Origin: a virus
Taxonomy: Duplodnaviria > Heunggongvirae > Uroviricota > Caudoviricetes
Virus record (IMG/VR): IMGVR_UViG_3300042360_000330
Reading direction: 5' to 3' (one strand)
DNA: 64,000 nucleotides
Part shown: positions 1 through 64,000 of the stretch, piece by piece
Position numbering within the stretch: the first letter of the stretch is position 1
Layout of the letters: the number at the start of each line of letters is the position of its first letter
Position numbers and translations under genes: made by a program
Notes under the pieces: model-generated
The model's input: only the letters and a program-made list of their open reading frames with translations
Told to the model about the DNA's origin: nothing
Databases searched by the model: none

Positions 1-1
1 A

Positions 2-682
2 ACTGATGATAAGTCTTATTTTGAGAGTTTAGATAGAAAAAATTTAATAGTAAATGAATTAAAAGATTTTTATGATGAATTTCCTTCATTAGAAAAAAAT
101 GAATATTTTTTAGAAAGTATTGATGAACAAGAATATGCACAAAAGTTTATTCAAAACAATTATTTATTTTCATTTTCTACATATAGATTTAATGTATTAC
201 AAGCTATTAGATTAGATATAAAAAATGTAGCTATGCTTTGTGCTGATACTATTATTACATTTAATGGTGTTAATGAAAATTTATTTCAAAACACTAACAG
301 TATGTATAATGCCATATCATGGTGGTACAGTAATGCAGATGCTCCTTTAAGTGTTGGTTACATGGATATGAAACCTATAATTAGATTTTTAGAAAATAAG
401 TACAATAAACCTATAGAAAGAAATTTATTAGTTTTAGATGAAGCAGCACGTTTATATATTCCTAATACTTTAGATGATTTAAAAAAATTATTTAATGTAT
501 GGAATGAAGTAATTGAATTTCTATACGAAAATAAAAAAATAAACCAATATAAAGGTTCTTATGTTATTCATGATGAATATATTTTAGCTCCTATATATAA
601 TTTATTAGATATTAATTTAAAAAATATATCAAATTTATTTGATGTAAAGCATAATAAAGAAGTTGAACGATTTTGGATGTAA
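2..682 (+). CDS. hypothetical protein, N-terminus truncated by window edge (open frame continues to position 2)
   Basis: Frame of ORF 233..682 stays open back to window start; no recognisable motif. Confidence 0.5.
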   Translation, partial: TDDKSYFESLDRKNLIVNELKDFYDEFPSLEKNEYFLESIDEQEYAQKFIQNNYLFSFSTYRFNVLQAIRLDIKNVAMLCADTIITFNGVNENLFQNTNSMYNAISWWYSNADAPLSVGYMDMKPIIRFLENKYNKPIERNLLVLDEAARLYIPNTLDDLKKLFNVWNEVIEFLYENKKINQYKGSYVIHDEYILAPIYNLLDINLKNISNLFDVKHNKEVERFWM

Positions 683-695
683 ATAAAAACTAAAT

Positions 696-2381
696 ATGGC
701 AAATATAAGCATACATGGCTCACATAATGGAGCTATAGTAATTGAAGATAAAGGAGAAATTTTATGTGTTGTAGAATTTGAAAGATTTTTAAATTACAAA
801 AATGTAGGATTAGCTCAATATAAAACTCCTAGATATATAATGATATGTCTAGAAGAAATTATGAAATGGGTTGAAAAAGAATACGGAATAACTGAATTTG
901 AAAACTGCTATTTTTCATCTACAGACTTTGTAGGTGAAAACTTTATAGGAGAACACAGAATATATCAAACAATACACAAAATTAAAGCCAAAAATTACAT
1001 TCATGGGTTGCACCATGAATCACATGCTTGTGGTGTATTTTATCAGTCGCCATACGACGAAGCTTTAATATTTTCATTTGATGGTGGTGGTGATGATGGA
1101 GAATTTAATGTATATCATGCTACACGAGGAGAAGAAATCAAATTATTAGAACAAGTTAAAAATCCTGTAATGGGTGATCCTAATCTATACTATAATTTAG
1201 GATTTGCTTATATGGTCTTTGGTCAATACTTAAAAGACATCCAAATGGAAGGATTAGGAGATGGAAATTTAGTATGGCCGGGTAAAATAATGGGACTAGT
1301 TTCATATGGAAATTACAAACCAGAATGGTTAGAAGCATTTATAGAATTCTTTAAAAGCGACCCAGATGGAGGAAATGATGATTATGTTGAAAAAATAAAT
1401 AAATTAGGAGAAAAAATTGAAGTAACATTCGATATTAATAATAGATTAGAAGGACAATTAGCATATGATGTTGCTGCAACTGCTCAACGTGCTTTTGAAG
1501 ATTGCTTTTTAGAAGTAGCAAAACCATACTTTGAACAATACCCTGAACTACCAGTTTGTATAACAGGAGGATGTGCTTTAAATATTATTCTAAATACACG
1601 TGTTAGAGAAGAATTTAATAAAGAAGTATTTGTAGGACCTAATCCTAATGATTGTGGTATTGCAACTGGTTTAATGCTAAAACATTTAAAACCAGAAACG
1701 GCTTGTGATTTAACATATAAAGGATTACCTATTCTAGACCAAAATTTAATAGCTCAATTACTACCAGAATACCCGAATGTTAAAAAATTAATGGAACAAG
1801 ATGAAGAATTTCATCCTTACGAACAACATGATCCTTCTATATTAGTAGAAGATTTGATCAATGGAAAAATTATAGGGGTAGTAAAAAATCAATCAGAACA
1901 TGGTCCTAGAGCATTGGGTAATAGAAGTATAATATGTAACCCTTCTATTGCTGAAATGAAAGATATATTGAACGATAAAGTAAAACATAGAGAATGGTAT
2001 CGTCCATTTGCTCCTGTAGTACGTCAAGAAGATGTTTCAAAATATTTTGAATTTGAAGGCGAATCAAGATGGATGTCCTTTTGTCCTAAAGTAAGACTAG
2101 AATGGAGAGATAGATTAGCAGCAATCACACATGTTGATGGTACTGCTAGAGTTCAAACCGTAACTAGAGAACAAAATGAATTTCTATATGACTTGTTAAC
2201 GGAATTTGAAAAGAAAACAGGAATAGGAGTGTTATTAAATACATCGTTTAATGTAAATGGTAAACCTATTTTATCAACATACAAAGATGCATTTATTATA
2301 TATAACAATACAGAATTAGATTGTCTCTTATTAGAAGATTACTACATCAGAAAAGAAATATTTCCTTCAAAACAAAAATAA
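696..2381 (+). CDS. carbamoyltransferase (NodU/CmcH family)
   Basis: 561 aa; N-terminal ASKHA-like region, HHESHA...FDGGGDDGEF motif typical of NodU/CmcH O-carbamoyltransferases. Confidence 0.75.
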   Translation: MANISIHGSHNGAIVIEDKGEILCVVEFERFLNYKNVGLAQYKTPRYIMICLEEIMKWVEKEYGITEFENCYFSSTDFVGENFIGEHRIYQTIHKIKAKNYIHGLHHESHACGVFYQSPYDEALIFSFDGGGDDGEFNVYHATRGEEIKLLEQVKNPVMGDPNLYYNLGFAYMVFGQYLKDIQMEGLGDGNLVWPGKIMGLVSYGNYKPEWLEAFIEFFKSDPDGGNDDYVEKINKLGEKIEVTFDINNRLEGQLAYDVAATAQRAFEDCFLEVAKPYFEQYPELPVCITGGCALNIILNTRVREEFNKEVFVGPNPNDCGIATGLMLKHLKPETACDLTYKGLPILDQNLIAQLLPEYPNVKKLMEQDEEFHPYEQHDPSILVEDLINGKIIGVVKNQSEHGPRALGNRSIICNPSIAEMKDILNDKVKHREWYRPFAPVVRQEDVSKYFEFEGESRWMSFCPKVRLEWRDRLAAITHVDGTARVQTVTREQNEFLYDLLTEFEKKTGIGVLLNTSFNVNGKPILSTYKDAFIIYNNTELDCLLLEDYYIRKEIFPSKQK

Positions 2382-2383
2382 TT

Positions 2384-4732
2384 ATGAATTTATTACAAGA
2401 AATTAGAGGTTTTAATAATACTAAGGTAGATCCTACTATTATTAATGATGAACAATTAGATCAAATAGTAATACATGCCTTAGATGTTATAGAAAGAGGT
2501 ATAGAAGGAGATATAGTAGAATTTGGATGTTATGTAGGTGAATCAAGTAAATACTTAAGAAAAACTTTAGATGAAACTAATTCAAATAAAGATCTTTATG
2601 TATATGATTCTTTTGAAGGATTACCTCCGTTATCTAAACATGAAGAAGGAATGGGTTGGAGACCTGGTACCTTAAATACTACAGAAGATGTTCTAATTAA
2701 AAACTTTAGAGACAATGGATTAAAACCTCCATACACGTGTAAAGGATGGTTTAAAGATGTCCCAGATTATAGAATCCCAGATAAAATATGTTTTGCCTTT
2801 TTAGATGGTGATTTTTATGATTCTATTTATGATAGTTTAACAAAAATTTACGATAAAGTTCAAGAAGGAGGATATATTTTATTCCATGATTATGAAAGAA
2901 ATGATCTTCCTGGTGTAAGAGCAGCCATAGAAGATTTCTTAAGAGAAAGAGGAGAAGAATATAACGTTTACACAGCTTGTGAGCAAGTAGGAGTTTTAAA
3001 AAAGAATAAAGCACAAAAAATACATATTCCACAAGTAGATGATACTAATAAAGAATTAACAGTAGTTACAGGATTATGGGATATTAATCGTGCAGGTAGA
3101 AGTTTCGATCATTATATTGAAAACTTTAATAAATTTTTAGAAATGCCTGTAAATATGTTTATTTACGTTCCTAAAGATTTAGAACATTTAGTTTGGGAAA
3201 AACGTAGTAAATCAAACACCCATGTTAGAGTGTTTGAATTAGAAGATATTAAAAATAATTTTTACCAACCATTTTGGGACAAAACTCAAGAAATCAGAAC
3301 AAGCCCAGAGTGGCTTAACCAAGCAGGATGGTTAGCAGGTTCACCACAAGCATCAAATGAATGGTATAATCCAATTGTACAATCAAAAATGTTTATGCTC
3401 CACGATGCTAAAATATTAAATGTATTTGATACAGACTATTTCATATGGTTAGATGCTGGTATAACAAATACAGTATATGAAAAATACTTTACAGATAATA
3501 AATGTTTAGATAAGTTAATACCACATTTAAATACATTCTTATTTTTAAGCTATCCATATCAAGCAAACAGTGAAATCCATGGATTTGATTTTAAAGCTAT
3601 AAACAAATACGCTCGTGAAGAAGTAAAATATGTTTGTAGAGGTGGATTATTTGGTGGACATAAAGATTTCTTATCTCAAGCTAATGGAACTTATTATCAT
3701 TTACTTCAAGATACATTAACATCTGGGTATATGGGAACTGAAGAATCATTATTTAGTGTAATGGCTCATTTAGAACCACACATCTATAGAAGATATGCTT
3801 TAGATGAAAATGGTCTTATAGTTAAATTTATTCAAGATTTAATGGAAGATAATGTAAGATTAGAAAATAATGGTGGTCGAGCTCATGTATTACCAAAAGG
3901 AGTATACAATCCAAATACCTCTAAAACATCATTATACATGTTAACATTCAACTTCCCAGAACAAATAGAACACACTGTTGCTACTTGGGAAGCTAATTCA
4001 CCTGATTGGATGTCTAAACCTAGAAAAATATTATTAGATAATTCAACTGATGAAAGTGCTAGAATAAAAAATCAAGAATTAGCTGTAAAATATAATTTTG
4101 AATACATTCCTATGGAAGGAAATGTAGGTATAAATGGTGGTAGATTATTTGCTGCTAAACATTTCCAAGAATCAGATAGTGATTATTATTTCTTCTTTGA
4201 AGATGATATGGGATTACATTCAAACTCAGAACAAGGATTCTGTAGAAATGGATTTAAAAGTTACATTCCTGATCTATATAGAAAAGTACATGATATAATG
4301 GCTAAAGAGGATTTTGATTTCTTAAAATTATCATTTACTGAAGTTTATATGGATAACAACATTCAAGTATCATGGTATAATGTGCCTCAATCTGTTAGAA
4401 CATACATGTGGCCTGATTATGATCAATTACCAATCTCAGGATTAGACCCATATGCACCTAGAACTAAATTTGATAAAATAGATGTCCATAATGAATTATC
4501 TTACATCTCAGGAGAAATATATTATGCTAACTGGCCTATGATTGTAAGTAAAAAAGGTAATCAAAAAATGTTCTTAGATACTCAATGGGAACATCCATTT
4601 GAACAAACTTGGATGTCATACATGTTCCAAGAAACAGTTAAAGGAAATATAAAACCAGCAGTATTATTAGCGTCACCTGTACTTCATAATAGAATAGTAT
4701 ATTATAAACCTGAAGAAAGACGTGAGAATTAA
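2384..4732 (+). CDS. multidomain sugar-modifying enzyme: N-terminal TylF/MycF-like SAM-dependent O-methyltransferase plus C-terminal GT2-like glycosyltransferase
   Basis: Start shifted to internal ATG 2384 after upstream stop at 2381. Motifs VEFGCYVGESS, YDSFEGLPP, DGDFYDSI (macrocin O-MT family). C-terminal region has a GT-A like FEDDMG (DxD). Confidence 0.6.
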   Translation: MNLLQEIRGFNNTKVDPTIINDEQLDQIVIHALDVIERGIEGDIVEFGCYVGESSKYLRKTLDETNSNKDLYVYDSFEGLPPLSKHEEGMGWRPGTLNTTEDVLIKNFRDNGLKPPYTCKGWFKDVPDYRIPDKICFAFLDGDFYDSIYDSLTKIYDKVQEGGYILFHDYERNDLPGVRAAIEDFLRERGEEYNVYTACEQVGVLKKNKAQKIHIPQVDDTNKELTVVTGLWDINRAGRSFDHYIENFNKFLEMPVNMFIYVPKDLEHLVWEKRSKSNTHVRVFELEDIKNNFYQPFWDKTQEIRTSPEWLNQAGWLAGSPQASNEWYNPIVQSKMFMLHDAKILNVFDTDYFIWLDAGITNTVYEKYFTDNKCLDKLIPHLNTFLFLSYPYQANSEIHGFDFKAINKYAREEVKYVCRGGLFGGHKDFLSQANGTYYHLLQDTLTSGYMGTEESLFSVMAHLEPHIYRRYALDENGLIVKFIQDLMEDNVRLENNGGRAHVLPKGVYNPNTSKTSLYMLTFNFPEQIEHTVATWEANSPDWMSKPRKILLDNSTDESARIKNQELAVKYNFEYIPMEGNVGINGGRLFAAKHFQESDSDYYFFFEDDMGLHSNSEQGFCRNGFKSYIPDLYRKVHDIMAKEDFDFLKLSFTEVYMDNNIQVSWYNVPQSVRTYMWPDYDQLPISGLDPYAPRTKFDKIDVHNELSYISGEIYYANWPMIVSKKGNQKMFLDTQWEHPFEQTWMSYMFQETVKGNIKPAVLLASPVLHNRIVYYKPEERREN

Positions 4733-4767
4733 ATAAAGGGTTATTATATTTACAAAAAATTAAAGTT

Positions 4768-7353
4768 ATGTACCAAAGTATCTATTATAATAGAACTACT
4801 AAACAATATCATGTGCGCGACGATAAAAAGGGATGGGTTACCTTCCCTTATCGTGCTACATGTTATGTACCCGATGATGGAGGTGAATATAAAACATTAG
4901 ACGGACAACGTGTATCTCCTACACTACAGTATGGATATAAAGATCCAAATGTATTTGAAAGTGATGTTGACAAATATACTAGAGTATTAGTTGATGCTTA
5001 TTACACTTCTGATGATGTTCCTTCTTATCAAAATATAGTTTATTTAGATATTGAGTGTGAAATAGCAGGAGCACTTACTCAAGATAGTGTTCGTGATCCT
5101 CAAGGTAAAATAACTTCTATTGCTGTATATGATAATACTACTAAAGAGTACTACTGTTATGTATTAGATGAAGCTAAAAAATTACCATCATCAAAAACAG
5201 ATAACAAACATATTATATCTTGTACATCTGAAAAAGACTTATTATCCCAATTTCTTGATAAATGGGAAGAATTAGACCCAACAATTATATCTGGTTGGAA
5301 CAGCGAATTCTTCGATATACCGTACTTATATCATAGAATTGCCAAGGTATTGGGAAAAACAGAGGCCGTGCGTTTATCGCCGTTAAAACAAGTAGATAGC
5401 AACGAATTTTTAGGGGTTAAAACAACAACTATAGCTGGTTTAAATCATCTAGATTATATGTTACTATTTAAAAAATATGTAACAACCCAAGAACCATCTT
5501 ATGCTTTAGGAAATATAGGTACTAAATATGTTAACTTAGGAAAAATAGAATACTTAGGTTCACTTGATAAATTATTTCAAGAAGATGTTCAAAAATTCAT
5601 TGATTATAACATTCGGGATGTTGAAATTATAATTGAATTAGAGAAAAAACTTAAATTCATTGATTTAACAGTTACAGTATGTCATTTATGTCATACCCCT
5701 TATAATCAGGTGTATATGTCAACTATGCTGAATGAAGGCGCTATTTTAACTTATTTAAAACGTAAAGGGATAGTTTCACCAAATAAACCTACAACTTATA
5801 ATCCTTCATTAAGAGATATTAAAGAAGAATATGCTGGTGGTTATTTAAAAGATCCTGTACCTGGTTTGTATGAATGGGTTATTGACTTAGATTTCACATC
5901 ATTATATCCTTCTATTATTAGATCCCTAAACATGGGTATTGAAACCTTAGTAGGTCGTATTGTAAATAGAGACAAATATGACAACCAGTGGTCACTAAAA
6001 GAATTAAAACTATTAAACCCAGAAATGGATCTTACTATTGAAAAAGTAAACGAAAATAAAAGCATTACTCGATCAACTGTAAAAGTAAGTAAAATAATAA
6101 AGTTTATCGAACAAGGAAACTACATAATATCTGCACCTGGTGTCATTTTTAGAAAAGATAAAGAAAGTGTAGTATGTGAAATATTAACTGACTGGTTTAA
6201 TAAGAGAAGTGAGTATAAAGCATTAATGAAAGATGCATTCAAAGTTAAAAAAGATCCAATATTAGGGGATTTCTATAATAGACGCCAACATGCCTATAAA
6301 ATTAAATTAAATGATGTTTATGGATGTTATGCTATTAATGGTTGGAGATACACGGATGGTCATAAATTTATATCAAAAGCTATTACACTTACAGGACAAC
6401 GCTTAATTCAAGAATCTATTAAACATGTTAATAAATGGATGAACAACCAAATTAATACAGAAGGTATAGATTACATTGTAACATCCGATACAGATTCACT
6501 TTTTATTCAAGTTAAAGATTTACTTAGACAAAGATATCCTGATCTAGATTTAAACAATAGAGAAGAAACAGTTAAGTATGTTTTAGAAATTGCTACTGAA
6601 GTACAACAAATTGCAAATGATAATTTACATGGTTTAGTAGTTGAATTATTTAATCTACATGATAGAGAACATTATTTTGATCTAAAACAAGAAGTTGTAC
6701 TTGAACGAGGATACTTTGCAGGTAAAAGACGTTATGCCCAATTCATTGTAAATAAAGAAGGTGTTCCTGTAGAAGAACTAGATATTAAGGGATTAGATTT
6801 AATGAAGTCAAACTTCCCACCGTATTTTAGAAACTTTAGTAAGCAACTTCTTCAAGATATAATGTTTGGAAAACCTAAACCAGACATAGATAAACAGATA
6901 TTAGCATTTAGAGAAAGTATAGACACTGTAGATTGGAGATTATTATTAAAACCTACAGGTTTAAAAAACATAGGAGGGTATATTGCCTCTCCTCCCAAAG
7001 CAGGTGAAATATTCTCTAAATTAGGATTAAAATGCCCAATTAATACCAAATCAGCTATATATTATAATGATATATTACGTTTTAAAAAACTAGATAAACA
7101 ATACAATACATTCCAGATAGGGGATAAAATGTTTATAGCTTATTTAAAAGATAATCCTTATAATATAGAAGTTATAGGGTTTAATGGGTATGATGATCCT
7201 CCATTTATTACAGAATTTATAGAAAAATACCTAGACAAAACACAGTTATTCGATTCTGTGTTAAGGAATAAATTAGAAAGTTTATATGATGATTTAAAAT
7301 GGGGTAAACCTATCTTTAATAGCAATATAAATAAATTCTTTAAATTTGGATAA
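4768..7353 (+). CDS. DNA polymerase, family B
   Basis: 861 aa; exo I YLDIECE, exo II FFDIPYL, pol motif A DLDFTSLYPSII, motif C VTSDTDSLF. Confidence 0.9.
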   Translation: MYQSIYYNRTTKQYHVRDDKKGWVTFPYRATCYVPDDGGEYKTLDGQRVSPTLQYGYKDPNVFESDVDKYTRVLVDAYYTSDDVPSYQNIVYLDIECEIAGALTQDSVRDPQGKITSIAVYDNTTKEYYCYVLDEAKKLPSSKTDNKHIISCTSEKDLLSQFLDKWEELDPTIISGWNSEFFDIPYLYHRIAKVLGKTEAVRLSPLKQVDSNEFLGVKTTTIAGLNHLDYMLLFKKYVTTQEPSYALGNIGTKYVNLGKIEYLGSLDKLFQEDVQKFIDYNIRDVEIIIELEKKLKFIDLTVTVCHLCHTPYNQVYMSTMLNEGAILTYLKRKGIVSPNKPTTYNPSLRDIKEEYAGGYLKDPVPGLYEWVIDLDFTSLYPSIIRSLNMGIETLVGRIVNRDKYDNQWSLKELKLLNPEMDLTIEKVNENKSITRSTVKVSKIIKFIEQGNYIISAPGVIFRKDKESVVCEILTDWFNKRSEYKALMKDAFKVKKDPILGDFYNRRQHAYKIKLNDVYGCYAINGWRYTDGHKFISKAITLTGQRLIQESIKHVNKWMNNQINTEGIDYIVTSDTDSLFIQVKDLLRQRYPDLDLNNREETVKYVLEIATEVQQIANDNLHGLVVELFNLHDREHYFDLKQEVVLERGYFAGKRRYAQFIVNKEGVPVEELDIKGLDLMKSNFPPYFRNFSKQLLQDIMFGKPKPDIDKQILAFRESIDTVDWRLLLKPTGLKNIGGYIASPPKAGEIFSKLGLKCPINTKSAIYYNDILRFKKLDKQYNTFQIGDKMFIAYLKDNPYNIEVIGFNGYDDPPFITEFIEKYLDKTQLFDSVLRNKLESLYDDLKWGKPIFNSNINKFFKFG

Positions 7354-7380
7354 CCAAAAAATAATTATTATATTTAAAAT

Positions 7381-8118
7381 ATGATTCAAAAATTAGACTT
7401 AGTAGCAAGTATTGAAAAATATTACCTTGGAGGTATTATTGAAAGCGTTAAATGGAATGTATCTGAAGGTAAATTGCATACAAATTTTGTATCTCCTTAT
7501 CAAGATTTAGTAGGACACATAGAATGTAATCTTAATATAGAAGACGGAACTATAGGTATATTTAATACTAGTGCTTTACTAAAAATGTTAAGTATATTAG
7601 AACATGATATACTAGTTAATGTTGAAACAACTCACAAAGTTCCAACTAGATTACTTATTGAAGATTCTAACTTTTCACTTCAATATACTTTAGCTGATCC
7701 TTATATTATTCCACCATCTCCATCAATCGATGAACCTGAATATGACACTGAATTTGATATTGATGCTGAGTTTATTCTTAGATTTACTAAAGCTAAAAAT
7801 GCTTTAGGTTCTAATACTAAAGACATAGTACGAATAACTAATTTTATTCATGAAGATGGAGTTAAACAAGCTAAATTTATATTAGGGGATCCTACATCTC
7901 ATTCTAACAAAGTAGAATTTACATGTGATGCTACTTATAAAGTATTTCATAAAGAATTACTTACATTCAATTCATCTCATATAAAAGAGATACTATCAGT
8001 AAATAAAGAAAATATTCAAAGTGCTAAAGGATACATCAGTATGCAAGGATTACTTAAATTAGAATTTATTACAGAAACAGGAAAAGCAGTATATTATTTA
8101 CCTGAATTAAAATTTTAA
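7381..8118 (+). CDS. putative sliding clamp / polymerase processivity factor
   Basis: 245 aa, sits immediately after polB and upstream of the RFC-like clamp loader (T4 gp45-like synteny); no strong motif. Confidence 0.35.
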   Translation: MIQKLDLVASIEKYYLGGIIESVKWNVSEGKLHTNFVSPYQDLVGHIECNLNIEDGTIGIFNTSALLKMLSILEHDILVNVETTHKVPTRLLIEDSNFSLQYTLADPYIIPPSPSIDEPEYDTEFDIDAEFILRFTKAKNALGSNTKDIVRITNFIHEDGVKQAKFILGDPTSHSNKVEFTCDATYKVFHKELLTFNSSHIKEILSVNKENIQSAKGYISMQGLLKLEFITETGKAVYYLPELKF

Positions 8119-8204
8119 TATATTTATAATAAACAAAAGACTTTAGGGCAATACAGTTTTTAAATTATTAACGCGATCTTAGGACGCACAAAACGTAAAT
8201 CAAA

Positions 8205-8606
8205 ATGAGTACACAATTCAACGAATGGGACATCCTATTTCACAATTTCTTCTTTCCGTCAAGCGGATTCGGATCAGCATCCACAACCAAACAACCACAC
8301 CCATTAAACATCTATTATGACGAAACAGGCCTTCACTTTGAAGTAGCATGTACTGGTCTAACTAAAGATGATGTTAAAGTAGATATCGAAGATGATATCT
8401 TAAAAATCAGTTATGATAAACCTGAAGAAGATCTACATCCTGGAACTATCCATAGAAGTTTATCTAAAAAATCCTTTAATTTAGGTTATAAAATTTCAAG
8501 CAAATACGATTTAAGTAAATCTGATGGTAAACTAGAAAATGGTTTACTAACGATCTTTATTCCTATTACTGAAAAAGCTAAACCTAAAACTATTAAAATC
8601 AAGTAA
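8205..8606 (+). CDS. small heat-shock protein (Hsp20/alpha-crystallin domain)
   Basis: 133 aa; alpha-crystallin domain pattern LHFEVACTGLTKDDVKVDIEDDILKI ... ENGLLTIFIP. Confidence 0.8.
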   Translation: MSTQFNEWDILFHNFFFPSSGFGSASTTKQPHPLNIYYDETGLHFEVACTGLTKDDVKVDIEDDILKISYDKPEEDLHPGTIHRSLSKKSFNLGYKISSKYDLSKSDGKLENGLLTIFIPITEKAKPKTIKIK

Positions 8607-8658
8607 AAATATTGCCCTAAAGTTAGGTTTTTCCAAGAATATTTTATATATTACAGTT

Positions 8659-8838
8659 ATGAATCAGATAATTAAAATAAATGACGAATTATTTTTAGTA
8701 AAGCGCATTACCGGCGAACATTACGGGCGATTTGCCCATTTATGGAACGAATTGTCTCCCACTAACAAAGTATTTAAAAAAGATAACCAAATGTACTTTT
8801 GTGAAGTGATAGAAGAGGCAAACATTGTAGAAAATTAA
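8659..8838 (+). CDS. small hypothetical protein (59 aa)
   Basis: ATG-initiated ORF in the 250-nt gap between Hsp20 and GroES; below the ORF-track cutoff. Confidence 0.3.
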   Translation: MNQIIKINDELFLVKRITGEHYGRFAHLWNELSPTNKVFKKDNQMYFCEVIEEANIVEN

Positions 8839-8863
8839 TATTAATATTTAAACCAAGAAGTTT

Positions 8864-9154
8864 ATGATCAAAGCCGTTTGGGACGCCATTATTGTAAAGG
8901 TGGACGAAAAAGCAGAAAAAATGCATGGTAAGTTTATTATCCCTGACTTATCTCAAGAAAAAGCAATTATAGGGAATGTTATTGATGTTGGGCCTGGAAG
9001 ATGGAACAACGCTGGAGATGCTCTTATACCTATGTCTTTTAAAGTAGGAGATAGAGTAGTATTGCCTCAAGTAGGACCTACTAAATTAGAATGGGATGGT
9101 GTAGAATACATCGCCGTTTCTGAAGCACAAGTATTAGCATTAATTGTAGAATAA
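8864..9154 (+). CDS. groES: co-chaperonin GroES
   Basis: 96 aa; GroES pattern ...IIPD...EKAIIGNVIDVGPG...GDRVVLPQVG; directly upstream of GroEL. Confidence 0.85.
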   Translation: MIKAVWDAIIVKVDEKAEKMHGKFIIPDLSQEKAIIGNVIDVGPGRWNNAGDALIPMSFKVGDRVVLPQVGPTKLEWDGVEYIAVSEAQVLALIVE

Positions 9155-9162
9155 AATTAAAT

Positions 9163-10794
9163 ATGAAAACAGCTTTTAATCAAGACGTAAAAGAAAAATT
9201 AGCTAAAGGAATTAAAACAGTAGCAGATGCTGTTGGTTCTACTTTAGGTCCATATGGACGAAATGTATTGTTTATCGATGAATTTGGAGGTGTACGTAGC
9301 ACAAAAGATGGTGTCACTGTAGCAAAAGAGCTAAAAGAGCTTGAAGATCCTCTTGAAAACATGGGAGCACAAACAGTAAAACAAGCATCTATTAAAACAG
9401 CAGAAAAAGCTGGGGATGGTACTACAACTTCAACTGTAATAGCAAATGAATTAATACAAAAAGCATTTAGTAGTATTACACCAAATACAAATGTTGTATT
9501 AGTTAAAAAAGGAATTGAAGCAGCTATGACAGAAATCGTTTCTGGTTTAAAACAAATCAAACGTGAGATTAGCTCTGAAGAACAAATCAGACAAGTAGCA
9601 ACTATATCAGCTAATAATGATGAAGAATTAGGAACATTAGTAGCAGAAGCTATGAATTTAGTAGGACAAGACGGTGTTGTAACTGTTGAGGAATCTAAAA
9701 CGGGTGAAACTTCATTAGAAACAGTAGAAGGTATCCAATTTGATAGAGGATACAAATCGATGTATTTCGTTACAGACAATAACTCAATGTCTTCAACCCT
9801 ACAAGACCCAGTAATTTTAATATATGATGGTCGATTAGTAGCAGTTAAAGAATTACTTCCGATTCTTGAAGGTGCTTCTCAAGCAGATAGTTCATTATTA
9901 ATTATTGCTGAAGATATTGATGGTGAAGCTTTATCTACATTAATTGTAAATAAAATGAGAGGTTTATTAAAAGTAGTAGCTGTAAAAGCTCCTGACTTTG
10001 GAGATAGACGTACTGCCGTTTTAGAAGATATTGCTACTGTAACTGGAGGTACTGTTGTATCACCTGAAAAAGGAATGAAACTAGATAGATTCAATTCAGA
10101 TTGGTTTGGTAAAGCACGTGTTGCAACTGTAACTAAAGATACTACTACAATTGTAGATGGTACTGGAGCTACAGGTGATATTGAAAACAGAGTAGCTGAA
10201 TTAAAAGAACAAATTGGAAAAGCAACATCATCATTTGAAAAAGAACACTTACAAGAGCGTTTAGGTAAATTAGTAGGTGGTGTAGCTGTAATCAATATTG
10301 GTGGTGCTACTGAAACTGAAATTAAAGAGAAAAAAGACCGTATTGATGATGCTTTACAAGCAACAAAAGCAGCTCTAGAAGAAGGATTATTACCTGGAGG
10401 AGGAATTGCTTTACTTGAAGCTAGAGAAGGTATTACTCAAACTAAAACAGATAATGCCGATTTTAATTTAGGAAAAAGAATAGCATATGCTGCTTGTGGT
10501 GCTCCATTCTTAAAAATTCTTACAAATGCTGGTATTGAAACTACAGGAGAAATTATCTTTGCTCTTCGCAAAGCCAGAGAGGATAACCCAGAAAAAGGTC
10601 GTACATTTGGATATGATATAAAAACAGAAACTGTAACAGATATGTTTGATGCCGGGATTATTGATCCTATGAAAGTAGTTAGAACTGCTTTATCAAACGC
10701 CGTATCAGTAGCAGGAACTATTTTACTAACTGAGTGTGCAATTTATAACGAACCTAAAAAAGACAAAGATGATCAACAACAGTTTATGGGTTGA
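9163..10794 (+). CDS. groEL: chaperonin GroEL (Hsp60)
   Basis: 543 aa; GDGTTTSTV ATP-binding motif, ALEEGLLPGGGIALL, DAGIIDPMKVVRTAL. Confidence 0.9.
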   Translation: MKTAFNQDVKEKLAKGIKTVADAVGSTLGPYGRNVLFIDEFGGVRSTKDGVTVAKELKELEDPLENMGAQTVKQASIKTAEKAGDGTTTSTVIANELIQKAFSSITPNTNVVLVKKGIEAAMTEIVSGLKQIKREISSEEQIRQVATISANNDEELGTLVAEAMNLVGQDGVVTVEESKTGETSLETVEGIQFDRGYKSMYFVTDNNSMSSTLQDPVILIYDGRLVAVKELLPILEGASQADSSLLIIAEDIDGEALSTLIVNKMRGLLKVVAVKAPDFGDRRTAVLEDIATVTGGTVVSPEKGMKLDRFNSDWFGKARVATVTKDTTTIVDGTGATGDIENRVAELKEQIGKATSSFEKEHLQERLGKLVGGVAVINIGGATETEIKEKKDRIDDALQATKAALEEGLLPGGGIALLEAREGITQTKTDNADFNLGKRIAYAACGAPFLKILTNAGIETTGEIIFALRKAREDNPEKGRTFGYDIKTETVTDMFDAGIIDPMKVVRTALSNAVSVAGTILLTECAIYNEPKKDKDDQQQFMG

Positions 10795-11680
10795 GAAATA
10801 TCGTAGTCAAACATTAGATACATACGTGGGGAATGAAGGCATTAAAGCCTTCATCTCCAAATGTATCACAAAAAACGATATACCTCATTTATTACTTTAT
10901 GGTAAAGCCGGAACCGGTAAAACTACTTTAGCTAAATTAATTACTAAAAACATCAAATGTGATGTAATGTATATTAACGCGTCTGATGAAAGAGGTATTG
11001 ATACTATTAGAGATAAAATTGTAGATTTTGCCTCTGTAAATAGTTTTAATCCAATTAAGGTTATTATACTAGATGAAGCAGATTATATAACGTCTCAAGC
11101 TCAAGCAGCTTTAAGAAATGTTATGGAAACATACTCAGCTAAAACTAGATTTATATTAACAGCAAACTATGCTGAACGTATAATTGAGCCATTAAAAAGT
11201 AGATGTCAAGCATTTCATATTGAACCACCTGCAAAGGGGGAAGTTGCAAAACATCTAGCCGGGATTTTAGATCAAGAAAATGTAACATATGAATTATCAA
11301 CATTAGCTAGTTTAGTAAAAGCATATTATCCTGACATTAGAAAAATAATAAATGCATCTCAACAATCTGTAGATGAAAATAATAATTTAAATCCTAATGC
11401 TTTAATTGCTGATGTAGAAAATACATTAAATAATGTTATTCAACATTTAAAATCATCAAATAAACAAAGTTGGGCTGATATACGTCAAACTGTAGTAAAC
11501 GACGATATAAACGATTTTATTCCTTTATTCACGGGACTATATGAAAGAGCATCTGAATTCAGTAACTCACCAGCAGATGTATCAATTCACGCTGCTCAGT
11601 ACATGTGGCAAAATAATTCAATTGCTGATCGTGAATTGAATTTTATGGCTTTTATTTCACAACTTTTAAAAATTAAATAA
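10769..11680 (+). CDS. clamp loader subunit (RFC small-subunit-like AAA+ ATPase)
   Basis: Start taken at ATG 10769 (MINNSLWVEKYRSQTLDTYVGNE = RFC box II-like), overlapping the GroEL 3' end. Walker A GKAGTGKTT, DEAD-like ILDEAD, SRC motif KSRCQAF. Confidence 0.85.
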   Translation: MINNSLWVEKYRSQTLDTYVGNEGIKAFISKCITKNDIPHLLLYGKAGTGKTTLAKLITKNIKCDVMYINASDERGIDTIRDKIVDFASVNSFNPIKVIILDEADYITSQAQAALRNVMETYSAKTRFILTANYAERIIEPLKSRCQAFHIEPPAKGEVAKHLAGILDQENVTYELSTLASLVKAYYPDIRKIINASQQSVDENNNLNPNALIADVENTLNNVIQHLKSSNKQSWADIRQTVVNDDINDFIPLFTGLYERASEFSNSPADVSIHAAQYMWQNNSIADRELNFMAFISQLLKIK

Positions 11681-11902
11681 ATGAACCAAAAAGAATTAAA
11701 CATGAATGTATCTTTACAAGATACTACACCTATTACTTGTGATGAATGTGGTCATGAAGTGTTTATAGAAGGCGTTATACTGCGTCAAGTATCAAAATTC
11801 CTAACAGGTACTGCACAAAATGCTTTAATGCCTATACCTGTATTTACTTGCGCTAAATGTGGACATGTAAATGAACATTTTATGCCTAAAGATAAAGAAT
11901 AA
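11681..11902 (+). CDS. zinc-ribbon protein
   Basis: 73 aa, two CxxC pairs (CDECGH...CAKCGH). Confidence 0.5.
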   Translation: MNQKELNMNVSLQDTTPITCDECGHEVFIEGVILRQVSKFLTGTAQNALMPIPVFTCAKCGHVNEHFMPKDKE

Positions 11903-12354
11903 TGACAGTTTGGGATTGGTTAAAACAAGTTACGTATGTAAGGGAACCTTGGGATAATTTTAGTGAAGAAGATAAAGAAAGTTTCAATGTCTATATGCTT
12001 CATAAGGTTATTTCAATGCATGAACCTTACATTGAATTAGCAAATTATTTACAAAAGTTCTGGTTATTAACTCCAAAACAAGTATATGAAGTATACTGTA
12101 GTTATTTACCTAAAACAGCTGTATATGCTAAATATATTAAATCAAATCAATCAAAACCGAATCAAGACTTAGTTAATATATTAGCTAATTATTATCAATT
12201 ATCTACAAGAGAGGTAAAATCCTATCTACATTTATTAGATGAAAATCAAATTAAAGATATTCTTAATAGTAGAGGAATAAATGAGGAAGAAATTCAAAAA
12301 TTACTAGGTTATGAAAAAAGCACCAAAAAATCTAAAACCTCTACTAGAGCATAA
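11902..12354 (+). CDS. hypothetical protein
   Basis: 150 aa ORF, start overlaps upstream stop (TAATG). Confidence 0.5.
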   Translation: MTVWDWLKQVTYVREPWDNFSEEDKESFNVYMLHKVISMHEPYIELANYLQKFWLLTPKQVYEVYCSYLPKTAVYAKYIKSNQSKPNQDLVNILANYYQLSTREVKSYLHLLDENQIKDILNSRGINEEEIQKLLGYEKSTKKSKTSTRA

Positions 12355-13252
12355 AGCTGAAGAAATTAATTGGGAAACAGATAAAATTGTATCTTATTCT
12401 CAATTTTCAACTTGGAAGCAATGCCCTCACAAATGGAAACTACAGAGTGTAGATAAATTAAAGCAATCTCCAAATATGCATTTAGTGTTTGGAAATGCTA
12501 TACATACTACAATTCAACATTATTTAAAAACAATGTTTGAACAAAGTGCTACAGCCGCTGATAGAGAAGACATGATTCAATTATTCGAAGCATCTCTTCG
12601 CTCAGAATATAAAAAAAGTGTAGAGCAAAATAACAATATTCATTTCTCCAATGCTGAAGAACTAAATGAGTTTTATGAAGATGGAGAAGCTATATTAGAT
12701 TATTTTAAAAAGAAAAGAGGTAAATATTTCTCTAAACGAAATACATATCTTGTAGGTGTTGAATTTCCCTTATCTTTATCTCCTCATGAAGACTATCCTA
12801 ATGTAAAGTTTAAAGGATTTATAGATTTAATATTCTATAATGAAAATACAGAAACATTACAGATTTATGATATCAAAACATCTACTAGAGGATGGAAAGA
12901 TAAAGAAAAAAAAGATGATACTAAAGTTTCTCAAATATTACTTTATAAAGAGTACTTTAGTCGTTTATTTAACTGGGATGTAGATAAAATAGAAGTTGAA
13001 TTCTTTATTGTAAAAAGAAAAATTTGGGAAGAAAGTGAATACATTATTCCTCGAATCCAAGAATTCATACCAGCATCAGGTAAAATAAAACGATCAAAAA
13101 GTATAAATGAATTTCGTTTATTTATAGAAGATTGTTTTAATAAAGAAGGAAAACCATTAGTTAAAGAATTTACAAAAATACCAAGTCCTTTATGTAATTG
13201 GTGTCAATTCAATGATGAACCTTCTTTATGTAATAAGATTAATCTTTCATAG
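12311..13252 (+). CDS. PD-(D/E)XK nuclease, Cas4/RecB-like exonuclease with Fe-S cysteine cluster
   Basis: 313 aa; N-terminal Cys (WKQCPHKW), GFIDLIFYN...QIYDIKTS (D...ExK core), C-terminal CNWCQF...SLCNK triad (1+3 Cys pattern of Cas4/AddB nucleases). Confidence 0.65.
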   Translation: MKKAPKNLKPLLEHKAEEINWETDKIVSYSQFSTWKQCPHKWKLQSVDKLKQSPNMHLVFGNAIHTTIQHYLKTMFEQSATAADREDMIQLFEASLRSEYKKSVEQNNNIHFSNAEELNEFYEDGEAILDYFKKKRGKYFSKRNTYLVGVEFPLSLSPHEDYPNVKFKGFIDLIFYNENTETLQIYDIKTSTRGWKDKEKKDDTKVSQILLYKEYFSRLFNWDVDKIEVEFFIVKRKIWEESEYIIPRIQEFIPASGKIKRSKSINEFRLFIEDCFNKEGKPLVKEFTKIPSPLCNWCQFNDEPSLCNKINLS

Positions 13253-13286
13253 GTTTACATATATTTATATCCAAATATATAATATT

Positions 13287-13490
13287 ATGGCAAGTAAAAA
13301 CGAAAAACTAACTTTAACAAGTGTAAAAGTACACGAAGATCTATTTGATGAATTCAAAGTAGCTAGTATCAAAAACAAATTTAATTTACAAAAATTAACA
13401 AACCGAGCAATGCATCTTTATTTAAATAATGATGAATTTCGCAAACAACTACATAATCACACTGAATTAGTGTTAAGCGGTAGTCTTTAA
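13287..13490 (+). CDS. small hypothetical protein
   Basis: Internal ATG (MASKNEKL...) of ORF 13212..13490, chosen because the upstream part overlaps the preceding gene. Confidence 0.4.
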   Translation: MASKNEKLTLTSVKVHEDLFDEFKVASIKNKFNLQKLTNRAMHLYLNNDEFRKQLHNHTELVLSGSL

Positions 13491-13507
13491 AAGTTTTAAC
13501 AAACGTT

Positions 13508-14950
13508 ATGAAAAAACATTACATCCCTCAGGAGCAACGAAAAAAAATCCTTATTCTATCTGATGACATCAGAACAACATCCGGGATTGCTACTATGACA
13601 AGAGAAATGGTTTTAGGAACATGTCACCATTTTAATTGGGTAAATTTAGGAGCAACAATTAAAAACCCAGATGAAGGTAAAAAAATCGACTTAAGTGGAG
13701 ATTCAAACAAATTTAACGGTATAACGGATGCTAGTGTTTTCCTTTACCCATCATCAGGATATGGTACTATTGAAAGAGTAAGAGAATTACTTAAAGTAGA
13801 AAAACCAGATGCAATAATGCTATTTACCGATCCTCGTTATTGGGAATGGTTATGGATACATGAAAGAGAAATTCGTTCTCAAGTTCCAATCTTATATCTT
13901 AATATTTGGGATTCATTACCTTATCCAATATATAATAGAGGATATTATGATTCATGTGACTTATTGATGGCAATTTCTAAACAAACTGAAAATATAAACA
14001 GAGTTGTATTAGGAGAAAAAGCTAAAAATAAAGTAATTACTTATGTTCCTCATGGTATAAATGAAGATGTTTTCTTCCCTATCGATGAAAAACATGAAAA
14101 ATGGGATGAACTACAACAATTTAAAAAACAATTATTTAATGGTAAAGAATATGAATTTACATTAATGTTTAACTCAAGAAACATTAGACGTAAATCATTC
14201 CCAGATACATTATTAGCTTGGAAAATGTTTGTAGATGGATTACCTGAAGATAAAAAAGATAAAGTAGCATTTATTGCTCATACTCAACCTGTAGATGAAA
14301 ATGGTACTGATTTAAATGCTGTTATTGAAATGATTTGGGGTAAAACACCACCAAACGTATTCATTACTGGTTTAAATAGATTCGTACCGGAACAAATGAA
14401 CTTATTATACAACTGCTCAGACGCAGGTATATTAATATCTTCAAATGAAGGATGGGGATTATCTTTAACAGAAGCAATGATGTGTGGTAAACCTATTATT
14501 GCTAATGTAACGGGAGGTATGCAAGACCAAATGAGATTCGAAGACGAAAATGGCGAGTGGATTCAGTTTACAGAAGAATTTGGTTCTAATCATTTTGGAA
14601 AATATAAAAAACATGGTGAATGGGCATTTCCTGTATTCCCTAGCAACATGAGTTTAATTGGTTCCGTACCAACACCTTATATATTTGATGATAGAGCAGA
14701 TTTTAGAGATGCTGCTGATCAAATTAAAGTACTCTATAATTTAGGGAAAGAAGAAAGAACAAATAAAGGAAAAGCGGCTAGAAAATGGGTAATGTCTGAT
14801 GAAGCTATGATGACTTCTAAAAATATGTCTATCAATGTTATAAACTCTATTAATAAAACTTTAGAAACATTTACACCAAGACAGTCTTACGACTTTATCC
14901 AAATCGATGAATTACCAGCAAAACAAAACAAACATATAATTTCGTTATGA
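13508..14950 (+). CDS. glycosyltransferase family 4
   Basis: 480 aa; GT-B C-terminal EX7E motif SSNEGWGLSLTEAMMCGKPIIA. Confidence 0.7.
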   Translation: MKKHYIPQEQRKKILILSDDIRTTSGIATMTREMVLGTCHHFNWVNLGATIKNPDEGKKIDLSGDSNKFNGITDASVFLYPSSGYGTIERVRELLKVEKPDAIMLFTDPRYWEWLWIHEREIRSQVPILYLNIWDSLPYPIYNRGYYDSCDLLMAISKQTENINRVVLGEKAKNKVITYVPHGINEDVFFPIDEKHEKWDELQQFKKQLFNGKEYEFTLMFNSRNIRRKSFPDTLLAWKMFVDGLPEDKKDKVAFIAHTQPVDENGTDLNAVIEMIWGKTPPNVFITGLNRFVPEQMNLLYNCSDAGILISSNEGWGLSLTEAMMCGKPIIANVTGGMQDQMRFEDENGEWIQFTEEFGSNHFGKYKKHGEWAFPVFPSNMSLIGSVPTPYIFDDRADFRDAADQIKVLYNLGKEERTNKGKAARKWVMSDEAMMTSKNMSINVINSINKTLETFTPRQSYDFIQIDELPAKQNKHIISL

Positions 14951-16248
14951 GTAAACCACTTTGCATAATTAGCAGTCCAGTAGACACTTTTAGTGGATAT
15001 GGAGCTAGATCACGTGATTTTATAAAATCTCTTATTAAAGCTAAAGGAGAAGAATGGGATATTAAATTACTATCTCAAAGATGGGGACAAACTCCATTTG
15101 GTGCTTTAAACCCAGACATCGAAGATGAAGCAGATTTAAAAAATCGCATCATAGGACAAATAACCATGCAACTTCCAGCAAGACCAGACGTATGGATTCA
15201 AATATCAGTACCAAATGAATTTCAACCTGTTGGAAGTAAATTTAATCTTGGAATAACAGCTGGTATTGAAACTACCATTTGTGATCCTTCATGGATAGAG
15301 GGTTTAAATAAAATGGATTTAAATTTAGTTTCATCTGAACATTCAAAACAAGTATTTCAATCTAGTAAATTTGAACAAAAAAATCAAGTAGGACAAGTTG
15401 TTAATATTATTGAATTAAAAAAACCTATAGAAATTCTATTTGAAGGAGCAGATTTAAATAAATACTTTAAAACAACTGAAAAAAATAATTTTAATGTTTG
15501 TAAAGATTTAGATTCTGTTAAAGAAAATTTTGCATTTTTATTTGTAGGCCATTGGTTACAAGGTGACTTTGGTGAAGATAGAAAAAATGTAGGTTATTTA
15601 ATCAAAGCATTTTTAGAAACTTTCAAAAATAAAAAAGTTCAACCTGCTTTAATTTTAAAAGTATCTCAAGGAGCTACCTCTATATTAGATAGAGATAGAA
15701 TTCTTAATAAAATAGATGATATTAGAAAAACTGTACATGGGGGTAAAAAAGCCAATATTTACGTAATACACGGCGATTTAACCGATGAAGAAATAAACGC
15801 CATATATAATCATCAAAAAGTAAAGGTAATGGTTAATTTAACAAAAGGAGAAGGATTTGGACGACCTTTACTAGAATTTAGTATAGTAGGAAAACCTATC
15901 ATTGCTTCTGGTTGGAGTGGTCATTTAGATTTCTTACCTTCAGAATTCGCAGGTTTAGTAGGAGGAACATTAAATAATGTTCACCAAAGTGCTCATGTTC
16001 AAAATACTATATTAATGGAAAGCCAATGGTTTAAACCAGATGATAATCAAGTAGGACATGCATTTACTGAAGTATTTGAAAAATATAAAGATTATCAAGA
16101 AAAAGCAAAACGTCTTGCTTTTAGAAATAAACAAAATTTCTCATTTGATAAGATGACTGAAAAATTAGGAGATTTATTAACACAATATGTTCCTGAATTT
16201 CCTAAGCACGTTGAAATTAAATTACCAAAATTAAAAAAGATAGAATAA
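14947..16248 (+). CDS. glycosyltransferase (GT4-like, GT-B fold)
   Basis: 433 aa; TKGEGFGRPLLEFSIVGKPIIAS motif; ATGA overlap with upstream gene. Confidence 0.6.
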   Translation: MSKPLCIISSPVDTFSGYGARSRDFIKSLIKAKGEEWDIKLLSQRWGQTPFGALNPDIEDEADLKNRIIGQITMQLPARPDVWIQISVPNEFQPVGSKFNLGITAGIETTICDPSWIEGLNKMDLNLVSSEHSKQVFQSSKFEQKNQVGQVVNIIELKKPIEILFEGADLNKYFKTTEKNNFNVCKDLDSVKENFAFLFVGHWLQGDFGEDRKNVGYLIKAFLETFKNKKVQPALILKVSQGATSILDRDRILNKIDDIRKTVHGGKKANIYVIHGDLTDEEINAIYNHQKVKVMVNLTKGEGFGRPLLEFSIVGKPIIASGWSGHLDFLPSEFAGLVGGTLNNVHQSAHVQNTILMESQWFKPDDNQVGHAFTEVFEKYKDYQEKAKRLAFRNKQNFSFDKMTEKLGDLLTQYVPEFPKHVEIKLPKLKKIE

Positions 16249-16249
16249 C

Positions 16250-16681
16250 ATGACTGATAATTTAGTAAAATGTCCTCATTGTGAAGCTGAAATGTGTTAT
16301 GAGTACCACAACCCACATTACATCCAATGGATGTGTTTTAATTGTGGGTATGGTAGCACATCACATATGGTTAAAGATAGTGACTTTGTAAAATCATCTA
16401 AAGAAGTATTACCTGAATTAATTAAAGATTTGGAGTTTACTGATGAAAACGACTTTGTATGGTACCCAAGTACTATTAATGTACCTGAAAAGGGTATATT
16501 GTTCCCTAATGGGAATAACAAAGATAATTGGATGTGGGCTGTAGCTCCATTAACTCTAATTAAAAAAGAAGAAAAAGCCCGTTTTCCTAAAAAACAAACT
16601 CATAAAGTAGATTTAAATAACATGCAATATTTTCCTAAAGAAGAATTTGCTAGAGCAGTTACTACCTTAAACGAGTTGTAA
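16250..16681 (+). CDS. zinc-ribbon domain protein
   Basis: 143 aa; CPHCEAEM...CFNCGYG N-terminal zinc ribbon. Confidence 0.5.
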   Translation: MTDNLVKCPHCEAEMCYEYHNPHYIQWMCFNCGYGSTSHMVKDSDFVKSSKEVLPELIKDLEFTDENDFVWYPSTINVPEKGILFPNGNNKDNWMWAVAPLTLIKKEEKARFPKKQTHKVDLNNMQYFPKEEFARAVTTLNEL

Positions 16682-16683
16682 AA

Positions 16684-17301
16684 ATGAAAATTAGTTATGC
16701 TATAACAGTTTGTAATGAATTGGAGGAAATTAAACGTTTAGTTTCTTTCCTCCTTTCAAACAAACGAAAAGAAGATGAGATAGTAATCTTATTTGATGAA
16801 AAAAATGGAACCGATGAAGTGTTCGATTACATAGAATCTCAAGTTTACGGTTGTGAAGTCTTTTGTGAAAAATTCGAAGGACACTTCGCAGACTGGAAAA
16901 ATCTACTTACATCACATTGTGAAGGAGATTATATCTTCCAAATCGATGCTGATGAAATCCCAAATTTAACCTTAACCGAACATCTCCCAGAAATACTTGA
17001 AATGAATCAAGGAGTAGATGTTTTATTAGTCCCTAGAGTAAATACTGTAGAAGGACTAACTCAAGAACATATACAAAAATGGGGATGGGTAGTAGATAAT
17101 CAAGGATGGGTTAATTACCCTGATTTTCAATGGAGAATCTATAAAAACACGCCAGACATTAAATGGATAAACAAAGTACATGAAAGGTTAATAGGATATA
17201 AAACTATATCAAATTTACCTCAAATGGAAGCTTGTTCTTTATATCATCCAAAGACAATTGAAAGACAAGAAAAACAAAACGATTATTATGAAACGTTATG
17301 A
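16684..17301 (+). CDS. glycosyltransferase family 2
   Basis: 205 aa; GT-A N-terminus SYAITVCNELEEI..., DxD-like QIDADEIP. Confidence 0.6.
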   Translation: MKISYAITVCNELEEIKRLVSFLLSNKRKEDEIVILFDEKNGTDEVFDYIESQVYGCEVFCEKFEGHFADWKNLLTSHCEGDYIFQIDADEIPNLTLTEHLPEILEMNQGVDVLLVPRVNTVEGLTQEHIQKWGWVVDNQGWVNYPDFQWRIYKNTPDIKWINKVHERLIGYKTISNLPQMEACSLYHPKTIERQEKQNDYYETL

Positions 17302-17900
17302 AAATAGTACAAATAGGTTCTAATGATGGAGATGATAGTGTTAGACAATTTATTATTGAAAATCAAAGTAATATTGATTTAGTTGTATTGGTTGAACCAA
17401 TTCCATTTATTTTAGATAAACTTAAAGAAAACTATAAAGATTTTAATAACGTTTTTATTGAAAATATAGCTATATCTGATAGTGAATCTAAAAAATTTAC
17501 ATTATATTATGAAGAAGAAAGTAATTATGAGCTTAGTTCTTTTAAAAAACAACATTTAATAGATTGTAAATGCATCCCCGAAAAAATTAAATCTATAGAT
17601 GTAGATTGTTTAACTATAAATCAACTTTTTGAAAAATACAGTATAGATACATTAGATTATCTTTATATAGACACAGAAGGTTTAGATGTTTATATTATAA
17701 ATTCTATCGATTTTAATAAATTTAAAATTAAAAACCTAATATTTGAAATAACTCACACCGATGGAATTAATACCGATGGTACTCCAAAAATAGGTACTAA
17801 CTACACAAAAATAACAGAATATTTAACTAAATTAAAATACAACCTATCCCAGATAGATGGGATAAGTATAAAAGCAACATTACATGAAAATAATTTATAG
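17298..17900 (+). CDS. FkbM-family methyltransferase
   Basis: 200 aa; QIGSNDGDD and YIDTEGLDVYII resemble FkbM family GANxGD / iDvEGxE motifs. Confidence 0.5.
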   Translation: MKIVQIGSNDGDDSVRQFIIENQSNIDLVVLVEPIPFILDKLKENYKDFNNVFIENIAISDSESKKFTLYYEEESNYELSSFKKQHLIDCKCIPEKIKSIDVDCLTINQLFEKYSIDTLDYLYIDTEGLDVYIINSIDFNKFKIKNLIFEITHTDGINTDGTPKIGTNYTKITEYLTKLKYNLSQIDGISIKATLHENNL

Positions 17901-18579
17901 AACATCGGATGCTGGGTATGTAAAAGTAAAACCTTCATATGTTAATAATGAAGCTTGTTTAAAAAATGCTGTTGATAAGTTTCCTTTATCTGAATGTGAC
18001 TGGATTGTCATAGCTGATAATGTATCTAAAGAAACAGATTTAATAATTCAAAAATATGTGCCTAAAGATAATATAAAATATGTTTCTGTGGGTCATGGTG
18101 CCGGTACTTTTAATTTAGCTTTAGATATAGCGTTAACTTATGATGATGATGAATGTGTTTATTTCCTAGAAAATGATTATCTTCATAGAGAAAATTCATA
18201 CAAAGCATTAAAAGAAGGTTTGAATTTGGGATCAGCTTTTGTATCTTTATACGATCATCCTGACAAATATATGGAACCTGATAAAGGATATAACCCATAT
18301 TGTGAAGGAGGTGCTGAAGATACAAGAGTGTATTTAACACATTCATGTCATTGGAAGATAACAAATTCAACTACTATGACGTTTGCTTCAAAAGTAAACA
18401 CATTAAGAAGAACAGAACAAATATTAAGAAAACATACATCAGAAATACACCCGTATGATTTTGCTATGTTTATAGAATTAAGAGAACAAAATGAACTATT
18501 AATAACACCAATACCAGGTTATTCAACACATGGAGAAACACTTTGGTTATGTCCATTAATAGATTGGAGTAAAGTATAA
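17884..18579 (+). CDS. hypothetical protein (possible GT-A glycosyltransferase)
   Basis: 231 aa ORF in the glycan cluster; no firm motif. Confidence 0.45.
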   Translation: MKIIYRTSDAGYVKVKPSYVNNEACLKNAVDKFPLSECDWIVIADNVSKETDLIIQKYVPKDNIKYVSVGHGAGTFNLALDIALTYDDDECVYFLENDYLHRENSYKALKEGLNLGSAFVSLYDHPDKYMEPDKGYNPYCEGGAEDTRVYLTHSCHWKITNSTTMTFASKVNTLRRTEQILRKHTSEIHPYDFAMFIELREQNELLITPIPGYSTHGETLWLCPLIDWSKV

Positions 18580-18589
18580 AATAAAATAT

Positions 18590-19876
18590 ATGATAAAATT
18601 AGAAGACATTCAACAATTAGTAGGTAATCATTTACCACCTTATTTACTTAATAGCAAACCATTTACACCTGGAGAAAGTACAGTATGGTACTCAGGTCCA
18701 TATTGGGATAATAGAGAAATTGAAGCAGCTTTAGACACATTTTTAAATGGAGCTTGGGTAACAACAGGAGCTAAAGTAAATAGATTTGAAGCTAAATTTG
18801 GCAAGAAATTCAAAGTTAAGCATTCTCATATGGTTAACTCAGGAAGTTCAGCTAATTTAGTAATGATTGCTGCTTTAAAAGCAAGATACAAATGGACTGA
18901 TCAAAGTGAAATTATAGTGTCCCCAGTAGGATTTGCTACAACAGTATCAGTAATTGCTCAAAACAAACTTGTCCCTTCATTTGTAGATATAGAATGGGAT
19001 ACTTTAAATTTTGACTTAGATAAATTAGAAGAAAAAATCAATAAAAACACTAAAGCAATATTTGTATCTCCAGTATTAGGAAATCCACCTGATTTTGATA
19101 AATTAGTAGCAATAGCTGAAAAACATAATTTATTATTAATTGGTGATAATTGTGATAGTTTAGGTTCTAAATGGGGTGAAAAATATTTGAATGAATATTA
19201 TGTAGCATTTTCAAACTCATTTTACCCATCACATCATATATCAACAGGTGAAGGAGGAATGGTGTGTACTAATGACCCTGAATTAAAAAAATTAATCATG
19301 AGTTTTTCATGGTGGGGTAGAGCTTGTTACTGTGTAGGTGCTGCTAATTTATTACAACAAGGTAGTTGTGGATGTAGATTTGGAAGACACTTAGAAGGAT
19401 ATGATAATGATATAGATCATAAGTATATATTTGATAATATGGGTTATAACCTTAAACCTTTGGATTTACAAGGAGCTATTGGTATGGTTCAATTAGACAA
19501 AATAGATGAAATTGACGCTAATAGAAAACGTTCCAAAGAACGTCTAGATAAAATATTCACAGAAAATATTCCAGGTTTACGTTCAATTCAAACTTTAGAC
19601 AAAGCAGAAACAAATTGGTTTGGTACACCTTTTATTTGTGAAGAACCAGGTTTAAAACATAGATTAGTACAATATCTAGAAGAAAACAAAATACAAACCA
19701 GAAATTACTTTGCAGGAAATATATTATTACACCCTGGATATAAACACTTAGGAAATTATCATAATTATCCTGAAGCTAATAAAGTATTAGATAAAGTATT
19801 CTTTATTGGAGCTGCTCCACATTATACTGAGGATATATTCGAATATGTTGAAGATGTAATAAAAAAATTCAAATAA
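18590..19876 (+). CDS. DegT/DnrJ/EryC1-family PLP/PMP enzyme, 3-dehydratase type (ColD/E1-like)
   Basis: 428 aa; VNSGSSANLVMIAAL and DNCDSLGS family motifs. Active-site Lys replaced by His (FYPSHHISTGEGGMV), as in GDP-4-keto-6-deoxymannose 3-dehydratase ColD and CDP-sugar E1. Cys cluster ACYC...SCGC. Confidence 0.7.
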   Translation: MIKLEDIQQLVGNHLPPYLLNSKPFTPGESTVWYSGPYWDNREIEAALDTFLNGAWVTTGAKVNRFEAKFGKKFKVKHSHMVNSGSSANLVMIAALKARYKWTDQSEIIVSPVGFATTVSVIAQNKLVPSFVDIEWDTLNFDLDKLEEKINKNTKAIFVSPVLGNPPDFDKLVAIAEKHNLLLIGDNCDSLGSKWGEKYLNEYYVAFSNSFYPSHHISTGEGGMVCTNDPELKKLIMSFSWWGRACYCVGAANLLQQGSCGCRFGRHLEGYDNDIDHKYIFDNMGYNLKPLDLQGAIGMVQLDKIDEIDANRKRSKERLDKIFTENIPGLRSIQTLDKAETNWFGTPFICEEPGLKHRLVQYLEENKIQTRNYFAGNILLHPGYKHLGNYHNYPEANKVLDKVFFIGAAPHYTEDIFEYVEDVIKKFK

Positions 19877-19877
19877 A

Positions 19878-20609
19878 ATGAGAATAGTTGTATTAGGAGA
19901 TGGATTATTAGGTTCTGAAATAGTAAAACAAACAGGATGGGATTATATATCTCGAAAGAAAGATAATTTTGATATAAATAGTTCTAAAGATTATTCTTCA
20001 TTTTTTATGCAAGATTATGATGGTGTTGCATTTTGGAAAAAATATGATATCATAATCAATTGTATAGCTAATACTGATACTTATTCTCCTAACAAAGAAG
20101 AAATATACAATACAAATTACAAATCAGTAGCATTACTTTCAGACTTTTGCAAAAAAGAACAAATTAAACTAGTACACATATCAACTGACTATGTCTATGC
20201 TGGTTCTGTATCTAATGCTACTGAGGAGGATTTGCCTGTTCCTTCAAATAATTGGTATAGTTACTACAAACTACTTGCTGATGAATATATATCTTTAACT
20301 AATCCTAACCATTTAATATGTCGATGTTTATTTAAAGAAAAACCATTTCAATTTGAATATGCTTGGACCGATCAAATAGGTAATTTTGATTACGTAGATG
20401 TAATAGCAGATTTAATAATTAAGTTGGTAAACGCAAAAGCTGTTGGTATATTTAACGTAGGAACAGAGTTAAAAACAATATTCCAATTAGCAGAACAAAC
20501 TAAAGGAGTTAAAGAATCACTTAAACCAGAACATGTACCTGGTGATGTTTCAACAAATACTTCTAAACTTTATAAATTTTTAAATGAAAACACTAGTAAC
20601 AATTCTTAA
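19878..20609 (+). CDS. NAD(P)-dependent sugar nucleotide reductase (RmlD-like)
   Basis: 243 aa; Rossmann GDGLLGS, HISTDYVY and YxxxK (NWYSYYKLLADE) matching the dTDP-4-dehydrorhamnose reductase pattern. Confidence 0.55.
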   Translation: MRIVVLGDGLLGSEIVKQTGWDYISRKKDNFDINSSKDYSSFFMQDYDGVAFWKKYDIIINCIANTDTYSPNKEEIYNTNYKSVALLSDFCKKEQIKLVHISTDYVYAGSVSNATEEDLPVPSNNWYSYYKLLADEYISLTNPNHLICRCLFKEKPFQFEYAWTDQIGNFDYVDVIADLIIKLVNAKAVGIFNVGTELKTIFQLAEQTKGVKESLKPEHVPGDVSTNTSKLYKFLNENTSNNS

Positions 20610-21318
20610 TCACAATCTTCCTGAATATACTAATTTCTTATATGATGAATTAAAGAAATACCAGACAGATACTCATGATATTTTAATATTCGATAATGCT
20701 AGTTCACCTGAAGGTAAACCTAAAGTTACACATCTAGAAACAGAAGAAAACTGTTACTTTGGAGGAGCTATGAATTTAGCTTTCCAATATGTTTTAGAAA
20801 ATCCTGAATATGATTCTTTATTATTTTTAAGTAATGATCTTATTATACATGGTGATAATTTTGTAGATATACTACGAAAAGAAATGATAGAACAAGACTA
20901 CACAGTATTGTCTCCTTCTGTATTTCAGGTTAGATTAGAAACAGATTTATGGCGTCAAATGCGTAACTATGGAACTAAAAATGTAAGACAAGTACCATGG
21001 GTTGATTTTATGTCTCCATTAATCCATAGAAGATTAATTGAAGAAATTCAACAATTTAGTATGGATTTAGTATATGGGTGGGGATTAGATATATACTCAG
21101 GTATAGTTTGTGAAAAAAAGGATTGGAAAATAGGAATTGTAGATTATATTGCTGTACCTCATTTAGTAGCTAAAACAACTAAAGAGAAAAAAGCAGATAT
21201 TACAATAGAACAATATTGTGAATATGCTTCTAATGGTATGAATCAATTTTTTATGAACAATAATTTAGTACAAGAACAACAAAAAATGATGCATTTAGCT
21301 CAAAGTTATGAAGTATAA
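20584..21318 (+). CDS. glycosyltransferase family 2-like
   Basis: 244 aa; ILIFDNASSPEG GT-A signature. Confidence 0.5.
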   Translation: MKTLVTILNHNLPEYTNFLYDELKKYQTDTHDILIFDNASSPEGKPKVTHLETEENCYFGGAMNLAFQYVLENPEYDSLLFLSNDLIIHGDNFVDILRKEMIEQDYTVLSPSVFQVRLETDLWRQMRNYGTKNVRQVPWVDFMSPLIHRRLIEEIQQFSMDLVYGWGLDIYSGIVCEKKDWKIGIVDYIAVPHLVAKTTKEKKADITIEQYCEYASNGMNQFFMNNNLVQEQQKMMHLAQSYEV

Positions 21319-22183
21319 TACATTAGCAACGTTACATATAATGTGGTATGAAAGTCAAATGATTAATGAAACTCTTGACTCTATACAACAAGCAATATCG
21401 AATGCTCAACATCCTGTACAACTGATTCTATGTTTGAATTCACAAACATATATCGAGAAACCAGATGAAGGTTTTATCCCAGAACAAATGTTTGATGTGT
21501 TTTTAAATCATCCTGTATTAAAAGATGCAATTATACTTAGAAAAACAGATAATGACCCTTTTTACAATATTGGAGATTGGACCAGAGAAATTTATGGACC
21601 CGGATATGAAGCTAAGTATACTGTTTGGTTAGAAAGTGATTGTTTAGTACCTGAAGATTATTTCTTTCTTTTAGAAAATATTAATCTAGATCATCCTCAT
21701 CTTATATCGTTAGCTAATAGAAAAATGTGGGATTCTACTTGGGATGAAGTAGAACACCCTTACATACAACAAATTCCAAGAACAGGACCTCCTGAAGAAC
21801 CTCAAAGAAACACTCCTGAACCTTTTGGAGTAGGACATTATATAAATCAAAAAGATTTAAATAAATTTAACAAACAGTATGAACCTGTTTTAATTAAATT
21901 ATCTCAACCTAAAGTAGATGGCGCTATGGCTGCTGTATCTAATAATTTTCCTTATCCGTTTATAACAGAAGGTGTTCATTTGGGTGGTCATGATTATTAC
22001 ATGGAATTGTTTATGAAAAAGAATAATATTCCTCAATACCATATGCCTACTAGATTAAAAGGACACAATTGTTCACATCCTAAAAAACGATTAGGAACAA
22101 GTACACCAAGAGGAGGAGAAGTATATAAAAAATACGAAAAACAATGTAAAGAACTTATTCATAAATTAATATTTAATACTTAA
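21308..22183 (+). CDS. hypothetical protein
   Basis: 291 aa ORF within the glycan cluster. Confidence 0.5.
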   Translation: MKYNTLATLHIMWYESQMINETLDSIQQAISNAQHPVQLILCLNSQTYIEKPDEGFIPEQMFDVFLNHPVLKDAIILRKTDNDPFYNIGDWTREIYGPGYEAKYTVWLESDCLVPEDYFFLLENINLDHPHLISLANRKMWDSTWDEVEHPYIQQIPRTGPPEEPQRNTPEPFGVGHYINQKDLNKFNKQYEPVLIKLSQPKVDGAMAAVSNNFPYPFITEGVHLGGHDYYMELFMKKNNIPQYHMPTRLKGHNCSHPKKRLGTSTPRGGEVYKKYEKQCKELIHKLIFNT

Positions 22184-22185
22184 AA

Positions 22186-23112
22186 ATGGACAAAAATTCA
22201 AAAATACTAATAACCGGATCTACAGGAATGGTAGGATCCGCTGTTGTTAGAATGTTAAAAGAATTAGGATATAATAACTTACTAACACCTCCTAGAAAAG
22301 AAGTAGATCTAGTAAATCCTCAAGATGTACAAGCATACTTCGCATACCATAAACCAGAATATGTTTTCTTAATAGCTGCTAAAGTAGGAGGAATACATGC
22401 TAATATGACTTACAGAGCTGATTTTATTTTTGATAATTTAATGATGCAAAGTAATACTATAAATGCTTGTAAAGAAAATAATGTTAAAAAAGTATTATTT
22501 GTTAGTAGTGGTTGTGTTTATCCAAAATATGCTGAAAATCCTATTAGTGAAGATGCAATGTTAACAGGATTATTAGAACCTTCTAATGAACATTACTCAA
22601 TAGCTAAAATAGCAGGTATAAAAATGTGTGAAGCTTATAATATGCAATATGGTTTAGATTATGCTGTTGTAATACCAAATAACATTTATGGTCCTGGAGA
22701 CAATTATCACCCTGAAAATTCTCATGTTATGGCTTCTTTAATTAGAAAATTTCATGAAGCTAAGCAAAACGGAACTGATGTTGAGATATGGGGAAGTGGA
22801 AAACAAATGAGAGAGTTTGTCTATGTAGAAGATGTTGCAAAAGCATGTGTCTCTTTAATAGATAGTTCGTACATTGGGGCTTACAATTGCAGTAGCGAAC
22901 ATGAAATTACTATAAAAGATTTAGCTGAATTAGTAGCTGAAATTTTAGAATTTAAAGGTAATATTGTGTATAATACTGATAAGCCTGAAGGACACCCAAG
23001 AAAAGGATTCTCATGTGCTAAATTAAAACAAACAGGATGGGATGCCTCAACATCATTGAGAGAGGGTATTCAATTAGCATATGAATGGTATAAACAAAAT
23101 TTAAATAAATAA
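22186..23112 (+). CDS. fcl: GDP-L-fucose synthase (GDP-4-keto-6-deoxy-D-mannose 3,5-epimerase/4-reductase) or the homologous colitose synthase ColC
   Basis: 308 aa; KILITGSTGMVGSAV, AAKVGGI, YSIAKIAG (YxxxK), NSHV... colinear with E. coli Fcl. Confidence 0.85.
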   Translation: MDKNSKILITGSTGMVGSAVVRMLKELGYNNLLTPPRKEVDLVNPQDVQAYFAYHKPEYVFLIAAKVGGIHANMTYRADFIFDNLMMQSNTINACKENNVKKVLFVSSGCVYPKYAENPISEDAMLTGLLEPSNEHYSIAKIAGIKMCEAYNMQYGLDYAVVIPNNIYGPGDNYHPENSHVMASLIRKFHEAKQNGTDVEIWGSGKQMREFVYVEDVAKACVSLIDSSYIGAYNCSSEHEITIKDLAELVAEILEFKGNIVYNTDKPEGHPRKGFSCAKLKQTGWDASTSLREGIQLAYEWYKQNLNK

Positions 23113-23113
23113 T

Positions 23114-23989
23114 ATGATAACTTACGCATTATCAACATTTAACACATTAAACTATTTAAAACTAGCAGTACACTCGGCAAGAGAAAATGGATACTATAAA
23201 GATGCTCCATTTGTAATACATGCTGAAAATTGTACTGACGGTACTGATGAATGGTTAGAAGAAAATAAAGAACGATATAATTTAAAAATTTACATTGAAA
23301 AAAATGAAACACCTCGAGGAATAGGTGGTGGAATGAATTTCTGTGCTAATAAAGTTAAAACTAAATATATTGGATTTTTATCTTCAGATTTTTACATGGC
23401 TAAAAATTGGGATAAAGAATTAGTAGATATATGTGAAAATAACCCACAAGACAAAATATGGTCATTTAGCTACAGAGTAGAACCAGATATATTTAATGAT
23501 CCTAACAGTAGACCAGGAGTAATAAAAGTTCCAGTTGATGCATTTGGTGAATTTCATCATAACTTTAATGGTGATTTCTTTACAGAATGGAGTAATGAAT
23601 TCGCTGCTTCAAATGATATAATATTTGATGTTCCTCAAGGAGTAAGTGGTGTCATTAAAAAAGAAGATTGGGATTATATTGGTGGAAACGACGATAGATT
23701 TGCACCAATGTATTGGGAAGATGCCGATATCTTTATTAGAATGTTGAATGAAGGATTTAAATTTAAATTAACTAGCAAATCAGTATTATATCATTTTGCT
23801 TCTAGAACAAGTAGATTTCCTGATGACAATTTAAATCAAAGACCTGCTCATTTAGCAGCATATGAACAAAGAAGTTTACAACGTTTTATAGAAAAATACG
23901 GAAAATTACCATCACATGGACCTTTAGGACAATACTTTCCTATGCCTATCGCAGATGGTTCACCAAACAGAATAAATCAAAATAACTAA
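23114..23989 (+). CDS. putative glycosyltransferase (GT-A)
   Basis: 291 aa; acidic WEDADIF motif; position in cluster. Confidence 0.4.
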   Translation: MITYALSTFNTLNYLKLAVHSARENGYYKDAPFVIHAENCTDGTDEWLEENKERYNLKIYIEKNETPRGIGGGMNFCANKVKTKYIGFLSSDFYMAKNWDKELVDICENNPQDKIWSFSYRVEPDIFNDPNSRPGVIKVPVDAFGEFHHNFNGDFFTEWSNEFAASNDIIFDVPQGVSGVIKKEDWDYIGGNDDRFAPMYWEDADIFIRMLNEGFKFKLTSKSVLYHFASRTSRFPDDNLNQRPAHLAAYEQRSLQRFIEKYGKLPSHGPLGQYFPMPIADGSPNRINQNN

Positions 23990-23990
23990 T

Positions 23991-24956
23991 ATGAGTAAAG
24001 TTGCATTAATTACAGGCATAAATGGAATGGATGGAAGTCATTTAGCCGACTTTCTATTAAAAAAAGGATACACAGTATATGGTTTAGAAAGACGTAGCTC
24101 TGGAGAAAACAGAAATAATGTTGCCCATATTGAAAATGAAATTAACTTTATTAAAGGTGATTTAACAGATCAAAATTCACTATTAAGAGCATTAAAAGAA
24201 TCTCAACCTGATGAAGTATATAATCTAGCCGCTCAATCATTTGTTGGTGAAAGTTGGAATACACCTGAACAAACAAGCGATGTAACCGGATTAGGAGTAT
24301 TAAGAATGTTAGAAGCAATTCGCGAATATGGTTCGGACAAAATTAAATTCTACCAAGCATCATCTTCAGAAATGTTTGGACGTATGGTAGAAAATCCTGC
24401 TAGAGAAACTACTCCATTTTACCCACGTTCACCTTATGGTGTTGCTAAATTATATGGACATTGGATAACTAAAAATTACAGAGAGTCTTACGACATGTTT
24501 GCTTGTTCTGGAATATTATTCAATCATGAATCCGAAAGACGTGGTTTAGAATTTGTAACTAGAAAAATAACTAATGGTGTTGCTAAAATTCATTTAGGAT
24601 TAGCAGATCATATATCATTAGGTAACCTAGATGCAAAACGTGATTGGGGTTATGCTCCTGATTATGTTGAGGCAATGTGGCTAATGTTACAACAAGATAA
24701 TCCTGAAGATTATGTTATAGCAACTGGTGACACATGGTCTATTAGAGATTTTTTAGATGAAGCATTCTTAGTAGTAGGAATAGCAGATTGGGAACCATAC
24801 ATTAAAATTGATCCTAAATTTATGAGACCTGCTGAAGTAGATATATTAATTGGAGATTGTACTAAAGCAAAAACAGAATTAAATTGGAATCCAAAAACCA
24901 GTTTTAAAGATATGGTACACATAATGGTTAACAACGATATAAAATTACTTAAATGA
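23991..24956 (+). CDS. gmd: GDP-mannose 4,6-dehydratase
   Basis: 321 aa; MSKVALITGINGMDGSHLADFLL, YNLAAQSFVGESW, FYQASSSEMFG, SPYGVAKLYGHWIT; near-colinear with E. coli Gmd. Confidence 0.9.
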   Translation: MSKVALITGINGMDGSHLADFLLKKGYTVYGLERRSSGENRNNVAHIENEINFIKGDLTDQNSLLRALKESQPDEVYNLAAQSFVGESWNTPEQTSDVTGLGVLRMLEAIREYGSDKIKFYQASSSEMFGRMVENPARETTPFYPRSPYGVAKLYGHWITKNYRESYDMFACSGILFNHESERRGLEFVTRKITNGVAKIHLGLADHISLGNLDAKRDWGYAPDYVEAMWLMLQQDNPEDYVIATGDTWSIRDFLDEAFLVVGIADWEPYIKIDPKFMRPAEVDILIGDCTKAKTELNWNPKTSFKDMVHIMVNNDIKLLK

Positions 24957-25993
24957 TATCATTAATTATACCAGCAACAACATCTAATCAACATTACACT
25001 GATAATTTAGTTCGTAATATTAGAGATCTTTATCCTAATGAAGATGAAGTTGAAATTATAGTTGAAGTAAACGACAATGTTACTCTAGGAGTAAATCATA
25101 ATAATGCTGTTGAAAAAGCTAATGGTGAAAAAATCATTATCCTTCATAATGACATGGTGTTATCTAAAGGTTTCATTGAAACTATGGATAAACACATCGT
25201 TAAAGGCAGAATAACGACGTATACTCGCATAGAACCCCCTATATACACAGATATATACCCTGGAAAAGTCATCGCAGATTTTGGCTCAGATTTAGAAACA
25301 TTTAATAAAGAAAAATTTAATACCTTTAGTTTAGAAGAAAGCTTAGTTGATGGTGGTTCACAACTATTCTTTGGTTGTATGAAAGAAGATTACATTGGTA
25401 TTGATGGATATACTTTTAAAATGTTCTGTGAGGATGATGATTTTCATTTACGTTGTAAATTAGCAGGATTTGAACAAAAAGTATCATCAGCTTATGCTTA
25501 TCATTTTGTAAGTAAGACATCCAGAACTACAAAAGATTATCAACAAATTGAAAAGAATTCAAATCGTAACTTTATTAGAAAATGGGGTTCTAGAAACCCA
25601 GTTGCAAAATATAATATTGCTTATGTCGTTCATAACTGTCAATTAACAGCATTAGAAACATTAGAATTATTCTGTGATAGAATATATGTAACTGAAAATT
25701 TCAATGTTGGTAGAATGTGGGATTATGTTGAATTAGAACAAGAAAATACAACATTTGATTTATCAAAACGAGTATTAACTATAAAAAATAATGACCCAAT
25801 ATTAGAAAATGATATTGTAGTTGAATTCGATTTATTAAAGTTCTCTCCTGAATCATTTAATATTCTTCAACAATTACCTCAAATACTTAAAGAAAGTGGT
25901 GAACCGGGTACATTTGAATTAGATATATTTAAGATTACTATTGCTTCAATGCCTGAATACCAAAATGATTTAATATTTATATCAAAACAATAA
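24953..25993 (+). CDS. glycosyltransferase family 2
   Basis: 346 aa; LIIPATT N-terminus, HNDMVL, DxD-like CEDDDFHLRC. Confidence 0.55.
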   Translation: MISLIIPATTSNQHYTDNLVRNIRDLYPNEDEVEIIVEVNDNVTLGVNHNNAVEKANGEKIIILHNDMVLSKGFIETMDKHIVKGRITTYTRIEPPIYTDIYPGKVIADFGSDLETFNKEKFNTFSLEESLVDGGSQLFFGCMKEDYIGIDGYTFKMFCEDDDFHLRCKLAGFEQKVSSAYAYHFVSKTSRTTKDYQQIEKNSNRNFIRKWGSRNPVAKYNIAYVVHNCQLTALETLELFCDRIYVTENFNVGRMWDYVELEQENTTFDLSKRVLTIKNNDPILENDIVVEFDLLKFSPESFNILQQLPQILKESGEPGTFELDIFKITIASMPEYQNDLIFISKQ

Positions 25994-25995
25994 TA

Positions 25996-26409
25996 ATGGA
26001 AAGTATTAGTATATTAGACGAATTAAAATTATTCTTAGAAGCAGAAGGAGAAGATGCAATTACACCTGAAGAGGCAGCTATTGAATCAGATATGGAAAAT
26101 CCTAAAACACCTAAATTAAAATTAGATGTTAATCCAAATCCAACTAAAAAAGGAATAAAAGTACAATTTATATTACCTAAAGGATATAGTGTATCTCAAA
26201 AAGAAGAATTAACTCAAAAACTAAAAACAAAACTTAACAATGGTCTAGAACCTCATATGTTAAGTGTAGATGTTGATTTAGATGTTCCCTATGAAAACGT
26301 AATAGGATTCTTAATTAGATTAAGTAACATTAAAATGTTAATCAAATCAGCATTGGAAGGAGGAACTCAAGCACCCAGCACAAACGACACATTACCAGAA
26401 GAAGTATAA
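25996..26409 (+). CDS. hypothetical acidic protein
   Basis: 137 aa ORF. Confidence 0.5.
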   Translation: MESISILDELKLFLEAEGEDAITPEEAAIESDMENPKTPKLKLDVNPNPTKKGIKVQFILPKGYSVSQKEELTQKLKTKLNNGLEPHMLSVDVDLDVPYENVIGFLIRLSNIKMLIKSALEGGTQAPSTNDTLPEEV

Positions 26410-26411
26410 AC

Positions 26412-26762
26412 ATGGCTAGAAAAAAAATTCCTAATTTAAACGTACGCTTAGGATTTGGAGCTAATTTAAACACGCTCCATAAAAATCCTCAAATACAAGA
26501 GTTAATTTATACTAACTTAGTTTTAGGAATTAAAGATGCCAATAATTCTAATAAGAACGAAGCTACTATTGTTGAATTACATTCAAGTGGTAATTACGTT
26601 CAAATTCATAGAAGTAAATGGAAAGAATCTTTAGAAAAAGCTCAAAAATATTATTCTGATTTAGAAAGATATGAAATTTGTAGTGATATACAAAAATTAA
26701 TAGAATCAATTGACAGTTATGGAACCGAACGACTACATAGAACATCTTCAAGAGCAAATTAA
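26412..26762 (+). CDS. hypothetical protein
   Basis: 116 aa ORF. Confidence 0.5.
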   Translation: MARKKIPNLNVRLGFGANLNTLHKNPQIQELIYTNLVLGIKDANNSNKNEATIVELHSSGNYVQIHRSKWKESLEKAQKYYSDLERYEICSDIQKLIESIDSYGTERLHRTSSRAN

Positions 26763-27144
26763 CCAAATAATAGGGGTTAAAAGTACTTTAAAACGTCGTA
26801 GAAAAAATCGAGAAGATATTCAACGAACTATATTTCTTAATGTTATTCCGTTATTAGAGCATGCTATTAATAGAGGAACAATATTGGAAAGTGATTTTAA
26901 TATTGATGTTACTAAATATGAAGAATTATTCTATCAAATTATAGATAGTTTAATTTATTTACATTTTGATCCCAAAGCAGCAGAGGTTATACTGTTCTAC
27001 TTATATGAACGATTCAACCCAGATGGAACGGCAAACCCAGTATTGGACGCTAATGGAAATGAAGTTATGTTAGAGACTACAGAAGATTTATGGAATTTAG
27101 TACAATTTATTGAAACTAATCCTAAAAAGAAAAATAATGCCTAA
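26710..27144 (+). CDS. hypothetical protein
   Basis: 144 aa ORF; start may lie at a downstream ATG. Confidence 0.45.
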   Translation: MTVMEPNDYIEHLQEQINQIIGVKSTLKRRRKNREDIQRTIFLNVIPLLEHAINRGTILESDFNIDVTKYEELFYQIIDSLIYLHFDPKAAEVILFYLYERFNPDGTANPVLDANGNEVMLETTEDLWNLVQFIETNPKKKNNA

Positions 27145-27787
27145 AGCAAAGCCGTTAAGTAAGGAAGATATTGTCCGTGCGATGAAATATACTAAATCTA
27201 ATCGTGCTGCCGCAAAATATTTAGGTGTTTCATATCAGCATTATAAACCTTGGGCTAAACGTTATAAAATAAATGATGGTGATATAGAAGCATTAAATCT
27301 ATTTGACCTTCATAAAAACCAATCAGGAAAAGGAATACCTAAGTATCTTCCTAATAAACGAAAAGATCCTAATGTTAGGAACATAGTAGAAACTGGAACA
27401 GGTTGGGAATCATTTACTCCTGAAAAGATTAAATCTAGATTAATAGCTGAAGCGTTTCTACAAGATGAATGTTGTAGTTGTGGTTTTCATGAACGTAGAA
27501 TAACAGATTATAAGACACCTTTATTATTAAATTTTAAAGATGGAAACAAATGTAATTATCTTTTAGATAATCTAGAATTAATATGTTATAATTGTTATTT
27601 TCTCTATGTGGCTGATCCTCTAACACTAAATCAAGTAAGACATATTGAAGATAATACAGAAGTTAAAGAAGTAGCACACAGTTGGGATTTAAACCCAGAA
27701 CAAATAGAAAATATGAAATCATTGGGGCTATGGACACAAGAAGAACCTAAAGAACCTGGTTCTGAGTTTATAGCTTATAAAAATTAA
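27137..27787 (+). CDS. HNH-type endonuclease with N-terminal HTH (putative homing endonuclease)
   Basis: Start at ATG 27137 (MPKAKPLSKEDIVRAMKYTKSNRAAAKYLGVS = HTH); C-terminal CCSCGFHE...NLELICYNCY zinc-finger/HNH-like motif. Confidence 0.5.
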   Translation: MPKAKPLSKEDIVRAMKYTKSNRAAAKYLGVSYQHYKPWAKRYKINDGDIEALNLFDLHKNQSGKGIPKYLPNKRKDPNVRNIVETGTGWESFTPEKIKSRLIAEAFLQDECCSCGFHERRITDYKTPLLLNFKDGNKCNYLLDNLELICYNCYFLYVADPLTLNQVRHIEDNTEVKEVAHSWDLNPEQIENMKSLGLWTQEEPKEPGSEFIAYKN

Positions 27788-27816
27788 ATATTTATTAACA
27801 CAAACAAATTAAGATT

Positions 27817-28029
27817 ATGAACGAAAACAAGTATTACATCGTTAAAGTTGAATTTCAGTCAATTGACGATAAAGGAAAAACAAAAAGACAAAAATTAGAT
27901 TATTTAGTAGATGCTGTATCTGTAACAGAAGCAGAAGCTAAAATAACAGGATGGTTAGTTGAAAGAAACGAAAGAAATTTTGAAATTAAAGCCGCGATAA
28001 CATCTCCTATCGTATATGTAATAGAATAA
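27817..28029 (+). CDS. small hypothetical protein
   Basis: 70 aa ORF. Confidence 0.45.
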   Translation: MNENKYYIVKVEFQSIDDKGKTKRQKLDYLVDAVSVTEAEAKITGWLVERNERNFEIKAAITSPIVYVIE

Positions 28030-28030
28030 A

Positions 28031-28180
28031 ATGGAAGAAAATTTATGTGATAACTGTAAAGCCCATCTTTCATGTGGGTGTCAACGACGAACAGCTTCTA
28101 ATGGGCAATCGTGTTGTGATGGGTGTATAGCTGATTATGAAGCAAGATTAATAGCTACTCAACCTATTTCTCCAAGATAA
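28031..28180 (+). CDS. Cys-rich mini-protein (49 aa)
   Basis: MEENLCDNCKAHLSCGCQRR...CCDGCIADYE: 9 Cys in 49 aa; below ORF-track cutoff. Confidence 0.35.
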   Translation: MEENLCDNCKAHLSCGCQRRTASNGQSCCDGCIADYEARLIATQPISPR

Positions 28181-28442
28181 TTTGGATACCTAAAAGAAAA
28201 TTCATATATTTACAAAAGAAGTTAAGGTTTTTAATTTCTGTATATATTTATAGACATAAAATAATAAAATGACAACAATTCAAAACATGCATCAATTTAA
28301 TAGCGCAACGCTGAGACCAATACAAACGTGGTCGGATTCGTTATGTGGTGATGTCATTTTAGGCTTTAGTGCGTATAATAACGAACCGAAACAAGGTAAG
28401 ACCGGGGTATGATATAGTTAAACACATATATAACATAAATCA

Positions 28443-28480
28443 AGACTCGGATCAAAATAAAAGATTCGAGTCTTTTTTTT
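28443..28480 (+). terminator. rho-independent terminator hairpin (AAGACTCG...CGAGTCTT + T8)
   Basis: 8-bp stem followed by tttttttt. Confidence 0.6.
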
Positions 28481-28508
28481 AAAATAAATTTGATTACCTA
28501 AGACAGTA

Positions 28509-28535
28509 ATCGTAATTTTACAAAAGAGTTCATTG
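28509..28535 (+). promoter_or_regulatory. promoter-like box (TCGTAATTTTACAAAAG) driving the tRNA array
   Basis: Copy of the recurrent TTCGTA-N-TTTA motif placed about 25 nt upstream of the first tRNA. Confidence 0.45.
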
Positions 28536-28557
28536 ACATATTGGATAAAGTTAAAAG

Positions 28558-28641
28558 GGAAGACATCCGGCTGGATCAGGAGCGACTCTTGAAAAGTCGT
28601 AGCAGGTAACACTGTTGTGGGTTCGAGTCCCACGTCTTCCT
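28558..28641 (+). tRNA. tRNA-Ser(TGA)
   Basis: Acceptor GGAAGAC/GTCTTCC, anticodon arm CGACT-cttgaaa-AGTCG, long variable arm, T-arm GGGTTCGAGTCCCAC. Confidence 0.75.
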
Positions 28642-28647
28642 CAATAT

Positions 28648-28719
28648 TGGCTTATAGTGTAACGGTTAGCACAAAACACTTTGACTGTTTTAGTCTAGGT
28701 TCGAATCCTAGTAAGCCAA
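28648..28719 (+). tRNA. tRNA-Gln(TTG)
   Basis: Acceptor TGGCTTA/TAAGCCA, loop ctttgac, T-arm TAGGTTCGAATCCTA. Confidence 0.7.
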
Positions 28720-28728
28720 CAATAATTT

Positions 28729-28804
28729 CTGGTAGTAGAGGAGTCCGGTCTATCTCGCTCGCCTTGGACGCGAGAGCACGCAAGTTCGAATCTTGCCTAC
28801 CAGA
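28729..28804 (+). tRNA. tRNA-Pro(TGG)
   Basis: Acceptor CTGGTAG/CTACCAG, anticodon arm CTCGC-cttggac-GCGAG, T-arm GCAAGTTCGAATCTTGC. Confidence 0.6.
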
Positions 28805-28810
28805 CAAATT

Positions 28811-28883
28811 GCCTTCGAAGCTCATGTGGACGGGCACCGGGCTTTTAACTCGGGGGTAGTTGGTTCGAGGCCAACCGGGGGTA
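28811..28883 (+). tRNA. tRNA-Lys(TTT)
   Basis: Acceptor with 3 G-U pairs (GCCTTCG/CGGGGGT), anticodon arm CCGGG-cttttaa-CTCGG, T-arm GTTGGTTCGAGGCCAAC. Confidence 0.6.
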
Positions 28884-28931
28884 CAATCAAGTGGTTAATA
28901 CTAAACAATGGATTACAAAGGAAGTATATTT

Positions 28932-29002
28932 GCCTCGTTGGCGTAATGGGAGCGTATTTCTTTTACATGGAAATGGCAGTAGTTCGATTCTACTACGAGG
29001 TA
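28932..29002 (+). tRNA. tRNA-Val(TAC)
   Basis: Acceptor GCCTCGT/ACGAGGT (G1-U72), anticodon arm TTTCT-tttacat-GGAAA, T-arm AGTAGTTCGATTCTACT. Confidence 0.6.
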
Positions 29003-29010
29003 CAAAAATT

Positions 29011-29091
29011 GGGGACTAAAAGTCGTTCGGATACGACAGCGGGACTGTAAATCTCGTCCAATTGGGAGTGGTTCGAGTCCACTAGGCCCCA
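29011..29091 (+). tRNA. tRNA-Tyr(GTA)
   Basis: Anticodon arm CGGGA-ctgtaaa-TCTCG, extended variable arm, T-arm AGTGGTTCGAGTCCACT; one acceptor mismatch. Confidence 0.55.
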
Positions 29092-29096
29092 CAATT

Positions 29097-29169
29097 GGAC
29101 CTTTGGTATAGCTGGTGCGTACGCTAGTCTGAAGAACTAGAGGAGTAGGTTCGATTCCTACAGGGTCCA
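29097..29169 (+). tRNA. tRNA-Phe(GAA)
   Basis: Acceptor GGACCTT/AGGGTCC, anticodon arm CTAGT-ctgaaga-ACTAG, T-arm GTAGGTTCGATTCCTAC. Confidence 0.75.
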
Positions 29170-29174
29170 CAACC

Positions 29175-29246
29175 GGGTTTGTCGTATAAAGGTTATTACG
29201 GATGACTGTTAATCATCTTATGGAGGTTCGATTCCTCCCAGGCCCG
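29175..29246 (+). tRNA. tRNA-Asn(GTT)
   Basis: Anticodon arm GATGA-ctgttaa-TCATC, T-arm GGAGGTTCGATTCCTCC. Confidence 0.7.
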
Positions 29247-29254
29247 CAAAAATT

Positions 29255-29326
29255 GCTCCTATAGTAGAATGGTTAGCACACATCTCTGATAAGGATGAAA
29301 TGGAAGTTCAATTCTTCCTAGGAGTA
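29255..29326 (+). tRNA. tRNA-Ile(GAT)
   Basis: Acceptor GCTCCTA/TAGGAGT, anticodon arm CATCT-ctgataa-GGATG, T-arm GGAAGTTCAATTCTTCC. Confidence 0.7.
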
Positions 29327-29334
29327 CAAAAAAT

Positions 29335-29454
29335 GGTTCCTAAGATGAGGGTTTGTATTAGCGCTAAATGATACAACTCTGAACTTTAGCATAATGGTTT
29401 GCGATTCTGTTTAGCGATGGAATGGAAGAGTGGGTTCGACTCCTACAGGAATTA
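29335..29454 (+). ncRNA. tRNA-like element of unresolved structure (120 nt between acceptor halves; possible intron-containing or degenerate tRNA)
   Basis: Canonical T-arm GTGGGTTCGACTCCTAC plus 3' acceptor AGGAATT pairs with GGTTCCT 120 nt upstream. The interior has a GCTAAA...TTTAGC hairpin and a GTTT(G/A)GCGAT direct repeat; no standard anticodon arm found. Confidence 0.35.
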
Positions 29455-29460
29455 CAAAAT

Positions 29461-29545
29461 GGAAAGTAAACTAACGAGGTGTTAGGATGCCCTGCTAAGG
29501 CAATCGCTCGATAAAACGGGTTCGTTTCGAATACGATGCTTTCCT
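29461..29545 (+). tRNA. tRNA-Ser(GCT)
   Basis: Acceptor GGAAAGT/GCTTTCC, anticodon loop ctgctaa, long variable arm, non-standard T-loop TTCGAAT with 4-bp stem. Confidence 0.5.
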
Positions 29546-29550
29546 CAAAC

Positions 29551-29620
29551 GCCGACTTGATCAGGTGATCGAAAATATCTCATAAGTATTTTCAGAGTGG
29601 ATCGTTACCACTAGTCGGTA
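29551..29620 (+). tRNA. tRNA-Met/Ile2(CAT)
   Basis: Acceptor GCCGACT/AGTCGGT, anticodon arm AATAT-ctcataa-GTATT, unusual T-loop ATCGTTA. Confidence 0.5.
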
Positions 29621-29624
29621 CAAA

Positions 29625-36978: not shown

Positions 36979-37590
36979 ATGGAAGACTTTTTTGAAGATT
37001 TAAAAAACCAACCAAGACCAAACTTCTTTAAAAGAATATGGCTATGGTGGCATCATGATGGTAAATACTTACATAAAGAAATTAAATGGGGTATTCAAAA
37101 TCTTATCTACTGGTTTCCAATTATATGGAAAGATAGAAATTGGGATGGGCATTACATTTATGAAATAATGAAACATAAATTAAAAGCTCAAGCCAACTAT
37201 ATCGGTATTAACGACAGACATACAAGAGCACAGCTTGATGCTAAGAGAATGGGACTATGTGTTTCTTTAATTGAAAAAGTACAAGATGGTTTCTACCAGA
37301 TGGAGTATATGGACTATCATAAAGACAGAGTATGGTTTACACCTTGTGAAGACAGACCAGACCTACACCAATACAACTCAGAAGAAGTATGGGAAAAATA
37401 TGATGAGTACTTCAAAAAATATCCTTTAGTCTATAAAAGAGTTTTAAAAGGAGAAGGATCTATTGATAGAAAGGGTCGTGAAGAAGACAAACATATTATT
37501 GCTATGAATATCGCGTATCTTAATCACGACAGAGCAAGAAAGTTGTTATTTAAAATAATGGAAGAAAATATTGAGGGTTGGTGGGATTAA
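36979..37590 (+). CDS. hypothetical protein
   Basis: 203 aa ORF. Confidence 0.5.
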   Translation: MEDFFEDLKNQPRPNFFKRIWLWWHHDGKYLHKEIKWGIQNLIYWFPIIWKDRNWDGHYIYEIMKHKLKAQANYIGINDRHTRAQLDAKRMGLCVSLIEKVQDGFYQMEYMDYHKDRVWFTPCEDRPDLHQYNSEEVWEKYDEYFKKYPLVYKRVLKGEGSIDRKGREEDKHIIAMNIAYLNHDRARKLLFKIMEENIEGWWD

Positions 37591-38063
37591 TTAAATACAT
37601 ACTTTTACTATTTACTGTACTTAGTTTCAGTCAGGAACATATCTTAATAGGTGATTCACAAACATACCTATTAGCCCAACATTCAACTAAGATTAAGCGA
37701 GTACCTCAACTATCTCAATCAGGTATAGGCGTGTTGCGACTAACAAGTAAAGTGCGTTTATATCCAGTTTCTCCGAATGTTAACAGCGTATCTGTGTGTA
37801 TAGGAGTAAACGATGCTTACAAAGATAGAGGAGTACAACAATTATTTATTAGACTTAAAAACACTTTCCCAAATGCTCACTTTTATATTATACAAGGTTC
37901 ATGGGGTTGGGGTAAGGTAAGAAGAATGAATCAAAGTAATTTAGACAAGTATTACAAGCATTTTCCAGGAACAATCATACATCCGGCAATTGGGAAAGGA
38001 GACCCACATAGAGATAAAAAAGTTTATAGAACTATAATGAAAAATTTGGAAAGTCAAATATAA
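37578..38063 (+). CDS. secreted SGNH/GDSL-like hydrolase (putative)
   Basis: 161 aa; N-terminal signal-like hydrophobic stretch, ILIGDSQT block resembling SGNH block I. Confidence 0.4.
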   Translation: MVGLIKYILLLFTVLSFSQEHILIGDSQTYLLAQHSTKIKRVPQLSQSGIGVLRLTSKVRLYPVSPNVNSVSVCIGVNDAYKDRGVQQLFIRLKNTFPNAHFYIIQGSWGWGKVRRMNQSNLDKYYKHFPGTIIHPAIGKGDPHRDKKVYRTIMKNLESQI

Positions 38064-38099
38064 TTTCGTATATTTAAACATAATTTAAAAATAAAAGTC

Positions 38100-38528
38100 A
38101 TGAATGTATCTCAAGCATTAAAAAAGAAAAACAAATTAGCTATTGAATTAAAAAAGCAATACGCTATTGCTCAAAAGTTTAATTCACAAGAAGCAGGTAA
38201 CCCAAGACGTTATTCAGTACAAGCAGCTTTAGATAAAGCAGCTGGGATCACTGATGAATTAATTGAATTAAAAACTAAAATTCACTTAGCAAACGCACCC
38301 GTATATTCTAAAATATTCCGTATGGCGGAATTAAAAGGTAGAATTAAGGAATTGAAAAAAATATCTACAGATGAAGGTAAACACGAAGGTAGATATGGTT
38401 CACCAGCGTCAGAAAAAGAAGTTGAAATCAATATCGCTCAAGTGGATGTATTTGTAGAAATGCTTGAAGCTCAAATTGAAGAAATCCAATCAGAATTAGA
38501 CGTACATAACGCTACGAATACAATATAA
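38100..38528 (+). CDS. hypothetical protein
   Basis: 142 aa ORF. Confidence 0.5.
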   Translation: MNVSQALKKKNKLAIELKKQYAIAQKFNSQEAGNPRRYSVQAALDKAAGITDELIELKTKIHLANAPVYSKIFRMAELKGRIKELKKISTDEGKHEGRYGSPASEKEVEINIAQVDVFVEMLEAQIEEIQSELDVHNATNTI

Positions 38529-38751
38529 TTTGGGGATACGGGAGTAATGATAAGATGATACTCGATGATTCTTTACAACGTGACTAAGGCCAATTAGGGT
38601 GATAAGTGATAATGAATAAGATATCTCAACCATCAACATCTCAACACATCAACAATCGCGCACTTTCAATAAATTCAACATTCTTTGAAACCGGGATCTA
38701 GAATATTGTTTTGGATTTACTTCCCCTCATTTTAACTTAAAAACAAAGGTT

Positions 38752-38958
38752 ATGAAACATTTAATAATATTACTAGTAATTCTAACACTAACATCATGTT
38801 CAGTGGAACAAAGAATTAAAGAACATTCCTATACTTCGGAATGGTATACTCAACGAGGAGTAAGATATCAGGTCTATAAAACAAGAACTGGAAGACACTA
38901 TATCATTATTATAAATAAAAATCAAACAAAGCTAAAAAGAAAATACATTACATTATGA
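38752..38958 (+). CDS. small lipoprotein
   Basis: 68 aa; lipobox LTLTSC after hydrophobic N-terminus. Confidence 0.5.
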   Translation: MKHLIILLVILTLTSCSVEQRIKEHSYTSEWYTQRGVRYQVYKTRTGRHYIIIINKNQTKLKRKYITL

Positions 38959-39197
38959 CAGAATTACAGAAATGGCAAGCAGTCAATCAATGTGAAACTC
39001 AGGCACAACTAGCAGATCTAATTGCTAAATTTGCGGATGAAGATGGAATGATTCAAGGTAGAGAAAGAAAATTTGATGCAAGTAAAATGATTATAGGGTT
39101 AAGTTACTTTATGGTTGATGAAATGCCTGCAAACGTTCTTACAAGAGAATACAGCATCAGACAGCAAGCAATTTATTTAAAAATCTTTAACAAATAG
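38955..39197 (+). CDS. hypothetical protein
   Basis: 80 aa ORF. Confidence 0.45.
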   Translation: MTELQKWQAVNQCETQAQLADLIAKFADEDGMIQGRERKFDASKMIIGLSYFMVDEMPANVLTREYSIRQQAIYLKIFNK

Positions 39198-39199
39198 TT

Positions 39200-39430
39200 A
39201 TGATTTGGATTTTATTATTATACGTTTTACCATTTTTCCTAAGCAGTGTAATAGGCTATTACGTTGCTAAAAAAGATGGAAGCTCTACCAAAGGAGAGTA
39301 CGTAGTGGGTGTATTACTAATGTTAATACCAATACTTAATATAGTAGTAATAGGAATGTTTATCCATGAATTAGCACCAAAGTTGAAAATATTTCAAGAT
39401 ATTAAAGAATATTTAAAACAACCATTATGA
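39200..39430 (+). CDS. small membrane protein (paralog A)
   Basis: 76 aa; two predicted TM helices; N-terminus MIWILLLYVLPF identical to next gene. Confidence 0.5.
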   Translation: MIWILLLYVLPFFLSSVIGYYVAKKDGSSTKGEYVVGVLLMLIPILNIVVIGMFIHELAPKLKIFQDIKEYLKQPL

Positions 39431-39645
39431 TTTGGATTTTATTATTGTACGTTTTACCATTTATAATATGTTGTGTATTAGGTTATTACATGAGTAAAAC
39501 TAATGGAGAAACAATGAAAGATTATTTAAACGGTGTTTTATTTTGTTTAATACCTGTTTTTAATTTTCTCTTTATAGTAATGATAGTAGGTGAGAATATT
39601 AGATCAAATAAATCAATACAAGATTTTTTAAATAAAAAATTATGA
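39427..39645 (+). CDS. small membrane protein (paralog B, tandem duplicate)
   Basis: 72 aa; same N-terminal 12 residues and DNA as 39200 gene. Confidence 0.5.
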   Translation: MIWILLLYVLPFIICCVLGYYMSKTNGETMKDYLNGVLFCLIPVFNFLFIVMIVGENIRSNKSIQDFLNKKL

Positions 39646-40343
39646 GAATAACATTCATATCAGATACACATACACGACAAGGACAAATACCATATTCAGA
39701 TTTACCTGGTGGTGATTTATTAATCCATGCTGGCGATATTATGAATTCAGGATACAATAAAAATGATATTATTGATTTCCTGTACTGGTATGATTCAACC
39801 CCAGGTTATGACAAGAAAGTATTCATAGCGGGTAATCATGATAGAATGTTTGAGAATCATCCGGAAGATGTAAAGGAATGGCTATCTAAATTTCCAAATA
39901 TAATATATCTACAAGACGAGGCATATGAAATATATGACTTAGAAACAGATAAAAGTATTAAACTTTACGGATCACCTTGGCAACCATGGTTTTATGATTG
40001 GGCGTTTAATGTTGAGAGAAATAGTTTAAAATTATCAGGTAAGTGGGAAGGTATTCCTGACGACACAGACATATTAATCACACACGGTCCAGCTTGGGGT
40101 TCTGTTGATACAGTAGAAGGACGTCCTTGGGACAATTTAGGATGTGAGTTATTGGCAGAAAGAATCATGAGATTCAGACCAAAGATCCATGTATGTGGGC
40201 ATATTCATTCAGGATATGGAATTGAAACCATAGACAACATTCATTACATAAACGCATCAGTATTAGACGAAAGATACGAATACACTCAGAAACCATGGAA
40301 TATAGAATGGGATCCTGAAACAAATGAAATGATTATAAAATAA
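39642..40343 (+). CDS. calcineurin-like metallophosphoesterase
   Basis: 233 aa; ITFISDTHTRQG, HAGDIMNSG, IAGNHD, GHIHSG. Confidence 0.7.
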   Translation: MRITFISDTHTRQGQIPYSDLPGGDLLIHAGDIMNSGYNKNDIIDFLYWYDSTPGYDKKVFIAGNHDRMFENHPEDVKEWLSKFPNIIYLQDEAYEIYDLETDKSIKLYGSPWQPWFYDWAFNVERNSLKLSGKWEGIPDDTDILITHGPAWGSVDTVEGRPWDNLGCELLAERIMRFRPKIHVCGHIHSGYGIETIDNIHYINASVLDERYEYTQKPWNIEWDPETNEMIIK

Positions 40344-40349
40344 TTGATA

Positions 40350-40373
40350 AAAGGCTTGTTTATACGAGCCTTC
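40350..40373 (+). terminator. terminator hairpin AAGGCTTGT-ttat-ACGAGCCTT
   Basis: Third copy of the AAAGGCTTG...GAGCCTT hairpin family. Confidence 0.55.
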
Positions 40374-40374
40374 A

Positions 40375-40403
40375 TTCGTAATTTTATAGCATAATTTAAA
40401 ACA
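40375..40403 (+). promoter_or_regulatory. conserved promoter box TTCGTAATTTTATAGCATAATTTAAAACA
   Basis: Near-identical 29-mer recurs at 45572, 47770, 49782, 51433, 55061, 56684, 57103; always 10-20 nt upstream of an ATG. Confidence 0.5.
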
Positions 40404-40411
40404 CAAAGGTT

Positions 40412-40786
40412 ATGTTTAGAAGAACCAGAATTAAAATAGCTAAAAAATTTAGACACAAATTAACTCAGGATGACTTAAGAGGTTATAGAAACATTCTAAA
40501 GTTACTATACCACCCTAAAGCAGAAACACCATTAAAAGACCCTGATGTAGCTAAATTCTATATTCAAGTACCATGCTTACATCTTGATCTGATCATTGAT
40601 ACAGAAAAAGCAGAAATTGTAAACACAAAACAAATCTATCCTCTAAACCTTAATACTAAAGTAACAGAGAGAGCTGTTAAAAAAATTAGAGAAGAAGTAT
40701 CAAAACAAAGAGGAGATCTTGAAGATAAGATCAGAGGAAAAAAAGATACAATTTTAGATAAACTTTATAATCAAATTAAATGGTAA
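40412..40786 (+). CDS. hypothetical protein
   Basis: 124 aa ORF. Confidence 0.5.
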   Translation: MFRRTRIKIAKKFRHKLTQDDLRGYRNILKLLYHPKAETPLKDPDVAKFYIQVPCLHLDLIIDTEKAEIVNTKQIYPLNLNTKVTERAVKKIREEVSKQRGDLEDKIRGKKDTILDKLYNQIKW

Positions 40787-40998
40787 AAAGATTAGTAACC
40801 GTAACGGTGAATGGAAATGAAATTGCACTTGTAAAAGATAGAGAAAATTATTACATTTATTGGGGAGAACAAGGAAAACCTAAAGCATCAAAGAAAATAA
40901 CAACACCAACAGGTAAAATACCGTCACAAAATTCAGCACATAAACAATTCCTAGAAGCAGTAGAAGCAACTAAAACCTTAAAATTCAGTAGATTATAA
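40780..40998 (+). CDS. hypothetical protein
   Basis: 72 aa ORF. Confidence 0.4.
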   Translation: MVKRLVTVTVNGNEIALVKDRENYYIYWGEQGKPKASKKITTPTGKIPSQNSAHKQFLEAVEATKTLKFSRL

Positions 40999-41222
40999 TG
41001 GCAGCAGAAAGTAACACACCAGTAGATATTGAAATCTGGATTGAGAAAGTAATCAATTCATGTGAGACATTAACACATCGTATTAAGGCTAGAAACTTAG
41101 TTAAATTGTATATTAAGAGATTAAGAGAAGAAGGAATGCCTTCCTATCAAATTAAGCATATTAATGATAACTTTGAATTTAAGTTATGGCATTTAAAAGA
41201 GGAGATAAAAAATAAAAAGTAA
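40998..41222 (+). CDS. hypothetical protein
   Basis: 74 aa ORF. Confidence 0.4.
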   Translation: MAAESNTPVDIEIWIEKVINSCETLTHRIKARNLVKLYIKRLREEGMPSYQIKHINDNFEFKLWHLKEEIKNKK

Positions 41223-41416
41223 TGGCAGGACTATTTGATATGCTTGATCACGGCATTGCCGCAGAATTAGGAGTTGATGTAGAAACATACATCAAAATAA
41301 TTGATCATAAATGTACTGAAGAAGAAGCTAATTTTATTATTCTGACTATAATGGAAGAGGATCAAGGTAATTTAGAGAAAGCAAAAGAAACGTTTAATAA
41401 GTATTTGAATGAATAG
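41222..41416 (+). CDS. hypothetical protein
   Basis: 64 aa ORF. Confidence 0.4.
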   Translation: MAGLFDMLDHGIAAELGVDVETYIKIIDHKCTEEEANFIILTIMEEDQGNLEKAKETFNKYLNE

Positions 41417-42461
41417 TTTAGATAAACAATACATCGATCTTTTAAAAACAATACTAGAACATGGTGTTGATAAGAAAGATAGAACAGGTACAGGAACAAA
41501 ATCAATCTTCGGTTATACTATCAGACATAACATGAAGGATGGTTTTCCTTTACTTACAACTAAGAAAATGCCATTCAAAACAATTGTAACTGAACTGTTA
41601 TGGTTTTTACAAGGCAATACTAACATAAAGTACTTAGTTGATAATAGTTGTCACATCTGGGATGGTGATGCTTTTAAGAACTATGTAAACACATACAAAG
41701 GAAACTTTCCAATGGGTATGGAAGAGTTTATTGAAACTATTAAAACAAATGATGAGTTTGCTGAAAGGTGGGGTAAGTTAGGTCCAATCTATGGTAAGCA
41801 ATGGAGAGATTGGGGAAGTAAAAAAGAATATGGCCAAGGTGAAAGTATAATGTATGGAGGTCAAGATCAAATCCAAAATCTAATCAACGACCTCAAAACA
41901 AATCCAGACTCAAGACGAATGATGGTTAATGCTTGGAATGTTGGAGAATTAGACCAAATGGTTCTTCCACCTTGTCATTATGGATTTCAAGTTTATACAA
42001 GAGAGTTGAGTCACGAAGAAAGGTATAATGAATATAATATTAAATTTAAAGATAGATGTACTGCAGATTGTTACACTAAAGAAGATTTTGACAGTAAAGG
42101 AATACCAACGAGAGCAATCTCTTTAATGTGGAATCAACGTTCAGTAGATACATTCTTAGGTTTACCATTCAACATTGCTTCTTATGGATTATTATTGATG
42201 ATGTTAGCAGATGAAGTAAATATGGTTCCTGACCAATTGATTGGTAATTTAGGAGATGTTCATTTGTATTCAAATCATATTGAACAAGCAAAACAACAAA
42301 TAGAAAGAGAGCCAATGAAACTTCCAACATTCGATTGTCCTGCTATGAATGAAATTCCTCATACAACATTTGATGAACTGGTATTTAGATTACAACCATG
42401 TGATTTTTACATGGATGACTACGAATCACATCCAACAATTAAAGCACCTTTAAGCAACTAA
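41409..42461 (+). CDS. thyA: thymidylate synthase (ThyA type) with insertions
   Basis: 350 aa; DRTGTGT, FPLLTTKK, TELLWFL, active-site Cys context MVLPPCHYGFQ, C-terminal ...HPTIKAPLS. Confidence 0.85.
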   Translation: MNSLDKQYIDLLKTILEHGVDKKDRTGTGTKSIFGYTIRHNMKDGFPLLTTKKMPFKTIVTELLWFLQGNTNIKYLVDNSCHIWDGDAFKNYVNTYKGNFPMGMEEFIETIKTNDEFAERWGKLGPIYGKQWRDWGSKKEYGQGESIMYGGQDQIQNLINDLKTNPDSRRMMVNAWNVGELDQMVLPPCHYGFQVYTRELSHEERYNEYNIKFKDRCTADCYTKEDFDSKGIPTRAISLMWNQRSVDTFLGLPFNIASYGLLLMMLADEVNMVPDQLIGNLGDVHLYSNHIEQAKQQIEREPMKLPTFDCPAMNEIPHTTFDELVFRLQPCDFYMDDYESHPTIKAPLSN

Positions 42462-42463
42462 AT

Positions 42464-42802
42464 ATGAAATTTTTAATAGGTTTTAGTTTTGGGGTATTAG
42501 CCCAAATACTTACATTCGTCCAATTACAAGGACAATTCAGATGGGAATGGTTTAAACAACATCCATGGACGGTTTCATTAATGGGTGTTCCATTATCATT
42601 CCTGTATATTATGTCTGTTAAATACTTAGTTGATTATTTTGGAGGTGAATTATGGCCATCAAGATTGATGGGATTTTCTATAGGAGCTATGGTGTTTAGT
42701 TTTATGGCTTATTCTTGGTTTAATGAACCATTTACACTTAAAACAGGTGTAAGTTTATTCTTAGCGTTTTGTATAATGATGATTCAATTATTTTGGAAAT
42801 AG
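42464..42802 (+). CDS. small membrane protein
   Basis: 112 aa; 3-4 hydrophobic segments. Confidence 0.5.
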   Translation: MKFLIGFSFGVLAQILTFVQLQGQFRWEWFKQHPWTVSLMGVPLSFLYIMSVKYLVDYFGGELWPSRLMGFSIGAMVFSFMAYSWFNEPFTLKTGVSLFLAFCIMMIQLFWK

Positions 42803-42803
42803 T

Positions 42804-43106
42804 ATGGAAAGTAAATTAGAAACATGCCATCACTGCGGTGAACAGAAAGAAAATTGCTATCATGGATTTATAGCAATGACAATGCCACATCCTGACTGGG
42901 AAGCAAAACTTGAAAAATGGGGTAGAAAAGATTGGTGGAAAAATTTAGAACGAACAGATCTAACACCAGAACAAATGGAAGAACTAGATCATATCTGCTC
43001 TTATGATCAAGCACTAAACACAGTTGGACGAGGTGTTCAATGTGATGACTGTGGAAGGAAAGAAGCTGAATTATATGAGAAATATTATCCAAGAGTTGAA
43101 GAATAG
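42804..43106 (+). CDS. Cys/His-rich zinc-binding protein
   Basis: 100 aa; CHHCGE...CYHG and CDDCGRKE. Confidence 0.45.
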   Translation: MESKLETCHHCGEQKENCYHGFIAMTMPHPDWEAKLEKWGRKDWWKNLERTDLTPEQMEELDHICSYDQALNTVGRGVQCDDCGRKEAELYEKYYPRVEE

Positions 43107-43391
43107 ATTTATTCATTGTAATTTTACAAAAGATTTAAAGCATATAGTATGAAACGAGATTATACAAAAGCAATTGTTTGGATAGGATTAGCTTTAATCA
43201 CAATTGCTATATGGACAACAATTTACAATTTAATATTTTAGGATTATGTCGAAGGAAAAAACAACTACAAAGAAACAAAGCAAACCATTTTGGGAATTAG
43301 GATTAAACCCAATCACAATGTGGGAACCAATTAAAGATAATTACCTTGAAATCCAGAAAAAAACTAAAAAATACGTTAAATCAGAAGAATA

Positions 43392-43592
43392 ATGAATGAT
43401 ACAGTAAAAGACTTATTTGATTTAAAAAATAGACAAATAAGTGAGCTTCAAGAAAAATTATCAATAGCTCAAAACAGAATAACACAGTTAGAGACTTATA
43501 TATTCGAGTTATGTGATAAGGATTGTCCTAAAGAATATAAACACGTAGTTAAACAAGAAGTATTTCAACATTTAAAACAATACAATGGATAG
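43392..43592 (+). CDS. hypothetical protein
   Basis: 66 aa coiled-coil-like ORF. Confidence 0.4.
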   Translation: MNDTVKDLFDLKNRQISELQEKLSIAQNRITQLETYIFELCDKDCPKEYKHVVKQEVFQHLKQYNG

Positions 43593-43797
43593 TATAGTAA
43601 GAAGCGTTATTGATAAATTTATTCAAAGAGCTGAATTTGGAAAACAAAAGTATGGAACTGATTTAGATCGTACTGATTTAGATTTAGAAGATTATTTACA
43701 ACATGCATTGGAAGAACATATGGATGCTATCTTGTATTTGACTAAAGCATTAAAATTAGAAAGAGAAAGAAAAGAGCGAGAAAAGCTTGGTGAATAG
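43585..43797 (+). CDS. hypothetical protein
   Basis: 70 aa ORF. Confidence 0.4.
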   Translation: MDSIVRSVIDKFIQRAEFGKQKYGTDLDRTDLDLEDYLQHALEEHMDAILYLTKALKLERERKEREKLGE

Positions 43798-43842
43798 ATT
43801 CTCTCATCGTAATTTTACAAAAGATTTAAAAAAATAAAGGTT

Positions 43843-44634
43843 ATGCCAATTACAAACGAAAGAAACCCGATGACATTAGCGCAGTTAAATGCCGTATGTC
43901 CAAGTGCATTTACAAGAGTAGCTGCACCTAATGTATCAACTAATTATACTCATATCCCAACATCACAAGTGATTGAGGATATGATTGAATTAGGATGGAC
44001 ACCAGTAAGTGCTCAAGAAGTAAAATCAAGAAAATTAGTAGGTTTTCAAAAACACATCATCAGATTTCAAAATCAAAACATTACGATTACTGGAACTAAT
44101 AATGATAATGTATTTCCTGAGTTATTATTAACTAATTCACACGATGGTAAAAATGCATTCCATTTAAGAGTTGGATTGTATAGAACTGTATGTTCTAATG
44201 GTCTAGTAGTTGCTGATGCTGAATTTAGCAATGTTTCAATTCGTCATATGGGTTATACATTTGAAGAATTACGTACAAAAGTTGTAAATTTAATTGAAAC
44301 TTTACCAAATTTAGTAAATAAAATCAACCAATTCAGAGATATATCATTATCAGATGAACAAATGATTGAATTTGCAACACAAGCAGCAATGGCTAGATGG
44401 AACAATTCAGATATTACTGTTAATCCAAATGAATTATTAGTAGCAGAACGTAATTTAGATATGGGTAATGATTTATGGGCTGTGTTTAATAGAGTTCAAG
44501 AAAAATTAGTAAATGGTGGGTTCAATTACAATAACGGTAGAAAAACACGTAAGGTAAGAGCATTAAAGAATTTTACAGCTGACATGCAATTTAATGGGAA
44601 ATTGTGGGAATTAGCAGAGAGTTATTTAAACTAG
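43843..44634 (+). CDS. hypothetical protein
   Basis: 263 aa ORF. Confidence 0.5.
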   Translation: MPITNERNPMTLAQLNAVCPSAFTRVAAPNVSTNYTHIPTSQVIEDMIELGWTPVSAQEVKSRKLVGFQKHIIRFQNQNITITGTNNDNVFPELLLTNSHDGKNAFHLRVGLYRTVCSNGLVVADAEFSNVSIRHMGYTFEELRTKVVNLIETLPNLVNKINQFRDISLSDEQMIEFATQAAMARWNNSDITVNPNELLVAERNLDMGNDLWAVFNRVQEKLVNGGFNYNNGRKTRKVRALKNFTADMQFNGKLWELAESYLN

Positions 44635-44661
44635 TATATTTATTTTAAAAATTTAGCAACT

Positions 44662-44922
44662 ATGAACATTTACGATCAATTAGCAGACATTCATTCACAA
44701 TTAACACATGATGAAATGTGGTTATCAATCATTGAAGAATACTTTGAAGAATTCGAAGTAGAAAACATGGATGAATTAATCGATAAAACATCAACACAAG
44801 AAAATGATGGTGTTGTGTATCGTCTTATTAGAGAAGGAGAAGATTTATTAGAATTAAAAGATGACGTCGATGATTACTTCTCAGATGATGATGACGATGA
44901 AGATTACAATTACAATTATTAA
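44662..44922 (+). CDS. acidic hypothetical protein
   Basis: 86 aa, poly-D/E C-terminus. Confidence 0.45.
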   Translation: MNIYDQLADIHSQLTHDEMWLSIIEEYFEEFEVENMDELIDKTSTQENDGVVYRLIREGEDLLELKDDVDDYFSDDDDDEDYNYNY

Positions 44923-44937
44923 TTAAAAACAAAGGTT

Positions 44938-45546
44938 ATGAAATTTACAAGAAAAGCTGCATTTAATTATGTACAGTTGAGAGGATTACAAAAGTATGTA
45001 AAAGACACTAAAGGATTTATAGCTGGAGGGTGCTTTAAAGATTTATTTCTAGGTAAGAAACTTCGAGACGTAGATGTATTCTTCCAAAACGAAGACGACT
45101 ACAACGAAGCAGTTCAAATCTATAATCATAAATGTAGTCGTAAAGATAGTAAAATAAAGAAAATTTACACTAACGACAATTGTACTGGGTATAGAAATTC
45201 TAAAACAGGACTTAACATTGAATTAATTAAATCGATATTTGGAACACCTGAAGAAATTATAACACAATTCGACTTTACAATTGTGCAAGCGGTATACTTC
45301 AATCCACAAACTGAGGAAGAAACACAATTCATATACCACCCAGACTTCTTCGAACACTTAACATTAAGACGATTAGTAGTTAATCCAGATATGCCTAAAG
45401 CAGTAGCTACTTTAAACAGAGCATTCAAATATGCTGGGTATGGATTTGGGTTATGTAGAGAAAGTAAGATAATATTGACACAAGCTGTTATTGAACGTGG
45501 TGTAGTTGAAGATATTAATGGTGATCTTTATTTCGGATTTGATTAA
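44938..45546 (+). CDS. polymerase-beta-superfamily nucleotidyltransferase (CCA/poly(A)-polymerase head-domain-like)
   Basis: 202 aa; FIAGGCFKDLFLGKKLRDVDVFF = GG..RD...DxD nucleotidyltransferase fold signature. Confidence 0.5.
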   Translation: MKFTRKAAFNYVQLRGLQKYVKDTKGFIAGGCFKDLFLGKKLRDVDVFFQNEDDYNEAVQIYNHKCSRKDSKIKKIYTNDNCTGYRNSKTGLNIELIKSIFGTPEEIITQFDFTIVQAVYFNPQTEEETQFIYHPDFFEHLTLRRLVVNPDMPKAVATLNRAFKYAGYGFGLCRESKIILTQAVIERGVVEDINGDLYFGFD

Positions 45547-45556
45547 AAATATTTGG

Positions 45557-45572
45557 AGGGGCAAAAGCCCCT
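45557..45572 (+). terminator. terminator hairpin AGGGGC-aaaa-GCCCCT
   Basis: 6-bp GC stem + TTCG; immediately followed by promoter box. Confidence 0.5.
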
Positions 45573-45607
45573 TCGTAATTTTATAGCATAATTAAAAATA
45601 ATAGGTT

Positions 45608-45904
45608 ATGAAACAGTTAGAAAAATTAGTAACACCATTAGTAATATTGTTTATATATTATTGGGCTTGTGAAGGTATGACTAAATTAATATGGAATAAA
45701 AAAGATAGTGAACAATTTAAGGGTATGGTTAAATTCTTAGGTTTATCTTTAATTTTAGGTTCTATATTGTACATATTTGGAACGTATGCTATGTTCGGTC
45801 CTGCACCTTCACATATGAAAATATGGTATCAATTATTCTTAGGATTTCATTTATTCTATTTAGGTTTTGGAAACTTATTAAATGTCATTTTAAAACGTAA
45901 CTAA
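45608..45904 (+). CDS. small membrane protein
   Basis: 98 aa; multiple TM segments. Confidence 0.5.
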   Translation: MKQLEKLVTPLVILFIYYWACEGMTKLIWNKKDSEQFKGMVKFLGLSLILGSILYIFGTYAMFGPAPSHMKIWYQLFLGFHLFYLGFGNLLNVILKRN

Positions 45905-46038
45905 CATATGTCACAAGATCTAAACAAAGAACAAATCCAAAAAGAAATTTTAGAATTAAAATTAAAAAAACCTCTTACATCTGAGGACAAAAAACGTATT
46001 CAAAAATTACAACAATTATTAGATAAAAAATAAAAGTT

Positions 46039-46227
46039 ATGGCAGATTCAAAGTCAAGCAGCAGTGGATTAGGATTAGGAACGGTATTGTTTCTAATATT
46101 CATGGTATTAAAATTAACAAACTACATTGACTGGTCATGGTGGTGGATAACTGCTCCATTATGGATTCCAATTATAATTTTAGGAGTTGTAGGGTTAATA
46201 GCAATATTTTATATAAAAAAGTTTTAA
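46039..46227 (+). CDS. small membrane protein
   Basis: 62 aa; TM helices. Confidence 0.45.
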   Translation: MADSKSSSSGLGLGTVLFLIFMVLKLTNYIDWSWWWITAPLWIPIIILGVVGLIAIFYIKKF

Positions 46228-46228
46228 A

Positions 46229-46459
46229 ATGAAAACAGTAATTAAAATTTTAGCAGGGTTAATACTAGCATTTGGGTTAATCCAATTAACCGATTTAGGT
46301 TTGTATTTAATGAATCGACCTGACAGTTACCTATTCAACTTAGGTATCATAGTATTAGCTATAGTGGGTGTTGCGTTTGCATTCTTAGGATTATATATGA
46401 TGAAAGTATTAAAACCTGAAGAAGTAAAAGAAGAAATTAAACAAGAAAAAGAAGAATAG
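46229..46459 (+). CDS. small membrane protein
   Basis: 76 aa; TM helices, charged C-terminus. Confidence 0.45.
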   Translation: MKTVIKILAGLILAFGLIQLTDLGLYLMNRPDSYLFNLGIIVLAIVGVAFAFLGLYMMKVLKPEEVKEEIKQEKEE

Positions 46460-46461
46460 TT

Positions 46462-46851
46462 ATGGTAGTGTTAATTATAATAGCAATTGTAGGTTTAGTA
46501 GTTTTAGGTATTATTGAAACCGTCACAACATGTGAATTAGGATCTCCAATCTCTGAAAAAGACATCTCAGATTATTTAGATAGAATTGAGAAAGAAAATC
46601 TTATAGAGGGAGTAACTAAAAGATGGAATGATAAGTTTGTTTTGAATGTAAGGGGGTATAGTCATAGACATACAAGTAATCCTAATATCTATCAAACCCA
46701 ATACTCACTATTATTCCCATACCACATCAGTGATGTAGGAGTGATTCCAGTATGGAGTAAATCTTATACAAGACTTAGAACTATATTTAAAGAGAATATC
46801 GAAAACTCTTCATATAAAACAGATAAAAGAAAAAAATTAGGACTAGATTAA
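46462..46851 (+). CDS. hypothetical protein with N-terminal TM segment
   Basis: 129 aa ORF. Confidence 0.45.
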   Translation: MVVLIIIAIVGLVVLGIIETVTTCELGSPISEKDISDYLDRIEKENLIEGVTKRWNDKFVLNVRGYSHRHTSNPNIYQTQYSLLFPYHISDVGVIPVWSKSYTRLRTIFKENIENSSYKTDKRKKLGLD

Positions 46852-46893
46852 AACAAAAACACTTAATTATAAATCAAATTTAAAAACCAAGTT

Positions 46894-47721
46894 ATGAACA
46901 GAATTTTAGTAGCATTAGGATTAATCCTAACAATTTTCGCAATTACAATGTCATGTGAAAACATCGACTCAGGAAACATCGGTATCAAAGTAAACAAGTT
47001 TGGTACAGGACGAGGAGTAAGTGGGGTTACAGAGTGTACCGGAACAGTATTTTACAATCCGATCACAACAAACATTTATGAATTTCCAATCAACATCAGA
47101 CATAAAGAGTACACAGACGAAGGATCGTTTGTAGTAAACTCTAAAGACGGATCAGAATTTCATGTTAGCCCAATTGTCAACTATAGAATTAATCCTGACA
47201 AAGCAACACAAATCTTTGCAAAATATAGAAAAGACTTAGATGGTATTGAGAATGGATTCTTAAAGACAGCTGTAACAGAAGCATTTAGAATTGTTACAAA
47301 TAGTTATACTGCTGATCAATTAATTTCAAGTAGAGAATCTTTTGATAATAAAGTAAAAGCCACATTAAGAAAACAATTAGAACCTGAAGGATTTGTATTA
47401 GATCAGTTTACAACTAATTTAGAATATCCAACATCATTTAAGAACGCTATTAACGCTAAAAACAATGCCGTACAAAAAGCATTAATGGCTGAAAATAGAG
47501 TTAAACAAGCAGAAGCTGAAGCTAAAATTAAAGTAGCAACCGCTGAAGGAGATGCTCAAGCGACACTTACAAGAGCGAAAGCTGAAGCTGAAGCAAATGC
47601 TTTAAAACAAAGAACATTAACACCTCTATTAATTCAACAACAATGGATTGAAAAATGGAGAGGAAATGTACCTACAACAACGTTAGGTTCAGGTACAAAT
47701 GTGATGTATGGTTTAAAATAA
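46894..47721 (+). CDS. SPFH/band-7 (prohibitin/HflK-C-like) membrane protein
   Basis: 275 aa; N-terminal TM, SPFH domain pattern, C-terminal Ala/Glu-rich coiled coil (AEAEAKIKVATAEGDAQA...). Confidence 0.65.
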   Translation: MNRILVALGLILTIFAITMSCENIDSGNIGIKVNKFGTGRGVSGVTECTGTVFYNPITTNIYEFPINIRHKEYTDEGSFVVNSKDGSEFHVSPIVNYRINPDKATQIFAKYRKDLDGIENGFLKTAVTEAFRIVTNSYTADQLISSRESFDNKVKATLRKQLEPEGFVLDQFTTNLEYPTSFKNAINAKNNAVQKALMAENRVKQAEAEAKIKVATAEGDAQATLTRAKAEAEANALKQRTLTPLLIQQQWIEKWRGNVPTTTLGSGTNVMYGLK

Positions 47722-47744
47722 AAAATAATAAAAAACATTTGATT

Positions 47745-47771
47745 AAAGGCTTGCTAACGCGAGCCTTTTTT
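47745..47771 (+). terminator. terminator hairpin AAAGGCTTGC-taac-GCGAGCCTTTTTT
   Basis: Fourth copy of the AAAGGCTTG...GAGCCTTT family, with T6 tail. Confidence 0.6.
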
Positions 47772-47806
47772 CGTATCTTTATAGCATAGTTTAAAAAATA
47801 AAGGTT

Positions 47807-48190
47807 ATGGATAAACACACATTACTACAGAAGATCAAATCAGGTAATTACAATCAGCAACAGCTACTAAGTTGGGTAGGATGCTTACCAGGGACTTCAG
47901 CAAGTAGAAAGCCTAAGTTTACTAAAGTAGGAGACATTTATATGCATCCTATATTTCAACATCCATATCTTATCTTGGATAAAAGAGATGGATATTACAT
48001 CTGCGGATTGATTACAAGTGAGAGTAGCTGTCCTGAGATATTAGAAGCATGCAGATCCAGGTTCATGGAAGGGTATATTACAAAGACATTATTTACAGCA
48101 AGTGAAATCTCAGGTAGTTTTATAAACAACTACGACAATACAAGACACTTGAAGAAAGTATTAGTTAAATTAAGAGAAACATTAAAATAG
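47807..48190 (+). CDS. hypothetical protein
   Basis: 127 aa ORF. Confidence 0.5.
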   Translation: MDKHTLLQKIKSGNYNQQQLLSWVGCLPGTSASRKPKFTKVGDIYMHPIFQHPYLILDKRDGYYICGLITSESSCPEILEACRSRFMEGYITKTLFTASEISGSFINNYDNTRHLKKVLVKLRETLK

Positions 48191-48195
48191 AAGTT

Positions 48196-48429
48196 ATGAT
48201 AGAGAGAATAGCAACAGCAATTACAGCCATTATTTTTTTAGGATCTTTAGTAGTAGGGCTTATAACAAGTACTATAGATCTAATCTCAGTAGCTCTTACA
48301 GGAAATAGTTTAACAGGAATACCTATAGAGTTCTTTTTACTTTTAATCGTATGTACACCTCCAATAGCATTAATTACAATCTATTCAGGAGTAGTATTAG
48401 ATAAAATATTTAACTTAGAAAATAAATAA
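48196..48429 (+). CDS. small membrane protein
   Basis: 77 aa; two TM helices. Confidence 0.45.
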   Translation: MIERIATAITAIIFLGSLVVGLITSTIDLISVALTGNSLTGIPIEFFLLLIVCTPPIALITIYSGVVLDKIFNLENK

Positions 48430-48432
48430 ATT

Positions 48433-49167
48433 ATGCCAAAAATATTTAAAGTAGGAGGATGCGTCAGAGATGGACTCCTAGGAGTAAAAACAAAAGATAT
48501 CGACTTCACATTTGTATTAGATGATCTAAACAAGACAGTTGAAGAAGGATTCAAAGAGATGGAGCAATGGATGATAGATCAAGGATTTACAATCTTCCTA
48601 TCCGTTCCAGAGATGTTTACAATCAGAGCTAAATTTCCAAGTGATCATAAATTTGCTAAATTGGATGCAGACTTTGTAATGGCTAGAAAGGAAGTTAGTT
48701 ATATTGAAGGAACAAGACGTCCAATACTAGAATTAGGAACATTGGGAGATGATTTAGTTCGTAGAGACTTTACAGTCAATGCTATGGCTGAAGATGAGGA
48801 TGGTAATTTAATTGATTTGTTTGACGGTATATGGGCTTTAGAAAGTAAGATGCTTCTCACACCTCTTGAACCAACACAAACGTTTCTAGATGATCCTTTA
48901 AGAATGATAAGAGCACTTAGATTTTCAATCACTAAAGGATTTACAATAGCACCTAAGGTTTGGGCAGCGATGTTTATTCCGACTCTAATTGATAAACTAC
49001 AACAAGTAGTAAGTGGTGAGAGAATAAGAGAAGAAATTATAAAGATGATGAAAGTAGATACTGTAGCAACTCTACGATTATTAGCTGAAATTGATAAAAT
49101 AGAACCTAAATTCCTAGAAGCTGTATTTAGTGACGGAATGTGGTTAAAACCAACATTTGAACAATAA
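48433..49167 (+). CDS. tRNA nucleotidyltransferase/poly(A) polymerase head-domain protein (minimal CCA-adding-enzyme-like)
   Basis: 244 aa; N-terminal GGCVRDGLLGVKTKDIDF (GGxVRD...DxD class II CCA-enzyme signature), RRDFTVNAMA motif. Confidence 0.6.
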   Translation: MPKIFKVGGCVRDGLLGVKTKDIDFTFVLDDLNKTVEEGFKEMEQWMIDQGFTIFLSVPEMFTIRAKFPSDHKFAKLDADFVMARKEVSYIEGTRRPILELGTLGDDLVRRDFTVNAMAEDEDGNLIDLFDGIWALESKMLLTPLEPTQTFLDDPLRMIRALRFSITKGFTIAPKVWAAMFIPTLIDKLQQVVSGERIREEIIKMMKVDTVATLRLLAEIDKIEPKFLEAVFSDGMWLKPTFEQ

Positions 49168-49774
49168 AGTTATGATAAATAATATAGAATTGATTAAGCC
49201 ATTGCTTAATTTTGAAAATGAAGGTGACTTTTACATGTTATACGTTTTAAAACGTAAAAAAGATCAACCTGAAGGTGAAAGAGATAATCATCAATCAGTA
49301 AGAACACTTCGTTCATATTGTATCAATTCAATTGAACAATTAGAAAAGAAGTATGACGAGATACAATTGTTATGTGAGACATTTAAAGCAAGAGCTTATA
49401 TTCACGTTCAAAAACAAAACCATAAAGATGTTTCTCTAAATATGATGGTTGCTTTAGCACAACGTATACAAGACGGAAACCACCAACAACAATCATTATT
49501 TGATTCAGTTGTAGGTCAATTAAAGACTTATGAAAAGAGATGGATTGTTGATATTGATACTCAAGATGTTGAAGAATTAGTTGAGGTTGCTGAATTTATC
49601 TATAATCTTAGACCAATTGGACATAAAGTTATAACTACAATTCCAACCAAAAACGGGTTTCATCTGATAACCGAACGATTTGATGTTTTATCTTTTAAAA
49701 ATAGATATTCAGATATTGACATTCAAAAGAAAAATCCAACACTACTTTATTTACCAAATAGTTTGGATGATTAA
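49157..49774 (+). CDS. hypothetical protein
   Basis: 205 aa ORF. Confidence 0.5.
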   Translation: MNNKVMINNIELIKPLLNFENEGDFYMLYVLKRKKDQPEGERDNHQSVRTLRSYCINSIEQLEKKYDEIQLLCETFKARAYIHVQKQNHKDVSLNMMVALAQRIQDGNHQQQSLFDSVVGQLKTYEKRWIVDIDTQDVEELVEVAEFIYNLRPIGHKVITTIPTKNGFHLITERFDVLSFKNRYSDIDIQKKNPTLLYLPNSLDD

Positions 49775-49820
49775 ATTACCATTCGTAATTTTATAGCATA
49801 ATTTAAAACAAATAAAAGTT

Positions 49821-50930
49821 ATGACATTACCAATTTTGTACAAACGTTCAAACAGTAAAGAACACATCAATCAATGGCAAATTGAGGTTGAAGGAAACAA
49901 ATTCAGAACAACTACAGGATTTGTAAATATGAAAATGTTTACAGGTGATTGGACCGAATGTACTCCTAAAAATGTAGGTAAAAAGAACGCTACAACAGCG
50001 GAAGAACAAGCATTGTTCGAAGCACAAGCACTATGGCAAAAACGTAAAGATTTAGGTTATTGGGAAGACATAAATGATTGTGATAAGAAAGTATTCTTTC
50101 AACCTATGTTAGCTCAAGACTATGACAAACGTAAGGATAAAGTACAGTTCCCAATTTTATCACAACCAAAACTAGACGGAGTAAGATGTATAGTTAAATC
50201 AGATGGTATGTGGACACGAACAGGAAAGGAAATTATATCTGCTCCTCACATATTTGAAGGACTAAAACACGTATTTGAAACACAACCTGATTTAGTATTG
50301 GATGGTGAATTATATACTTCAAATACAGAAGTAGATTTCAACACAATCATATCATGTGTTAGAAAAACAAAACCAACACAAGCCGATTTAGATTTATCTA
50401 CTCGATATATTGAGTATTGGATGTATGACATGTATGAAGGTGAAGATTTAATATATGCTTCAAGACGAGGTAAATTGTTAAGTTTATTTCTTACATATGA
50501 TATATCAATTCTTTATTATAAAATTGTTGAAACAACTAATGTAATTTCATTTGAACAGATTAATCTAAAATTACAAGAATATATTGAACAAGGTTTTGAA
50601 GGTCAAATGTTAAGAGATCCAAACACACCTTATGAAAATAAACGTTCAAATGGTTTATTAAAACATAAAACATTCTTTGATGAAGAGTTTACAATAATAG
50701 ATTATTCCGAAGGTATAGGTAAATTTAGTGGTAAAGTAGCAACATTAAAAGTAAATGTTAGTGGTGTAGAAGTGGATTGTACCATAAATGGAACGATGGA
50801 GTATTTAGAAGAATTATTTCAAATCAAAGACACATTAATTGGTAAACAAGCAACAGTTAAGTATTTTGAAAAAACGGTAGATGGTTCATTAAGATTTCCA
50901 AAAGTAATAGCGATACGAGATTATGAATAA
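49821..50930 (+). CDS. ATP-dependent DNA ligase
   Basis: 369 aa; adenylation motif I KLDGVR, motif V-like LEGQMLRD, OB-fold C-terminus. Confidence 0.75.
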   Translation: MTLPILYKRSNSKEHINQWQIEVEGNKFRTTTGFVNMKMFTGDWTECTPKNVGKKNATTAEEQALFEAQALWQKRKDLGYWEDINDCDKKVFFQPMLAQDYDKRKDKVQFPILSQPKLDGVRCIVKSDGMWTRTGKEIISAPHIFEGLKHVFETQPDLVLDGELYTSNTEVDFNTIISCVRKTKPTQADLDLSTRYIEYWMYDMYEGEDLIYASRRGKLLSLFLTYDISILYYKIVETTNVISFEQINLKLQEYIEQGFEGQMLRDPNTPYENKRSNGLLKHKTFFDEEFTIIDYSEGIGKFSGKVATLKVNVSGVEVDCTINGTMEYLEELFQIKDTLIGKQATVKYFEKTVDGSLRFPKVIAIRDYE

Positions 50931-50990
50931 AAAATTACAAGAAAGCTTGCGGTACACAACATCAATACAAACATACGTATATACAAGAAT

Positions 50991-51179
50991 ATGAAACGAT
51001 TATTATACAACATAGCATTTTGGATTGGTTATACAATCGTAATTGAAGATACTCTAATGAGTTGGGAAAAGTGGGAGATAAAAAAATACACTCACATTGT
51101 GGTATACAAGTATTATGGTAGATTTAAACATGACAATAGCATTAAGTTAAGACGTGTGTGGGCGCTTAAAATAAGATAA
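50991..51179 (+). CDS. small hypothetical protein
   Basis: 62 aa ORF. Confidence 0.35.
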   Translation: MKRLLYNIAFWIGYTIVIEDTLMSWEKWEIKKYTHIVVYKYYGRFKHDNSIKLRRVWALKIR

Positions 51180-51181
51180 AC

Positions 51182-51412
51182 ATGACAGTAGCAGAAGTAA
51201 TAGAAAAACTAAGCACTATTGAAAATCAAGACGCCTTAGTGATGACAAGAGGATATGAAGGAGGGTATGATGATATGGATTATGATATTATAGAAACAGA
51301 TATGGTTCTAAATGTAAATTCAGAATGGTATTATGGTAAACATGAAAGAGCAGAAAATGTATATCATGAAGATAGGGAAAAATATGAAATAGTAAAAGCA
51401 ATTATACTTTAG
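51182..51412 (+). CDS. small hypothetical protein
   Basis: 76 aa ORF. Confidence 0.4.
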   Translation: MTVAEVIEKLSTIENQDALVMTRGYEGGYDDMDYDIIETDMVLNVNSEWYYGKHERAENVYHEDREKYEIVKAIIL

Positions 51413-51462
51413 GTTGGCTTATAGGAATTGTATTCGTAATTTTATAGCATAATTTAAAACAA

Positions 51463-51678
51463 ATGGTTATGACAAATTTAGACATTATTGAAAAATTTAT
51501 TCAAAGTGAAATTGATAAGAACAATTCATCTAATGAATATATTTTAGCATTAAATGAGTGTGCAACATTAGAGGACTTAATTTATGAAGTTGATATGTGG
51601 AAATCACCAATTATAATTGAAAAATATGGAAATGTGGAAAATTATATTTTGATGAGTTTAGATAATTTAAAACAATAA
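51463..51678 (+). CDS. small hypothetical protein
   Basis: 71 aa ORF preceded by promoter box. Confidence 0.4.
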   Translation: MVMTNLDIIEKFIQSEIDKNNSSNEYILALNECATLEDLIYEVDMWKSPIIIEKYGNVENYILMSLDNLKQ

Positions 51679-51683
51679 AGGTT

Positions 51684-51878
51684 ATGGAAGTAAAAATTAA
51701 CATCCCAGAAGGAATCATTCGCACATGTACAAAATGTGGTTGGAATGAAGAACAAACAAGAAAGGTATTTGTTGAGTACTTACAAGAGGTTACTAATCAT
51801 GTATACAATCACTTTGAAATAGGTTTTGATAATTGGATAAATGACGAAGATACTCAGGAATTTTTAGATAACTTATAA
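51684..51878 (+). CDS. small hypothetical protein
   Basis: 64 aa ORF. Confidence 0.4.
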   Translation: MEVKINIPEGIIRTCTKCGWNEEQTRKVFVEYLQEVTNHVYNHFEIGFDNWINDEDTQEFLDNL

Positions 51879-51883
51879 AACAA

Positions 51884-52105
51884 ATGGTTATGAGAACAAA
51901 ACGATCAGAATTAGTAGAAGGTAAAAAATATTTCATGAATGGTGAAAGAGACGTCATAGGAGTATTTAAAGGTAGAGATGAAGATTTAAACTCAATTTTC
52001 TTTGATTGTGGTGAACAAAACAAATATTTCACTTCATTATATAGAGAAGGTCTTGTAATGTTTTGGAGTGATGATGATTATGAAGGGTTTGTAGAAGTAA
52101 AATAA
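51884..52105 (+). CDS. small hypothetical protein
   Basis: 73 aa ORF. Confidence 0.4.
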   Translation: MVMRTKRSELVEGKKYFMNGERDVIGVFKGRDEDLNSIFFDCGEQNKYFTSLYREGLVMFWSDDDYEGFVEVK

Positions 52106-52110
52106 GCGTT

Positions 52111-52335
52111 ATGAAAAGATTAGTCACAATACAAGATGGAGTAATAGGAGGGGTGGAGAAAGAGCTTATAGAGAAATTGCTCCCTCAATTAATAGGATCA
52201 TTTAGACAACGTAAAGAATACTTTGAATACTATTTTAATGAAACGGAAGTTGAAATCACCTTAGATGATATTGAGCGTTTATCTAAAGAATTTACTATAG
52301 AAATAAATTGGAGTGAATTAGAAATTTTCATTTAA
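52111..52335 (+). CDS. small hypothetical protein
   Basis: 74 aa ORF. Confidence 0.4.
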   Translation: MKRLVTIQDGVIGGVEKELIEKLLPQLIGSFRQRKEYFEYYFNETEVEITLDDIERLSKEFTIEINWSELEIFI

Positions 52336-52346
52336 TAATAAAAGTT

Positions 52347-52712
52347 ATGGCAACACCAAGTAGAATAGGAATCGAGAACGAAAACGGATCAATAACATCA
52401 ATTTACTGTCATTGGGATGGTTATACAGAAGGTGTAGGTGCAATGTTAAAAGAGCATTATTTGAGCACTCAAAAAGTAAGAATGCTACTTAATTTAGGTG
52501 ATATTAGTATTTTAGGAGAACAGGTAGCAACTATGGATGAACATACTTTTGATAATCCAAAGCAAGGTGTAACAGTGGCTTATCATAGAGACAGAGGTGA
52601 GGAAAAGAATGAGGCGAGAACGGATGTTTCAATTGAACAATTTAAAAATCGTTTAAGTGATTGTTATGGTTATGTTTATACTAAAGGTGGAAATTGGTTA
52701 ACAGTAAGATAA
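52347..52712 (+). CDS. hypothetical protein
   Basis: 121 aa ORF. Confidence 0.45.
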   Translation: MATPSRIGIENENGSITSIYCHWDGYTEGVGAMLKEHYLSTQKVRMLLNLGDISILGEQVATMDEHTFDNPKQGVTVAYHRDRGEEKNEARTDVSIEQFKNRLSDCYGYVYTKGGNWLTVR

Positions 52713-53005
52713 GTGATATGAAACAGACAGCAGTAGAATGGTTAGCGAATGAGCTATATGAAAAATTTGAAATGAAAGGTGATGGTGCTTTGTTTAATGA
52801 CTTGTTAAATCAAGCCAATAAAATGTTTGAGCAACAGATTATTGATGCCTTTGATAATGGTGTAGAAGATGATGGAATTATTGATAATGCAGAACAATAC
52901 TATAATGAAACATTTGGTAAATCAACTCCGTGGTATGATGAAGATAAGACAACAGAAAGAATGAATATAATAGGACAAAATGGAAATAATGGTGAACACT
53001 ATTAA
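52694..53005 (+). CDS. hypothetical protein
   Basis: 103 aa ORF. Confidence 0.45.
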   Translation: MVNSKISDMKQTAVEWLANELYEKFEMKGDGALFNDLLNQANKMFEQQIIDAFDNGVEDDGIIDNAEQYYNETFGKSTPWYDEDKTTERMNIIGQNGNNGEHY

Positions 53006-53039
53006 ATCCAAAGCACCAAATACATAATCCAGCTAAAAT

Positions 53040-53110
53040 AAAACGTACGACGGAAGAAACGAAACGTACGACGGAATAGAATAATAACGTACGGGCGAAA
53101 GGGCGATTAC
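53040..53110. repeat. three direct iterons AACGTACG(A/G)(C/G)GG spaced about 22 nt apart
   Basis: aaaacgtacgacggaag / gaaacgtacgacggaat / aacgtacgggcgaa; further copies at 53840 (direct) and 54352 (inverted). Confidence 0.6.
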
Positions 53111-53243
53111 TAAATAATAGGAGCTGGGTGCTTCGGGTATGAAATATCGCATTTAAACGCATTGTTTTTTTACCACGGCATTATGTGATTATGGGGAGGT
53201 AATGCAAAATTACGCGTTTTTTTGCGCAAATAATCGCGATTTT

Positions 53244-53330
53244 TTTGTTGCTTAAAGGAATAGGTGAGGATGGAAAACAAGGGTTAAGGGTGGAAAACAT
53301 TACAATATTTTTTTTGTTGCTTAAAGTTTT
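53244..53330. repeat. direct repeats TTTTTTTGTTGCTTAAAG (x2) and GGAAAACA (x2)
   Basis: Two near-identical 18-mers 58 nt apart flanking ggatggaaaacaagggttaagggtggaaaaca. Confidence 0.55.
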
Positions 53331-53458
53331 TGTACTTAACATGTGGAACGAATGGAGATAATGTGTGATGGAGTTTTGTGACAAGGGAAAAGGTCCCGCC
53401 ATGCCACGCCCCGTTTCTCCACTTTCGAAACGTATATACAAAACATAACATAACTACT

Positions 53459-53656
53459 ATGCTATATTACATAAACATTTACGTATTCATTGGCGCCATT
53501 GTGTCCGTATTGGCCATATTAATGAATAATTATTTTGTTAAGTACGACGACGGGACTCCTTTAACCAATAAAGACGTCGTTATAATAATTTTTTTCTGGC
53601 CAATATTTCTTTTGTTCTTGTTTTATTACTTTTTTGTTAAAGATTGGGATAACTAA
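53459..53656 (+). CDS. small membrane protein (65 aa; shorter start of ORF 53378..53656)
   Basis: MLYYINIYVFIGAIVSVLAIL...IIIFFWPIFLLFLFYYFF two TM helices; upstream part of the long ORF is GC-rich non-coding-looking. Confidence 0.35.
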   Translation: MLYYINIYVFIGAIVSVLAILMNNYFVKYDDGTPLTNKDVVIIIFFWPIFLLFLFYYFFVKDWDN

Positions 53657-53963
53657 GAATTTTTTTGTACATTCATATAAATAAAAAATTTAAAATTATG
53701 ATTGTACCTTTTTGGATTCAAGGCTTAGCATTTGGTGTTTATTATGTTCCGGACGACGACGGAGTAGATTACGACGACGAGACACATATGGTCCAATTGG
53801 CGTTAGGTTTTTTTGGTATATCGTTTATGTGGTGGAACGACTAAAACGTACGACGACGAAAGTTTTTTGTCTTTTTTTGCGATAATATTTGGTTGCGTGG
53901 TTTTTTGTTATTAATTTTATGCCAGAGTTAAAAACATAAACATTAACATTAAAAATCAAGGTT

Positions 53964-54296
53964 ATGACGCGTACAGAAGTATTAGCAAAAGTAAAAGAGT
54001 TAGGTATCAAAACAGAAAGACCAGCTCATCAGATGAAAACAGAAGCATTAGTTGCTTTAATTCACAAAACAGTTGTGATTGAAGATCACAAAGCACGTGG
54101 ACGTAAAATCAATCCAACGAGCGCTAGACAACAAAGATTAGCTACCCGAGCTATGTTGTTAGAAAATGGTCCAATTCAAAAAGGACGTAAACCGAACTTA
54201 ACCAGTGCCAGACAACAAAGATTGGCTGCATGGGAAGCTAGAAAGGCTGCCGGTGAGGTAATAAAACGAGGCCGTCCAGCAATGGTGGTTGCGTAA
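53964..54296 (+). CDS. small basic protein with internal tandem repeat (GRK-N-TSARQQRLA x2), candidate iteron/DNA-binding protein
   Basis: 110 aa, highly basic; KARGRKINPTSARQQRLATRA / KGRKPNLTSARQQRLAAWEA; flanked by iterons. Confidence 0.5.
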   Translation: MTRTEVLAKVKELGIKTERPAHQMKTEALVALIHKTVVIEDHKARGRKINPTSARQQRLATRAMLLENGPIQKGRKPNLTSARQQRLAAWEARKAAGEVIKRGRPAMVVA

Positions 54297-54318
54297 TTTA
54301 ATTGTTAAACTAGGAACT

Positions 54319-54348
54319 GACCCGACAGAAATGTCGGGTCTTTTTTTT
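54319..54348 (+). terminator. rho-independent terminator GACCCGACA-gaaa-TGTCGGGTC + T8
   Basis: 9-bp stem and T-run. Confidence 0.7.
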
Positions 54349-54539
54349 CCTCCGTCGTACGTTTTATTATTTGGGGACAACTATTTCTAATATCCAAGTT
54401 GGTTGTTAATTTTTTTATTCGTACCTTTATGGGGGGGTCCGTTTTTTTTTTATAAAAACGTTACAACATTTTTTGTTTATCATTTGGATATTGGTTTTTT
54501 TGTTTGTATATTTACGACGTTAATTAAAACAATAGAGTT

Positions 54540-54791
54540 ATGAGAGTACAAATTAAATCCATCTTCGAGCAAATTGCAGAGCAAGTATTTAAAATGACTG
54601 ATGCAACTAAAGCTAAAACGTTCATTACTGAATTCGTTAATGAAAAGAATATTAACGACGACGACAAAAGAACGATCCTAAACAACATAGAGAACCTTAA
54701 ATCGATTGCCCAGATCCAGAAATACATCTGTAACTCACTTCTTCAGTATGAGGGGCTAGGTGTTGGTGCTAGAAAGGATCCAAATGAGTGA
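54540..54791 (+). CDS. hypothetical protein
   Basis: 83 aa ORF. Confidence 0.45.
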   Translation: MRVQIKSIFEQIAEQVFKMTDATKAKTFITEFVNEKNINDDDKRTILNNIENLKSIAQIQKYICNSLLQYEGLGVGARKDPNE

Positions 54792-54957
54792 GCTGGATCA
54801 TCTGGCCCAGTGGGAGCAGTTCCTCTGGCTTCAGGGGCTCGATCCGGGGCCTGAAATTGGGAACACCATTTCGTTAGTATGTATGTCGGAAGACATTAAA
54901 CATTATAATTATGAAGACTATCCAAGTAACACTTCAAGAGCGATGGGCTGCTTCTAG
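54784..54957 (+). CDS. small hypothetical protein encoded in GC-rich island (57 aa from internal ATG of ORF 54760..54957)
   Basis: MSELDHLAQWEQFLWLQGLDPGPEIGN...; local GC about 50 percent versus about 30 percent genome. Confidence 0.3.
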   Translation: MSELDHLAQWEQFLWLQGLDPGPEIGNTISLVCMSEDIKHYNYEDYPSNTSRAMGCF

Positions 54958-55103
54958 GCACCAGATCCACAAGACAAAGAAAACATATACCCGTAAGGAT
55001 AAACACAAAAACAAGAGTCGTAAAGACTCTTCATTTGTCTTTGGTTACCAGAATTATGTGTCGTAATTTTATAGCATAGTTAAAAACATTAAAAATAAAA
55101 GTT

Positions 55104-55349
55104 ATGGCTTATAGAGAAACATTTAGAATGAATCAAAGAGATTTTGATGAAGAAAATGAAGAAACAATTAATGACATTAGAAGTTATTTAGTTTACAATT
55201 ACAATCATGTAAGTTCAGACCAACTATCAGATGGTTTTATTCTGGAGTTTATGTCCAGAGATTACTTAGTAAGGTTGCCGTTTGAGAGAAAGATGGATTG
55301 CCTTTATGATCACATTTTGGCTCAAGGTTTATGTGATGTAGAAGAATAG
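55104..55349 (+). CDS. hypothetical protein
   Basis: 81 aa ORF with promoter box upstream. Confidence 0.45.
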   Translation: MAYRETFRMNQRDFDEENEETINDIRSYLVYNYNHVSSDQLSDGFILEFMSRDYLVRLPFERKMDCLYDHILAQGLCDVEE

Positions 55350-55353
55350 ATTA

Positions 55354-55373
55354 AGCGCTTAGGCGCTTTTTTT
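55354..55373 (+). terminator. terminator AGCGC-ttag-GCGCT + T7
   Basis: GC hairpin followed by ttttttt. Confidence 0.6.
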
Positions 55374-55437
55374 GTCTTTCACTAGGATACCTAAAAAATT
55401 TTTCGTACCTTTATACCAAATTTAAATTAAAAACAAA

Positions 55438-55998
55438 ATGAAAACATTAGTAATACACCCTAACGATCGATCAACTGATTTTCTTAAGCCGATCTATAAC
55501 GAGCTAGACGATGTTACTCTGGTGACTGGCAACTGGACACGTGGGGAAATAATAGAGGGCATCCAGGCACACGATCAAGTAATGATGATGGGACATGGGA
55601 GCCCAGGTGGATTGTTTGCTATGGGGCAGTTTTGGCCTCAAGACGTCCTTAGTGCCTATATTATAGGGGCTGACATGGTTGAGGCGTTGAGCCAGAAGGA
55701 CAACAACATTTTTATCTGGTGTAATGCCGATCAATTTGTTACTAGACACATGCTGAAGGGGTTTTACACTGGGATGTTTATCTCTGAGACGGGCGAGGCT
55801 GCTTATTGTGGATTGCCTGGTACACCTCAAGACATGGTGGATGAATCGAACCACGGGTTTGTTAAAATACTTGGCGATGCACTTCAGGGCACCAGAGACA
55901 CTAGTGTTCTATTTGAGCAGACTAGCAACACATACAGCCTAATAGCCGACATTAATCCAGTAGCTAAATACAATCATAATAGACTTTATTTAAGATAG
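55438..55998 (+). CDS. hypothetical protein, compositionally foreign (GC about 45 percent)
   Basis: 186 aa; codon usage G/C-ending unlike neighbours; motifs VIHPNDRS, MMMGHGSPGGLFAMG; no family recognised. Confidence 0.5.
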   Translation: MKTLVIHPNDRSTDFLKPIYNELDDVTLVTGNWTRGEIIEGIQAHDQVMMMGHGSPGGLFAMGQFWPQDVLSAYIIGADMVEALSQKDNNIFIWCNADQFVTRHMLKGFYTGMFISETGEAAYCGLPGTPQDMVDESNHGFVKILGDALQGTRDTSVLFEQTSNTYSLIADINPVAKYNHNRLYLR

Positions 55999-56063
55999 AT
56001 TTGGTTGCCTAAAATATTATTCGTACTTTTATATCAAAGTTTAACAATTAAAATATTCTTATT

Positions 56064-56363
56064 ATGAGTGAAAAAATTAACAGCGACTGTTTATTCCGCC
56101 TTGAGGCGAAAGGTGAAGACATTAGTGCTTCAGTTGAAGGTAAAGCTAGAGATATAGCAGAATTACTTGCTAACGCAGCTATAAATTCAGAAGAAATAAA
56201 CATGGTTTTAAAATTTGCTATGTTAATGTTGGCTCAACATGAAATGAACCAAGACGAAGACGAAGACGAAGACCGAATCAGCGAAGAAAGATTCCAAGCT
56301 GGTAAAGAAGCTGCTGTTGACTTAGCTCAGGCATTATTCCCTCTTAAAATGGAGGAAGCATAA
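56064..56363 (+). CDS. acidic hypothetical protein
   Basis: 99 aa; NQDEDEDEDRISEE. Confidence 0.45.
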   Translation: MSEKINSDCLFRLEAKGEDISASVEGKARDIAELLANAAINSEEINMVLKFAMLMLAQHEMNQDEDEDEDRISEERFQAGKEAAVDLAQALFPLKMEEA

Positions 56364-56399
56364 GATTTCTCATTATTTATTGTTTTTAATTAGTGAATT

Positions 56400-56425
56400 G
56401 ACTCATCAGAAATGGTGAGTCTTTT
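56400..56425 (+). terminator. terminator GACTCATC-agaaa-GGTGAGTC + TTTT
   Basis: 8-bp stem including G-U pairs, T-run. Confidence 0.5.
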
Positions 56426-56437
56426 CTATTTATCATC

Positions 56438-56656
56438 ATGAAAAAGTTTATATTATATTTGATCACATGGGTAGCAGGCAATCTGTCTATTCCATTCTGG
56501 ATGGTAGGGCACGTCCACCTGACAACTAATGTGTATGAGGACATACATGAGATAATTGCCTCATTCGGGATGAACATTATAGTGGCCCTTGGGTTCTGGC
56601 TAGAATGGAAAAACTACGATGCGGCTACTAAGCCAAATAACGATAAAGACAATTAA
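56438..56656 (+). CDS. small membrane protein
   Basis: 72 aa, two TM helices. Confidence 0.45.
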   Translation: MKKFILYLITWVAGNLSIPFWMVGHVHLTTNVYEDIHEIIASFGMNIIVALGFWLEWKNYDAATKPNNDKDN

Positions 56657-56712
56657 ATAATACTTGGTTATACGGTTTATAGTTTGTAATTTTATAGCAT
56701 AATTTAAAACAA

Positions 56713-56889
56713 CAAATAAAATGAGCACATTAAAATTTACAGACGGAGAAACATTTGATTTATCAGGTGAATTAAGAGCCGAAGAGCGTTATGATGGATG
56801 GTACGTGTTAGGTGAAAACCGAATGATACCTGTTAACGACGAGTTTGATGCTTTAAACACAATAGATAAACTTAACGCCCTTAAATAAG
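56713..56889 (+). CDS. small hypothetical protein (58 aa)
   Basis: ATG 14 nt after promoter box 56684..56711; below ORF-track cutoff. Confidence 0.35.
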
Positions 56890-57075
56890 ATGAATAAGTT
56901 ACTACTTAGATATAAAAATGAAAACAACAAGCAAGTAGACGTTGTAATGGATCCCAGAGAGCTATCCCATATGGAGTTTATTAAGGGGAACAGAACGTTA
57001 TATAAGGTATATGATGCTGAAGATGAGTTTAATGTTGAATTAGAACGTCTAACTAAATTAAGTAACAGTAATTAA
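56890..57075 (+). CDS. small hypothetical protein
   Basis: 61 aa ORF. Confidence 0.35.
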   Translation: MNKLLLRYKNENNKQVDVVMDPRELSHMEFIKGNRTLYKVYDAEDEFNVELERLTKLSNSN

Positions 57076-57145
57076 AAGTAGACGTGTATACGCTACTTAC
57101 CGTTCGTAATTTTATAGCATAGTTTAACAATTAAAAACATATAAA

Positions 57146-57331
57146 ATGAAAACATTAGACATCTTAATTAAAGTATTATTAGTTACCTTAATGTTATTAA
57201 GTGTAATACGAATGTTCTTCTACCCTAGTACATTAGAACATTTTGCAATGTGTTGGTTCTTGCTTATGGCATCTGGTGTTGGTGCATTAGCTTACTACAA
57301 ACAAAGCACCAAATGGAACCTAAACAAATAA
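57146..57331 (+). CDS. small membrane protein
   Basis: 61 aa, TM helices; promoter box upstream. Confidence 0.4.
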   Translation: MKTLDILIKVLLVTLMLLSVIRMFFYPSTLEHFAMCWFLLMASGVGALAYYKQSTKWNLNK

Positions 57332-57499
57332 AAGCAATGAATACGATAACACAGACGATAGAGCAAGATGGATTCAGCTGGTTCGAATATAATACAGGAT
57401 CGATCACATTAATCGAATTTTCATTGAGTGAGCTAGTAAAGCGTATAGTAGCCATTAACCCGACGCTAAATTAAGCATGTACGGTAGATACTAAACAAA

Positions 57500-57800
57500 C
57501 AACAACAACTAACATGAGGCGGCCAAAAGGTCGCCTTCCTTAATCTAAATGCATGTGTGCGCGCGCGTGACAAAAAAAGCGGGCAGGGCTCTGGCTTCAG
57601 GCGGGTCTGGCGTGTGTGACAAAAAAGAACACTCTCCTTCAATCTATCGATCCGCTAGCGCTGCGCGCGCGGAGCGACAGCGAAGTGGGCCCACGGTAAT
57701 TGCGGTCCATCGACGATGCGACAAAAACGCGCCCGAAGGCCCCGGCTTTACAACAAGACAACAAAATTCACCCCGCGCCCCCCGTATATACAAATATATT
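57500..57800. other. GC-rich non-coding island (about 60 percent GC) with alternating-GC tracts and G(T/C)GACAAAAA direct repeats
   Basis: gtgtgcgcgcgcgtgac, cgctagcgctgcgcgcgcgg, gggcccacgg; repeats at 57569, 57617, 57718; predicted ORF here is Arg/Ala-rich artefact. Confidence 0.5.
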
Positions 57801-58082
57801 GCAAAATCCATTATAACCCATTCGATATAAAATCCAAGACCCCGAAATCTCTCTCTTTAACGATCTTTTATCCCTTTCAAAGCGTATATACGAGAGGTTG
57901 GAGACAGGAAAAAACATTCGTATATTTAGACTTAAATTAAAAAGTTATGGTAATATACATGGAAAAAACCATTGAATTATTAGGTAAACTAGACCCCAAG
58001 GGAACCCAGGCCTTAATCGACTCAGGTGAAGTTAAATACTTAGAAGAAAAAACTGCTTATTTAGTAATTAAAGATAAAGAAG

Positions 58083-59087
58083 ATGAGTAAAATTGAAGAA
58101 TTAAAACAGCACAATCCTTATTACGGAAAATCAGCCATCGATATAATGCATTGGCTTTTTGATAAACCCAAATACGTCGAGCTAGCCGTTTCATTGTTTA
58201 AAAACGCAGAAAACGCGCGTACTTACCATAATGATGTTATTGAGATATTAGCAGATTGGGAAATACCTCAGGAAAAAATAGATGCTCTATCTATCTACGA
58301 ATTACACTTTATATACGTTTTCTTAGATTCAGTAGGTAGAGAAAATATTACTAATCTACTTAAATTTGCCGAATATAACGAGCGAAAATTAATTGTTCGA
58401 AATGATATTTCCACGTATAAGAATTTTGATGAATTGGAGAATCAAATAAATCTAGCAGAGATAAAAATAATGGGTAAAGAATTACAATCCCAAACCCAAA
58501 TCCTACATGATACGGATGAATGGTTGGTTTTAAAACCATTATCATTCGAAGCATCTTTAAAATATGGTGCCTCTACTAAGTGGTGTACCGCCATGAAGAA
58601 TGACCCCGAGTATTTTATTCGTTATTCTAAACGTGGAATTGTGATTTATTGTATAAATCGCTCCACGGGTGAAAAAATAGCCGCATTTAAGAATCTTAAT
58701 ACTGATTATGAGTATGAAACATCATTCTGGGATGCTAAAGATATTCGTGTAGATTCTATGGATACTAATCTTCCTGAACGTATTTTAATTCTTATACGTA
58801 GTGAGTTTACTAATACTAAATTAACTAATTGGGAATTATTTTCAGATGAATATAAAGCTCAGTATCTTTCAAATACAACTATGACAACAAATACATGGCA
58901 TGATGAACCAAACGTAGCACCAAATCAGGGTGGTTTAGGATTAGCCATTCGTAACGCTATTACGTATGATGAAGACATTAATGTTGAAGAATTAGTAGAA
59001 AGGCAAATGGAAGAACGAGTAGTAGCTTGTAATACTGCTCCACCCCCATTTATGGGTGACATGGTTGAACAAGCTTGGAGAGACTAA
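58083..59087 (+). CDS. hypothetical protein
   Basis: 334 aa ORF; no recognisable motif. Confidence 0.5.
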   Translation: MSKIEELKQHNPYYGKSAIDIMHWLFDKPKYVELAVSLFKNAENARTYHNDVIEILADWEIPQEKIDALSIYELHFIYVFLDSVGRENITNLLKFAEYNERKLIVRNDISTYKNFDELENQINLAEIKIMGKELQSQTQILHDTDEWLVLKPLSFEASLKYGASTKWCTAMKNDPEYFIRYSKRGIVIYCINRSTGEKIAAFKNLNTDYEYETSFWDAKDIRVDSMDTNLPERILILIRSEFTNTKLTNWELFSDEYKAQYLSNTTMTTNTWHDEPNVAPNQGGLGLAIRNAITYDEDINVEELVERQMEERVVACNTAPPPFMGDMVEQAWRD

Positions 59088-59091
59088 TAGT

Positions 59092-59565
59092 ATGGGAGAA
59101 TTTAAACACATAACATTAGACGAAGCTAAATCGGATTATTATCCTAAACCCGAAGGAGTAAATTGTTTTTACTCTGATGCTTATACTTTAACACCTGATC
59201 CTAATGATCCAACTAATGATTATGTACATTATTGGGTAAAGAATAATAAATTTAATGCTTCCTTATCATTTAACGAAGGATACATTTATATTTTGGAGAA
59301 TAAAGGTCAACCTGGTGTGTTGAAAATTGGATATACGGATAGGACGCCACAGGAGAGAGTCCGAGAGATTAACGGGGCAACAGGTGTTATAACACCTTGG
59401 TACATAGTTAACGCATTCGCATGTAGAGCGCCTTTACAAATTGAATCTTTGATACATAAGAAACTTAAACCATTTCATGTTAATAAAGAAGGATTTGCTG
59501 TAACTATACCCTATGCTGAGGAAACAATTGCTGGTGTTATTTCCGATAATAATGCAAGTATTTAG
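59092..59565 (+). CDS. T5orf172/MUG113-type GIY-YIG-like domain protein
   Basis: Start at ATG 59092 (MGEFKH...); GYIYILENKGQPGVLKIGYTDRTPQERVREINGATGVITPWYIV matches the T5orf172 domain pattern. Confidence 0.6.
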   Translation: MGEFKHITLDEAKSDYYPKPEGVNCFYSDAYTLTPDPNDPTNDYVHYWVKNNKFNASLSFNEGYIYILENKGQPGVLKIGYTDRTPQERVREINGATGVITPWYIVNAFACRAPLQIESLIHKKLKPFHVNKEGFAVTIPYAEETIAGVISDNNASI

Positions 59566-59605
59566 TAATACTAATATATTTATACCTAAATTAATACAAC
59601 CACAC

Positions 59606-59869
59606 ATGGCTGAATATTTATTACAAGACAAAGACAAAGCAGCATTTATTAATAAAATGAATAAAGTATTATCTCAATTACAACCAGGATTGGGTGTGGA
59701 TAATACTAGTTTTGTTGATGTACCTGAAAATAAAGATGATGATAAATGCATTTTTGTAACAGGTGATCCTGTAGAGGAGAAAGTGTTAGATCAACTTATT
59801 GATCAAAAGACTTTTAATTTTAGAGTTAAGAAAATTAGTTTAAAAGAAATATTACAATCAATAAAATAA
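59606..59869 (+). CDS. small hypothetical protein
   Basis: Internal ATG (MAEYLLQDK...) of ORF 59513..59869 after upstream stop. Confidence 0.4.
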   Translation: MAEYLLQDKDKAAFINKMNKVLSQLQPGLGVDNTSFVDVPENKDDDKCIFVTGDPVEEKVLDQLIDQKTFNFRVKKISLKEILQSIK

Positions 59870-59875
59870 ATAACA

Positions 59876-60472
59876 ATGAAAAAACAATTTATTACAGAGG
59901 CAGCTCGCCTTCAAAAACTAGCAGGTATTATCAATGAATCTCAATATAGAGAATTGAGTGAAAACCCCGATTTAAAGAAATATGATGGGCCAACTAAAAT
60001 TTTTAATGGTATACCTCATACATGGTTAGGTAATGGATATTTCCCCTCAGACCAAGGAGGTATAGATGCATTAAAAGCTTCATTTGTACAAAGTGAAAAG
60101 GATAAAGTTGATAAAATACTTAAACAACAATTAGCAGGTAAAAGAGGAATTAAAGATAACAGTAAAGTAAAATATTTTATAGCTAATCCTAATTATGATC
60201 CTGCTCAGGATGATTATGATACTGATAATGATGACCATAAATATGAGATTAACATACAAGGTATAGTAGATGCTATAAAAAAATATGCTGCTCAAAACAA
60301 TTTAAAAATTAATCCTGAGAGTTTAGCATATTATATAGAGGGTCTTGAAGGTTTTGGTTATGATTATGGTTCTGGGGATTTTGGAGACTTTGAAAGAATG
60401 GGAGGGTATAATAGAGAATTAACTCCTATGGAATTATATAGCGAATTTTTGTCTATTACTTATGATCTTTAA
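59876..60472 (+). CDS. hypothetical protein
   Basis: 198 aa ORF followed by strong terminator. Confidence 0.5.
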   Translation: MKKQFITEAARLQKLAGIINESQYRELSENPDLKKYDGPTKIFNGIPHTWLGNGYFPSDQGGIDALKASFVQSEKDKVDKILKQQLAGKRGIKDNSKVKYFIANPNYDPAQDDYDTDNDDHKYEINIQGIVDAIKKYAAQNNLKINPESLAYYIEGLEGFGYDYGSGDFGDFERMGGYNRELTPMELYSEFLSITYDL

Positions 60473-60504
60473 TCTTAAAAATTAATTAAATCTTAAAAAT
60501 ATGA

Positions 60505-60531
60505 CCCGCCCCTAAAAAGGCGGGTTTTTTT
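60505..60531 (+). terminator. rho-independent terminator CCCGCC-cctaaaaa-GGCGGG + T7
   Basis: 6-bp GC stem, ttttttt tail. Confidence 0.75.
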
Positions 60532-60655
60532 GTCCTTCACCATCTTATATATATGTATCTATTGATAGCGGTATGAAATGCATTACTTTTAAAGAAAACT
60601 TGGCTACCGCCTTCCCCATTCGTATAATACATTATAACTATAAAATTTAAACAAG

Positions 60656-60841
60656 ATGAAATACAAAACACAAGCCCTTAAGAAAATTGAGAAAATTGAG
60701 CACAAAGTTGCTGCTTTAGAAAGTGCTATTAGCCGTAATGAAGACAGAAGTGTTATCGCTGGTGCCTTTAGAGACATGAGAGAAGCTGTAGCAAGTTTAA
60801 GAGATACTATCTCTATTGAAAACGACGAAATGAATTATTAA
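60656..60841 (+). CDS. small hypothetical protein
   Basis: 61 aa coiled-coil ORF. Confidence 0.4.
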   Translation: MKYKTQALKKIEKIEHKVAALESAISRNEDRSVIAGAFRDMREAVASLRDTISIENDEMNY

Positions 60842-60842
60842 T

Positions 60843-61124
60843 ATGACAACATTTGTAATTATTTTAATTAGTATCGTCCTTATTTTAGGATATATTTCTT
60901 ACAATTTATTTAAAAAAGTTGAACAATTAGAAAGGATAGTAGATTCTCAAGAACAATACATATCTAAATTTTCTAATACAGTAGATTTTACTAATAAACG
61001 ATTAGGAGAAATTGATGAAAAAGGAACATTTCAATCCGATGACGAAATAGGATGGTTTTTTGAGAGTGTAAAGACATTACAGAGTGAATTAGATGATTTT
61101 AATTTGAATGGAGTTAGAAGATAA
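60843..61124 (+). CDS. small membrane-anchored protein
   Basis: 93 aa; N-terminal TM helix. Confidence 0.45.
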   Translation: MTTFVIILISIVLILGYISYNLFKKVEQLERIVDSQEQYISKFSNTVDFTNKRLGEIDEKGTFQSDDEIGWFFESVKTLQSELDDFNLNGVRR

Positions 61125-61863
61125 TGTAATAACGGTCGAGCTTACCAAGTCTGGTAAGCCCCGTAAACGTAAACCCAAAACATCTCACACATACTTTACT
61201 GAAGACACTCAGAATGCTATTGTAGAATATGTAGCATCTCAGGATCAAAAATTTAGAGATAAAGTTTATCGTGAACGTATTGAGTATGGATTTTTTAAAT
61301 TGACTCAAAACATCATTCACACTTTTAAATTTTACTATACTGATGGTGAATCTGTTGAAGATGTACAACAAGAAGTAATTGCTTTTTTACTTGAAAAACT
61401 TAAATTATACAAACCTGCTAAAGGTAAGGCATATTCCTATTTTGGAACTATAGCTAAACGTTATTTAATTTTAAAGAATAAGAAAAACTATCAAAAACTT
61501 CAAGATAAAGGAGATTTATTAGAGATTGAAGAAGATAAAACTATACGAGAAGAAATAATAAATGACCATTATGGACAAGACTATAGTGTAAGTGAATTTA
61601 TGTCTTTATATACTCGTTATGTAGATAAAAATCTTCATAAATTGTTTCCTAAAGAAATAGATGCTAAAACAGCAGATGCCGTAGTTGAATTATTCCGTAA
61701 ATGTGAATCATTGGATATATTTAACAAAAAAGCATTATACATCTATATTCGTGAAATGATAGACGTAGATACTCCTCAAATTACTAAAATTATTAAAAAA
61801 TTAAAAGTTATATACATTGATTTATATAATAGATATTATGAAGATAATTACATCAATGTGTAA
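61108..61863 (+). CDS. hypothetical protein (weak resemblance to sigma-factor region 2; possible transcription regulator)
   Basis: 251 aa; ...EVIAFLLEKLKLYKPAKGKAYSYFGTIAKRYLI... Confidence 0.4.
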   Translation: MELEDNVITVELTKSGKPRKRKPKTSHTYFTEDTQNAIVEYVASQDQKFRDKVYRERIEYGFFKLTQNIIHTFKFYYTDGESVEDVQQEVIAFLLEKLKLYKPAKGKAYSYFGTIAKRYLILKNKKNYQKLQDKGDLLEIEEDKTIREEIINDHYGQDYSVSEFMSLYTRYVDKNLHKLFPKEIDAKTADAVVELFRKCESLDIFNKKALYIYIREMIDVDTPQITKIIKKLKVIYIDLYNRYYEDNYINV

Positions 61864-61902
61864 TTTTTGTTAATTTTTATATTTATAATAAAATAAATTT
61901 AT

Positions 61903-62259
61903 ATGGATTTTGATAAAACTATATGGGGTAATAAAAAATTCTCCGATTTGTTAAAAGATATTTATGCCAATTCTAAAGAAAAGGAAAAACAAATCAAAGA
62001 ATTAATAGGTACTCTAAAACCATTTATTACAGATAACCATTCTGCTCTTACTATAGTTCCATTAATTGCAAATTACCTTAACATTAGTGTTAAGAATGAT
62101 GAGCAACTAATTAAATTAGCTAGTATAGTTCAACGTGCTGCTTCTTTAGGTGAAGGAGATAGCATTGGTGGTTTTATATTAAGTGAAGCCGAAAAAGAAC
62201 AACTATTTTCCGCCGTAAATGAAATAGGAAATGAAGTAGAAGGACCTTCTAAAGAATAA
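61903..62259 (+). CDS. hypothetical protein
   Basis: 118 aa ORF. Confidence 0.45.
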   Translation: MDFDKTIWGNKKFSDLLKDIYANSKEKEKQIKELIGTLKPFITDNHSALTIVPLIANYLNISVKNDEQLIKLASIVQRAASLGEGDSIGGFILSEAEKEQLFSAVNEIGNEVEGPSKE

Positions 62260-62262
62260 AAC

Positions 62263-63465
62263 ATGACTAGAGTTAGAACAGGATTATCTAATATTACAGC
62301 CAATATGGGCTTTAATAATTATACTGCTCCCCAAGGATACAAAGTAGGGAAAGTATATGCGGTTATATTAGATGAACAAAGTGTTCCTCAACAAGTATGG
62401 ATTAATAATGGAGGATGGGCTGGTGTCGGTACTATTTTATATGCTGAATATAGAGAAGATACTGAATTACCATTAGAATCACTAAGTGATTCTCAATTAA
62501 TTGATTTACCTACCGCCTTACCATTATATCCTAACCAAAAATATTTTCCTTTACCTGGAGAAATTGTCATGTTGATGGATTTACCATCGGCACCTTCTCC
62601 TATTACTAATAAAACTGAGGAAAGTTATTACGTAAGTGTTATTAATGCGTGGAATAGTCCCCAATTTAATGGTTTATTTTTAAATGAAGATAAAGACGTA
62701 TTATATAATTCATTCAATCAAAACTCAGATTTTAGAGGATTACAAACATTTGAAGGAGATTATTTATTAGAAGGTAGATTTGGAAATTCTATTCGTTTTG
62801 GTAGTACTAATAGAGCAGGAAGTCAAGATTTATCTCCATGGTCTACTAATCCTAATGAATTAGAAAACAATCCTATTACATTATTAACTAATCAACATAA
62901 TTCAAAATTACCTAATTCTGATTTATATGTTGAAAATATTAATAAAGATGGTGCGTCTGTTTATTTAACTTCAAATCAATCTATACCTTTAGATACAGGA
63001 AATGTAGTATTAAGTAATATTACTAACCCGATTAATGTTAAAGATTTTACAAACCCGCAAGTAATAATAAATGCTGATCGAACTATTATATCATCTAAAT
63101 CAGATGAAGTATTAATATTTGGTAAGACTGGAGTAGAAGCTTATTCTCAAGGACCTATTTATCTGCAAAGTAACAAAGTAGGGATTGTATTACAAGATAA
63201 TCAAGTATTTTTAGGACCATATACTAATAGTAATATTACTCCGCAACCATTAATATTAGGATGTTCATTAAATGTATGGTTATCCGATTTAATATTAACG
63301 TTAAGTGATTTTTCATCCAATCTAGCTAACACAGTATCGCAACCCGAAGGTACCCCATTAATGACTATAAACGATGCTACTATTACTCTTCAAGATAAAT
63401 TAGAAGTATTAAATAAAACATTACTTAATGAAAGTTTACTTTCAAAAACTACTAATACAATATAA
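62263..63465 (+). CDS. hypothetical protein (possible virion structural protein)
   Basis: 400 aa, Asn/Ser/Thr-rich. Confidence 0.45.
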   Translation: MTRVRTGLSNITANMGFNNYTAPQGYKVGKVYAVILDEQSVPQQVWINNGGWAGVGTILYAEYREDTELPLESLSDSQLIDLPTALPLYPNQKYFPLPGEIVMLMDLPSAPSPITNKTEESYYVSVINAWNSPQFNGLFLNEDKDVLYNSFNQNSDFRGLQTFEGDYLLEGRFGNSIRFGSTNRAGSQDLSPWSTNPNELENNPITLLTNQHNSKLPNSDLYVENINKDGASVYLTSNQSIPLDTGNVVLSNITNPINVKDFTNPQVIINADRTIISSKSDEVLIFGKTGVEAYSQGPIYLQSNKVGIVLQDNQVFLGPYTNSNITPQPLILGCSLNVWLSDLILTLSDFSSNLANTVSQPEGTPLMTINDATITLQDKLEVLNKTLLNESLLSKTTNTI

Positions 63466-64000
63466 TGGCTGAAGTTACTAACCAGGATAAAATAAAAGCA
63501 GCTAAAAAATCACTTGATGAATCTAAAAAATTATATCAAGATGCTGAGAGACAATATGCTAAAGCCGAAGCACTTTATAATAAAGCTAAAGTACAAGCTA
63601 ATGCTATTAAATCTTTAGTACCCTCTGCTCCCTCCCTTAATGTAAGCTCACCAGAAGCTATTGCTGCCTTAGGTACTGCTGCTATAACCGCATTAGCTGC
63701 TAATATAACACCTGAACAACGAGCAAAAACTATTAATGATAGAAAGGAAGCTCTTAGAAAATTAGAAAGAAAAGCAGAACAAGAATTAGAAAAAGCTAAA
63801 GCTGCTATTGCGGGTGCTCAAAAACGTATTGAAGTACTTCAAGAACAAATTGGAGTATTAACAACACAACGCTCATTAAAAGAAAAAAAAGACAAACAAC
63901 AAATTAAAGATAAAGTTAAAGTAGCAAAAGATACTAAAAAAATAAAAACAAATAAAGCTAAAATTAAAAAAGCCTTAACACAAATAATAAAATCATCAGG
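63466..64000 (+). CDS. coiled-coil protein, C-terminus beyond window (partial)
   Basis: ATG 63466 right after upstream stop; Ala/Lys/Glu-rich heptad-like sequence; runs off window end. Confidence 0.45.

What the first reader, a model, noticed from the sequence alone, without database searches (positions are those of the whole stretch)
1..26000. Phage-encoded nucleotide-sugar and glycan biosynthesis cluster split by a replication module
About 25 kb of this viral genome encodes a near-complete polysaccharide pathway:
- carbamoyltransferase
- TylF-like and FkbM-like methyltransferases
- two or more GT4 and four or five GT2 glycosyltransferases
- Gmd
- an Fcl-type synthase
- a DegT-family 3-dehydratase
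- an RmlD-like reductase

That is enough to make a carbamoylated, methylated deoxy-/dideoxy-hexose-containing glycan from GDP-mannose. The cluster is interrupted at 4768-13490 by polB, clamp, Hsp20, GroES/EL, clamp loader and a Cas4-like nuclease. That layout suggests the glycan genes are core genome rather than a recent cargo island.

Possible roles:
- virion glycosylation
- capsule-like decoration
- remodelling of the host surface (superinfection exclusion)
Basis: partly seen in the sequence, partly recalled or inferred. Interest (0 to 1): 0.7.

Follow-up and report, generated by a model that had tools for sequence, protein, structure and literature searches.

The report
Swappable sugar-gene cassette in a phage
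An uncultured large phage, related to a Flavobacterium phage, carries four conserved glycan genes followed by a swappable cassette of sugar-making genes, all lacking membrane export proteins, so it probably decorates a phage component rather than building a bacterial-style polysaccharide.

Summary
The gene calls are confirmed. Windows 1-4732 and 13508-25993 encode a carbamoyltransferase, sugar O-methyltransferases, two GT4 and about seven GT-A glycosyltransferase domains, Gmd, an Fcl/ColC-type synthase, an E1/ColD-type 3-dehydratase and a short RmlD-like reductase. A T4-like replication/chaperone module separates the two stretches.

The "core, not cargo" reading is only partly right.
- In 150 related loci, only GT4-GT4-Zn-ribbon-GT2 (13508-17301) is core. 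It is also present in Flavobacterium phage immuto and Microcystis phage Mel-JY01.
- 17298-25993 is a hypervariable cassette: 16 gene orders in 17 complete islands, 0-8.7 kb.
- The closest relative (93% nucleotide identity) has no match across 17310-21306.
- The upstream block occurs only in a subclade and continues beyond the window start with two GT60 genes.

It is not a near-complete polysaccharide pathway. No initiating phosphoglycosyl transferase, flippase, polymerase or exporter was found, and only one of 462 island ORFs (61 aa) has two or more transmembrane-like segments.

Best reading (about 0.5): cytoplasmic glycosylation of a phage component, most likely virion proteins, with strain-specific outer sugars. 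Host-surface remodelling and DNA glycosylation remain possible. This is a new variant of a known kind, of moderate interest.

The parts
1..682 (+). 3' part (226 codons) of a 269-aa ORF that begins 127 nt before the window. Function unknown. Belongs to the upstream glycan block (island A).
   Evidence: The same genome, L152, is 100% identical to the window over 12,381 nt. There the gene is called at 9178-9987, next to the carbamoyltransferase. No Pfam family above cut-off.
696..2381 (+). NodU/CmcH-type O-carbamoyltransferase (561 aa).
   Evidence: Carbam_trans_C 215 bits and Carbam_trans_N 88 bits. NodU equivalog 156 bits, far below its cut-off of 1000. The allele is only 70% identical at nucleotide level in the closest relative.
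2384..4732 (+). Three-domain enzyme (782 aa): TylF-type sugar O-methyltransferase, HtrL/YibB-like GT-A, and a C-terminal GT2-like GT-A.
   Evidence: Pfam TylF 97 bits and HtrL_YibB 45 bits. AF2 mean pLDDT 84. Foldseek matches SpnH, NovP and MycF for the N-terminal domain. It matches the two-GT-A enzymes K4CP, heparosan synthase 2 and LH3, and TarP, for the rest. PF00535 is on record for the homologues at 59-61% identity. Invariant EDD at residues 606-608.
4768..13490 (+). Conserved replication/chaperone module, not part of the glycan system. It holds PolB 4768-7353, clamp 7381-8118, Hsp20 8205-8606, GroES 8864-9154, GroEL 9163-10794, clamp loader 10769-11680 and 11902-12354, PD-(D/E)XK nuclease 12311-13252, and a small ORF 13212-13490.
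   Evidence: Most genes (not Hsp20) are present in 47-70 of 70 relatives found through PolB.
13508..14950 (+). Core GT4-like (GT-B) glycosyltransferase 1 (480 aa).
   Evidence: Glycos_transf_1 43 bits. Found in 80 of 80 loci. 59% identical in Flavobacterium phage immuto and 40% in Microcystis phage Mel-JY01. Invariant E314...E322 EX7E motif. Best solved relative is chlorovirus B736L, E 1.2e-14.
14947..16248 (+). Core GT4-like glycosyltransferase 2 (433 aa).
   Evidence: Weak Glycos_transf_1 match, 24 bits. 118 relatives in IMG/VR. 59% identical in immuto and 45% in Mel-JY01. EX7E motif kept. The only PDB hit is B736L.
16250..16681 (+). Core 143-aa protein with an N-terminal CxxC...CxxC zinc ribbon. 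Role unknown.
   Evidence: Found in 64 of 80 loci, always between GT4-2 and the core GT2. Only weak Lar-type zinc-ribbon matches.
16684..17301 (+). Core GT2 (GT-A) glycosyltransferase (205 aa). It marks the left edge of the variable cassette.
   Evidence: PF00535 35 bits. Found in 65 of 80 loci. DAD motif at residue 88. Nucleotide identity to the closest relatives stops at 17303-17309.
17298..17900 (+). FkbM-family methyltransferase (variable cassette).
   Evidence: PF05050 48 bits. Present in only one related locus, L090.
17884..18579 (+). Probable GT-A glycosyltransferase (variable cassette).
   Evidence: PF00535 is below its cut-off, 17.7 bits. DDD motif at residue 87. Found in 22 loci.
18590..19876 (+). 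E1/RfbH-type, PMP-dependent NDP-4-keto-6-deoxyhexose 3-dehydratase.
   Evidence: DegT 242 bits. RfbH 355 bits against a cut-off of 423. 249 bits to Yersinia E1 and 171 bits to ColD. His sits where aminotransferases have Lys (S-H-H against A-H-H in E1 and A-K-H in the H220K mutant). Four Cys align with four Cys of E1, which from memory are its [2Fe-2S] ligands.
19878..20609 (+). Short RmlD-like NAD(P)H 4-ketoreductase (243 aa).
   Evidence: RmlD_sub_bind 63 bits. YSYYK motif at residue 127. Homologues are 220-236 aa, so it is not truncated. It follows the dehydratase directly in L085, L086, L091 and L117; in L104 one ORF lies between them.
20584..21318 (+). DUF707/GT2-like probable glycosyltransferase.
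   Evidence: DUF707 25.1 bits against a cut-off of 24.1. PF00535 is below its cut-off.
21308..22183 (+). GT-A fold glycosyltransferase of a family with no profile.
   Evidence: No Pfam, NCBIfam or PHROG hit. 348 homologues, none given a function by any source. AF2 pLDDT 94.7. 118 PDB matches at E <= 0.001, and the 50 listed are almost all GT-A glycosyltransferases. Top hits are Mimivirus R699, ColGalT1 and LARGE1. Viral GT-A hits as well. Invariant E109-S110-D111.
22186..23112 (+). GDP-4-keto-6-deoxymannose 3,5-epimerase/4-reductase (Fcl or ColC type).
   Evidence: NF047922 393 bits against a cut-off of 500. 308 bits to E. coli Fcl. The sequence shows SSGC, YSIAK and NSHV motifs. Replaced by another gene in L092.
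23114..23989 (+). GT2 glycosyltransferase.
   Evidence: PF00535 51 bits.
23991..24956 (+). GDP-mannose 4,6-dehydratase (Gmd).
   Evidence: TIGR01472 444 bits, above its cut-off of 415. GINGMDG and YGVAK motifs.
24953..25993 (+). GT2-like glycosyltransferase at the right edge of the cassette.
   Evidence: PF00535 24.0 bits against a cut-off of 23.3. A GT2 of this cluster closes 8 of the 17 complete islands.
25996..27787 (+). Conserved right flank, not glycan genes: ORFs 25996-26409, 26412-26762, 26719-27144 and an HNH/HTH protein 27137-27787. The tRNA array follows.
   Evidence: Found after the island in relatives, and directly after the core GT2 in the island-less L122 and L123. HNH/HTH PHROG hits.

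Best explanation
This is a phage-borne glycosylation system made only of soluble enzymes, built like an O-antigen locus without its membrane half.

Organisation
- A conserved block (GT4, GT4, a zinc-ribbon protein, GT2) is inferred to lay down an inner glycan on a phage-specified acceptor in the cytoplasm.
- A cassette directly downstream, exchanged by recombination at gene boundaries, supplies strain-specific activated sugars and the transferases and methyltransferases that add and trim them.

Proposed chemistry in this genome (inferred, not shown)
1. Gmd converts host GDP-mannose into GDP-4-keto-6-deoxymannose.
2. The Fcl-type enzyme turns that into GDP-L-fucose.
3. In parallel, the E1-type 3-dehydratase removes the 3-OH. 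Either the RmlD-like reductase or the Fcl/ColC-type enzyme then finishes a GDP-3,6-dideoxyhexose.
4. A second, subclade-specific block upstream of polB adds more steps. It holds two GT60 genes just outside the window, a carbamoyltransferase and an MT-GT-GT fusion.

Acceptor
The most likely acceptor is one or more virion proteins. That would give related phages different surface "glyco-types".

What is shown and what is inferred
- Shown: the families, the architecture, the variability and the absence of membrane components.
- Inferred: the acceptor, the order of steps and the nucleotide carrier used by the dehydratase.

Confidence is about 0.9 for the descriptive part and about 0.5 for the statement with a virion-protein acceptor.
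For: Families and folds

Core against variable
- GT4-1 and GT4-2 are in 80 of 80 loci. The zinc-ribbon protein and the core GT2 are in 64-65 of 80.
- The same order occurs in cultured Flavobacterium phage immuto.
- Microcystis phage Mel-JY01 has it too, without an identifiable zinc-ribbon ORF.
- The block is therefore conserved across host phyla, which favours a phage-intrinsic acceptor.

Variability of the island
- 62 loci, 462 ORFs and 138 protein clusters.
- 17 complete islands span 0 to 8.7 kb and show 16 gene orders.
- A relative at 93% nucleotide identity has no match across 17310-21306. Another has the Fcl gene replaced. Breakpoints fall at gene boundaries.
- Alternative cassettes carry amino-sugar genes (DegT, PglD-like), nonulosonic-acid genes (NeuB, CMP-transferase, GT29) and uronic-acid genes.

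No membrane machinery
- None of the window ORFs in 1-34 kb has a transmembrane-like segment.
- Only 1 of 462 island ORFs (61 aa) has two or more.

Hints that the acceptor is a protein
- Two GT60 genes (PF11397, 234 and 191 bits in the 92%-PolB-identity relative L003) lie directly upstream in this genome. From my own knowledge, the known activities of GT60 are polypeptide GlcNAc transfer.
- Three relatives' island clusters match PF01973 (MptE-like). From my own knowledge this domain occurs in Maf flagellin glycosyltransferases, whose activity is described in PMC11339370.
- The best solved relative of both core GT4s is chlorovirus B736L.
- The MT-GT-GT fusion parallels PBCV-1 A064R, which builds the capsid glycan (PMC9614988).

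Gene packing
Genes from 13508 to 26409 are separated by -26 to +10 nt.
Against: - No acceptor was identified, and the window holds no structural genes.
- The GT genes sit beside replication genes. In the mycobacteriophages where virion glycosylation was shown, phage glycosyltransferase genes sit near the capsid and tail genes (my recollection, not checked here).
- Many bacterial O-antigen glycosyltransferases are also soluble and work on lipid carriers made by other genes. Absence of membrane proteins therefore does not exclude use of host machinery.
- GT4-like enzymes also glycosylate phage DNA (PMC13326640).
- B736L itself has no proven acceptor (PMC9614988).
- The E1-type dehydratase keeps four Cys that align with what I recall as the E1 Fe-S ligands, but no E3-type reductase is encoded. 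Its homologues in L085 and L091 occur without a recognisable Gmd in the sequence recovered. The GDP-linked dideoxy branch is therefore the weakest step.
Confidence: 0.5

Rival explanations
1. Host-surface remodelling. The phage enzymes act at the inner face of the membrane on host lipid-linked O-antigen, capsule or Bacteroidota O-glycan intermediates. Host flippases and ligases then export the altered glycan. This would change receptors and block superinfection by competing phages.
For: - This is the reading given to glycosyltransferase-rich hypervariable islands of pelagimyophages and cyanomyophages (PMC7029224).
- The sugar repertoire is typical of bacterial surface polysaccharides: 6-deoxy and 3,6-dideoxy hexoses, nonulosonic acids and N-acetylated amino sugars.
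- Diversifying cassette exchange resembles O-antigen loci.
- Soluble glycosyltransferases are usual in O-antigen assembly (my own knowledge).
Against: - No initiating transferase, GtrA/GtrB-type protein, Wzx, Wzy, ligase or exporter in the window, and no multi-pass membrane protein of normal size in any of 62 related islands.
- From my own knowledge, classical seroconverting phages all encode membrane proteins for this job.
- The core block is conserved between phages of Cyanobacteria and of Bacteroidota. Their envelope glycans and carriers differ.
- GT60 relatives and proteins with the Maf-associated PF01973 domain point to polypeptide acceptors.
Confidence: 0.25
2. DNA hypermodification. The core GT4 pair, which lies directly after the replication genes and a nuclease, glycosylates a modified base in phage DNA. 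The variable cassette diversifies the DNA glycan to escape restriction and modification-dependent nucleases.
For: - Position next to PolB, clamp, clamp loader and nuclease.
- DNA arabinosyltransferases of RB69 and DLP3 are GT4-like and hit the same structural neighbours, BshA and sucrose-phosphate synthase 6kih (PMC13326640). The GT4-1 profile also hits these.
- Weak match of GT4-2 to the "GT4-conflict" family.
- The genome carries 7-deazaguanine genes just upstream, so its DNA is probably modified.
- Diversifying selection is expected for anti-restriction traits.
Against: - No route to a hydroxylated pyrimidine was seen. The only ThyA homologue has canonical L143, D169 and N177, the residues that PMC13326640 uses to tell thymidylate synthases from 5hmdCMP and 5hodCMP synthases.
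- No cytosine methyltransferase or TET pair was found among the families seen, though the scan was incomplete.
- In the papers read here, DNA glycans are one to three simple sugars. Methylated or carbamoylated deoxyhexoses and nonulosonic acids on DNA have no precedent known to me.
- GT60 and the Maf-associated PF01973 domain point to protein acceptors.
Confidence: 0.08
3. Glycosylation of a non-virion target, such as a host or phage cytoplasmic protein or a soluble or lipid metabolite. Alternatively, the cassette genes are auxiliary metabolic cargo with no common product.
For: - The acceptor is unknown.
- Chlorovirus B736L, the closest solved relative, may not act on the capsid protein (PMC9614988).
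- Some cassette genes are only weakly assigned.
Against: - Tight packing of the genes, -26 to +10 nt apart.
- Co-transfer of sugar-synthesis genes with matching transferases.
- A conserved core in 80 of 80 loci argues for one coordinated product.
- The high diversity suggests an exposed, selected structure.
Confidence: 0.12

Closest known systems
Autonomous capsid glycosylation of chloroviruses (PBCV-1 and NY-2A: Gmd A118R, a GDP-fucose synthase (GMER), A064R, A546L/B736L)
   Same: - Virus-encoded Gmd plus a fucose synthase.
- Soluble glycosyltransferases.
- A three-domain GT/GT/methyltransferase fusion, and O-methylated deoxyhexoses.
- Both core GT4s have B736L as their best solved relative (PMC9614988).
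   Different: - This is a tailed phage of bacteria, not a giant virus of algae.
- The domain order is MT-GT-GT rather than GT-GT-MT, and the domains are not orthologous.
- No glycan or acceptor is known here.
- The cassette turns over between close relatives.
Clade-specific glycan gene clusters of Megavirinae (mimivirus fibril glycans)
   Same: Clustered viral genes make bacterial-type rare sugars, and the content differs between lineages (PMC9614988). ORF 21308's top structural hit is Mimivirus R699.
   Different: Here the variation is between near-identical genomes, at one fixed locus anchored by conserved glycosyltransferases.
Hypervariable glycosyltransferase/LPS-gene islands of pelagimyophages and cyanomyophages
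   Same: Aquatic T4-related myophages with non-syntenic islands rich in glycosyltransferases and deoxy-sugar genes (PMC7029224).
   Different: - Those islands lie in the structural region with the tail fibres and are read as host O-chain modification.
- Here the island follows the replication module.
- It is anchored by a conserved GT4-GT4-GT2 block.
- It belongs to a different lineage, with PolB only 29% identical to cyanomyophage gp43.
Bacterial O-antigen and capsule gene clusters
   Same: - Nucleotide-sugar genes, glycosyltransferases and tailoring enzymes are packed in one operon-like unit.
- Cassettes are exchanged at gene boundaries.
- The same Gmd, Fcl and RfbH/ColD chemistry is used.
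   Different: All the membrane steps are missing: initiating phosphoglycosyl transferase, Wzx/Wzy or Wzm/Wzt, and ligase.
Mycobacteriophage virion glycosylation (Freeman et al. 2023, as summarised in PMC12619734)
   Same: Phage-encoded glycosyltransferases glycosylate the phage's own capsid and tail-tube proteins. The window's GT4-2 is distantly similar (27%) to an annotated glycosyltransferase of Arthrobacter phages, whose function and gene neighbourhood were not examined.
   Different: - From my recollection, those phages carry one to a few glycosyltransferase genes near the structural genes and no sugar-nucleotide pathway.
- Here there are more than a dozen glycan genes next to replication genes.
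Flavobacterium phage vB_FspM_immuto (Immutovirus), the closest cultured relative
   Same: It has the same nuclease-GT4-GT4-small ORF-GT2 order, followed by a cassette of different sugar genes that ends in a GT2. The GT4s are 59% identical.
   Different: - Its cassette differs: aminotransferases, an acetyltransferase and an epimerase.
- It has a family A polymerase where this phage has PolB plus clamp.
- None of the 11 papers returned by a full-text search for immuto, Flavobacterium phage and glycosyltransferase was about this locus, judged from titles and abstracts.

Membership tests
GDP-mannose 4,6-dehydratase (Gmd, TIGR01472) | Whole-protein score above the curated equivalog cut-off | tested here: met
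   443.9 bits against a cut-off of 415.
GDP-mannose 4,6-dehydratase (Gmd, TIGR01472) | SDR nucleotide-binding glycine motif and a catalytic YxxxK | tested here: met
   GINGMDG at residue 9 and YGVAK at residue 149.
GDP-L-fucose synthase (Fcl, NF047922) | Score above the curated cut-off | tested here: not met
   393 bits against a cut-off of 500. It is the best family, and the protein scores 308 bits to E. coli Fcl. The related GDP-L-colitose synthase ColC cannot be told apart with these tools.
GDP-L-fucose synthase (Fcl, NF047922) | Epimerase acid/base pair (Cys109 and His179 of E. coli Fcl, recalled from memory) and YxxxK | tested here: inconclusive
   The sequence contains SSGC, YSIAK and NSHV motifs. 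No residue-level alignment to E. coli Fcl was printed, so their equivalence to the catalytic residues rests on my recollection of the E. coli sequence.
E1/ColD-type PMP-dependent 3-dehydratases (DegT superfamily) | His replaces the PLP-binding Lys of aminotransferases | tested here: met
   The query reads YPSHH, wild-type E1 reads YPAHH and the H220K mutant reads YPAKH in the printed alignments.
E1/ColD-type PMP-dependent 3-dehydratases (DegT superfamily) | E1 subtype: four Cys ligands of a [2Fe-2S] cluster (positions recalled from memory: C193, C251, C253, C261) | tested here: met
   Cys is present at all four aligned positions.
E1/ColD-type PMP-dependent 3-dehydratases (DegT superfamily) | E1 subtype: a dedicated E3 (AscD/RfbI) iron-sulfur flavoprotein reductase, and a CDP-glucose pathway (RfbF, RfbG) | tested here: not met
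   No such families among the ORFs of 1-27.8 kb. The only 4,6-dehydratase present is Gmd.
NodU/CmcH carbamoyltransferases | Both Pfam carbamoyltransferase domains above cut-off | tested here: met
   88 and 215 bits. This is not a NodU equivalog: 156 bits against 1000.
GT4 (retaining GT-B) glycosyltransferases | C-terminal Glycos_transf_1 domain with the EX7E motif | tested here: met
   - GT4-1: 43 bits, above the cut-off.
- GT4-2: 24 bits, just below the cut-off of 26.4.
- E314/E322 are invariant in GT4-1. In GT4-2, E310 is invariant and E302 is at least 90% conserved.
Wzx/Wzy- or ABC-dependent O-antigen/capsule gene cluster | Initiating phosphoglycosyl transferase, flippase/polymerase or ABC exporter encoded in the cluster | tested here: not met
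   No such Pfam family. No transmembrane-like segments in the window ORFs of 1-34 kb. Only 1 of 462 ORFs (61 aa) in 62 related islands has two or more.
Seroconverting-phage glucosylation (gtrABC type) | Membrane proteins GtrA (flippase), GtrB (bactoprenol glucosyltransferase) and a serotype-specific membrane glycosyltransferase | tested here: not met
   No membrane proteins.
Phage DNA glycosylation (T-even, RB69 or TET-linked types) | An enzyme that makes a hydroxylated or hydroxymethylated pyrimidine: a ThyA homologue with N177D, L143D/E or D169N, or a cytosine methyltransferase plus TET | tested here: not met
   The ThyA homologue 41409-42461 keeps L143, D169 and N177 (criteria from PMC13326640). 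Only 64 kb of a genome of about 150 kb was examined.
Virus-autonomous virion glycosylation (chlorovirus type) | Soluble virus-encoded glycosyltransferases plus virus-encoded sugar-nucleotide enzymes | tested here: met
Virus-autonomous virion glycosylation (chlorovirus type) | Glycan covalently attached to a virion protein | not testable with these tools
   Needs virions, glycoprotein staining and mass spectrometry.
GT60 polypeptide GlcNAc-transferases (PF11397) | Pfam GlcNAc domain above cut-off | tested here: met
   - The scores, 233.7 and 190.5 bits against a cut-off of 21, are for the L003 homologues.
- The two genes of this genome, L152 5691-6968 and 6968-8254, carry precomputed PF11397 hits.
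- They lie just outside the window.
- Acceptor specificity was not tested.

The most novel reading that the evidence does not exclude
The glycan is attached not to protein but to the phage's DNA. The conserved GT4 pair next to the replication genes would glycosylate a modified base; this genome carries 7-deazaguanine genes just upstream. The swappable cassette would diversify a complex DNA glycan containing deoxyhexoses, methyl or carbamoyl groups and, in relatives, nonulosonic acids. Its role would be as an anti-restriction coat. This would be a kind of DNA hypermodification not described so far.

The less exotic but still new reading is my best explanation: tailed phages with O-antigen-like virion "glyco-serotypes". 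I give that about 0.45-0.5 probability, and it would deserve about 0.7 interest.
Probability: 0.07. Interest if true: 0.9.

Novelty: new variant of a known kind. Interest (0 to 1): 0.55.

Why it matters
Phage-encoded glycosyltransferases and sugar genes are known, but their targets are usually guessed.

This system has four unusual properties:
- A fixed locus whose core is shared by cultured phages of Flavobacterium and Microcystis.
- An outer cassette that changes between genomes 93% identical in nucleotide sequence, much as O-antigen loci change between bacterial serotypes.
- No membrane component at all.
- Gene families otherwise typical of eukaryotes and giant viruses (GT60, GT29, GT7).

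If the acceptor is the virion, abundant aquatic phages would have variable glycan coats. These could affect adsorption, grazing, aggregation and recognition by host defences. Giant-virus style "autonomous glycosylation" would then extend to tailed phages of Gram-negative bacteria.

A cultured relative, Flavobacterium phage immuto, makes the question directly testable.

The islands are also a source of uncharacterised soluble glycosyltransferases. One example is the 21308 family, with 348 or more members and no profile.

Tried and rejected
- Megablast of 1-25000 against 50,697 phage records found nothing. Relatives had to be found through proteins.
- A genome-contig scan with the 3-dehydratase was meant to show whether its closest bacterial homologues sit in GDP- or CDP-sugar clusters. 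The word-based search returned only relatives at 20-37% identity, so the test was inconclusive.
- I tried to infer the nucleotide carrier from relatives that share the dehydratase-reductase pair. The adjacent SDR in L091 is a GalE-like epimerase, not a 4,6-dehydratase. This settled nothing.
- Profile searches of the PDB with the C-terminal domain of the 782-aa protein and with ORF 21308 gave nothing. Predicted structures were needed.
- Sigma-70 promoter and terminator scans found fewer promoter-like sites than shuffled sequence, and no informative terminators. From my own knowledge Bacteroidota-type promoters are not covered, so no operon map was drawn.
- I considered that the two core GT4s form a GtfA/GtfB-like pair of enzyme plus inactive chaperone. 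This is rejected as stated, because both keep the EX7E motif and neither hit the GtfA or GtfB families.
- I considered that the 243-aa RmlD-like protein is a truncated pseudogene. This is rejected, because homologues are 220-236 aa and the YxxxK motif is present.
- I considered that the window is bacterial or giant-virus DNA. This is rejected on the T4-type replication genes, the PHROG hits, the cultured phage relatives and contig sizes of 150-190 kb.
- Rfam found only tRNAs.

Full report
**What the window is**

The window has about 30% G+C and nearly all ORFs lie on the + strand. It carries 24 predicted tRNA genes.

The polymerase is a T4 gp43-type PolB. It is 37% identical to that of Microcystis phage Mel-JY01 and about 29% identical to those of cyanomyophages. 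It is followed by a clamp, the clamp-loader subunits, Hsp20, GroES/GroEL and a PD-(D/E)XK nuclease. Downstream lie an RNA ligase, a thymidylate synthase, a DNA ligase and a tRNA nucleotidyltransferase.

Megablast against 50,697 phage records finds nothing. Protein-anchored scans do find relatives: 70 IMG/VR loci through PolB, and 118 through the second GT4, of which 80 were kept. Their contigs reach 150-190 kb.

The closest cultured relative is Flavobacterium phage vB_FspM_immuto, 160 kb, with GT4s 59% identical. Next comes Mel-JY01 at 40-45%. An identical copy of the window's first 12.4 kb sits on a JGI metagenome contig, L152, with no mismatch in 12,381 nt. That contig shows what precedes the window. 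The DNA is therefore that of an uncultured large tailed phage of an Immutovirus-like lineage. A Bacteroidota host is likely but not shown.

**Check of the observation**

The table lists the glycan genes.

| Coordinates | Assignment | Evidence |
|---|---|---|
| 696-2381 | Carbamoyltransferase | 215 + 88 bits |
| 2384-4732 | TylF-type methyltransferase + HtrL/YibB + further domain | |
| 13508-14950, 14947-16248 | Two GT4-like proteins | |
| 16684, 23114, 24953 | GT2, above Pfam cut-off | |
| 17884, 20584 | GT2-like, below cut-off | |
| 17298-17900 | FkbM methyltransferase | |
| 23991-24956 | Gmd | 444 bits, above the TIGR01472 cut-off of 415 |
| 22186-23112 | Fcl-type enzyme | 393 bits against a cut-off of 500; 308 bits to E. 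coli Fcl |
| 19878-20609 | Short RmlD-like reductase | |
| 18590-19876 | DegT-family 3-dehydratase | |

The DegT protein is indeed a 3-dehydratase. In the printed alignments it has His where aminotransferases have the Schiff-base Lys. It reads YPSHH, against YPAHH in Yersinia E1 and YPAKH in the H220K mutant. Four cysteines align with four of E1, which I recall as its [2Fe-2S] ligands. It is closer to E1/RfbH (249 bits) than to ColD (171 bits).

Two predicted structures added to the picture.

- **ORF 21308-22183.** It has no Pfam, NCBIfam or PHROG match, and 348 homologues to which no source gives a function. It folds with pLDDT 94.7 into a GT-A glycosyltransferase. The top hits are Mimivirus R699, collagen galactosyltransferase and LARGE1. 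It has an invariant E-S-D motif.
- **The 782-aa protein.** It is a three-domain enzyme. The N-terminal domain resembles the sugar O-methyltransferases SpnH, NovP and MycF. The remaining 570 residues or so align with two-GT-A enzymes such as chondroitin polymerase K4CP and heparosan synthase 2. Homologues at 59-61% identity have PF00535 on record.

- ORF 233-682 is the 3' part of a 269-aa gene that starts before the window.
- Glycan genes occupy about 17 kb of the window, not 25 kb.
- In this genome the cluster continues upstream of the window. There it holds a 309-aa ORF and two GT60-family genes (PF11397; 234 and 191 bits for the L003 homologues).

**Core or cargo?**

*The core block.* The nuclease, the small ORF 13212, GT4-1 and GT4-2 are found in 70-80 of the 80 loci anchored on GT4-2. 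The zinc-ribbon ORF 16250 and the GT2 16684 are found in 64-65 of them. The same nuclease-GT4-GT4-small ORF-GT2 order occurs in immuto. Mel-JY01 has it as well, without an identifiable zinc-ribbon ORF. These are phages of two different bacterial phyla.

*The variable cassette.* Everything between the core GT2 and the conserved right flank (25996 onward) varies.

- Across 62 loci I counted 462 ORFs in 138 protein clusters.
- The 17 islands seen from end to end span 0 kb (L122, L123) to 8.7 kb (this window, the largest) and show 16 different gene orders.
- The closest genome, L001/L073, is 93% identical to the window over 3047-17309.
  - It has no detectable similarity over 17310-21306. That stretch holds FkbM, a GT-A-like gene, the 3-dehydratase, the reductase and DUF707.
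  - Identity resumes at 92% from 21307.
- In L092 the Fcl gene alone (22207-23104) is also replaced. Breakpoints coincide with gene boundaries.
- Only L003/L090 is collinear throughout.
- Island content decays much faster than the flanks. Mean Jaccard similarity is 0.41 where GT4-2 is 70-85% identical, and 0.12 at 55-70%.

*Other cassettes.* A Pfam census of the 138 cluster representatives, plus targeted scans, shows several kinds:

- amino-sugar genes (DegT aminotransferase, PglD-like acetyltransferase);
- nonulosonic-acid genes (NeuB, CMP-transferase, GT29, PF01973/MptE-like);
- UDP-sugar dehydrogenases;
- many methyltransferases;
- a GT7;
- a RuBisCO-like protein.

*The upstream block.* The block upstream of polB is likewise not core. 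It holds GT60 x2, unknown ORFs, the carbamoyltransferase and the MT-GT-GT fusion. It occurs in 19 of 47 loci with enough upstream sequence. Elsewhere polB follows conserved genes directly. The carbamoyltransferase allele is only 70% identical in the 93% relative. The methyltransferase domain of the fusion protein is swapped among homologues: TylF, FkbM, none, or an extra class I methyltransferase.

Four genes are core. The sugar-synthesis genes are a mobile cassette within the gene pool of this phage lineage. G+C content is uniform (0.27-0.32) over 1-28 kb, including the cassette.

**What is missing**

A Kyte-Doolittle scan finds no transmembrane-like segment in any window ORF of 1-34 kb. Among the 462 island ORFs, only a single 61-aa ORF has two or more such segments.

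Among the ORFs scanned there is no initiating phosphoglycosyl transferase, Wzx/Wzy, ABC exporter, ligase or GtrA/B. There is also no ManB/ManC for GDP-mannose supply. It is therefore not a "near-complete polysaccharide pathway". It is the cytoplasmic half only.

**Most likely mechanism**

Host GDP-mannose is converted by Gmd into GDP-4-keto-6-deoxymannose. Two branches are then proposed.

1. The Fcl-type enzyme gives GDP-L-fucose.
2. The E1-type dehydratase removes the 3-OH. It would draw electrons from an unidentified host reductase, since no E3 is encoded. The RmlD-like reductase, or the Fcl/ColC-type enzyme, then gives a GDP-3,6-dideoxyhexose.

The GDP carrier of the dideoxy branch is inferred only from Gmd being the sole 4,6-dehydratase present. 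An attempt to test this through bacterial gene contexts failed.

Seven to nine GT-A domains and the two GT4s would then assemble the glycan. The methyltransferases and the carbamoyltransferase would tailor it. Genes from 13508 to 26409 are separated by -26 to +10 nt, which suggests one expression unit.

I favour a phage-specified protein acceptor, most likely on the virion, for five reasons.

- The core block is conserved across phages of Bacteroidota and Cyanobacteria, whose envelope glycans differ.
- All components are soluble.
- The only activities I know of in GT60 are polypeptide GlcNAc transfer. Relatives' islands also carry the PF01973 (MptE-like) domain, which from my own knowledge is found in Maf flagellin glycosyltransferases (activity described in PMC11339370).
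- The best solved relative of both core GT4s is chlorovirus B736L, at E 1.2e-14 and 3.1e-5.
- The Gmd + Fcl + GT/GT/MT-fusion set parallels the chlorovirus capsid-glycosylation machinery (PMC9614988).

None of this identifies the acceptor.

**Rivals**

*Host-surface remodelling.* This is the standard reading of glycosyltransferase islands in pelagimyophages (PMC7029224), and it fits the sugar repertoire. It would need host carriers and exporters in hosts as different as Microcystis and Flavobacterium. Unlike every seroconverting phage I know of, this system has no membrane protein.

*DNA glycosylation.* Several points favour it.

- The block lies next to the replication genes.
- DNA arabinosyltransferases are GT4-like (PMC13326640).
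- 7-deazaguanine genes lie just upstream.

Against it, the only ThyA homologue is canonical at L143, D169 and N177 (criteria). No precedent known to me has such complex sugars on DNA.

**Novelty**

Phage glycan genes, variable glycosyltransferase islands and virus-autonomous glycosylation are all known. GenBank already labels immuto's genes as glycosyltransferases.

What I did not find described is the following combination, though my literature searches were few:

- a fixed locus with a core conserved across host phyla;
- an O-antigen-like swappable cassette;
- soluble components only;
- eukaryote-type or giant-virus-type glycosyltransferase families.

I rate this a new variant of a known kind and of moderate interest. 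It becomes testable through the cultured phage immuto.

Noticed in passing
window 28558-32839: Array of 24 ARAGORN tRNA calls, of which 20 pass the Rfam tRNA threshold. ORFs 30277-30783 (matched by HNH endonuclease PHROGs) and 31491-32018 (not scanned individually) are interleaved with them. A 95-nt "tRNA-Ala(agc)" at 29860-29954 is not confirmed by Rfam.
   Followed up: partly
window 8205-10794: Phage-encoded Hsp20, GroES and a full-length GroEL sit inside the replication module. GroES and GroEL are conserved in 60-66 of 70 relatives and in phage immuto. Hsp20 is in only 18 of 70.
   Followed up: partly
L151 (NC_055915.1) 4718-9057 vs window 4768-10794: The cultured relative immuto has a family A DNA polymerase directly before GroES/GroEL, where this phage has PolB plus clamp. 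This is an apparent replacement of the replicative polymerase within a syntenic frame.
   Followed up: no
L152 2748-5328 (same genome, 4-7 kb upstream of the window start); L153 544-1005: Radical-SAM (QueE-like), GTP cyclohydrolase I, PTPS (QueD-like) and PRA-PH/MazG-like genes lie just before the GT60 genes. Immuto has DpdA and QueF. The phage DNA probably carries a 7-deazaguanine modification.
   Followed up: no
window 41409-42461: The thymidylate synthase homologue is 350 aa, against about 264-316 aa for the solved ones. The extra sequence lies between residues about 200 and 236, where the best PDB alignment breaks. The catalytic region is otherwise canonical, keeping L143, D169 and N177.
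   Followed up: partly
L095 13715-14422 and 16382-17563; island cluster representatives in alignment A1: Variable islands of relatives contain families that are mostly eukaryotic: GT29 sialyltransferase-like (3 clusters) and GT7 beta4-galactosyltransferase-like. They also contain NeuB, CMP-sugar synthetases and PF01973 (MptE-like) proteins. One holds a 394-aa RuBisCO-like protein (PF00016, 124 bits) next to a nucleotidyltransferase.
   Followed up: partly
window 2384-3050 and homologues P0121-P0240: The N-terminal methyltransferase domain of the MT-GT-GT protein is exchanged among homologues (TylF, FkbM, none, or an extra class I methyltransferase), while the two GT domains stay at 60-95% identity. 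The 93% relative has no nucleotide match over 2345-3046.
   Followed up: partly
window 34055-35179, 48433-49167, 49821-50930: RNA ligase, tRNA nucleotidyltransferase (CCA-adding type) and ATP-dependent DNA ligase. Together with the tRNA array this looks like a tRNA repair and maintenance set.
   Followed up: no
window 50900-58000: This stretch has a higher G+C content (0.33-0.38 over 52-58 kb) and a strong GC skew (0.27-0.29 over 50-54 kb). Only short ORFs are present, and Rfam finds no family there. Its content is unexplained.
   Followed up: no

What the first reader, a model, noticed from the sequence alone, without database searches (positions are those of the whole stretch)
18590..19876. 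DegT-family enzyme with His replacing the catalytic Lys plus a Cys cluster: a 3-dehydratase for 3,6-dideoxyhexose (colitose-type) synthesis
The conserved PLP-binding Lys of DegT/aminotransferases is replaced by His (FYPSHHISTGEGG). That substitution is the hallmark of ColD (GDP-4-keto-6-deoxymannose 3-dehydratase) and CDP-sugar E1 dehydrases. The protein also carries ACYC...SCGC cysteines reminiscent of the E1 [2Fe-2S] site. It sits next to Gmd and an Fcl/ColC-like reductase, so the phage may make GDP-colitose or a related 3,6-dideoxy sugar. That would be unusual for a virus.
Basis: partly seen in the sequence, partly recalled or inferred. Interest (0 to 1): 0.6.

Follow-up and report, generated by a model that had tools for sequence, protein, structure and literature searches.

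The report
Phage E1-type iron-sulfur sugar 3-dehydrase
This phage gene encodes a sugar-deoxygenating enzyme of the iron-sulfur "E1" type (not the ColD/colitose type), paired with a reductase to make a 3,6-dideoxy sugar; the enzyme family is known and its relatives are common in aquatic phage genomes, so the gene is a solid but fairly ordinary find.

Summary
ORF 18590-19876 (+, 428 aa) is a DegT-fold protein. His215 sits at the Schiff-base lysine position. Four cysteines (C188, C246, C248, C260) match the [2Fe-2S] ligands of Yersinia E1.

The protein is E1/RfbH/SpnQ-type, not ColD-type. It has the full-length E1 architecture with the Cys loop that ColD lacks, and E1 is the best sequence and fold match.

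It belongs to a phage-specific clade found on more than 576 IMG/VR contigs and in several cultured cyanophages. The clade is sister to the cellular CDP-pathway enzymes and has a 4-residue longer Cys loop.

The constant partner is a reductase directly downstream, here an RmlD-like 243-aa SDR at 19878-20609. Gmd and Fcl are not constant partners. No E3-type reductase or ferredoxin accompanies the gene, as with SpnQ.

The nucleotide carrier is unresolved. Gmd is the only 4,6-dehydratase seen in this phage. The sister sub-clade sits in RmlB-RmlA-E1like-SDR cassettes (dTDP), and one huge phage carries both a true ColD and this E1-type pair. GDP-colitose is therefore unlikely.

Verdict: new member of a known kind, modest interest.

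The parts
18590..19876 (+). E1/RfbH/SpnQ-type PMP- and [2Fe-2S]-dependent NDP-4-keto-6-deoxyhexose 3-dehydrase gene (428 aa)
   Evidence: ORF. Pfam DegT 1.7e-71. NCBIfam RfbH NF011936 scores 354.8 bits, below its cutoff of 423. PDB E1 3bcx 6.4e-73 over the full length. Foldseek top hits are E1, TM 0.78.
19232..19234 (+). Codon of His215, which replaces the Schiff-base Lys (equivalent to E1 His220 and ColD His188)
   Evidence: Alignment to 3bcx, 3bb8 (H220K), 2gms and 3b8x (H188N). Invariant in 120 of 120 family members and in 85 of 86 proteins.
19151..19153 (+). Codon of Cys188, equivalent to E1 Cys193 (first Fe-S ligand of the C-X57-C-X1-C-Xn-C motif)
   Evidence: Invariant in the family.
19325..19369 (+). 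Cys loop C246-Y-C248-(11 residues)-C260, equivalent to E1 C251, C253 and C261 but with X11 instead of X7 spacing. C262 (19373-19375) is variable.
   Evidence: X11 occurs only in the phage clade plus L011; cellular proteins have X7 (74), X10 (5) or X9 (1).
19878..20609 (+). Short RmlD-family SDR (243 aa), the inferred 4-ketoreductase acting on the dehydrase product. It starts 1 nt after the dehydrase stop codon.
   Evidence: Pfam RmlD_sub_bind 2.6e-17. PDB 2ggs 2.4e-11. GDGLLG, STD and YSYYK motifs present. Orthologue directly downstream of the E1-like gene in L003, L004, L006 and other viral loci.
20584..21318 (+). GT2/DUF707-like putative glycosyltransferase overlapping the SDR by 26 nt. Candidate user of the dideoxy sugar.
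   Evidence: Pfam DUF707 1.2e-5 and GT2 1.6e-3. In L003 the SDR is fused to a GT2 domain.
22186..23112 (+). GDP-L-fucose synthase-like SDR (Fcl). Same operon; a link to the dehydrase is not established.
   Evidence: NF047922 393 bits, below its cutoff of 500. E. coli GMER 1bws 6.1e-91, 47% identity, SSGC/YSIAK/NSH motifs present.
23991..24956 (+). GDP-mannose 4,6-dehydratase (Gmd). It is the only 4,6-dehydratase found in about 83 kb of this phage.
   Evidence: TIGR01472 443.9 bits, above its cutoff of 415. No RmlB or CDP-glucose dehydratase found.
13508..25993 (+). Co-directional glycan-synthesis island that contains the gene. It has 14 ORFs with gaps from -26 to +10 nt: GT4 x2, a Zn-ribbon ORF, GT2s, an FkbM methyltransferase, the dehydrase, the SDR, Fcl and Gmd.
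   Evidence: The same island lies on at least 10 metagenome contigs that carry the identical protein.

Best explanation
The ORF encodes a pyridoxamine-phosphate (PMP) and [2Fe-2S] dependent nucleotide-sugar 3-dehydrase of the E1 (RfbH/DdhC/AscC) / SpnQ type. It belongs to a clade found almost only in phages.

Inferred mechanism, by homology to E1 and SpnQ:
1. PMP condenses with the C4 keto group of an NDP-4-keto-6-deoxyhexose.
2. His215, in place of the usual Lys, removes the C4' proton and the C3 hydroxyl leaves, giving a PMP-bound 3,4-hexoseen.
3. Two single electrons arrive through a [2Fe-2S] cluster held by Cys188, Cys246, Cys248 and Cys260.
4. NDP-4-keto-3,6-dideoxyhexose is released with PMP intact.

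No E3-type partner is encoded. Electrons would therefore come from host ferredoxin or flavodoxin systems, as shown for SpnQ. The translationally coupled RmlD-like SDR (19878-20609) then reduces C4 to give an NDP-3,6-dideoxyhexose. The neighbouring glycosyltransferases of the island would use that sugar.

Shown here: fold, family, the His and Cys positions, the conserved dehydrase-reductase pairing, and the absence of E3, RfbF and RmlA/B in this phage.

Inferred: cofactors, chemistry, electron source and product.

The nucleotide carrier is unresolved. My estimates are about 0.55 for a pyrimidine nucleotide (dTDP, or CDP) 4-keto-6-deoxy-D-glucose taken from the host pool, about 0.2-0.25 for GDP-4-keto-6-deoxy-D-mannose from the phage Gmd, and the rest for something else.
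For: - Family assignment. E1 is the best solved relative over the full length (6.4e-73) and the best fold match. RfbH is the best NCBIfam model.
- Catalytic positions. The His and the four Cys ligand equivalents are invariant in 120 family members. The same pattern (CHHCCC) occurs in 84 of 86 E1-like proteins.
- Reductase partner. An SDR lies within 600 nt downstream in 57 of 84 viral loci, of which 70 have at least 1 kb of downstream sequence. The SDR is fused to a GT2 domain in L003.
- No dedicated reductase. No FNR/E3-like or ferredoxin-like gene occurs in the window or in 84 viral loci. The SpnQ precedent for E3-independent reduction is described in PMC8987622.
- Pyrimidine-nucleotide preference. 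All characterised Fe-S-type 3-dehydrases use CDP or dTDP gluco-type sugars (PMC8987622). Of the cellular loci, 57 of 80 carry RfbF. The sister viral sub-clade has RmlB-RmlA-E1like-SDR cassettes, with both Rml genes above equivalog cutoffs. L003 has a real ColD in addition to this pair. Only 13 positions are fixed differently between the two viral sub-clades, and none converge on ColD. The partner SDR is RmlD-family.
Against: - No biochemical data exist for any member of the phage clade.
- The RfbH equivalog cutoff is not reached (354.8 vs 423 bits).
- The loop between two Fe-S ligands is 4 residues longer than in E1.
- AlphaFold models the His and Cys segments with pLDDT below 50, so cluster geometry could not be checked.
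- About 83 kb of this phage has no RmlA/B or RfbF/G. In the window's own sub-clade the only 4,6-dehydratase ever seen nearby is Gmd (7 loci). In L101, L095 and L112 it lies in the contiguous string Gmd-Fcl-like-DUF3431-E1like-SDR. This favours a GDP substrate.
Confidence: 0.72

Rival explanations
1. The enzyme acts on GDP-4-keto-6-deoxy-D-mannose made by the phage Gmd. The product is converted to GDP-L-colitose by the Fcl/ColC-like protein, or to another GDP-3,6-dideoxyhexose by the adjacent SDR.
For: - Gmd (TIGR01472 above cutoff) and an Fcl-like gene lie in the same operon.
- Gmd is the only 4,6-dehydratase in about 83 kb of this phage.
- In the 62-100% identity sub-clade only Gmd, never RmlB, occurs nearby (7 loci), and in three loci it is contiguous with the gene.
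Against: - The protein is E1-type, not ColD-type. As far as the review PMC8987622 and my own knowledge go, no Fe-S-type 3-dehydrase is known to use a GDP-mannose-type sugar.
- Gmd is absent from 77 of 84 viral loci.
- Five of the six other Gmd-carrying loci also have GT11 fucosyltransferase-family genes, which explain Gmd and Fcl on their own.
- All four cellular loci with Gmd near an E1-like gene also have RfbF.
- L003 carries a true ColD beside an Fcl-like gene as well as the E1-type/SDR pair, which would be redundant if both used the GDP sugar.
- The Fcl-like protein is 47% identical to E. coli GMER and carries no ColC-specific signal.
Confidence: 0.2
2. The protein works mainly as a C4 aminotransferase, as PHROGs and some GenBank records label it, or as SpnQ does in vitro without a reductase. 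It would then give an NDP-4-amino-4,6-dideoxyhexose.
For: - PHROGs phrog_3139 is labelled 'aminotransferase', and RN05-S annotates its homologue as a DegT aminotransferase.
- SpnQ transaminates when PLP and glutamate are supplied without a reductase (PMC8987622).
- No reductase partner is encoded nearby.
Against: - The catalytic Lys is replaced by His in every member. The E1 H220K and ColD studies summarised in PMC8987622 tie Lys to transamination and His to dehydration.
- Strict conservation of the four Fe-S Cys has no role in a transaminase.
- A 4-ketoreductase directly downstream would have no substrate if C4 were aminated.
Confidence: 0.06
3. The gene is a decayed or non-functional acquisition from a bacterial O-antigen cluster.
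For: It scores below the RfbH equivalog cutoff, and the canonical partners RfbF, RfbG and E3 are absent.
Against: - The ORF is intact, and the identical protein lies on at least 10 contigs from different samples.
- Thousands of homologues are 72-99% identical with all catalytic positions invariant.
- The clade is monophyletic in phages and has a conserved partner gene.
Confidence: 0.02

Closest known systems
E1 (AscC/DdhC/RfbH), CDP-6-deoxy-L-threo-D-glycero-4-hexulose 3-dehydrase of Yersinia and Salmonella (PDB 3bcx)
   Same: - Full-length architecture, including the N-terminal extension.
- His at the Lys position.
- All four Cys ligand equivalents.
- Best sequence and fold match, at 37.5% identity.
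   Different: - The loop between the third and fourth Cys is X11 rather than X7.
- It scores below the RfbH equivalog cutoff.
- No RfbF, RfbG or E3 (AscD) in the genome region.
- It belongs to a separate, phage-specific clade.
- Its partner is an RmlD-like SDR.
SpnQ (dTDP-4-keto-2,6-dideoxy-D-glucose 3-dehydrase, spinosyn pathway) and related actinomycete enzymes
   Same: - Fe-S plus His type.
- No dedicated E3; SpnQ uses general ferredoxin or flavodoxin reductases (PMC8987622).
- The sister phage sub-clade sits in dTDP-sugar (RmlA/RmlB) cassettes.
   Different: - No SpnQ sequence was compared directly here. The nearest PDB proxy, 9wvy, matched at only 5.3e-35.
- The phage cassettes lack a 2,3-dehydratase, so the expected product is a 3,6-dideoxy rather than a 2,3,6-trideoxy sugar.
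ColD (GDP-4-keto-6-deoxy-D-mannose 3-dehydratase, colitose pathway; PDB 2gms)
   Same: - DegT fold.
- His at the Schiff-base position.
- 36% identity.
- Gmd and an Fcl-like gene are present in the same operon.
   Different: - ColD lacks the Cys loop and the N-terminal extension. It needs no reductant and regenerates PMP from glutamate.
- It is the outgroup in the tree.
- A true ColD orthologue exists separately in phage L003.
Homologues already deposited from phages: Synechococcus phages S-H68 (QBP05885.1, annotated CDP-4-dehydro-6-deoxy-D-glucose 3-dehydratase), S-B05, S-B43, RN05-S and RB11-B; uncultured phage LR756502
   Same: - Same clade, at 53-61% identity.
- Same X11 Cys loop.
- Embedded in glycosyltransferase-rich islands.
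   Different: - The cyanophage islands carry RmlB, RmlC and a small cytidylyltransferase-like gene, and lack the SDR243 partner.
- None has been characterised experimentally, as far as the literature searches show.

Membership tests
E1/RfbH-type PMP-[2Fe-2S] NDP-hexose 3-dehydrase | DegT/aspartate-aminotransferase fold, full-length E1 architecture | tested here: met
   Pfam 1.7e-71. E1 3bcx aligned 7-425 against 10-430. Foldseek TM 0.78 to 3bb8/3bcx, ranks 1-3.
E1/RfbH-type PMP-[2Fe-2S] NDP-hexose 3-dehydrase | His replaces the PLP Schiff-base Lys (E1 His220) | tested here: met
   His215 aligns to His220, which is Lys in the H220K entry 3bb8. Invariant in the family.
E1/RfbH-type PMP-[2Fe-2S] NDP-hexose 3-dehydrase | Four Cys ligands (E1 C193, C251, C253, C261) | tested here: met
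   C188, C246, C248 and C260 align to them and are invariant in 120 of 120. The ligand identities in E1 come from my memory of Agnihotri et al. 2004 and agree with the 'four cysteines' described in PMC8987622.
E1/RfbH-type PMP-[2Fe-2S] NDP-hexose 3-dehydrase | Motif spacing C-X57-C-X1-C-X7-C | tested here: not met
   The spacing is C-X57-C-X1-C-X11-C. X11 is specific to the phage clade and L011.
E1/RfbH-type PMP-[2Fe-2S] NDP-hexose 3-dehydrase | Score above the NCBIfam RfbH equivalog cutoff | tested here: not met
   NF011936 scores 354.8 bits against a cutoff of 423.
E1/RfbH-type PMP-[2Fe-2S] NDP-hexose 3-dehydrase | CDP-glucose pathway context (RfbF, RfbG) and the E3 reductase | tested here: not met
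   None found in the window, in about 83 kb of this phage, or in 84 viral loci. Among cellular loci, RfbF occurs in 57 of 80 and an FNR-like gene in 18 of 80.
E1/RfbH-type PMP-[2Fe-2S] NDP-hexose 3-dehydrase | Bound [2Fe-2S] cluster, PMP cofactor, reductant-dependent C3 deoxygenation | not testable with these tools
   This needs purified protein. The AlphaFold model has low confidence in both cofactor segments.
ColD (GDP-4-keto-6-deoxymannose 3-dehydratase) | His at the Lys position | tested here: met
   His215 aligns to ColD His188.
ColD (GDP-4-keto-6-deoxymannose 3-dehydratase) | About 390 aa, no Fe-S Cys loop, closest to ColD sequences | tested here: not met
   The protein is 428 aa and has the Cys loop. 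ColD has gaps at C246/C248 and Thr at C260. ColD scores 171 bits against 249 for E1.
ColD (GDP-4-keto-6-deoxymannose 3-dehydratase) | Operon with Gmd and ColC | tested here: inconclusive
   Gmd and an Fcl-like gene are in the operon but are not conserved partners, occurring in 7 and 10 of 84 loci. No ColC-specific model was available.
SpnQ-type (dTDP-sugar, E3-independent) 3-dehydrase | Fe-S motif plus His, and no dedicated E3 | tested here: met
SpnQ-type (dTDP-sugar, E3-independent) 3-dehydrase | dTDP-sugar pathway context | tested here: inconclusive
   RmlB-RmlA abut the gene in the 57-61% identity sub-clade but are absent from this phage's 83 kb.
DegT-family sugar aminotransferases | Catalytic Lys forming the internal aldimine | tested here: not met
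   His is at that position in all members.

The most novel reading that the evidence does not exclude
The phage clade couples E1-type radical/Fe-S chemistry to ColD's substrate, GDP-4-keto-6-deoxy-D-mannose from the phage Gmd. With the RmlD-like reductase it would make a GDP-3,6-dideoxyhexose, for example the D-arabino/tyvelose configuration on GDP, or colitose via Fcl. That nucleotide-sugar route has not been described, and the product would be used to decorate the virion or the infected cell surface.
Probability: 0.2. Interest if true: 0.55.

Novelty: new member of a known kind. Interest (0 to 1): 0.32.

Why it matters
3,6-Dideoxyhexoses are rare, immunodominant surface sugars. A large and abundant phage clade encodes the key deoxygenase together with its reductase, with more than 576 IMG/VR contigs and thousands of metagenome proteins. 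This implies that many aquatic phages make such sugars during infection, either for the host surface or for the virion.

Phage resources label these proteins 'aminotransferase' (PHROGs) or 'hypothetical', so the pathway is being overlooked.

The compact RmlB-RmlA-E1like-SDR cassettes in related phages, and the E3-less context here, offer a minimal system for studying how E1-type enzymes obtain electrons. The practical value lies in better annotation and in a clear set of experiments, not in new enzymology.

Tried and rejected
- **Primary papers.** I tried to read the E1 and ColD structure and mutagenesis papers (PMC2782820, PMC2515278, PMC2533848) for ligand and nucleotide-contact residues. 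None is held. The Cys ligand numbering therefore rests on memory plus the review PMC8987622.
- **Literature searches.** Searches for phage or virus 3-dehydrases, colitose or dideoxyhexose pathways found nothing relevant.
- **Megablast.** A search of the island against GenBank phages found no match.
- **AlphaFold model.** It was meant to test whether the four Cys cluster in space. The tool returns no coordinates, and both cofactor segments have pLDDT below 50, so it was useful only for the global fold.
- **Specificity-position analysis.** I compared the Gmd-linked and RmlA/B-linked sub-clades. Only 13 positions are fixed differently and there is no convergence on ColD, so the result is inconclusive.
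- **Search for an electron donor.** FNR/E3-like queries and ferredoxin motif scans found nothing in the window or in the viral loci. Zn-ribbon ORFs at 11681-11902 and 16250-16681 were considered as rubredoxin-like carriers and set aside for lack of evidence.
- **Genome walking.** I gained 9.3 kb upstream and 9.5 kb downstream. One look-up failed. The rest of the genome was not reached.
- **The 67-70 aa ORF.** It lies between the dehydrase and the SDR in L004 and L006. It has no Pfam hit and only one Cys in L004, and it is absent from the window.
Full report
**Observation**

The window holds an ATG-initiated ORF at 18590..19876 (+) of 428 aa. It matches Pfam DegT_DnrJ_EryC1 at 1.7e-71.

Against the PDB, the best relative is Yersinia E1 (CDP-6-deoxy-L-threo-D-glycero-4-hexulose 3-dehydrase, 3bcx). 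The match is 6.4e-73 and 249 bits, aligned over residues 7-425. E. coli ColD follows at 3.7e-49 and 171 bits, and ordinary sugar aminotransferases come after that.

The PDB also holds E1 H220K (FYPAKHI) and ColD H188N (FYSNHI). These show that the first His, His215 (codon 19232-19234), occupies the Schiff-base Lys position.

I rebuilt the E1 numbering from the alignment. It reproduces His220 and Cys193/251/253/261, the C-X57-C-X1-C-X7-C pattern. I recall this pattern from Agnihotri et al. 2004, and the review PMC8987622 describes 'four cysteines'. The target has Cys188, Cys246, Cys248 and Cys260 at those columns.

Among 120 metagenomic relatives (72-99% identical), these four Cys and both His are invariant.

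**E1-type, not ColD-type**

- ColD lacks the loop that carries C246, C248 and C260, and it lacks the N-terminal extension.
- RfbH is the best NCBIfam model, at 354.8 bits. This is below its equivalog cutoff of 423.
- An AlphaFold model (pLDDT 72, pTM 0.78) finds E1 entries at ranks 1-3 (E 6e-33, TM 0.78), ahead of ColD (8e-27, TM 0.74). The model is unreliable in the His segment (210-221) and the Cys loop (241-288). It says nothing about cluster geometry.
- Plain percent identity barely separates the two: 37.5% to E1 and 36.0% to ColD. The assignment rests on architecture, motif, bit score and phylogeny.

**Genome and island**

The window is a distant T4-like phage.
- Its family-B DNA polymerase is 37% identical to that of Microcystis phage Mel-JY01.
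- It also encodes a clamp loader, GroES/GroEL, ThyA and 24 tRNAs.
- The identical protein lies on at least 10 metagenome contigs with the same gene order.

The ORF sits in a co-directional block of 14 genes (13508-25993), with gaps from -26 to +10 nt. In order, the block contains two GT4s, a Zn-ribbon ORF, a GT2, an FkbM methyltransferase, an unknown ORF, the dehydrase, a 243-aa RmlD-like SDR, a DUF707/GT2-like ORF, an unknown ORF, an Fcl-like gene, a GT2, Gmd and another GT2-like ORF.

The gene that abuts the dehydrase is the SDR, with a 1-nt gap.
- Pfam RmlD_sub_bind matches at 2.6e-17.
- The best PDB match is the RmlD-like 2ggs at 2.4e-11.
- The GDGLLG, STD and YSYYK motifs are present.

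Gmd is bona fide: TIGR01472 scores 443.9 bits against a cutoff of 415. The Fcl-like protein is 47% identical to E. coli GDP-fucose synthetase and keeps the catalytic motifs.

**Relatives**

GenBank phages already hold homologues.
- Synechococcus phages S-H68, S-B05, S-B43, RN05-S and RB11-B are 53% identical. The S-H68 protein is annotated as CDP-4-dehydro-6-deoxy-D-glucose 3-dehydratase.
- The 642-kb uncultured phage LR756502 has a homologue at 61%.
- JGI's pipeline names the metagenomic family 'CDP-6-deoxy-D-xylo-4-hexulose-3-dehydrase'.
- IMG/VR holds more than 576 viral contigs with a relative.
- PHROGs files the protein under a generic 'aminotransferase' family.

In one-genome-per-species bacteria and archaea, identities plateau at 35-40%, the same distance as E1. 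Two sequences are closer: a Verrucomicrobiae MAG at 48% and a partial Bacteriovoracales hit at 55%.

A neighbour-joining tree puts all phage sequences plus the Verrucomicrobiae one in a single clade. That clade is sister to the cellular E1-like proteins, with ColD as outgroup. The clade shares an X11 loop between the third and fourth Cys. Cellular proteins have X7 (74), X10 (5) or X9 (1).

**Context statistics: cellular loci**

Around 80 cellular E1-like genes I found the following:
- Glucose-1-phosphate cytidylyltransferase RfbF in 57 loci (TIGR02623, 338 bits).
- SDRs in 63 loci.
- A ThDP enzyme in 29 loci.
- An FNR-like reductase in 18 loci.

All four cellular loci with a nearby Gmd also have RfbF. 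Gmd proximity alone therefore says little about the substrate.

**Context statistics: viral loci**

Around 84 viral loci I found the following:
- An SDR lies within 600 nt downstream in 57 loci, of which 70 have at least 1 kb of downstream sequence. Four SDR types occur, one of them the window's SDR243.
- RmlA and/or RmlB occur in 32 loci, only in the sub-clade 57-61% identical to the target. There RmlA abuts the dehydrase in a cassette RmlB-RmlA-E1like-SDR. TIGR01181 scores 391-459 bits against a cutoff of 365, and TIGR01207 scores 427.6 against 360.65.
- Gmd occurs in 7 loci and Fcl-like genes in 10, only in the target's own sub-clade (62-100%). In three loci the arrangement is the contiguous string Gmd-Fcl-like-DUF3431-E1like-SDR.
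- In 51 loci no 4,6-dehydratase is visible.
- Five of the six other Gmd-carrying loci also have GT11 fucosyltransferase-family genes. These give Gmd and Fcl a use that is independent of the dehydrase.

**The huge phage (L003)**

The RmlD-like SDR is fused to a GT2 glycosyltransferase directly after the E1-like gene. This links the product to a transferase. The same island also has a genuine ColD-type gene next to an Fcl-like gene: 1.2e-58 to ColD, an HH motif and no Cys loop. The E1-type pair is therefore unlikely to duplicate ColD's job.

**Electron donor**

No E3/FNR-like gene and no ferredoxin-type ORF occurs in the 64-kb window, in the extra 9.3 kb upstream and 9.5 kb downstream, or beside the gene in any viral locus. 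This parallels SpnQ, which uses general ferredoxin or flavodoxin reductase pairs (PMC8987622).

**Mechanism proposed**

By homology, PMP forms a Schiff base with the C4 keto group. His215 abstracts the C4' proton and the C3-OH leaves. The 3,4-hexoseen-PMP adduct is then reduced by two electrons passed through the [2Fe-2S] cluster from host redox proteins. The coupled RmlD-like SDR reduces C4, and the neighbouring glycosyltransferases use the NDP-3,6-dideoxyhexose.

Shown here are the family, the key residues, the conserved dehydrase-SDR pairing and the missing E3, RfbF and RmlA/B. The chemistry, cofactors, donor and product are inferred.

**Which nucleotide?**

Evidence for a pyrimidine nucleotide gluco-sugar (dTDP or CDP):
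- Every characterised Fe-S-type 3-dehydrase uses one.
- Cellular contexts carry RfbF.
- The sister sub-clade sits in RmlA/RmlB cassettes.
- The cyanophage islands carry RmlB and RmlC.
- A true ColD coexists with the pair in L003.
- The partner SDR is RmlD-family.
- Only 13 positions are fixed differently between the two viral sub-clades, and none converge on ColD.

Evidence for GDP-4-keto-6-deoxymannose:
- It is the only 4-keto-6-deoxy sugar this phage can make itself, within the 83 kb seen.
- In the target's sub-clade only Gmd ever appears nearby.

I put the GDP route at about 0.2-0.25 and the pyrimidine route at about 0.55. GDP-colitose specifically is less likely still.

**Novelty**

The enzyme kind is known, and automatic pipelines already give the gene an E1-type name. 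No paper in the searchable library treats the phage clade.

What is new is modest:
- A phage-specific clade with a longer Cys loop.
- A constant reductase partner.
- No E3.
- Variable upstream pathways.

I rate it a new member of a known kind, with interest about 0.3. The most novel reading still open is E1-type chemistry on a GDP-mannose-derived substrate.

Noticed in passing
L003 (LR756502.1 435120-456385): 1492-2418, 2422-3591, 9980-11281, 11269-12687: The 642-kb uncultured phage carries both a ColD-type dehydratase (389 aa, 1.2e-58 to E. coli ColD) beside an Fcl-like gene and the E1-type dehydrase followed by an RmlD-like SDR fused to a GT2 domain. That gives it two different 3-dehydrase systems in one phage, and it may have a real colitose pathway.
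   Followed up: partly
L149 1928-5910; L148 8116-12090; about 30 further IMG/VR loci (L131-L165): A second phage type holds a compact four-gene cassette, RmlB-RmlA-E1like-SDR, between a DnaB-like helicase and a DUF6267 gene. It looks like a self-contained dTDP-3,6-dideoxyhexose pathway.
   Followed up: partly
L160 955-2556 (also L156, L132 and two others): A tryptophan-halogenase-family flavoprotein (533 aa, Pfam 1e-106) is inserted between RmlA and the E1-like gene in five viral loci. Its role is unknown.
   Followed up: no
window 28558-32839: A cluster of 24 tRNA genes on the + strand in a GC-richer stretch (about 0.37-0.41 against about 0.30 elsewhere). HNH-like Cys-rich ORFs at 30277-30783 and 31491-32018 are interleaved with them.
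   Followed up: no
window 8205-8606, 8864-9154, 9163-10794: Phage-encoded HSP20, GroES (Cpn10) and GroEL (Cpn60) lie just upstream of the clamp-loader genes.
   Followed up: no
window 696-2381 and 2321-4732: A carbamoyltransferase (NodU/CmcH type) is followed by an 803-aa TylF-type O-methyltransferase fused to an HtrL/YibB domain. The phage glycan is therefore probably carbamoylated and methylated.
   Followed up: no
L173 2748-5328 and L174 544-3893 (sequence just upstream of the window): FolE (GTP cyclohydrolase I), PTPS/QueD, a radical-SAM QueE-like gene and a PRA-PH pyrophosphatase form a 7-deazaguanine (preQ0-type) pathway, suggesting DNA modification. Two PF11397 GlcNAc-type glycosyltransferases, a GH19 lysin and a holin lie alongside.
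   Followed up: no
window 16250-16681: A 143-aa ORF with an N-terminal four-Cys zinc ribbon (weak Lar-like hit) is conserved inside the sugar island in 15 viral loci. Its function is unknown.
   Followed up: no
L004 11290-11493; L006 11287-11499: A 67-70 aa ORF with no family match lies between the E1-like gene and the SDR in related phages. It is absent from the window, where the two genes are 1 nt apart.
   Followed up: partly
window 18590-19876 (annotation issue): PHROGs places this His-type dehydrase in phrog_3139 'aminotransferase', and several GenBank phage records call the homologue 'hypothetical' or 'DegT aminotransferase'. The clade is being systematically mislabelled.
   Followed up: yes
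L011 (Verrucomicrobiae MAG CAVYLE010000017.1) 9923-13084: This is the only cellular member of the phage-type (X11 loop) clade found. It sits in a polysaccharide cluster with Wzy and an acyltransferase, and is followed by split transketolase N and C subunits. It may mark the cellular origin of the phage clade, or a branched-sugar pathway.
   Followed up: partly
L004 3598-5473: A small ManC-type cupin (PF01050) is followed by a 514-aa protein with weak NTP-transferase (N-terminal) and APH-kinase (C-terminal) hits. This may be a sugar kinase/nucleotidyltransferase in the island of the 85%-identical relative.
   Followed up: no

Follow-up and report, generated by a model that had tools for sequence, protein, structure and literature searches.

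A GC-rich intergenic island in an AT-rich phage genome is one copy of a widely conserved element with an 11-nt phased repeat array

What does a GC-rich, apparently gene-free stretch of DNA do in an AT-rich phage genome? The window analysed here, a 64-kb stretch of phage DNA with an average GC content of 31.4%, reaches its GC maximum in the 200-nt interval at 57551 (60.5%), and the tRNA cluster (0.53) is the sole other region near this level. The first-pass annotation had reported a GC-rich non-coding island at this locus, and its observation was confirmed: positions 57539-57782 contain 57.8% GC, are intergenic and have no conserved frame. Its interpretation was partly supported, in that the island is non-coding and is a conserved, functional cis-element. 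The organising principle of the locus, an array of repeats phased at 11 nt and placed at a fixed distance from a promoter-like box, was absent from that annotation.

We assessed the sequence features that had drawn attention to the island. The alternating purine/pyrimidine runs are present: ATGCATGTGTGCGCGCGCGTG at 57549-57569 (21 nt) exceeds every other such run in the window, is alone among them in being GC-rich, and has a length reached in 0 of 2000 shuffles of the core; a second run, TGCGCGCGCG, lies at 57662-57671. The palindromes CGCTAGCG (57653-57660) and GGGCCC (57687-57692) are both unique in the window. The G(T/C)GACAAAAA direct repeats stood as a local feature, with three copies within 160 nt that are kept in relatives (GTGACAAAAA at 57567 and 57616, GCGACAAAAA at 57718), but not as an enrichment over the whole window (5 observed vs. 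11 expected). The 13-mer CTCTGGCTTCAGG, shared with a GC-rich patch (54823-54835), is a chance match (BLAST E = 0.2) and is not conserved in L001 or L021 (related loci are numbered with the prefix L). A proposed echo of the island's end at 53431 was recovered, since CGTATATAC was found 5 times compared to 0.36 expected (50976, 53431, 57783 and 57883, the last on both strands), and the echo is therefore real.

The island has no coding potential. No frame is open across all 15 close relatives, variable sites by codon position in the best frame (16/26/23) show no codon periodicity, and frame-breaking indels are present, which argues against both a protein-coding gene and a pseudogene. The predicted ORF at 57549-57830 is an artefact of GC content, as the first-pass annotation stated, and has its start deleted and its frame broken in L001 and L021. 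Two minus-strand candidates were also rejected: a 55-aa ORF is truncated in L001, and a 23-codon ORF (ATG in CGTCGATGG) has no start codon in L045 and, as read from the alignment, carries mostly non-synonymous changes.

Across the family, the GC core consists of an array of direct repeats phased at 11 nt (yGATAGCGnnn) followed by a conserved core. A register table with the information content per unit showed conservation at unit positions 1-8 and free variation at positions 9-11. Autocorrelation at lag 11 was 0.415 in 67 distinct members compared to 0.253 ± 0.047 in shuffles, and lag 11 was the maximum in 78% of these members, with a harmonic at lag 22; self-identity at lag 11 in the window's own array was 0.44. 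Indels in the array amount to about one unit (+11 in L065 and L090, −10 in L066, L072 and L093). GATAGCG occurred 64 times inside the element and 29 times in the remaining ~455 kb of flanks, where 24.5 would be expected by composition, and tandem, evenly phased direct repeats are confined to this single locus in the DNA examined, as is typical of an iteron-type origin. Within the window's clade the units have diverged (CGCTAGCG, CGCGCGCG, CGACAGCG), such that the array may bind a different protein or be partly vestigial there.

The extent of conservation depended on how loci were sampled. An initial 19-mer, GGGCCCACGGTAATTGCGG, used in a single metagenome scan, matched only two contigs, one of them new, because it lies partly in a variable unit. 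The 18-mer at 57698-57715 is present in 49 viral contigs, all from uncultured, AT-rich, T4-like phages, but its invariance in L052-L098 is an artefact of how these loci were found, and loci were therefore re-sampled via a downstream sigma-like gene that has relatives in 289 viral contigs and no cultured representative. The core was found 2-3 kb upstream of this gene in 36 of the 41 sigma-anchored loci with enough upstream DNA, with GCGGTCC(A/C)TCGACGG and TGCTCCCACG conserved and AATT variable in this set. Given these 289 contigs and 36 anchored loci, the family shares a non-coding element of ~400 bp. Between the window and L019, positions 57501-57800 are 90-100% identical, whereas four-fold sites of the flanking genes are 63% identical, which reflects strong purifying selection on the island. 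In cultured phage databases, neither the island nor a distant copy nor a distant T5orf172 protein had a match. These results indicate that the island belongs to a widely conserved and previously undescribed type of phage DNA element, of which it is one copy.

The 5′ part of the element is variable. A terminator-like hairpin without a good T-run, GAGGCGGCC-AAAA-GGTCGCCTTC (57516-57538, plus strand), lies 40 nt past the stop codon of the gene before it; the hairpin is present as a single copy in the window, and its G-U pairs favor the plus strand. The alternating tract (57549-57569, not strand-specific) belongs to this variable part and overlaps the first GTGACAAAAA box (57567-57576, plus strand), a GC clamp plus A-tract upstream of the repeat array, the family equivalent of which, GCGCG(T)GTACAAAAA, occurs twice upstream of the array in distant members. 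The following spacer (57577-57615, likewise without strand) contains short TCTGG repeats and varies through indels in relatives, with 2-3 copies of (A)TGTCTGG in L001 and L021 and a 29-nt insertion carrying an extra GTAACAAAAAAG in L028-L035. The second GTGACAAAAA box (57616-57625, plus strand) is kept in 15 of 15 close relatives. Three 11-nt units, CGCTAGCGCTG, CGCGCGCGGAG and CGACAGCGAAG (57653-57685, plus strand), are variants of yGATAGCGnnn, and their register is kept through the conserved core, TGGGCCCACGG / TAATTGCGGTC / CATCGACGATG (57686-57718, plus strand), with the family consensus TGCTCCCAyGC / yAATTGCGGTC / CATCGACGGnG (short form TGCTCCCAyG..GCGGTCCaTCGACGG). Immediately 3′ of the core is the third box, GCGACAAAAA (57718-57727, plus strand; family equivalent GCGCACAAAAAA).

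A conserved spacer of fixed length (57730-57782, plus strand), which includes ACAACAAGACAACAAAA at 57750-57766, separates the core from box 1, CGTATATAC (57783-57791, plus strand), a phage-specific promoter-like box according to motif enrichment and its position before ORFs. The copies of CGTATATAC at 50976 and 53431 sit just before ORFs, and the motif has three conserved positions in distant loci. The GTATATAC box likewise recurs upstream of gene starts in the window and in ~47 loci, and by this placement it may act as a promoter. The distance from GCGGTCC to box 1 was 79-83 nt in 71 of 71 distinct family members (82 nt in the window). In this respect the element has the layout of an upstream operator or activator array, with its repeats on one side of the helix and a constant spacing to the promoter-like box.

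Downstream of box 1, a G-poor, AT-rich leader (57792-57882, plus strand; 6 G in 91 nt) contains a boxA-like CTCTTTAAC (57853-57861, plus strand). The leader sequence is conserved across clades, its AT content (68%) is no higher than the genome average, and the length between boxes 1 and 2 varies from 87 to 195 nt across the family. Box 2, CGTATATACG (57883-57892, plus strand), is a palindromic form of the motif and lies 10-30 nt before the first gene in distant members. It is followed by a predicted early-type, sigma-70-like promoter, TTGGAG-N17-TATATT (57898-57926, plus strand), then by an RBS region and an ATG at 57947. This promoter fits the phage's own TTGGWT-N16-18-TAnnTT class (14 found vs. 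4.5 expected) and is kept in the close clade, where it is placed before different inserted genes. A weak candidate promoter on the minus strand, TTGGAT-N16-TATAAT (57810-57837; plus-strand ATTATA at 57810-57815 and ATCCAA at 57832-57837), has invariant hexamers and a variable spacer in the close clade, and is doubtful because its spacing is not kept in the distant clade.

The element always occupies the same syntenic position, at the border of a variable early region and a conserved module. Among close relatives, variable genes are inserted on either side of it and polymorphisms are reassorted inside it, and the window itself has a run of small ORFs, each with the same promoter repeat. A gene for a small 'LLTKEAF' protein lies directly after the element in 39 of 48 distant loci and is missing from the window's clade; the protein had no match in Pfam, NCBIfam or PDB, and a guess that it is a ribbon-helix-helix repressor was unsupported by these sequence searches. 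The window encodes a T5orf172/MUG113 protein at 59056-59565 (Pfam E = 9e-15), and its gene follows the element at a distance of 0.3-1.6 kb in 38 of 48 loci. No terminase was found among the neighboring genes examined by PHROGs and Pfam.

We propose, with a probability of about 0.5, that the island is a cis-acting DNA platform on which a sequence-specific protein controls the adjacent promoter, rather than an RNA gene, a coding remnant or a Z-DNA device. The GC core would present head-to-tail 8-nt sites with 3-nt free spacers, one per helical turn (11 bp), leading into the ~33-bp conserved core and flanked by the GC-clamp/A-tract boxes. A putative DNA-binding protein would bind these sites cooperatively on one face of the helix and, from 79-83 bp away, control initiation at the promoter-like GTATATAC box 1, which would head the conserved gene module with the sigma-like factor. 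The transcript would run through the leader, which is conserved, poor in G and unstructured, as far as box 2 and the first gene, and may serve module expression only or also prime replication, as at T4 origins. The binding of a protein, the promoter activity of the boxes and the direction of regulation are what we infer from this arrangement. A simple operator model does not account for the conservation of the ~100-nt leader, and an unstructured RNA acting through its sequence is compatible with the tests made here.

In AT-rich genomes, intergenic islands of high GC content often turn out to be RNA genes, and the island could likewise encode a structured non-coding RNA or a riboswitch-like leader whose folding would explain its GC content. 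In the close clade, GCGYGTG (57561-57569) can pair at long range with CRCRCC (57771-57780) through C-G, U-G and U-A types, and the minus-strand promoter-like TTGGAT-N16-TATAAT with its variable spacer could serve such an RNA. The corresponding closing helix (57553-57569 with 57770-57790) was promising with 15 close sequences but gone in the wide alignment, and its 5′ partner is deleted in L045 and truncated in L001 and L021. RNAalifold on 38-51 diverse copies gave about −2 to −3 kcal/mol, without any compensatory pair on either strand (core plus strand: 51 sequences, −2.1 kcal/mol; core minus strand: 38 sequences, −3.0 kcal/mol), and 0 kcal/mol with 0 pairs for the leader in 37 sequences. Minimum free energy z-scores against shuffles were −0.3 and +1.5, neither strand being significant. 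Rfam had no match at gathering score in the window and only noise at E ≤ 10 for the island and two distant copies, and ARAGORN had no match in the island. The 57516-57538 hairpin was the only local structure consistently predicted (18 close relatives; mean pair probability 0.7-1.0); another hairpin, UGGGCCCA...UGCGGUCCA, was rejected, as it is broken by variants in L027, L031 and L037. Conservation follows 11-nt direct repeats with free 3-nt spacers and not a stem/loop pattern. There is no conserved RNA structure, and the structured-RNA reading is largely refuted and, in our judgment, improbable. A Z-DNA element, a recombination hotspot, a pac/cos site or a decaying foreign GC-rich fragment are, even taken jointly, very improbable. 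The 21-nt alternating tract, the variable flanking genes with reassorted polymorphisms, and contig ends that are commoner upstream than downstream of the core (~10 vs. 2 within 1 kb, our own tally) are in their favor. However, alternating tracts are not the conserved feature: that at 57549-57569 is shortened to 11 nt in L001 and L021 and deleted in L045, and CGCGCGCG at 57664, a variant repeat unit of the window's array, is CGATAGCG in most members. The contig ends are scattered 37-2000 nt upstream with no single position, which fits assembly breaks in a variable region and not the defined terminus of a packaging site. Using nhmmer and short-word BLAST on the 64-kb window, we found no second copy and no inverted-repeat or duplication signature; a MITE or other mobile non-coding element was rejected given the single copy and the constant syntenic position. 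A scan of 185,579 prokaryote genomes found no homolog, though with one exact 19-mer pattern that would miss diverged homologs; its 5 matches (~4 expected) had unrelated flanks and are attributable to chance, and a host-derived fragment (attP-like, or a piece of rRNA, tRNA or tmRNA) was rejected. Decay of foreign DNA is ruled out by the strong purifying selection noted above.

The 'second origin' of the first-pass annotation is a live possibility, which we hold only tentatively and which may overlap with control of the adjacent promoter without either excluding the other. The phased repeats would then be initiator iterons, and a primer transcript from box 1 would form an R-loop in the AT-rich leader, combining features of T4 oriE with those of oriF/oriG. 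This would suit direct repeats restricted to the locus in the DNA examined, A-tract boxes on both flanks of the array, a promoter-like box directed into a G-poor region of ~68% AT and a position at the border of the early region and the conserved module. Against it stand a leader that is no richer in AT than the genome and variable in length, a skew inflection that was not found at the site, and no initiator, helicase-loader or primase gene recognised adjacent to it. The plus-strand transcript would also be pyrimidine-rich, which is unfavorable to a stable R-loop. Even at T4 oriE, no role has been proven for the repeats (PMC3016281). It is unlikely, in turn, that the element is a target or regulatory site of the neighboring T5orf172 (GIY-YIG-type) nuclease, whether by being nicked or cleaved, by serving in homing or by acting as an operator, as for CapR and Odn in ICP1 and PLE. 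CapR, the domesticated endonuclease of a phage satellite, reportedly acts as a repressor. T5orf172 is a GIY-YIG subfamily (PMC10448857), Odn, a T5orf172 nuclease, requires iterons to cut the PLE origin (PMC8263062), and one report describes how a satellite uses a domesticated endonuclease to tune phage gene expression (PMC8096241). The presence of a T5orf172/MUG113 gene near the element in most loci is consistent with such a role. Yet at least six loci (L053, L068, L076, L087, L093 and L095) retain the element but not the gene, with 5-11 kb of DNA available downstream. The protein has also diverged much further (35-100% identity) than the element, has only ~60 residues outside the nuclease domain and lacks the Zn-finger modules for DNA binding that T5orf172 homing enzymes typically carry (PMC10448857).

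A further, speculative reading, which we consider improbable, joins these functions in a dedicated control point for an uncultured family of T4-like phages: a repeat-bound protein, possibly with the GIY-YIG/T5orf172 enzyme as a site-specific nickase at the conserved core, would make a fixed entry site (a nick or R-loop) by the GTATATAC promoters and couple replication, through clamp loading or priming, to activation of the sigma-like module. If true, the element would amount to a version, encoded in sequence, of the nick 'enhancer' that serves T4 late transcription. Under promoter control by a bound protein, the element offers a testable handle on the phage switch from the variable early region to a module encoding the phage's own sigma-like factor, and it may mark where these phages start replication. 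Its phasing, core and box 1 distance are better conserved than the surrounding proteins, and as a marker of a syntenic boundary it flags a hotspot of small-gene swapping. The locus also illustrates that a GC island with a Z-DNA-like appearance can be a diverged repeat array, visible only after distant relatives are aligned.

Among known systems, T4 oriE resembles the element in belonging to a T4-like phage and in having evenly spaced, short direct repeats in an intergenic position beside a promoter. In both, similar repeats recur at syntenic positions in relatives and their function is unproven (PMC3016281). The two differ in unit length (11 nt here vs. 12 nt) and have no sequence similarity; the present array is extended by a conserved core of ~33 bp and keeps a constant distance of 79-83 nt to a phage-specific GTATATAC box, and no repEA/repEB-like genes were recognised near it. 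T4 oriF and oriG feature a promoter plus a downstream unwinding element. Pho boxes and other tandem sites of the OmpR/PhoB type combine a 7-8 bp site with a 3-4 bp spacer, phased at 11 bp upstream of promoters. The element shares the head-to-tail conserved 8-mer with a free 3-nt spacer, one per turn and in 3-6 or more copies, and the fixed position upstream of a promoter, here a promoter-like box. Its site sequence is different, however, its array lies farther from the promoter (about −80 to −170) and at one locus without a regulon, and no response-regulator or winged-helix gene was identified. In parC/ParR of plasmid R1, 11-bp direct repeats flank a promoter, and a small protein from the same operon binds them cooperatively. 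The present element similarly has 11-bp direct repeats at a single locus with a small-protein gene directly downstream in most members, but its repeats lie on only one side of the promoter and the small protein is without a detectable ribbon-helix-helix signature; we know of no need for partition in a lytic T4-like phage.

The origin of the satellite PLE likewise combines a non-coding repeat array with a T5orf172-domain gene, and its iterons are three ~30-bp semi-palindromes recognised by RepA and Odn (PMC8263062). Odn has a RepA_N-like DNA-binding domain, whereas the T5orf172 protein here has none and is dispensable for retention of the element. PeSL (promoter-early/stem-loop) cassettes occur in T4-type hyperplastic regions, where ordinary junctions span tens of bp. 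The island resembles them in having a stem-loop (57516-57538) at one end and an early-type promoter (57898-57926) at the other, in the run of small ORFs with a shared promoter repeat and in the different genes that follow the promoter in relatives. It differs from them in its ~360 bp of conserved sequence, made up of the GC-rich repeat array, the core and the GTATATAC boxes, which is kept far beyond the close clade.

The window is an AT-rich stretch (31% GC) of a large T4-like phage with all genes on the + strand, and it carries 24 tRNA genes together with genes for a family-B DNA polymerase (top cultured match Microcystis phage Mel-JY01, 37% identity), GroEL, a carbamoyltransferase, DNA and RNA ligases, thymidylate synthase and tRNA nucleotidyltransferase. 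A ~380-nt GC-rich non-coding interval between tRNA-Asp and tRNA-Met (32387–32763), with a T-arm-like GGTTCGAGTCC, drew no ARAGORN or Rfam call and may be a degenerate tRNA or other small RNA. The island considered here fills the 472 bp that separate an ORF with its end at 57474 from the next, which begins at 57947. As the first-pass annotation had proposed, it is GC-rich: 57539–57782 is 57.8% GC, and the 200 nt at 57551 are the GC maximum of the window. Its alternating purine/pyrimidine run (57549–57569, 21 nt) exceeds all others in the window in length and was reached in 0 of 2000 shuffles, the palindromes listed by that annotation are each present in single copy within the window, and the three G(T/C)GACAAAAA boxes (57567, 57616 and 57718) were found, as was the CGTATATAC echo at 53431 (5 copies of the motif vs. 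0.36 expected). The 13-mer supposed to link the island to another GC-rich patch is present as a chance match (E = 0.2). The 93-aa ORF is indeed an artefact, its start deleted and its frame shifted in relatives; no open frame was common to all close relatives, and variable sites showed no codon periodicity.

Flank-protein and DNA-pattern searches recovered homologous islands in three further contigs (L001, L019 and L021), and contigs encoding homologs of the downstream 47-aa protein supplied many more; the close clade holds 18 distinct island sequences. Compared with L019, 57501–57800 is 90–100% identical vs. 63% at four-fold degenerate sites of neighboring genes, which indicates that the island is under purifying selection; its 5′ third (57540–57630) varies through indels and changes in TCTGG copy number. 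Many close relatives have an additional, unrelated ORF (64–240 aa) between the promoter/RBS at the island's 3′ end and the homolog of the 47-aa gene (L027 2307–2504; L042 1987–2499; L029 775–969; L030 73–795; L032 145–378; L037 2323–2529). This junction is a gene-insertion hotspot with a conserved putative promoter, the insertion of differing ORFs after it suggesting that the 3′ end acts as a promoter for variable genes. L001 also contains 628 nt (4447–5074) without any cytosine on the coding strand (A 261, G 117, T 250), a stretch that holds an ORF of ~130 codons and is absent from the window, and is likewise very C-poor at 2900–3700.

A wider search used AATTGCGGTCCATCGACG (57698–57715), the best-conserved 18-mer, and brought up 49 viral contigs, the longest of 179 kb, whose diversity greatly exceeds that of the close clade. 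In distant copies the GC-rich core falls into an 11-nt register of head-to-tail yGATAGCGnnn units (for example CGATAGCGATC CGATAGCGGTT TGATAGCGAAT in L078), and 3′ of the array the family has TGCTCCCAyGC, then yAATTGCGGTC, then CATCGACGGnG. Window positions 57653–57718 fit this register (CGCTAGCGCTG / CGCGCGCGGAG / CGACAGCGAAG / TGGGCCCACGG / TAATTGCGGTC / CATCGACGATG), so the second tract previously read as Z-DNA-prone and the CGCTAGCG palindrome are both variant repeat units; GGGCCC lies within the first conserved-core unit. Information resides in unit positions 1–8, positions 9–11 being free, and indels in the array are ~1 unit long. Self-identity at lag 11 was 0.415 vs. 0.253 ± 0.047 in shuffles; a harmonic appeared at lag 22, and 78% of the 67 distinct members had their maximum at lag 11. 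The window's GTGACAAAAA boxes are counterparts of GCGCG(T)GTACAAAAA boxes flanking the array on both sides in distant members, and GATAGCG is nearly confined to the element, which has 64 copies; the ~455 kb of flanks contain 29 vs. 24.5 expected. The CGACGG of the window's AAACGTACGACGG repeats (53037–53084 and 54341–54368) resembles TCGACGG in the core; two direct copies 21 nt apart and an inverted copy 1.3 kb off (89% complementary over 28 nt) flank a non-coding stretch and small genes.

Invariance of the 18-mer is circular among loci recovered with it, and we corrected for this ascertainment by re-sampling through a sigma-like protein (61108–61863), keeping 80 loci, 41 of them with >3.6 kb of upstream DNA. 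The core was present 2–3 kb upstream of the sigma-like gene in 36 of these 41. Across the re-sampled loci AATT was variable (CAATAGCGG, TAGCCGCGG, TAACCGCGG), such that unit 0 looks like one further repeat, and GCGGTCC(A/C)TCGACGG and TGCTCCCACG were still conserved.

Gene content is variable upstream of the element, and synteny is conserved downstream, where the genes encode the small LLTKEAF protein (39 of 48 loci, absent from the window clade; unmatched in Pfam, NCBIfam and PDB), a T5orf172/GIY-YIG-type protein (38 of 48, missing from at least six loci of ample length), three small proteins, the sigma-like protein (every locus long enough) and two further conserved proteins. The sigma-like gene is always 1.7–3.4 kb downstream of the element; its 251-aa product, with relatives encoded in 289 viral contigs, matches Pfam Sigma70_r2 (E = 1.7e-5, marginally above the Pfam cut-off) and probably serves the phage as its own sigma factor. 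The window's T5orf172/MUG113 protein (59056–59565) has GIY...YIG, Arg and Glu motifs that look intact, and its gene is distributed sporadically at the syntenic position, like a homing-endonuclease gene. Upstream of the element, 15 distant loci encode homologs of a basic 110-aa window protein (53964–54296) with a twice-occurring internal repeat, GRK-N-TSARQQRLA, and an AT-hook-like KRGRP.

The core is followed by two copies of a GTATATAC box (box 1, 57783–57791; box 2, 57883–57892). GCGGTCC lies 79–83 nt from box 1 in 71 of 71 distinct members, among which box 1 and box 2 are 87–195 nt apart. GTATATAC(G) forms a third conserved site further downstream and also occurs in the window at 50976 and 53431, upstream of ORFs, and at the syntenic positions in distant loci L075 and L084. 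We infer that GTATATAC behaves like a phage-specific promoter box, separate from the TTGGWT-N17-TAnnTT class; a literature search for it with "phage" and "promoter" found nothing. That other promoter-like repeat stands 5′ of ORFs in a small-ORF run at 53–57 kb (14 found in the window vs. 4.5 expected), followed by TTATAGCATAGTT ahead of nearly every small ORF at 53889–57136, and is like the promoter/stem-loop cassettes that T4-type hyperplastic regions contain. The leader between boxes 1 and 2 (57792–57882; 6 G and 23 C in 91 nt) contains CTCTTTAAC (57853–57861), similar to the boxA antitermination motif, and may, speculatively, be a Rho-loading/antitermination arrangement.

Two candidate roles from the first-pass annotation did not hold. 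A conserved RNA fold was rejected on both strands: Rfam returned nothing for the island or two distant copies, folding energies of the island were not better than those of shuffles, and the only consistently predicted structure was a hairpin at 57516–57538. For 15 close sequences, RNAalifold found three compensatory pairs on the − strand, all weak, and none on the + strand; it gave 10 pairs and 0 compensatory for 51 cores (−2.1 kcal/mol; opposite strand, 38 sequences, −3.0 kcal/mol, 0 compensatory), and zero pairs for 37 leaders. A packaging terminus is not supported: contig ends are scattered upstream of the element (~10 upstream vs. 2 downstream within 1 kb in L052–L098, the distant loci; 25 nt before the hairpin in L019), which fits assembly breaks in a strain-variable region.

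The sites recur once per helical turn with free spacers between them, indels are unit-sized, and the array is restricted to a single locus with neither an RNA fold nor coding capacity; together this points to a protein-bound DNA element. A sequence-specific protein would bind it cooperatively on one helix face, and, given the tight core-box 1 spacing, the complex would act on initiation at box 1, the head of the module with the sigma-like gene. We assign a probability of about 0.5 to this DNA platform controlling box 1 initiation, with binding and promoter activity deduced from sequence; none of the candidate proteins could be linked to the repeats. A less probable reading makes the element the target or operator of the adjacent T5orf172 enzyme, with precedents in Odn, which requires iterons for cutting (PMC8263062), and in a phage satellite that tunes phage gene expression with a domesticated endonuclease (PMC8096241). 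This reading is weakened because the gene is sporadically absent from loci keeping the element. The endonuclease of the operator precedent, CapR, reportedly acts as a repressor.

The main alternative to control of box 1 initiation, and one compatible with it, is a replication origin, which we regard as rather unlikely. The analogy is with T4, where oriE contains 12-nt repeats at even spacing, unproven in role and conserved at syntenic positions in relatives, and oriF and oriG each consist of a promoter and then a downstream unwinding element (PMC3016281). No match to the element was found in cultured phage databases, nor in 185,579 prokaryote genomes, where an exact 19-mer scan gave five chance hits with unrelated flanks. 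Its sequence family and particular layout appear undescribed, and its kind is familiar, that of phased repeat arrays adjoining promoters or origins.
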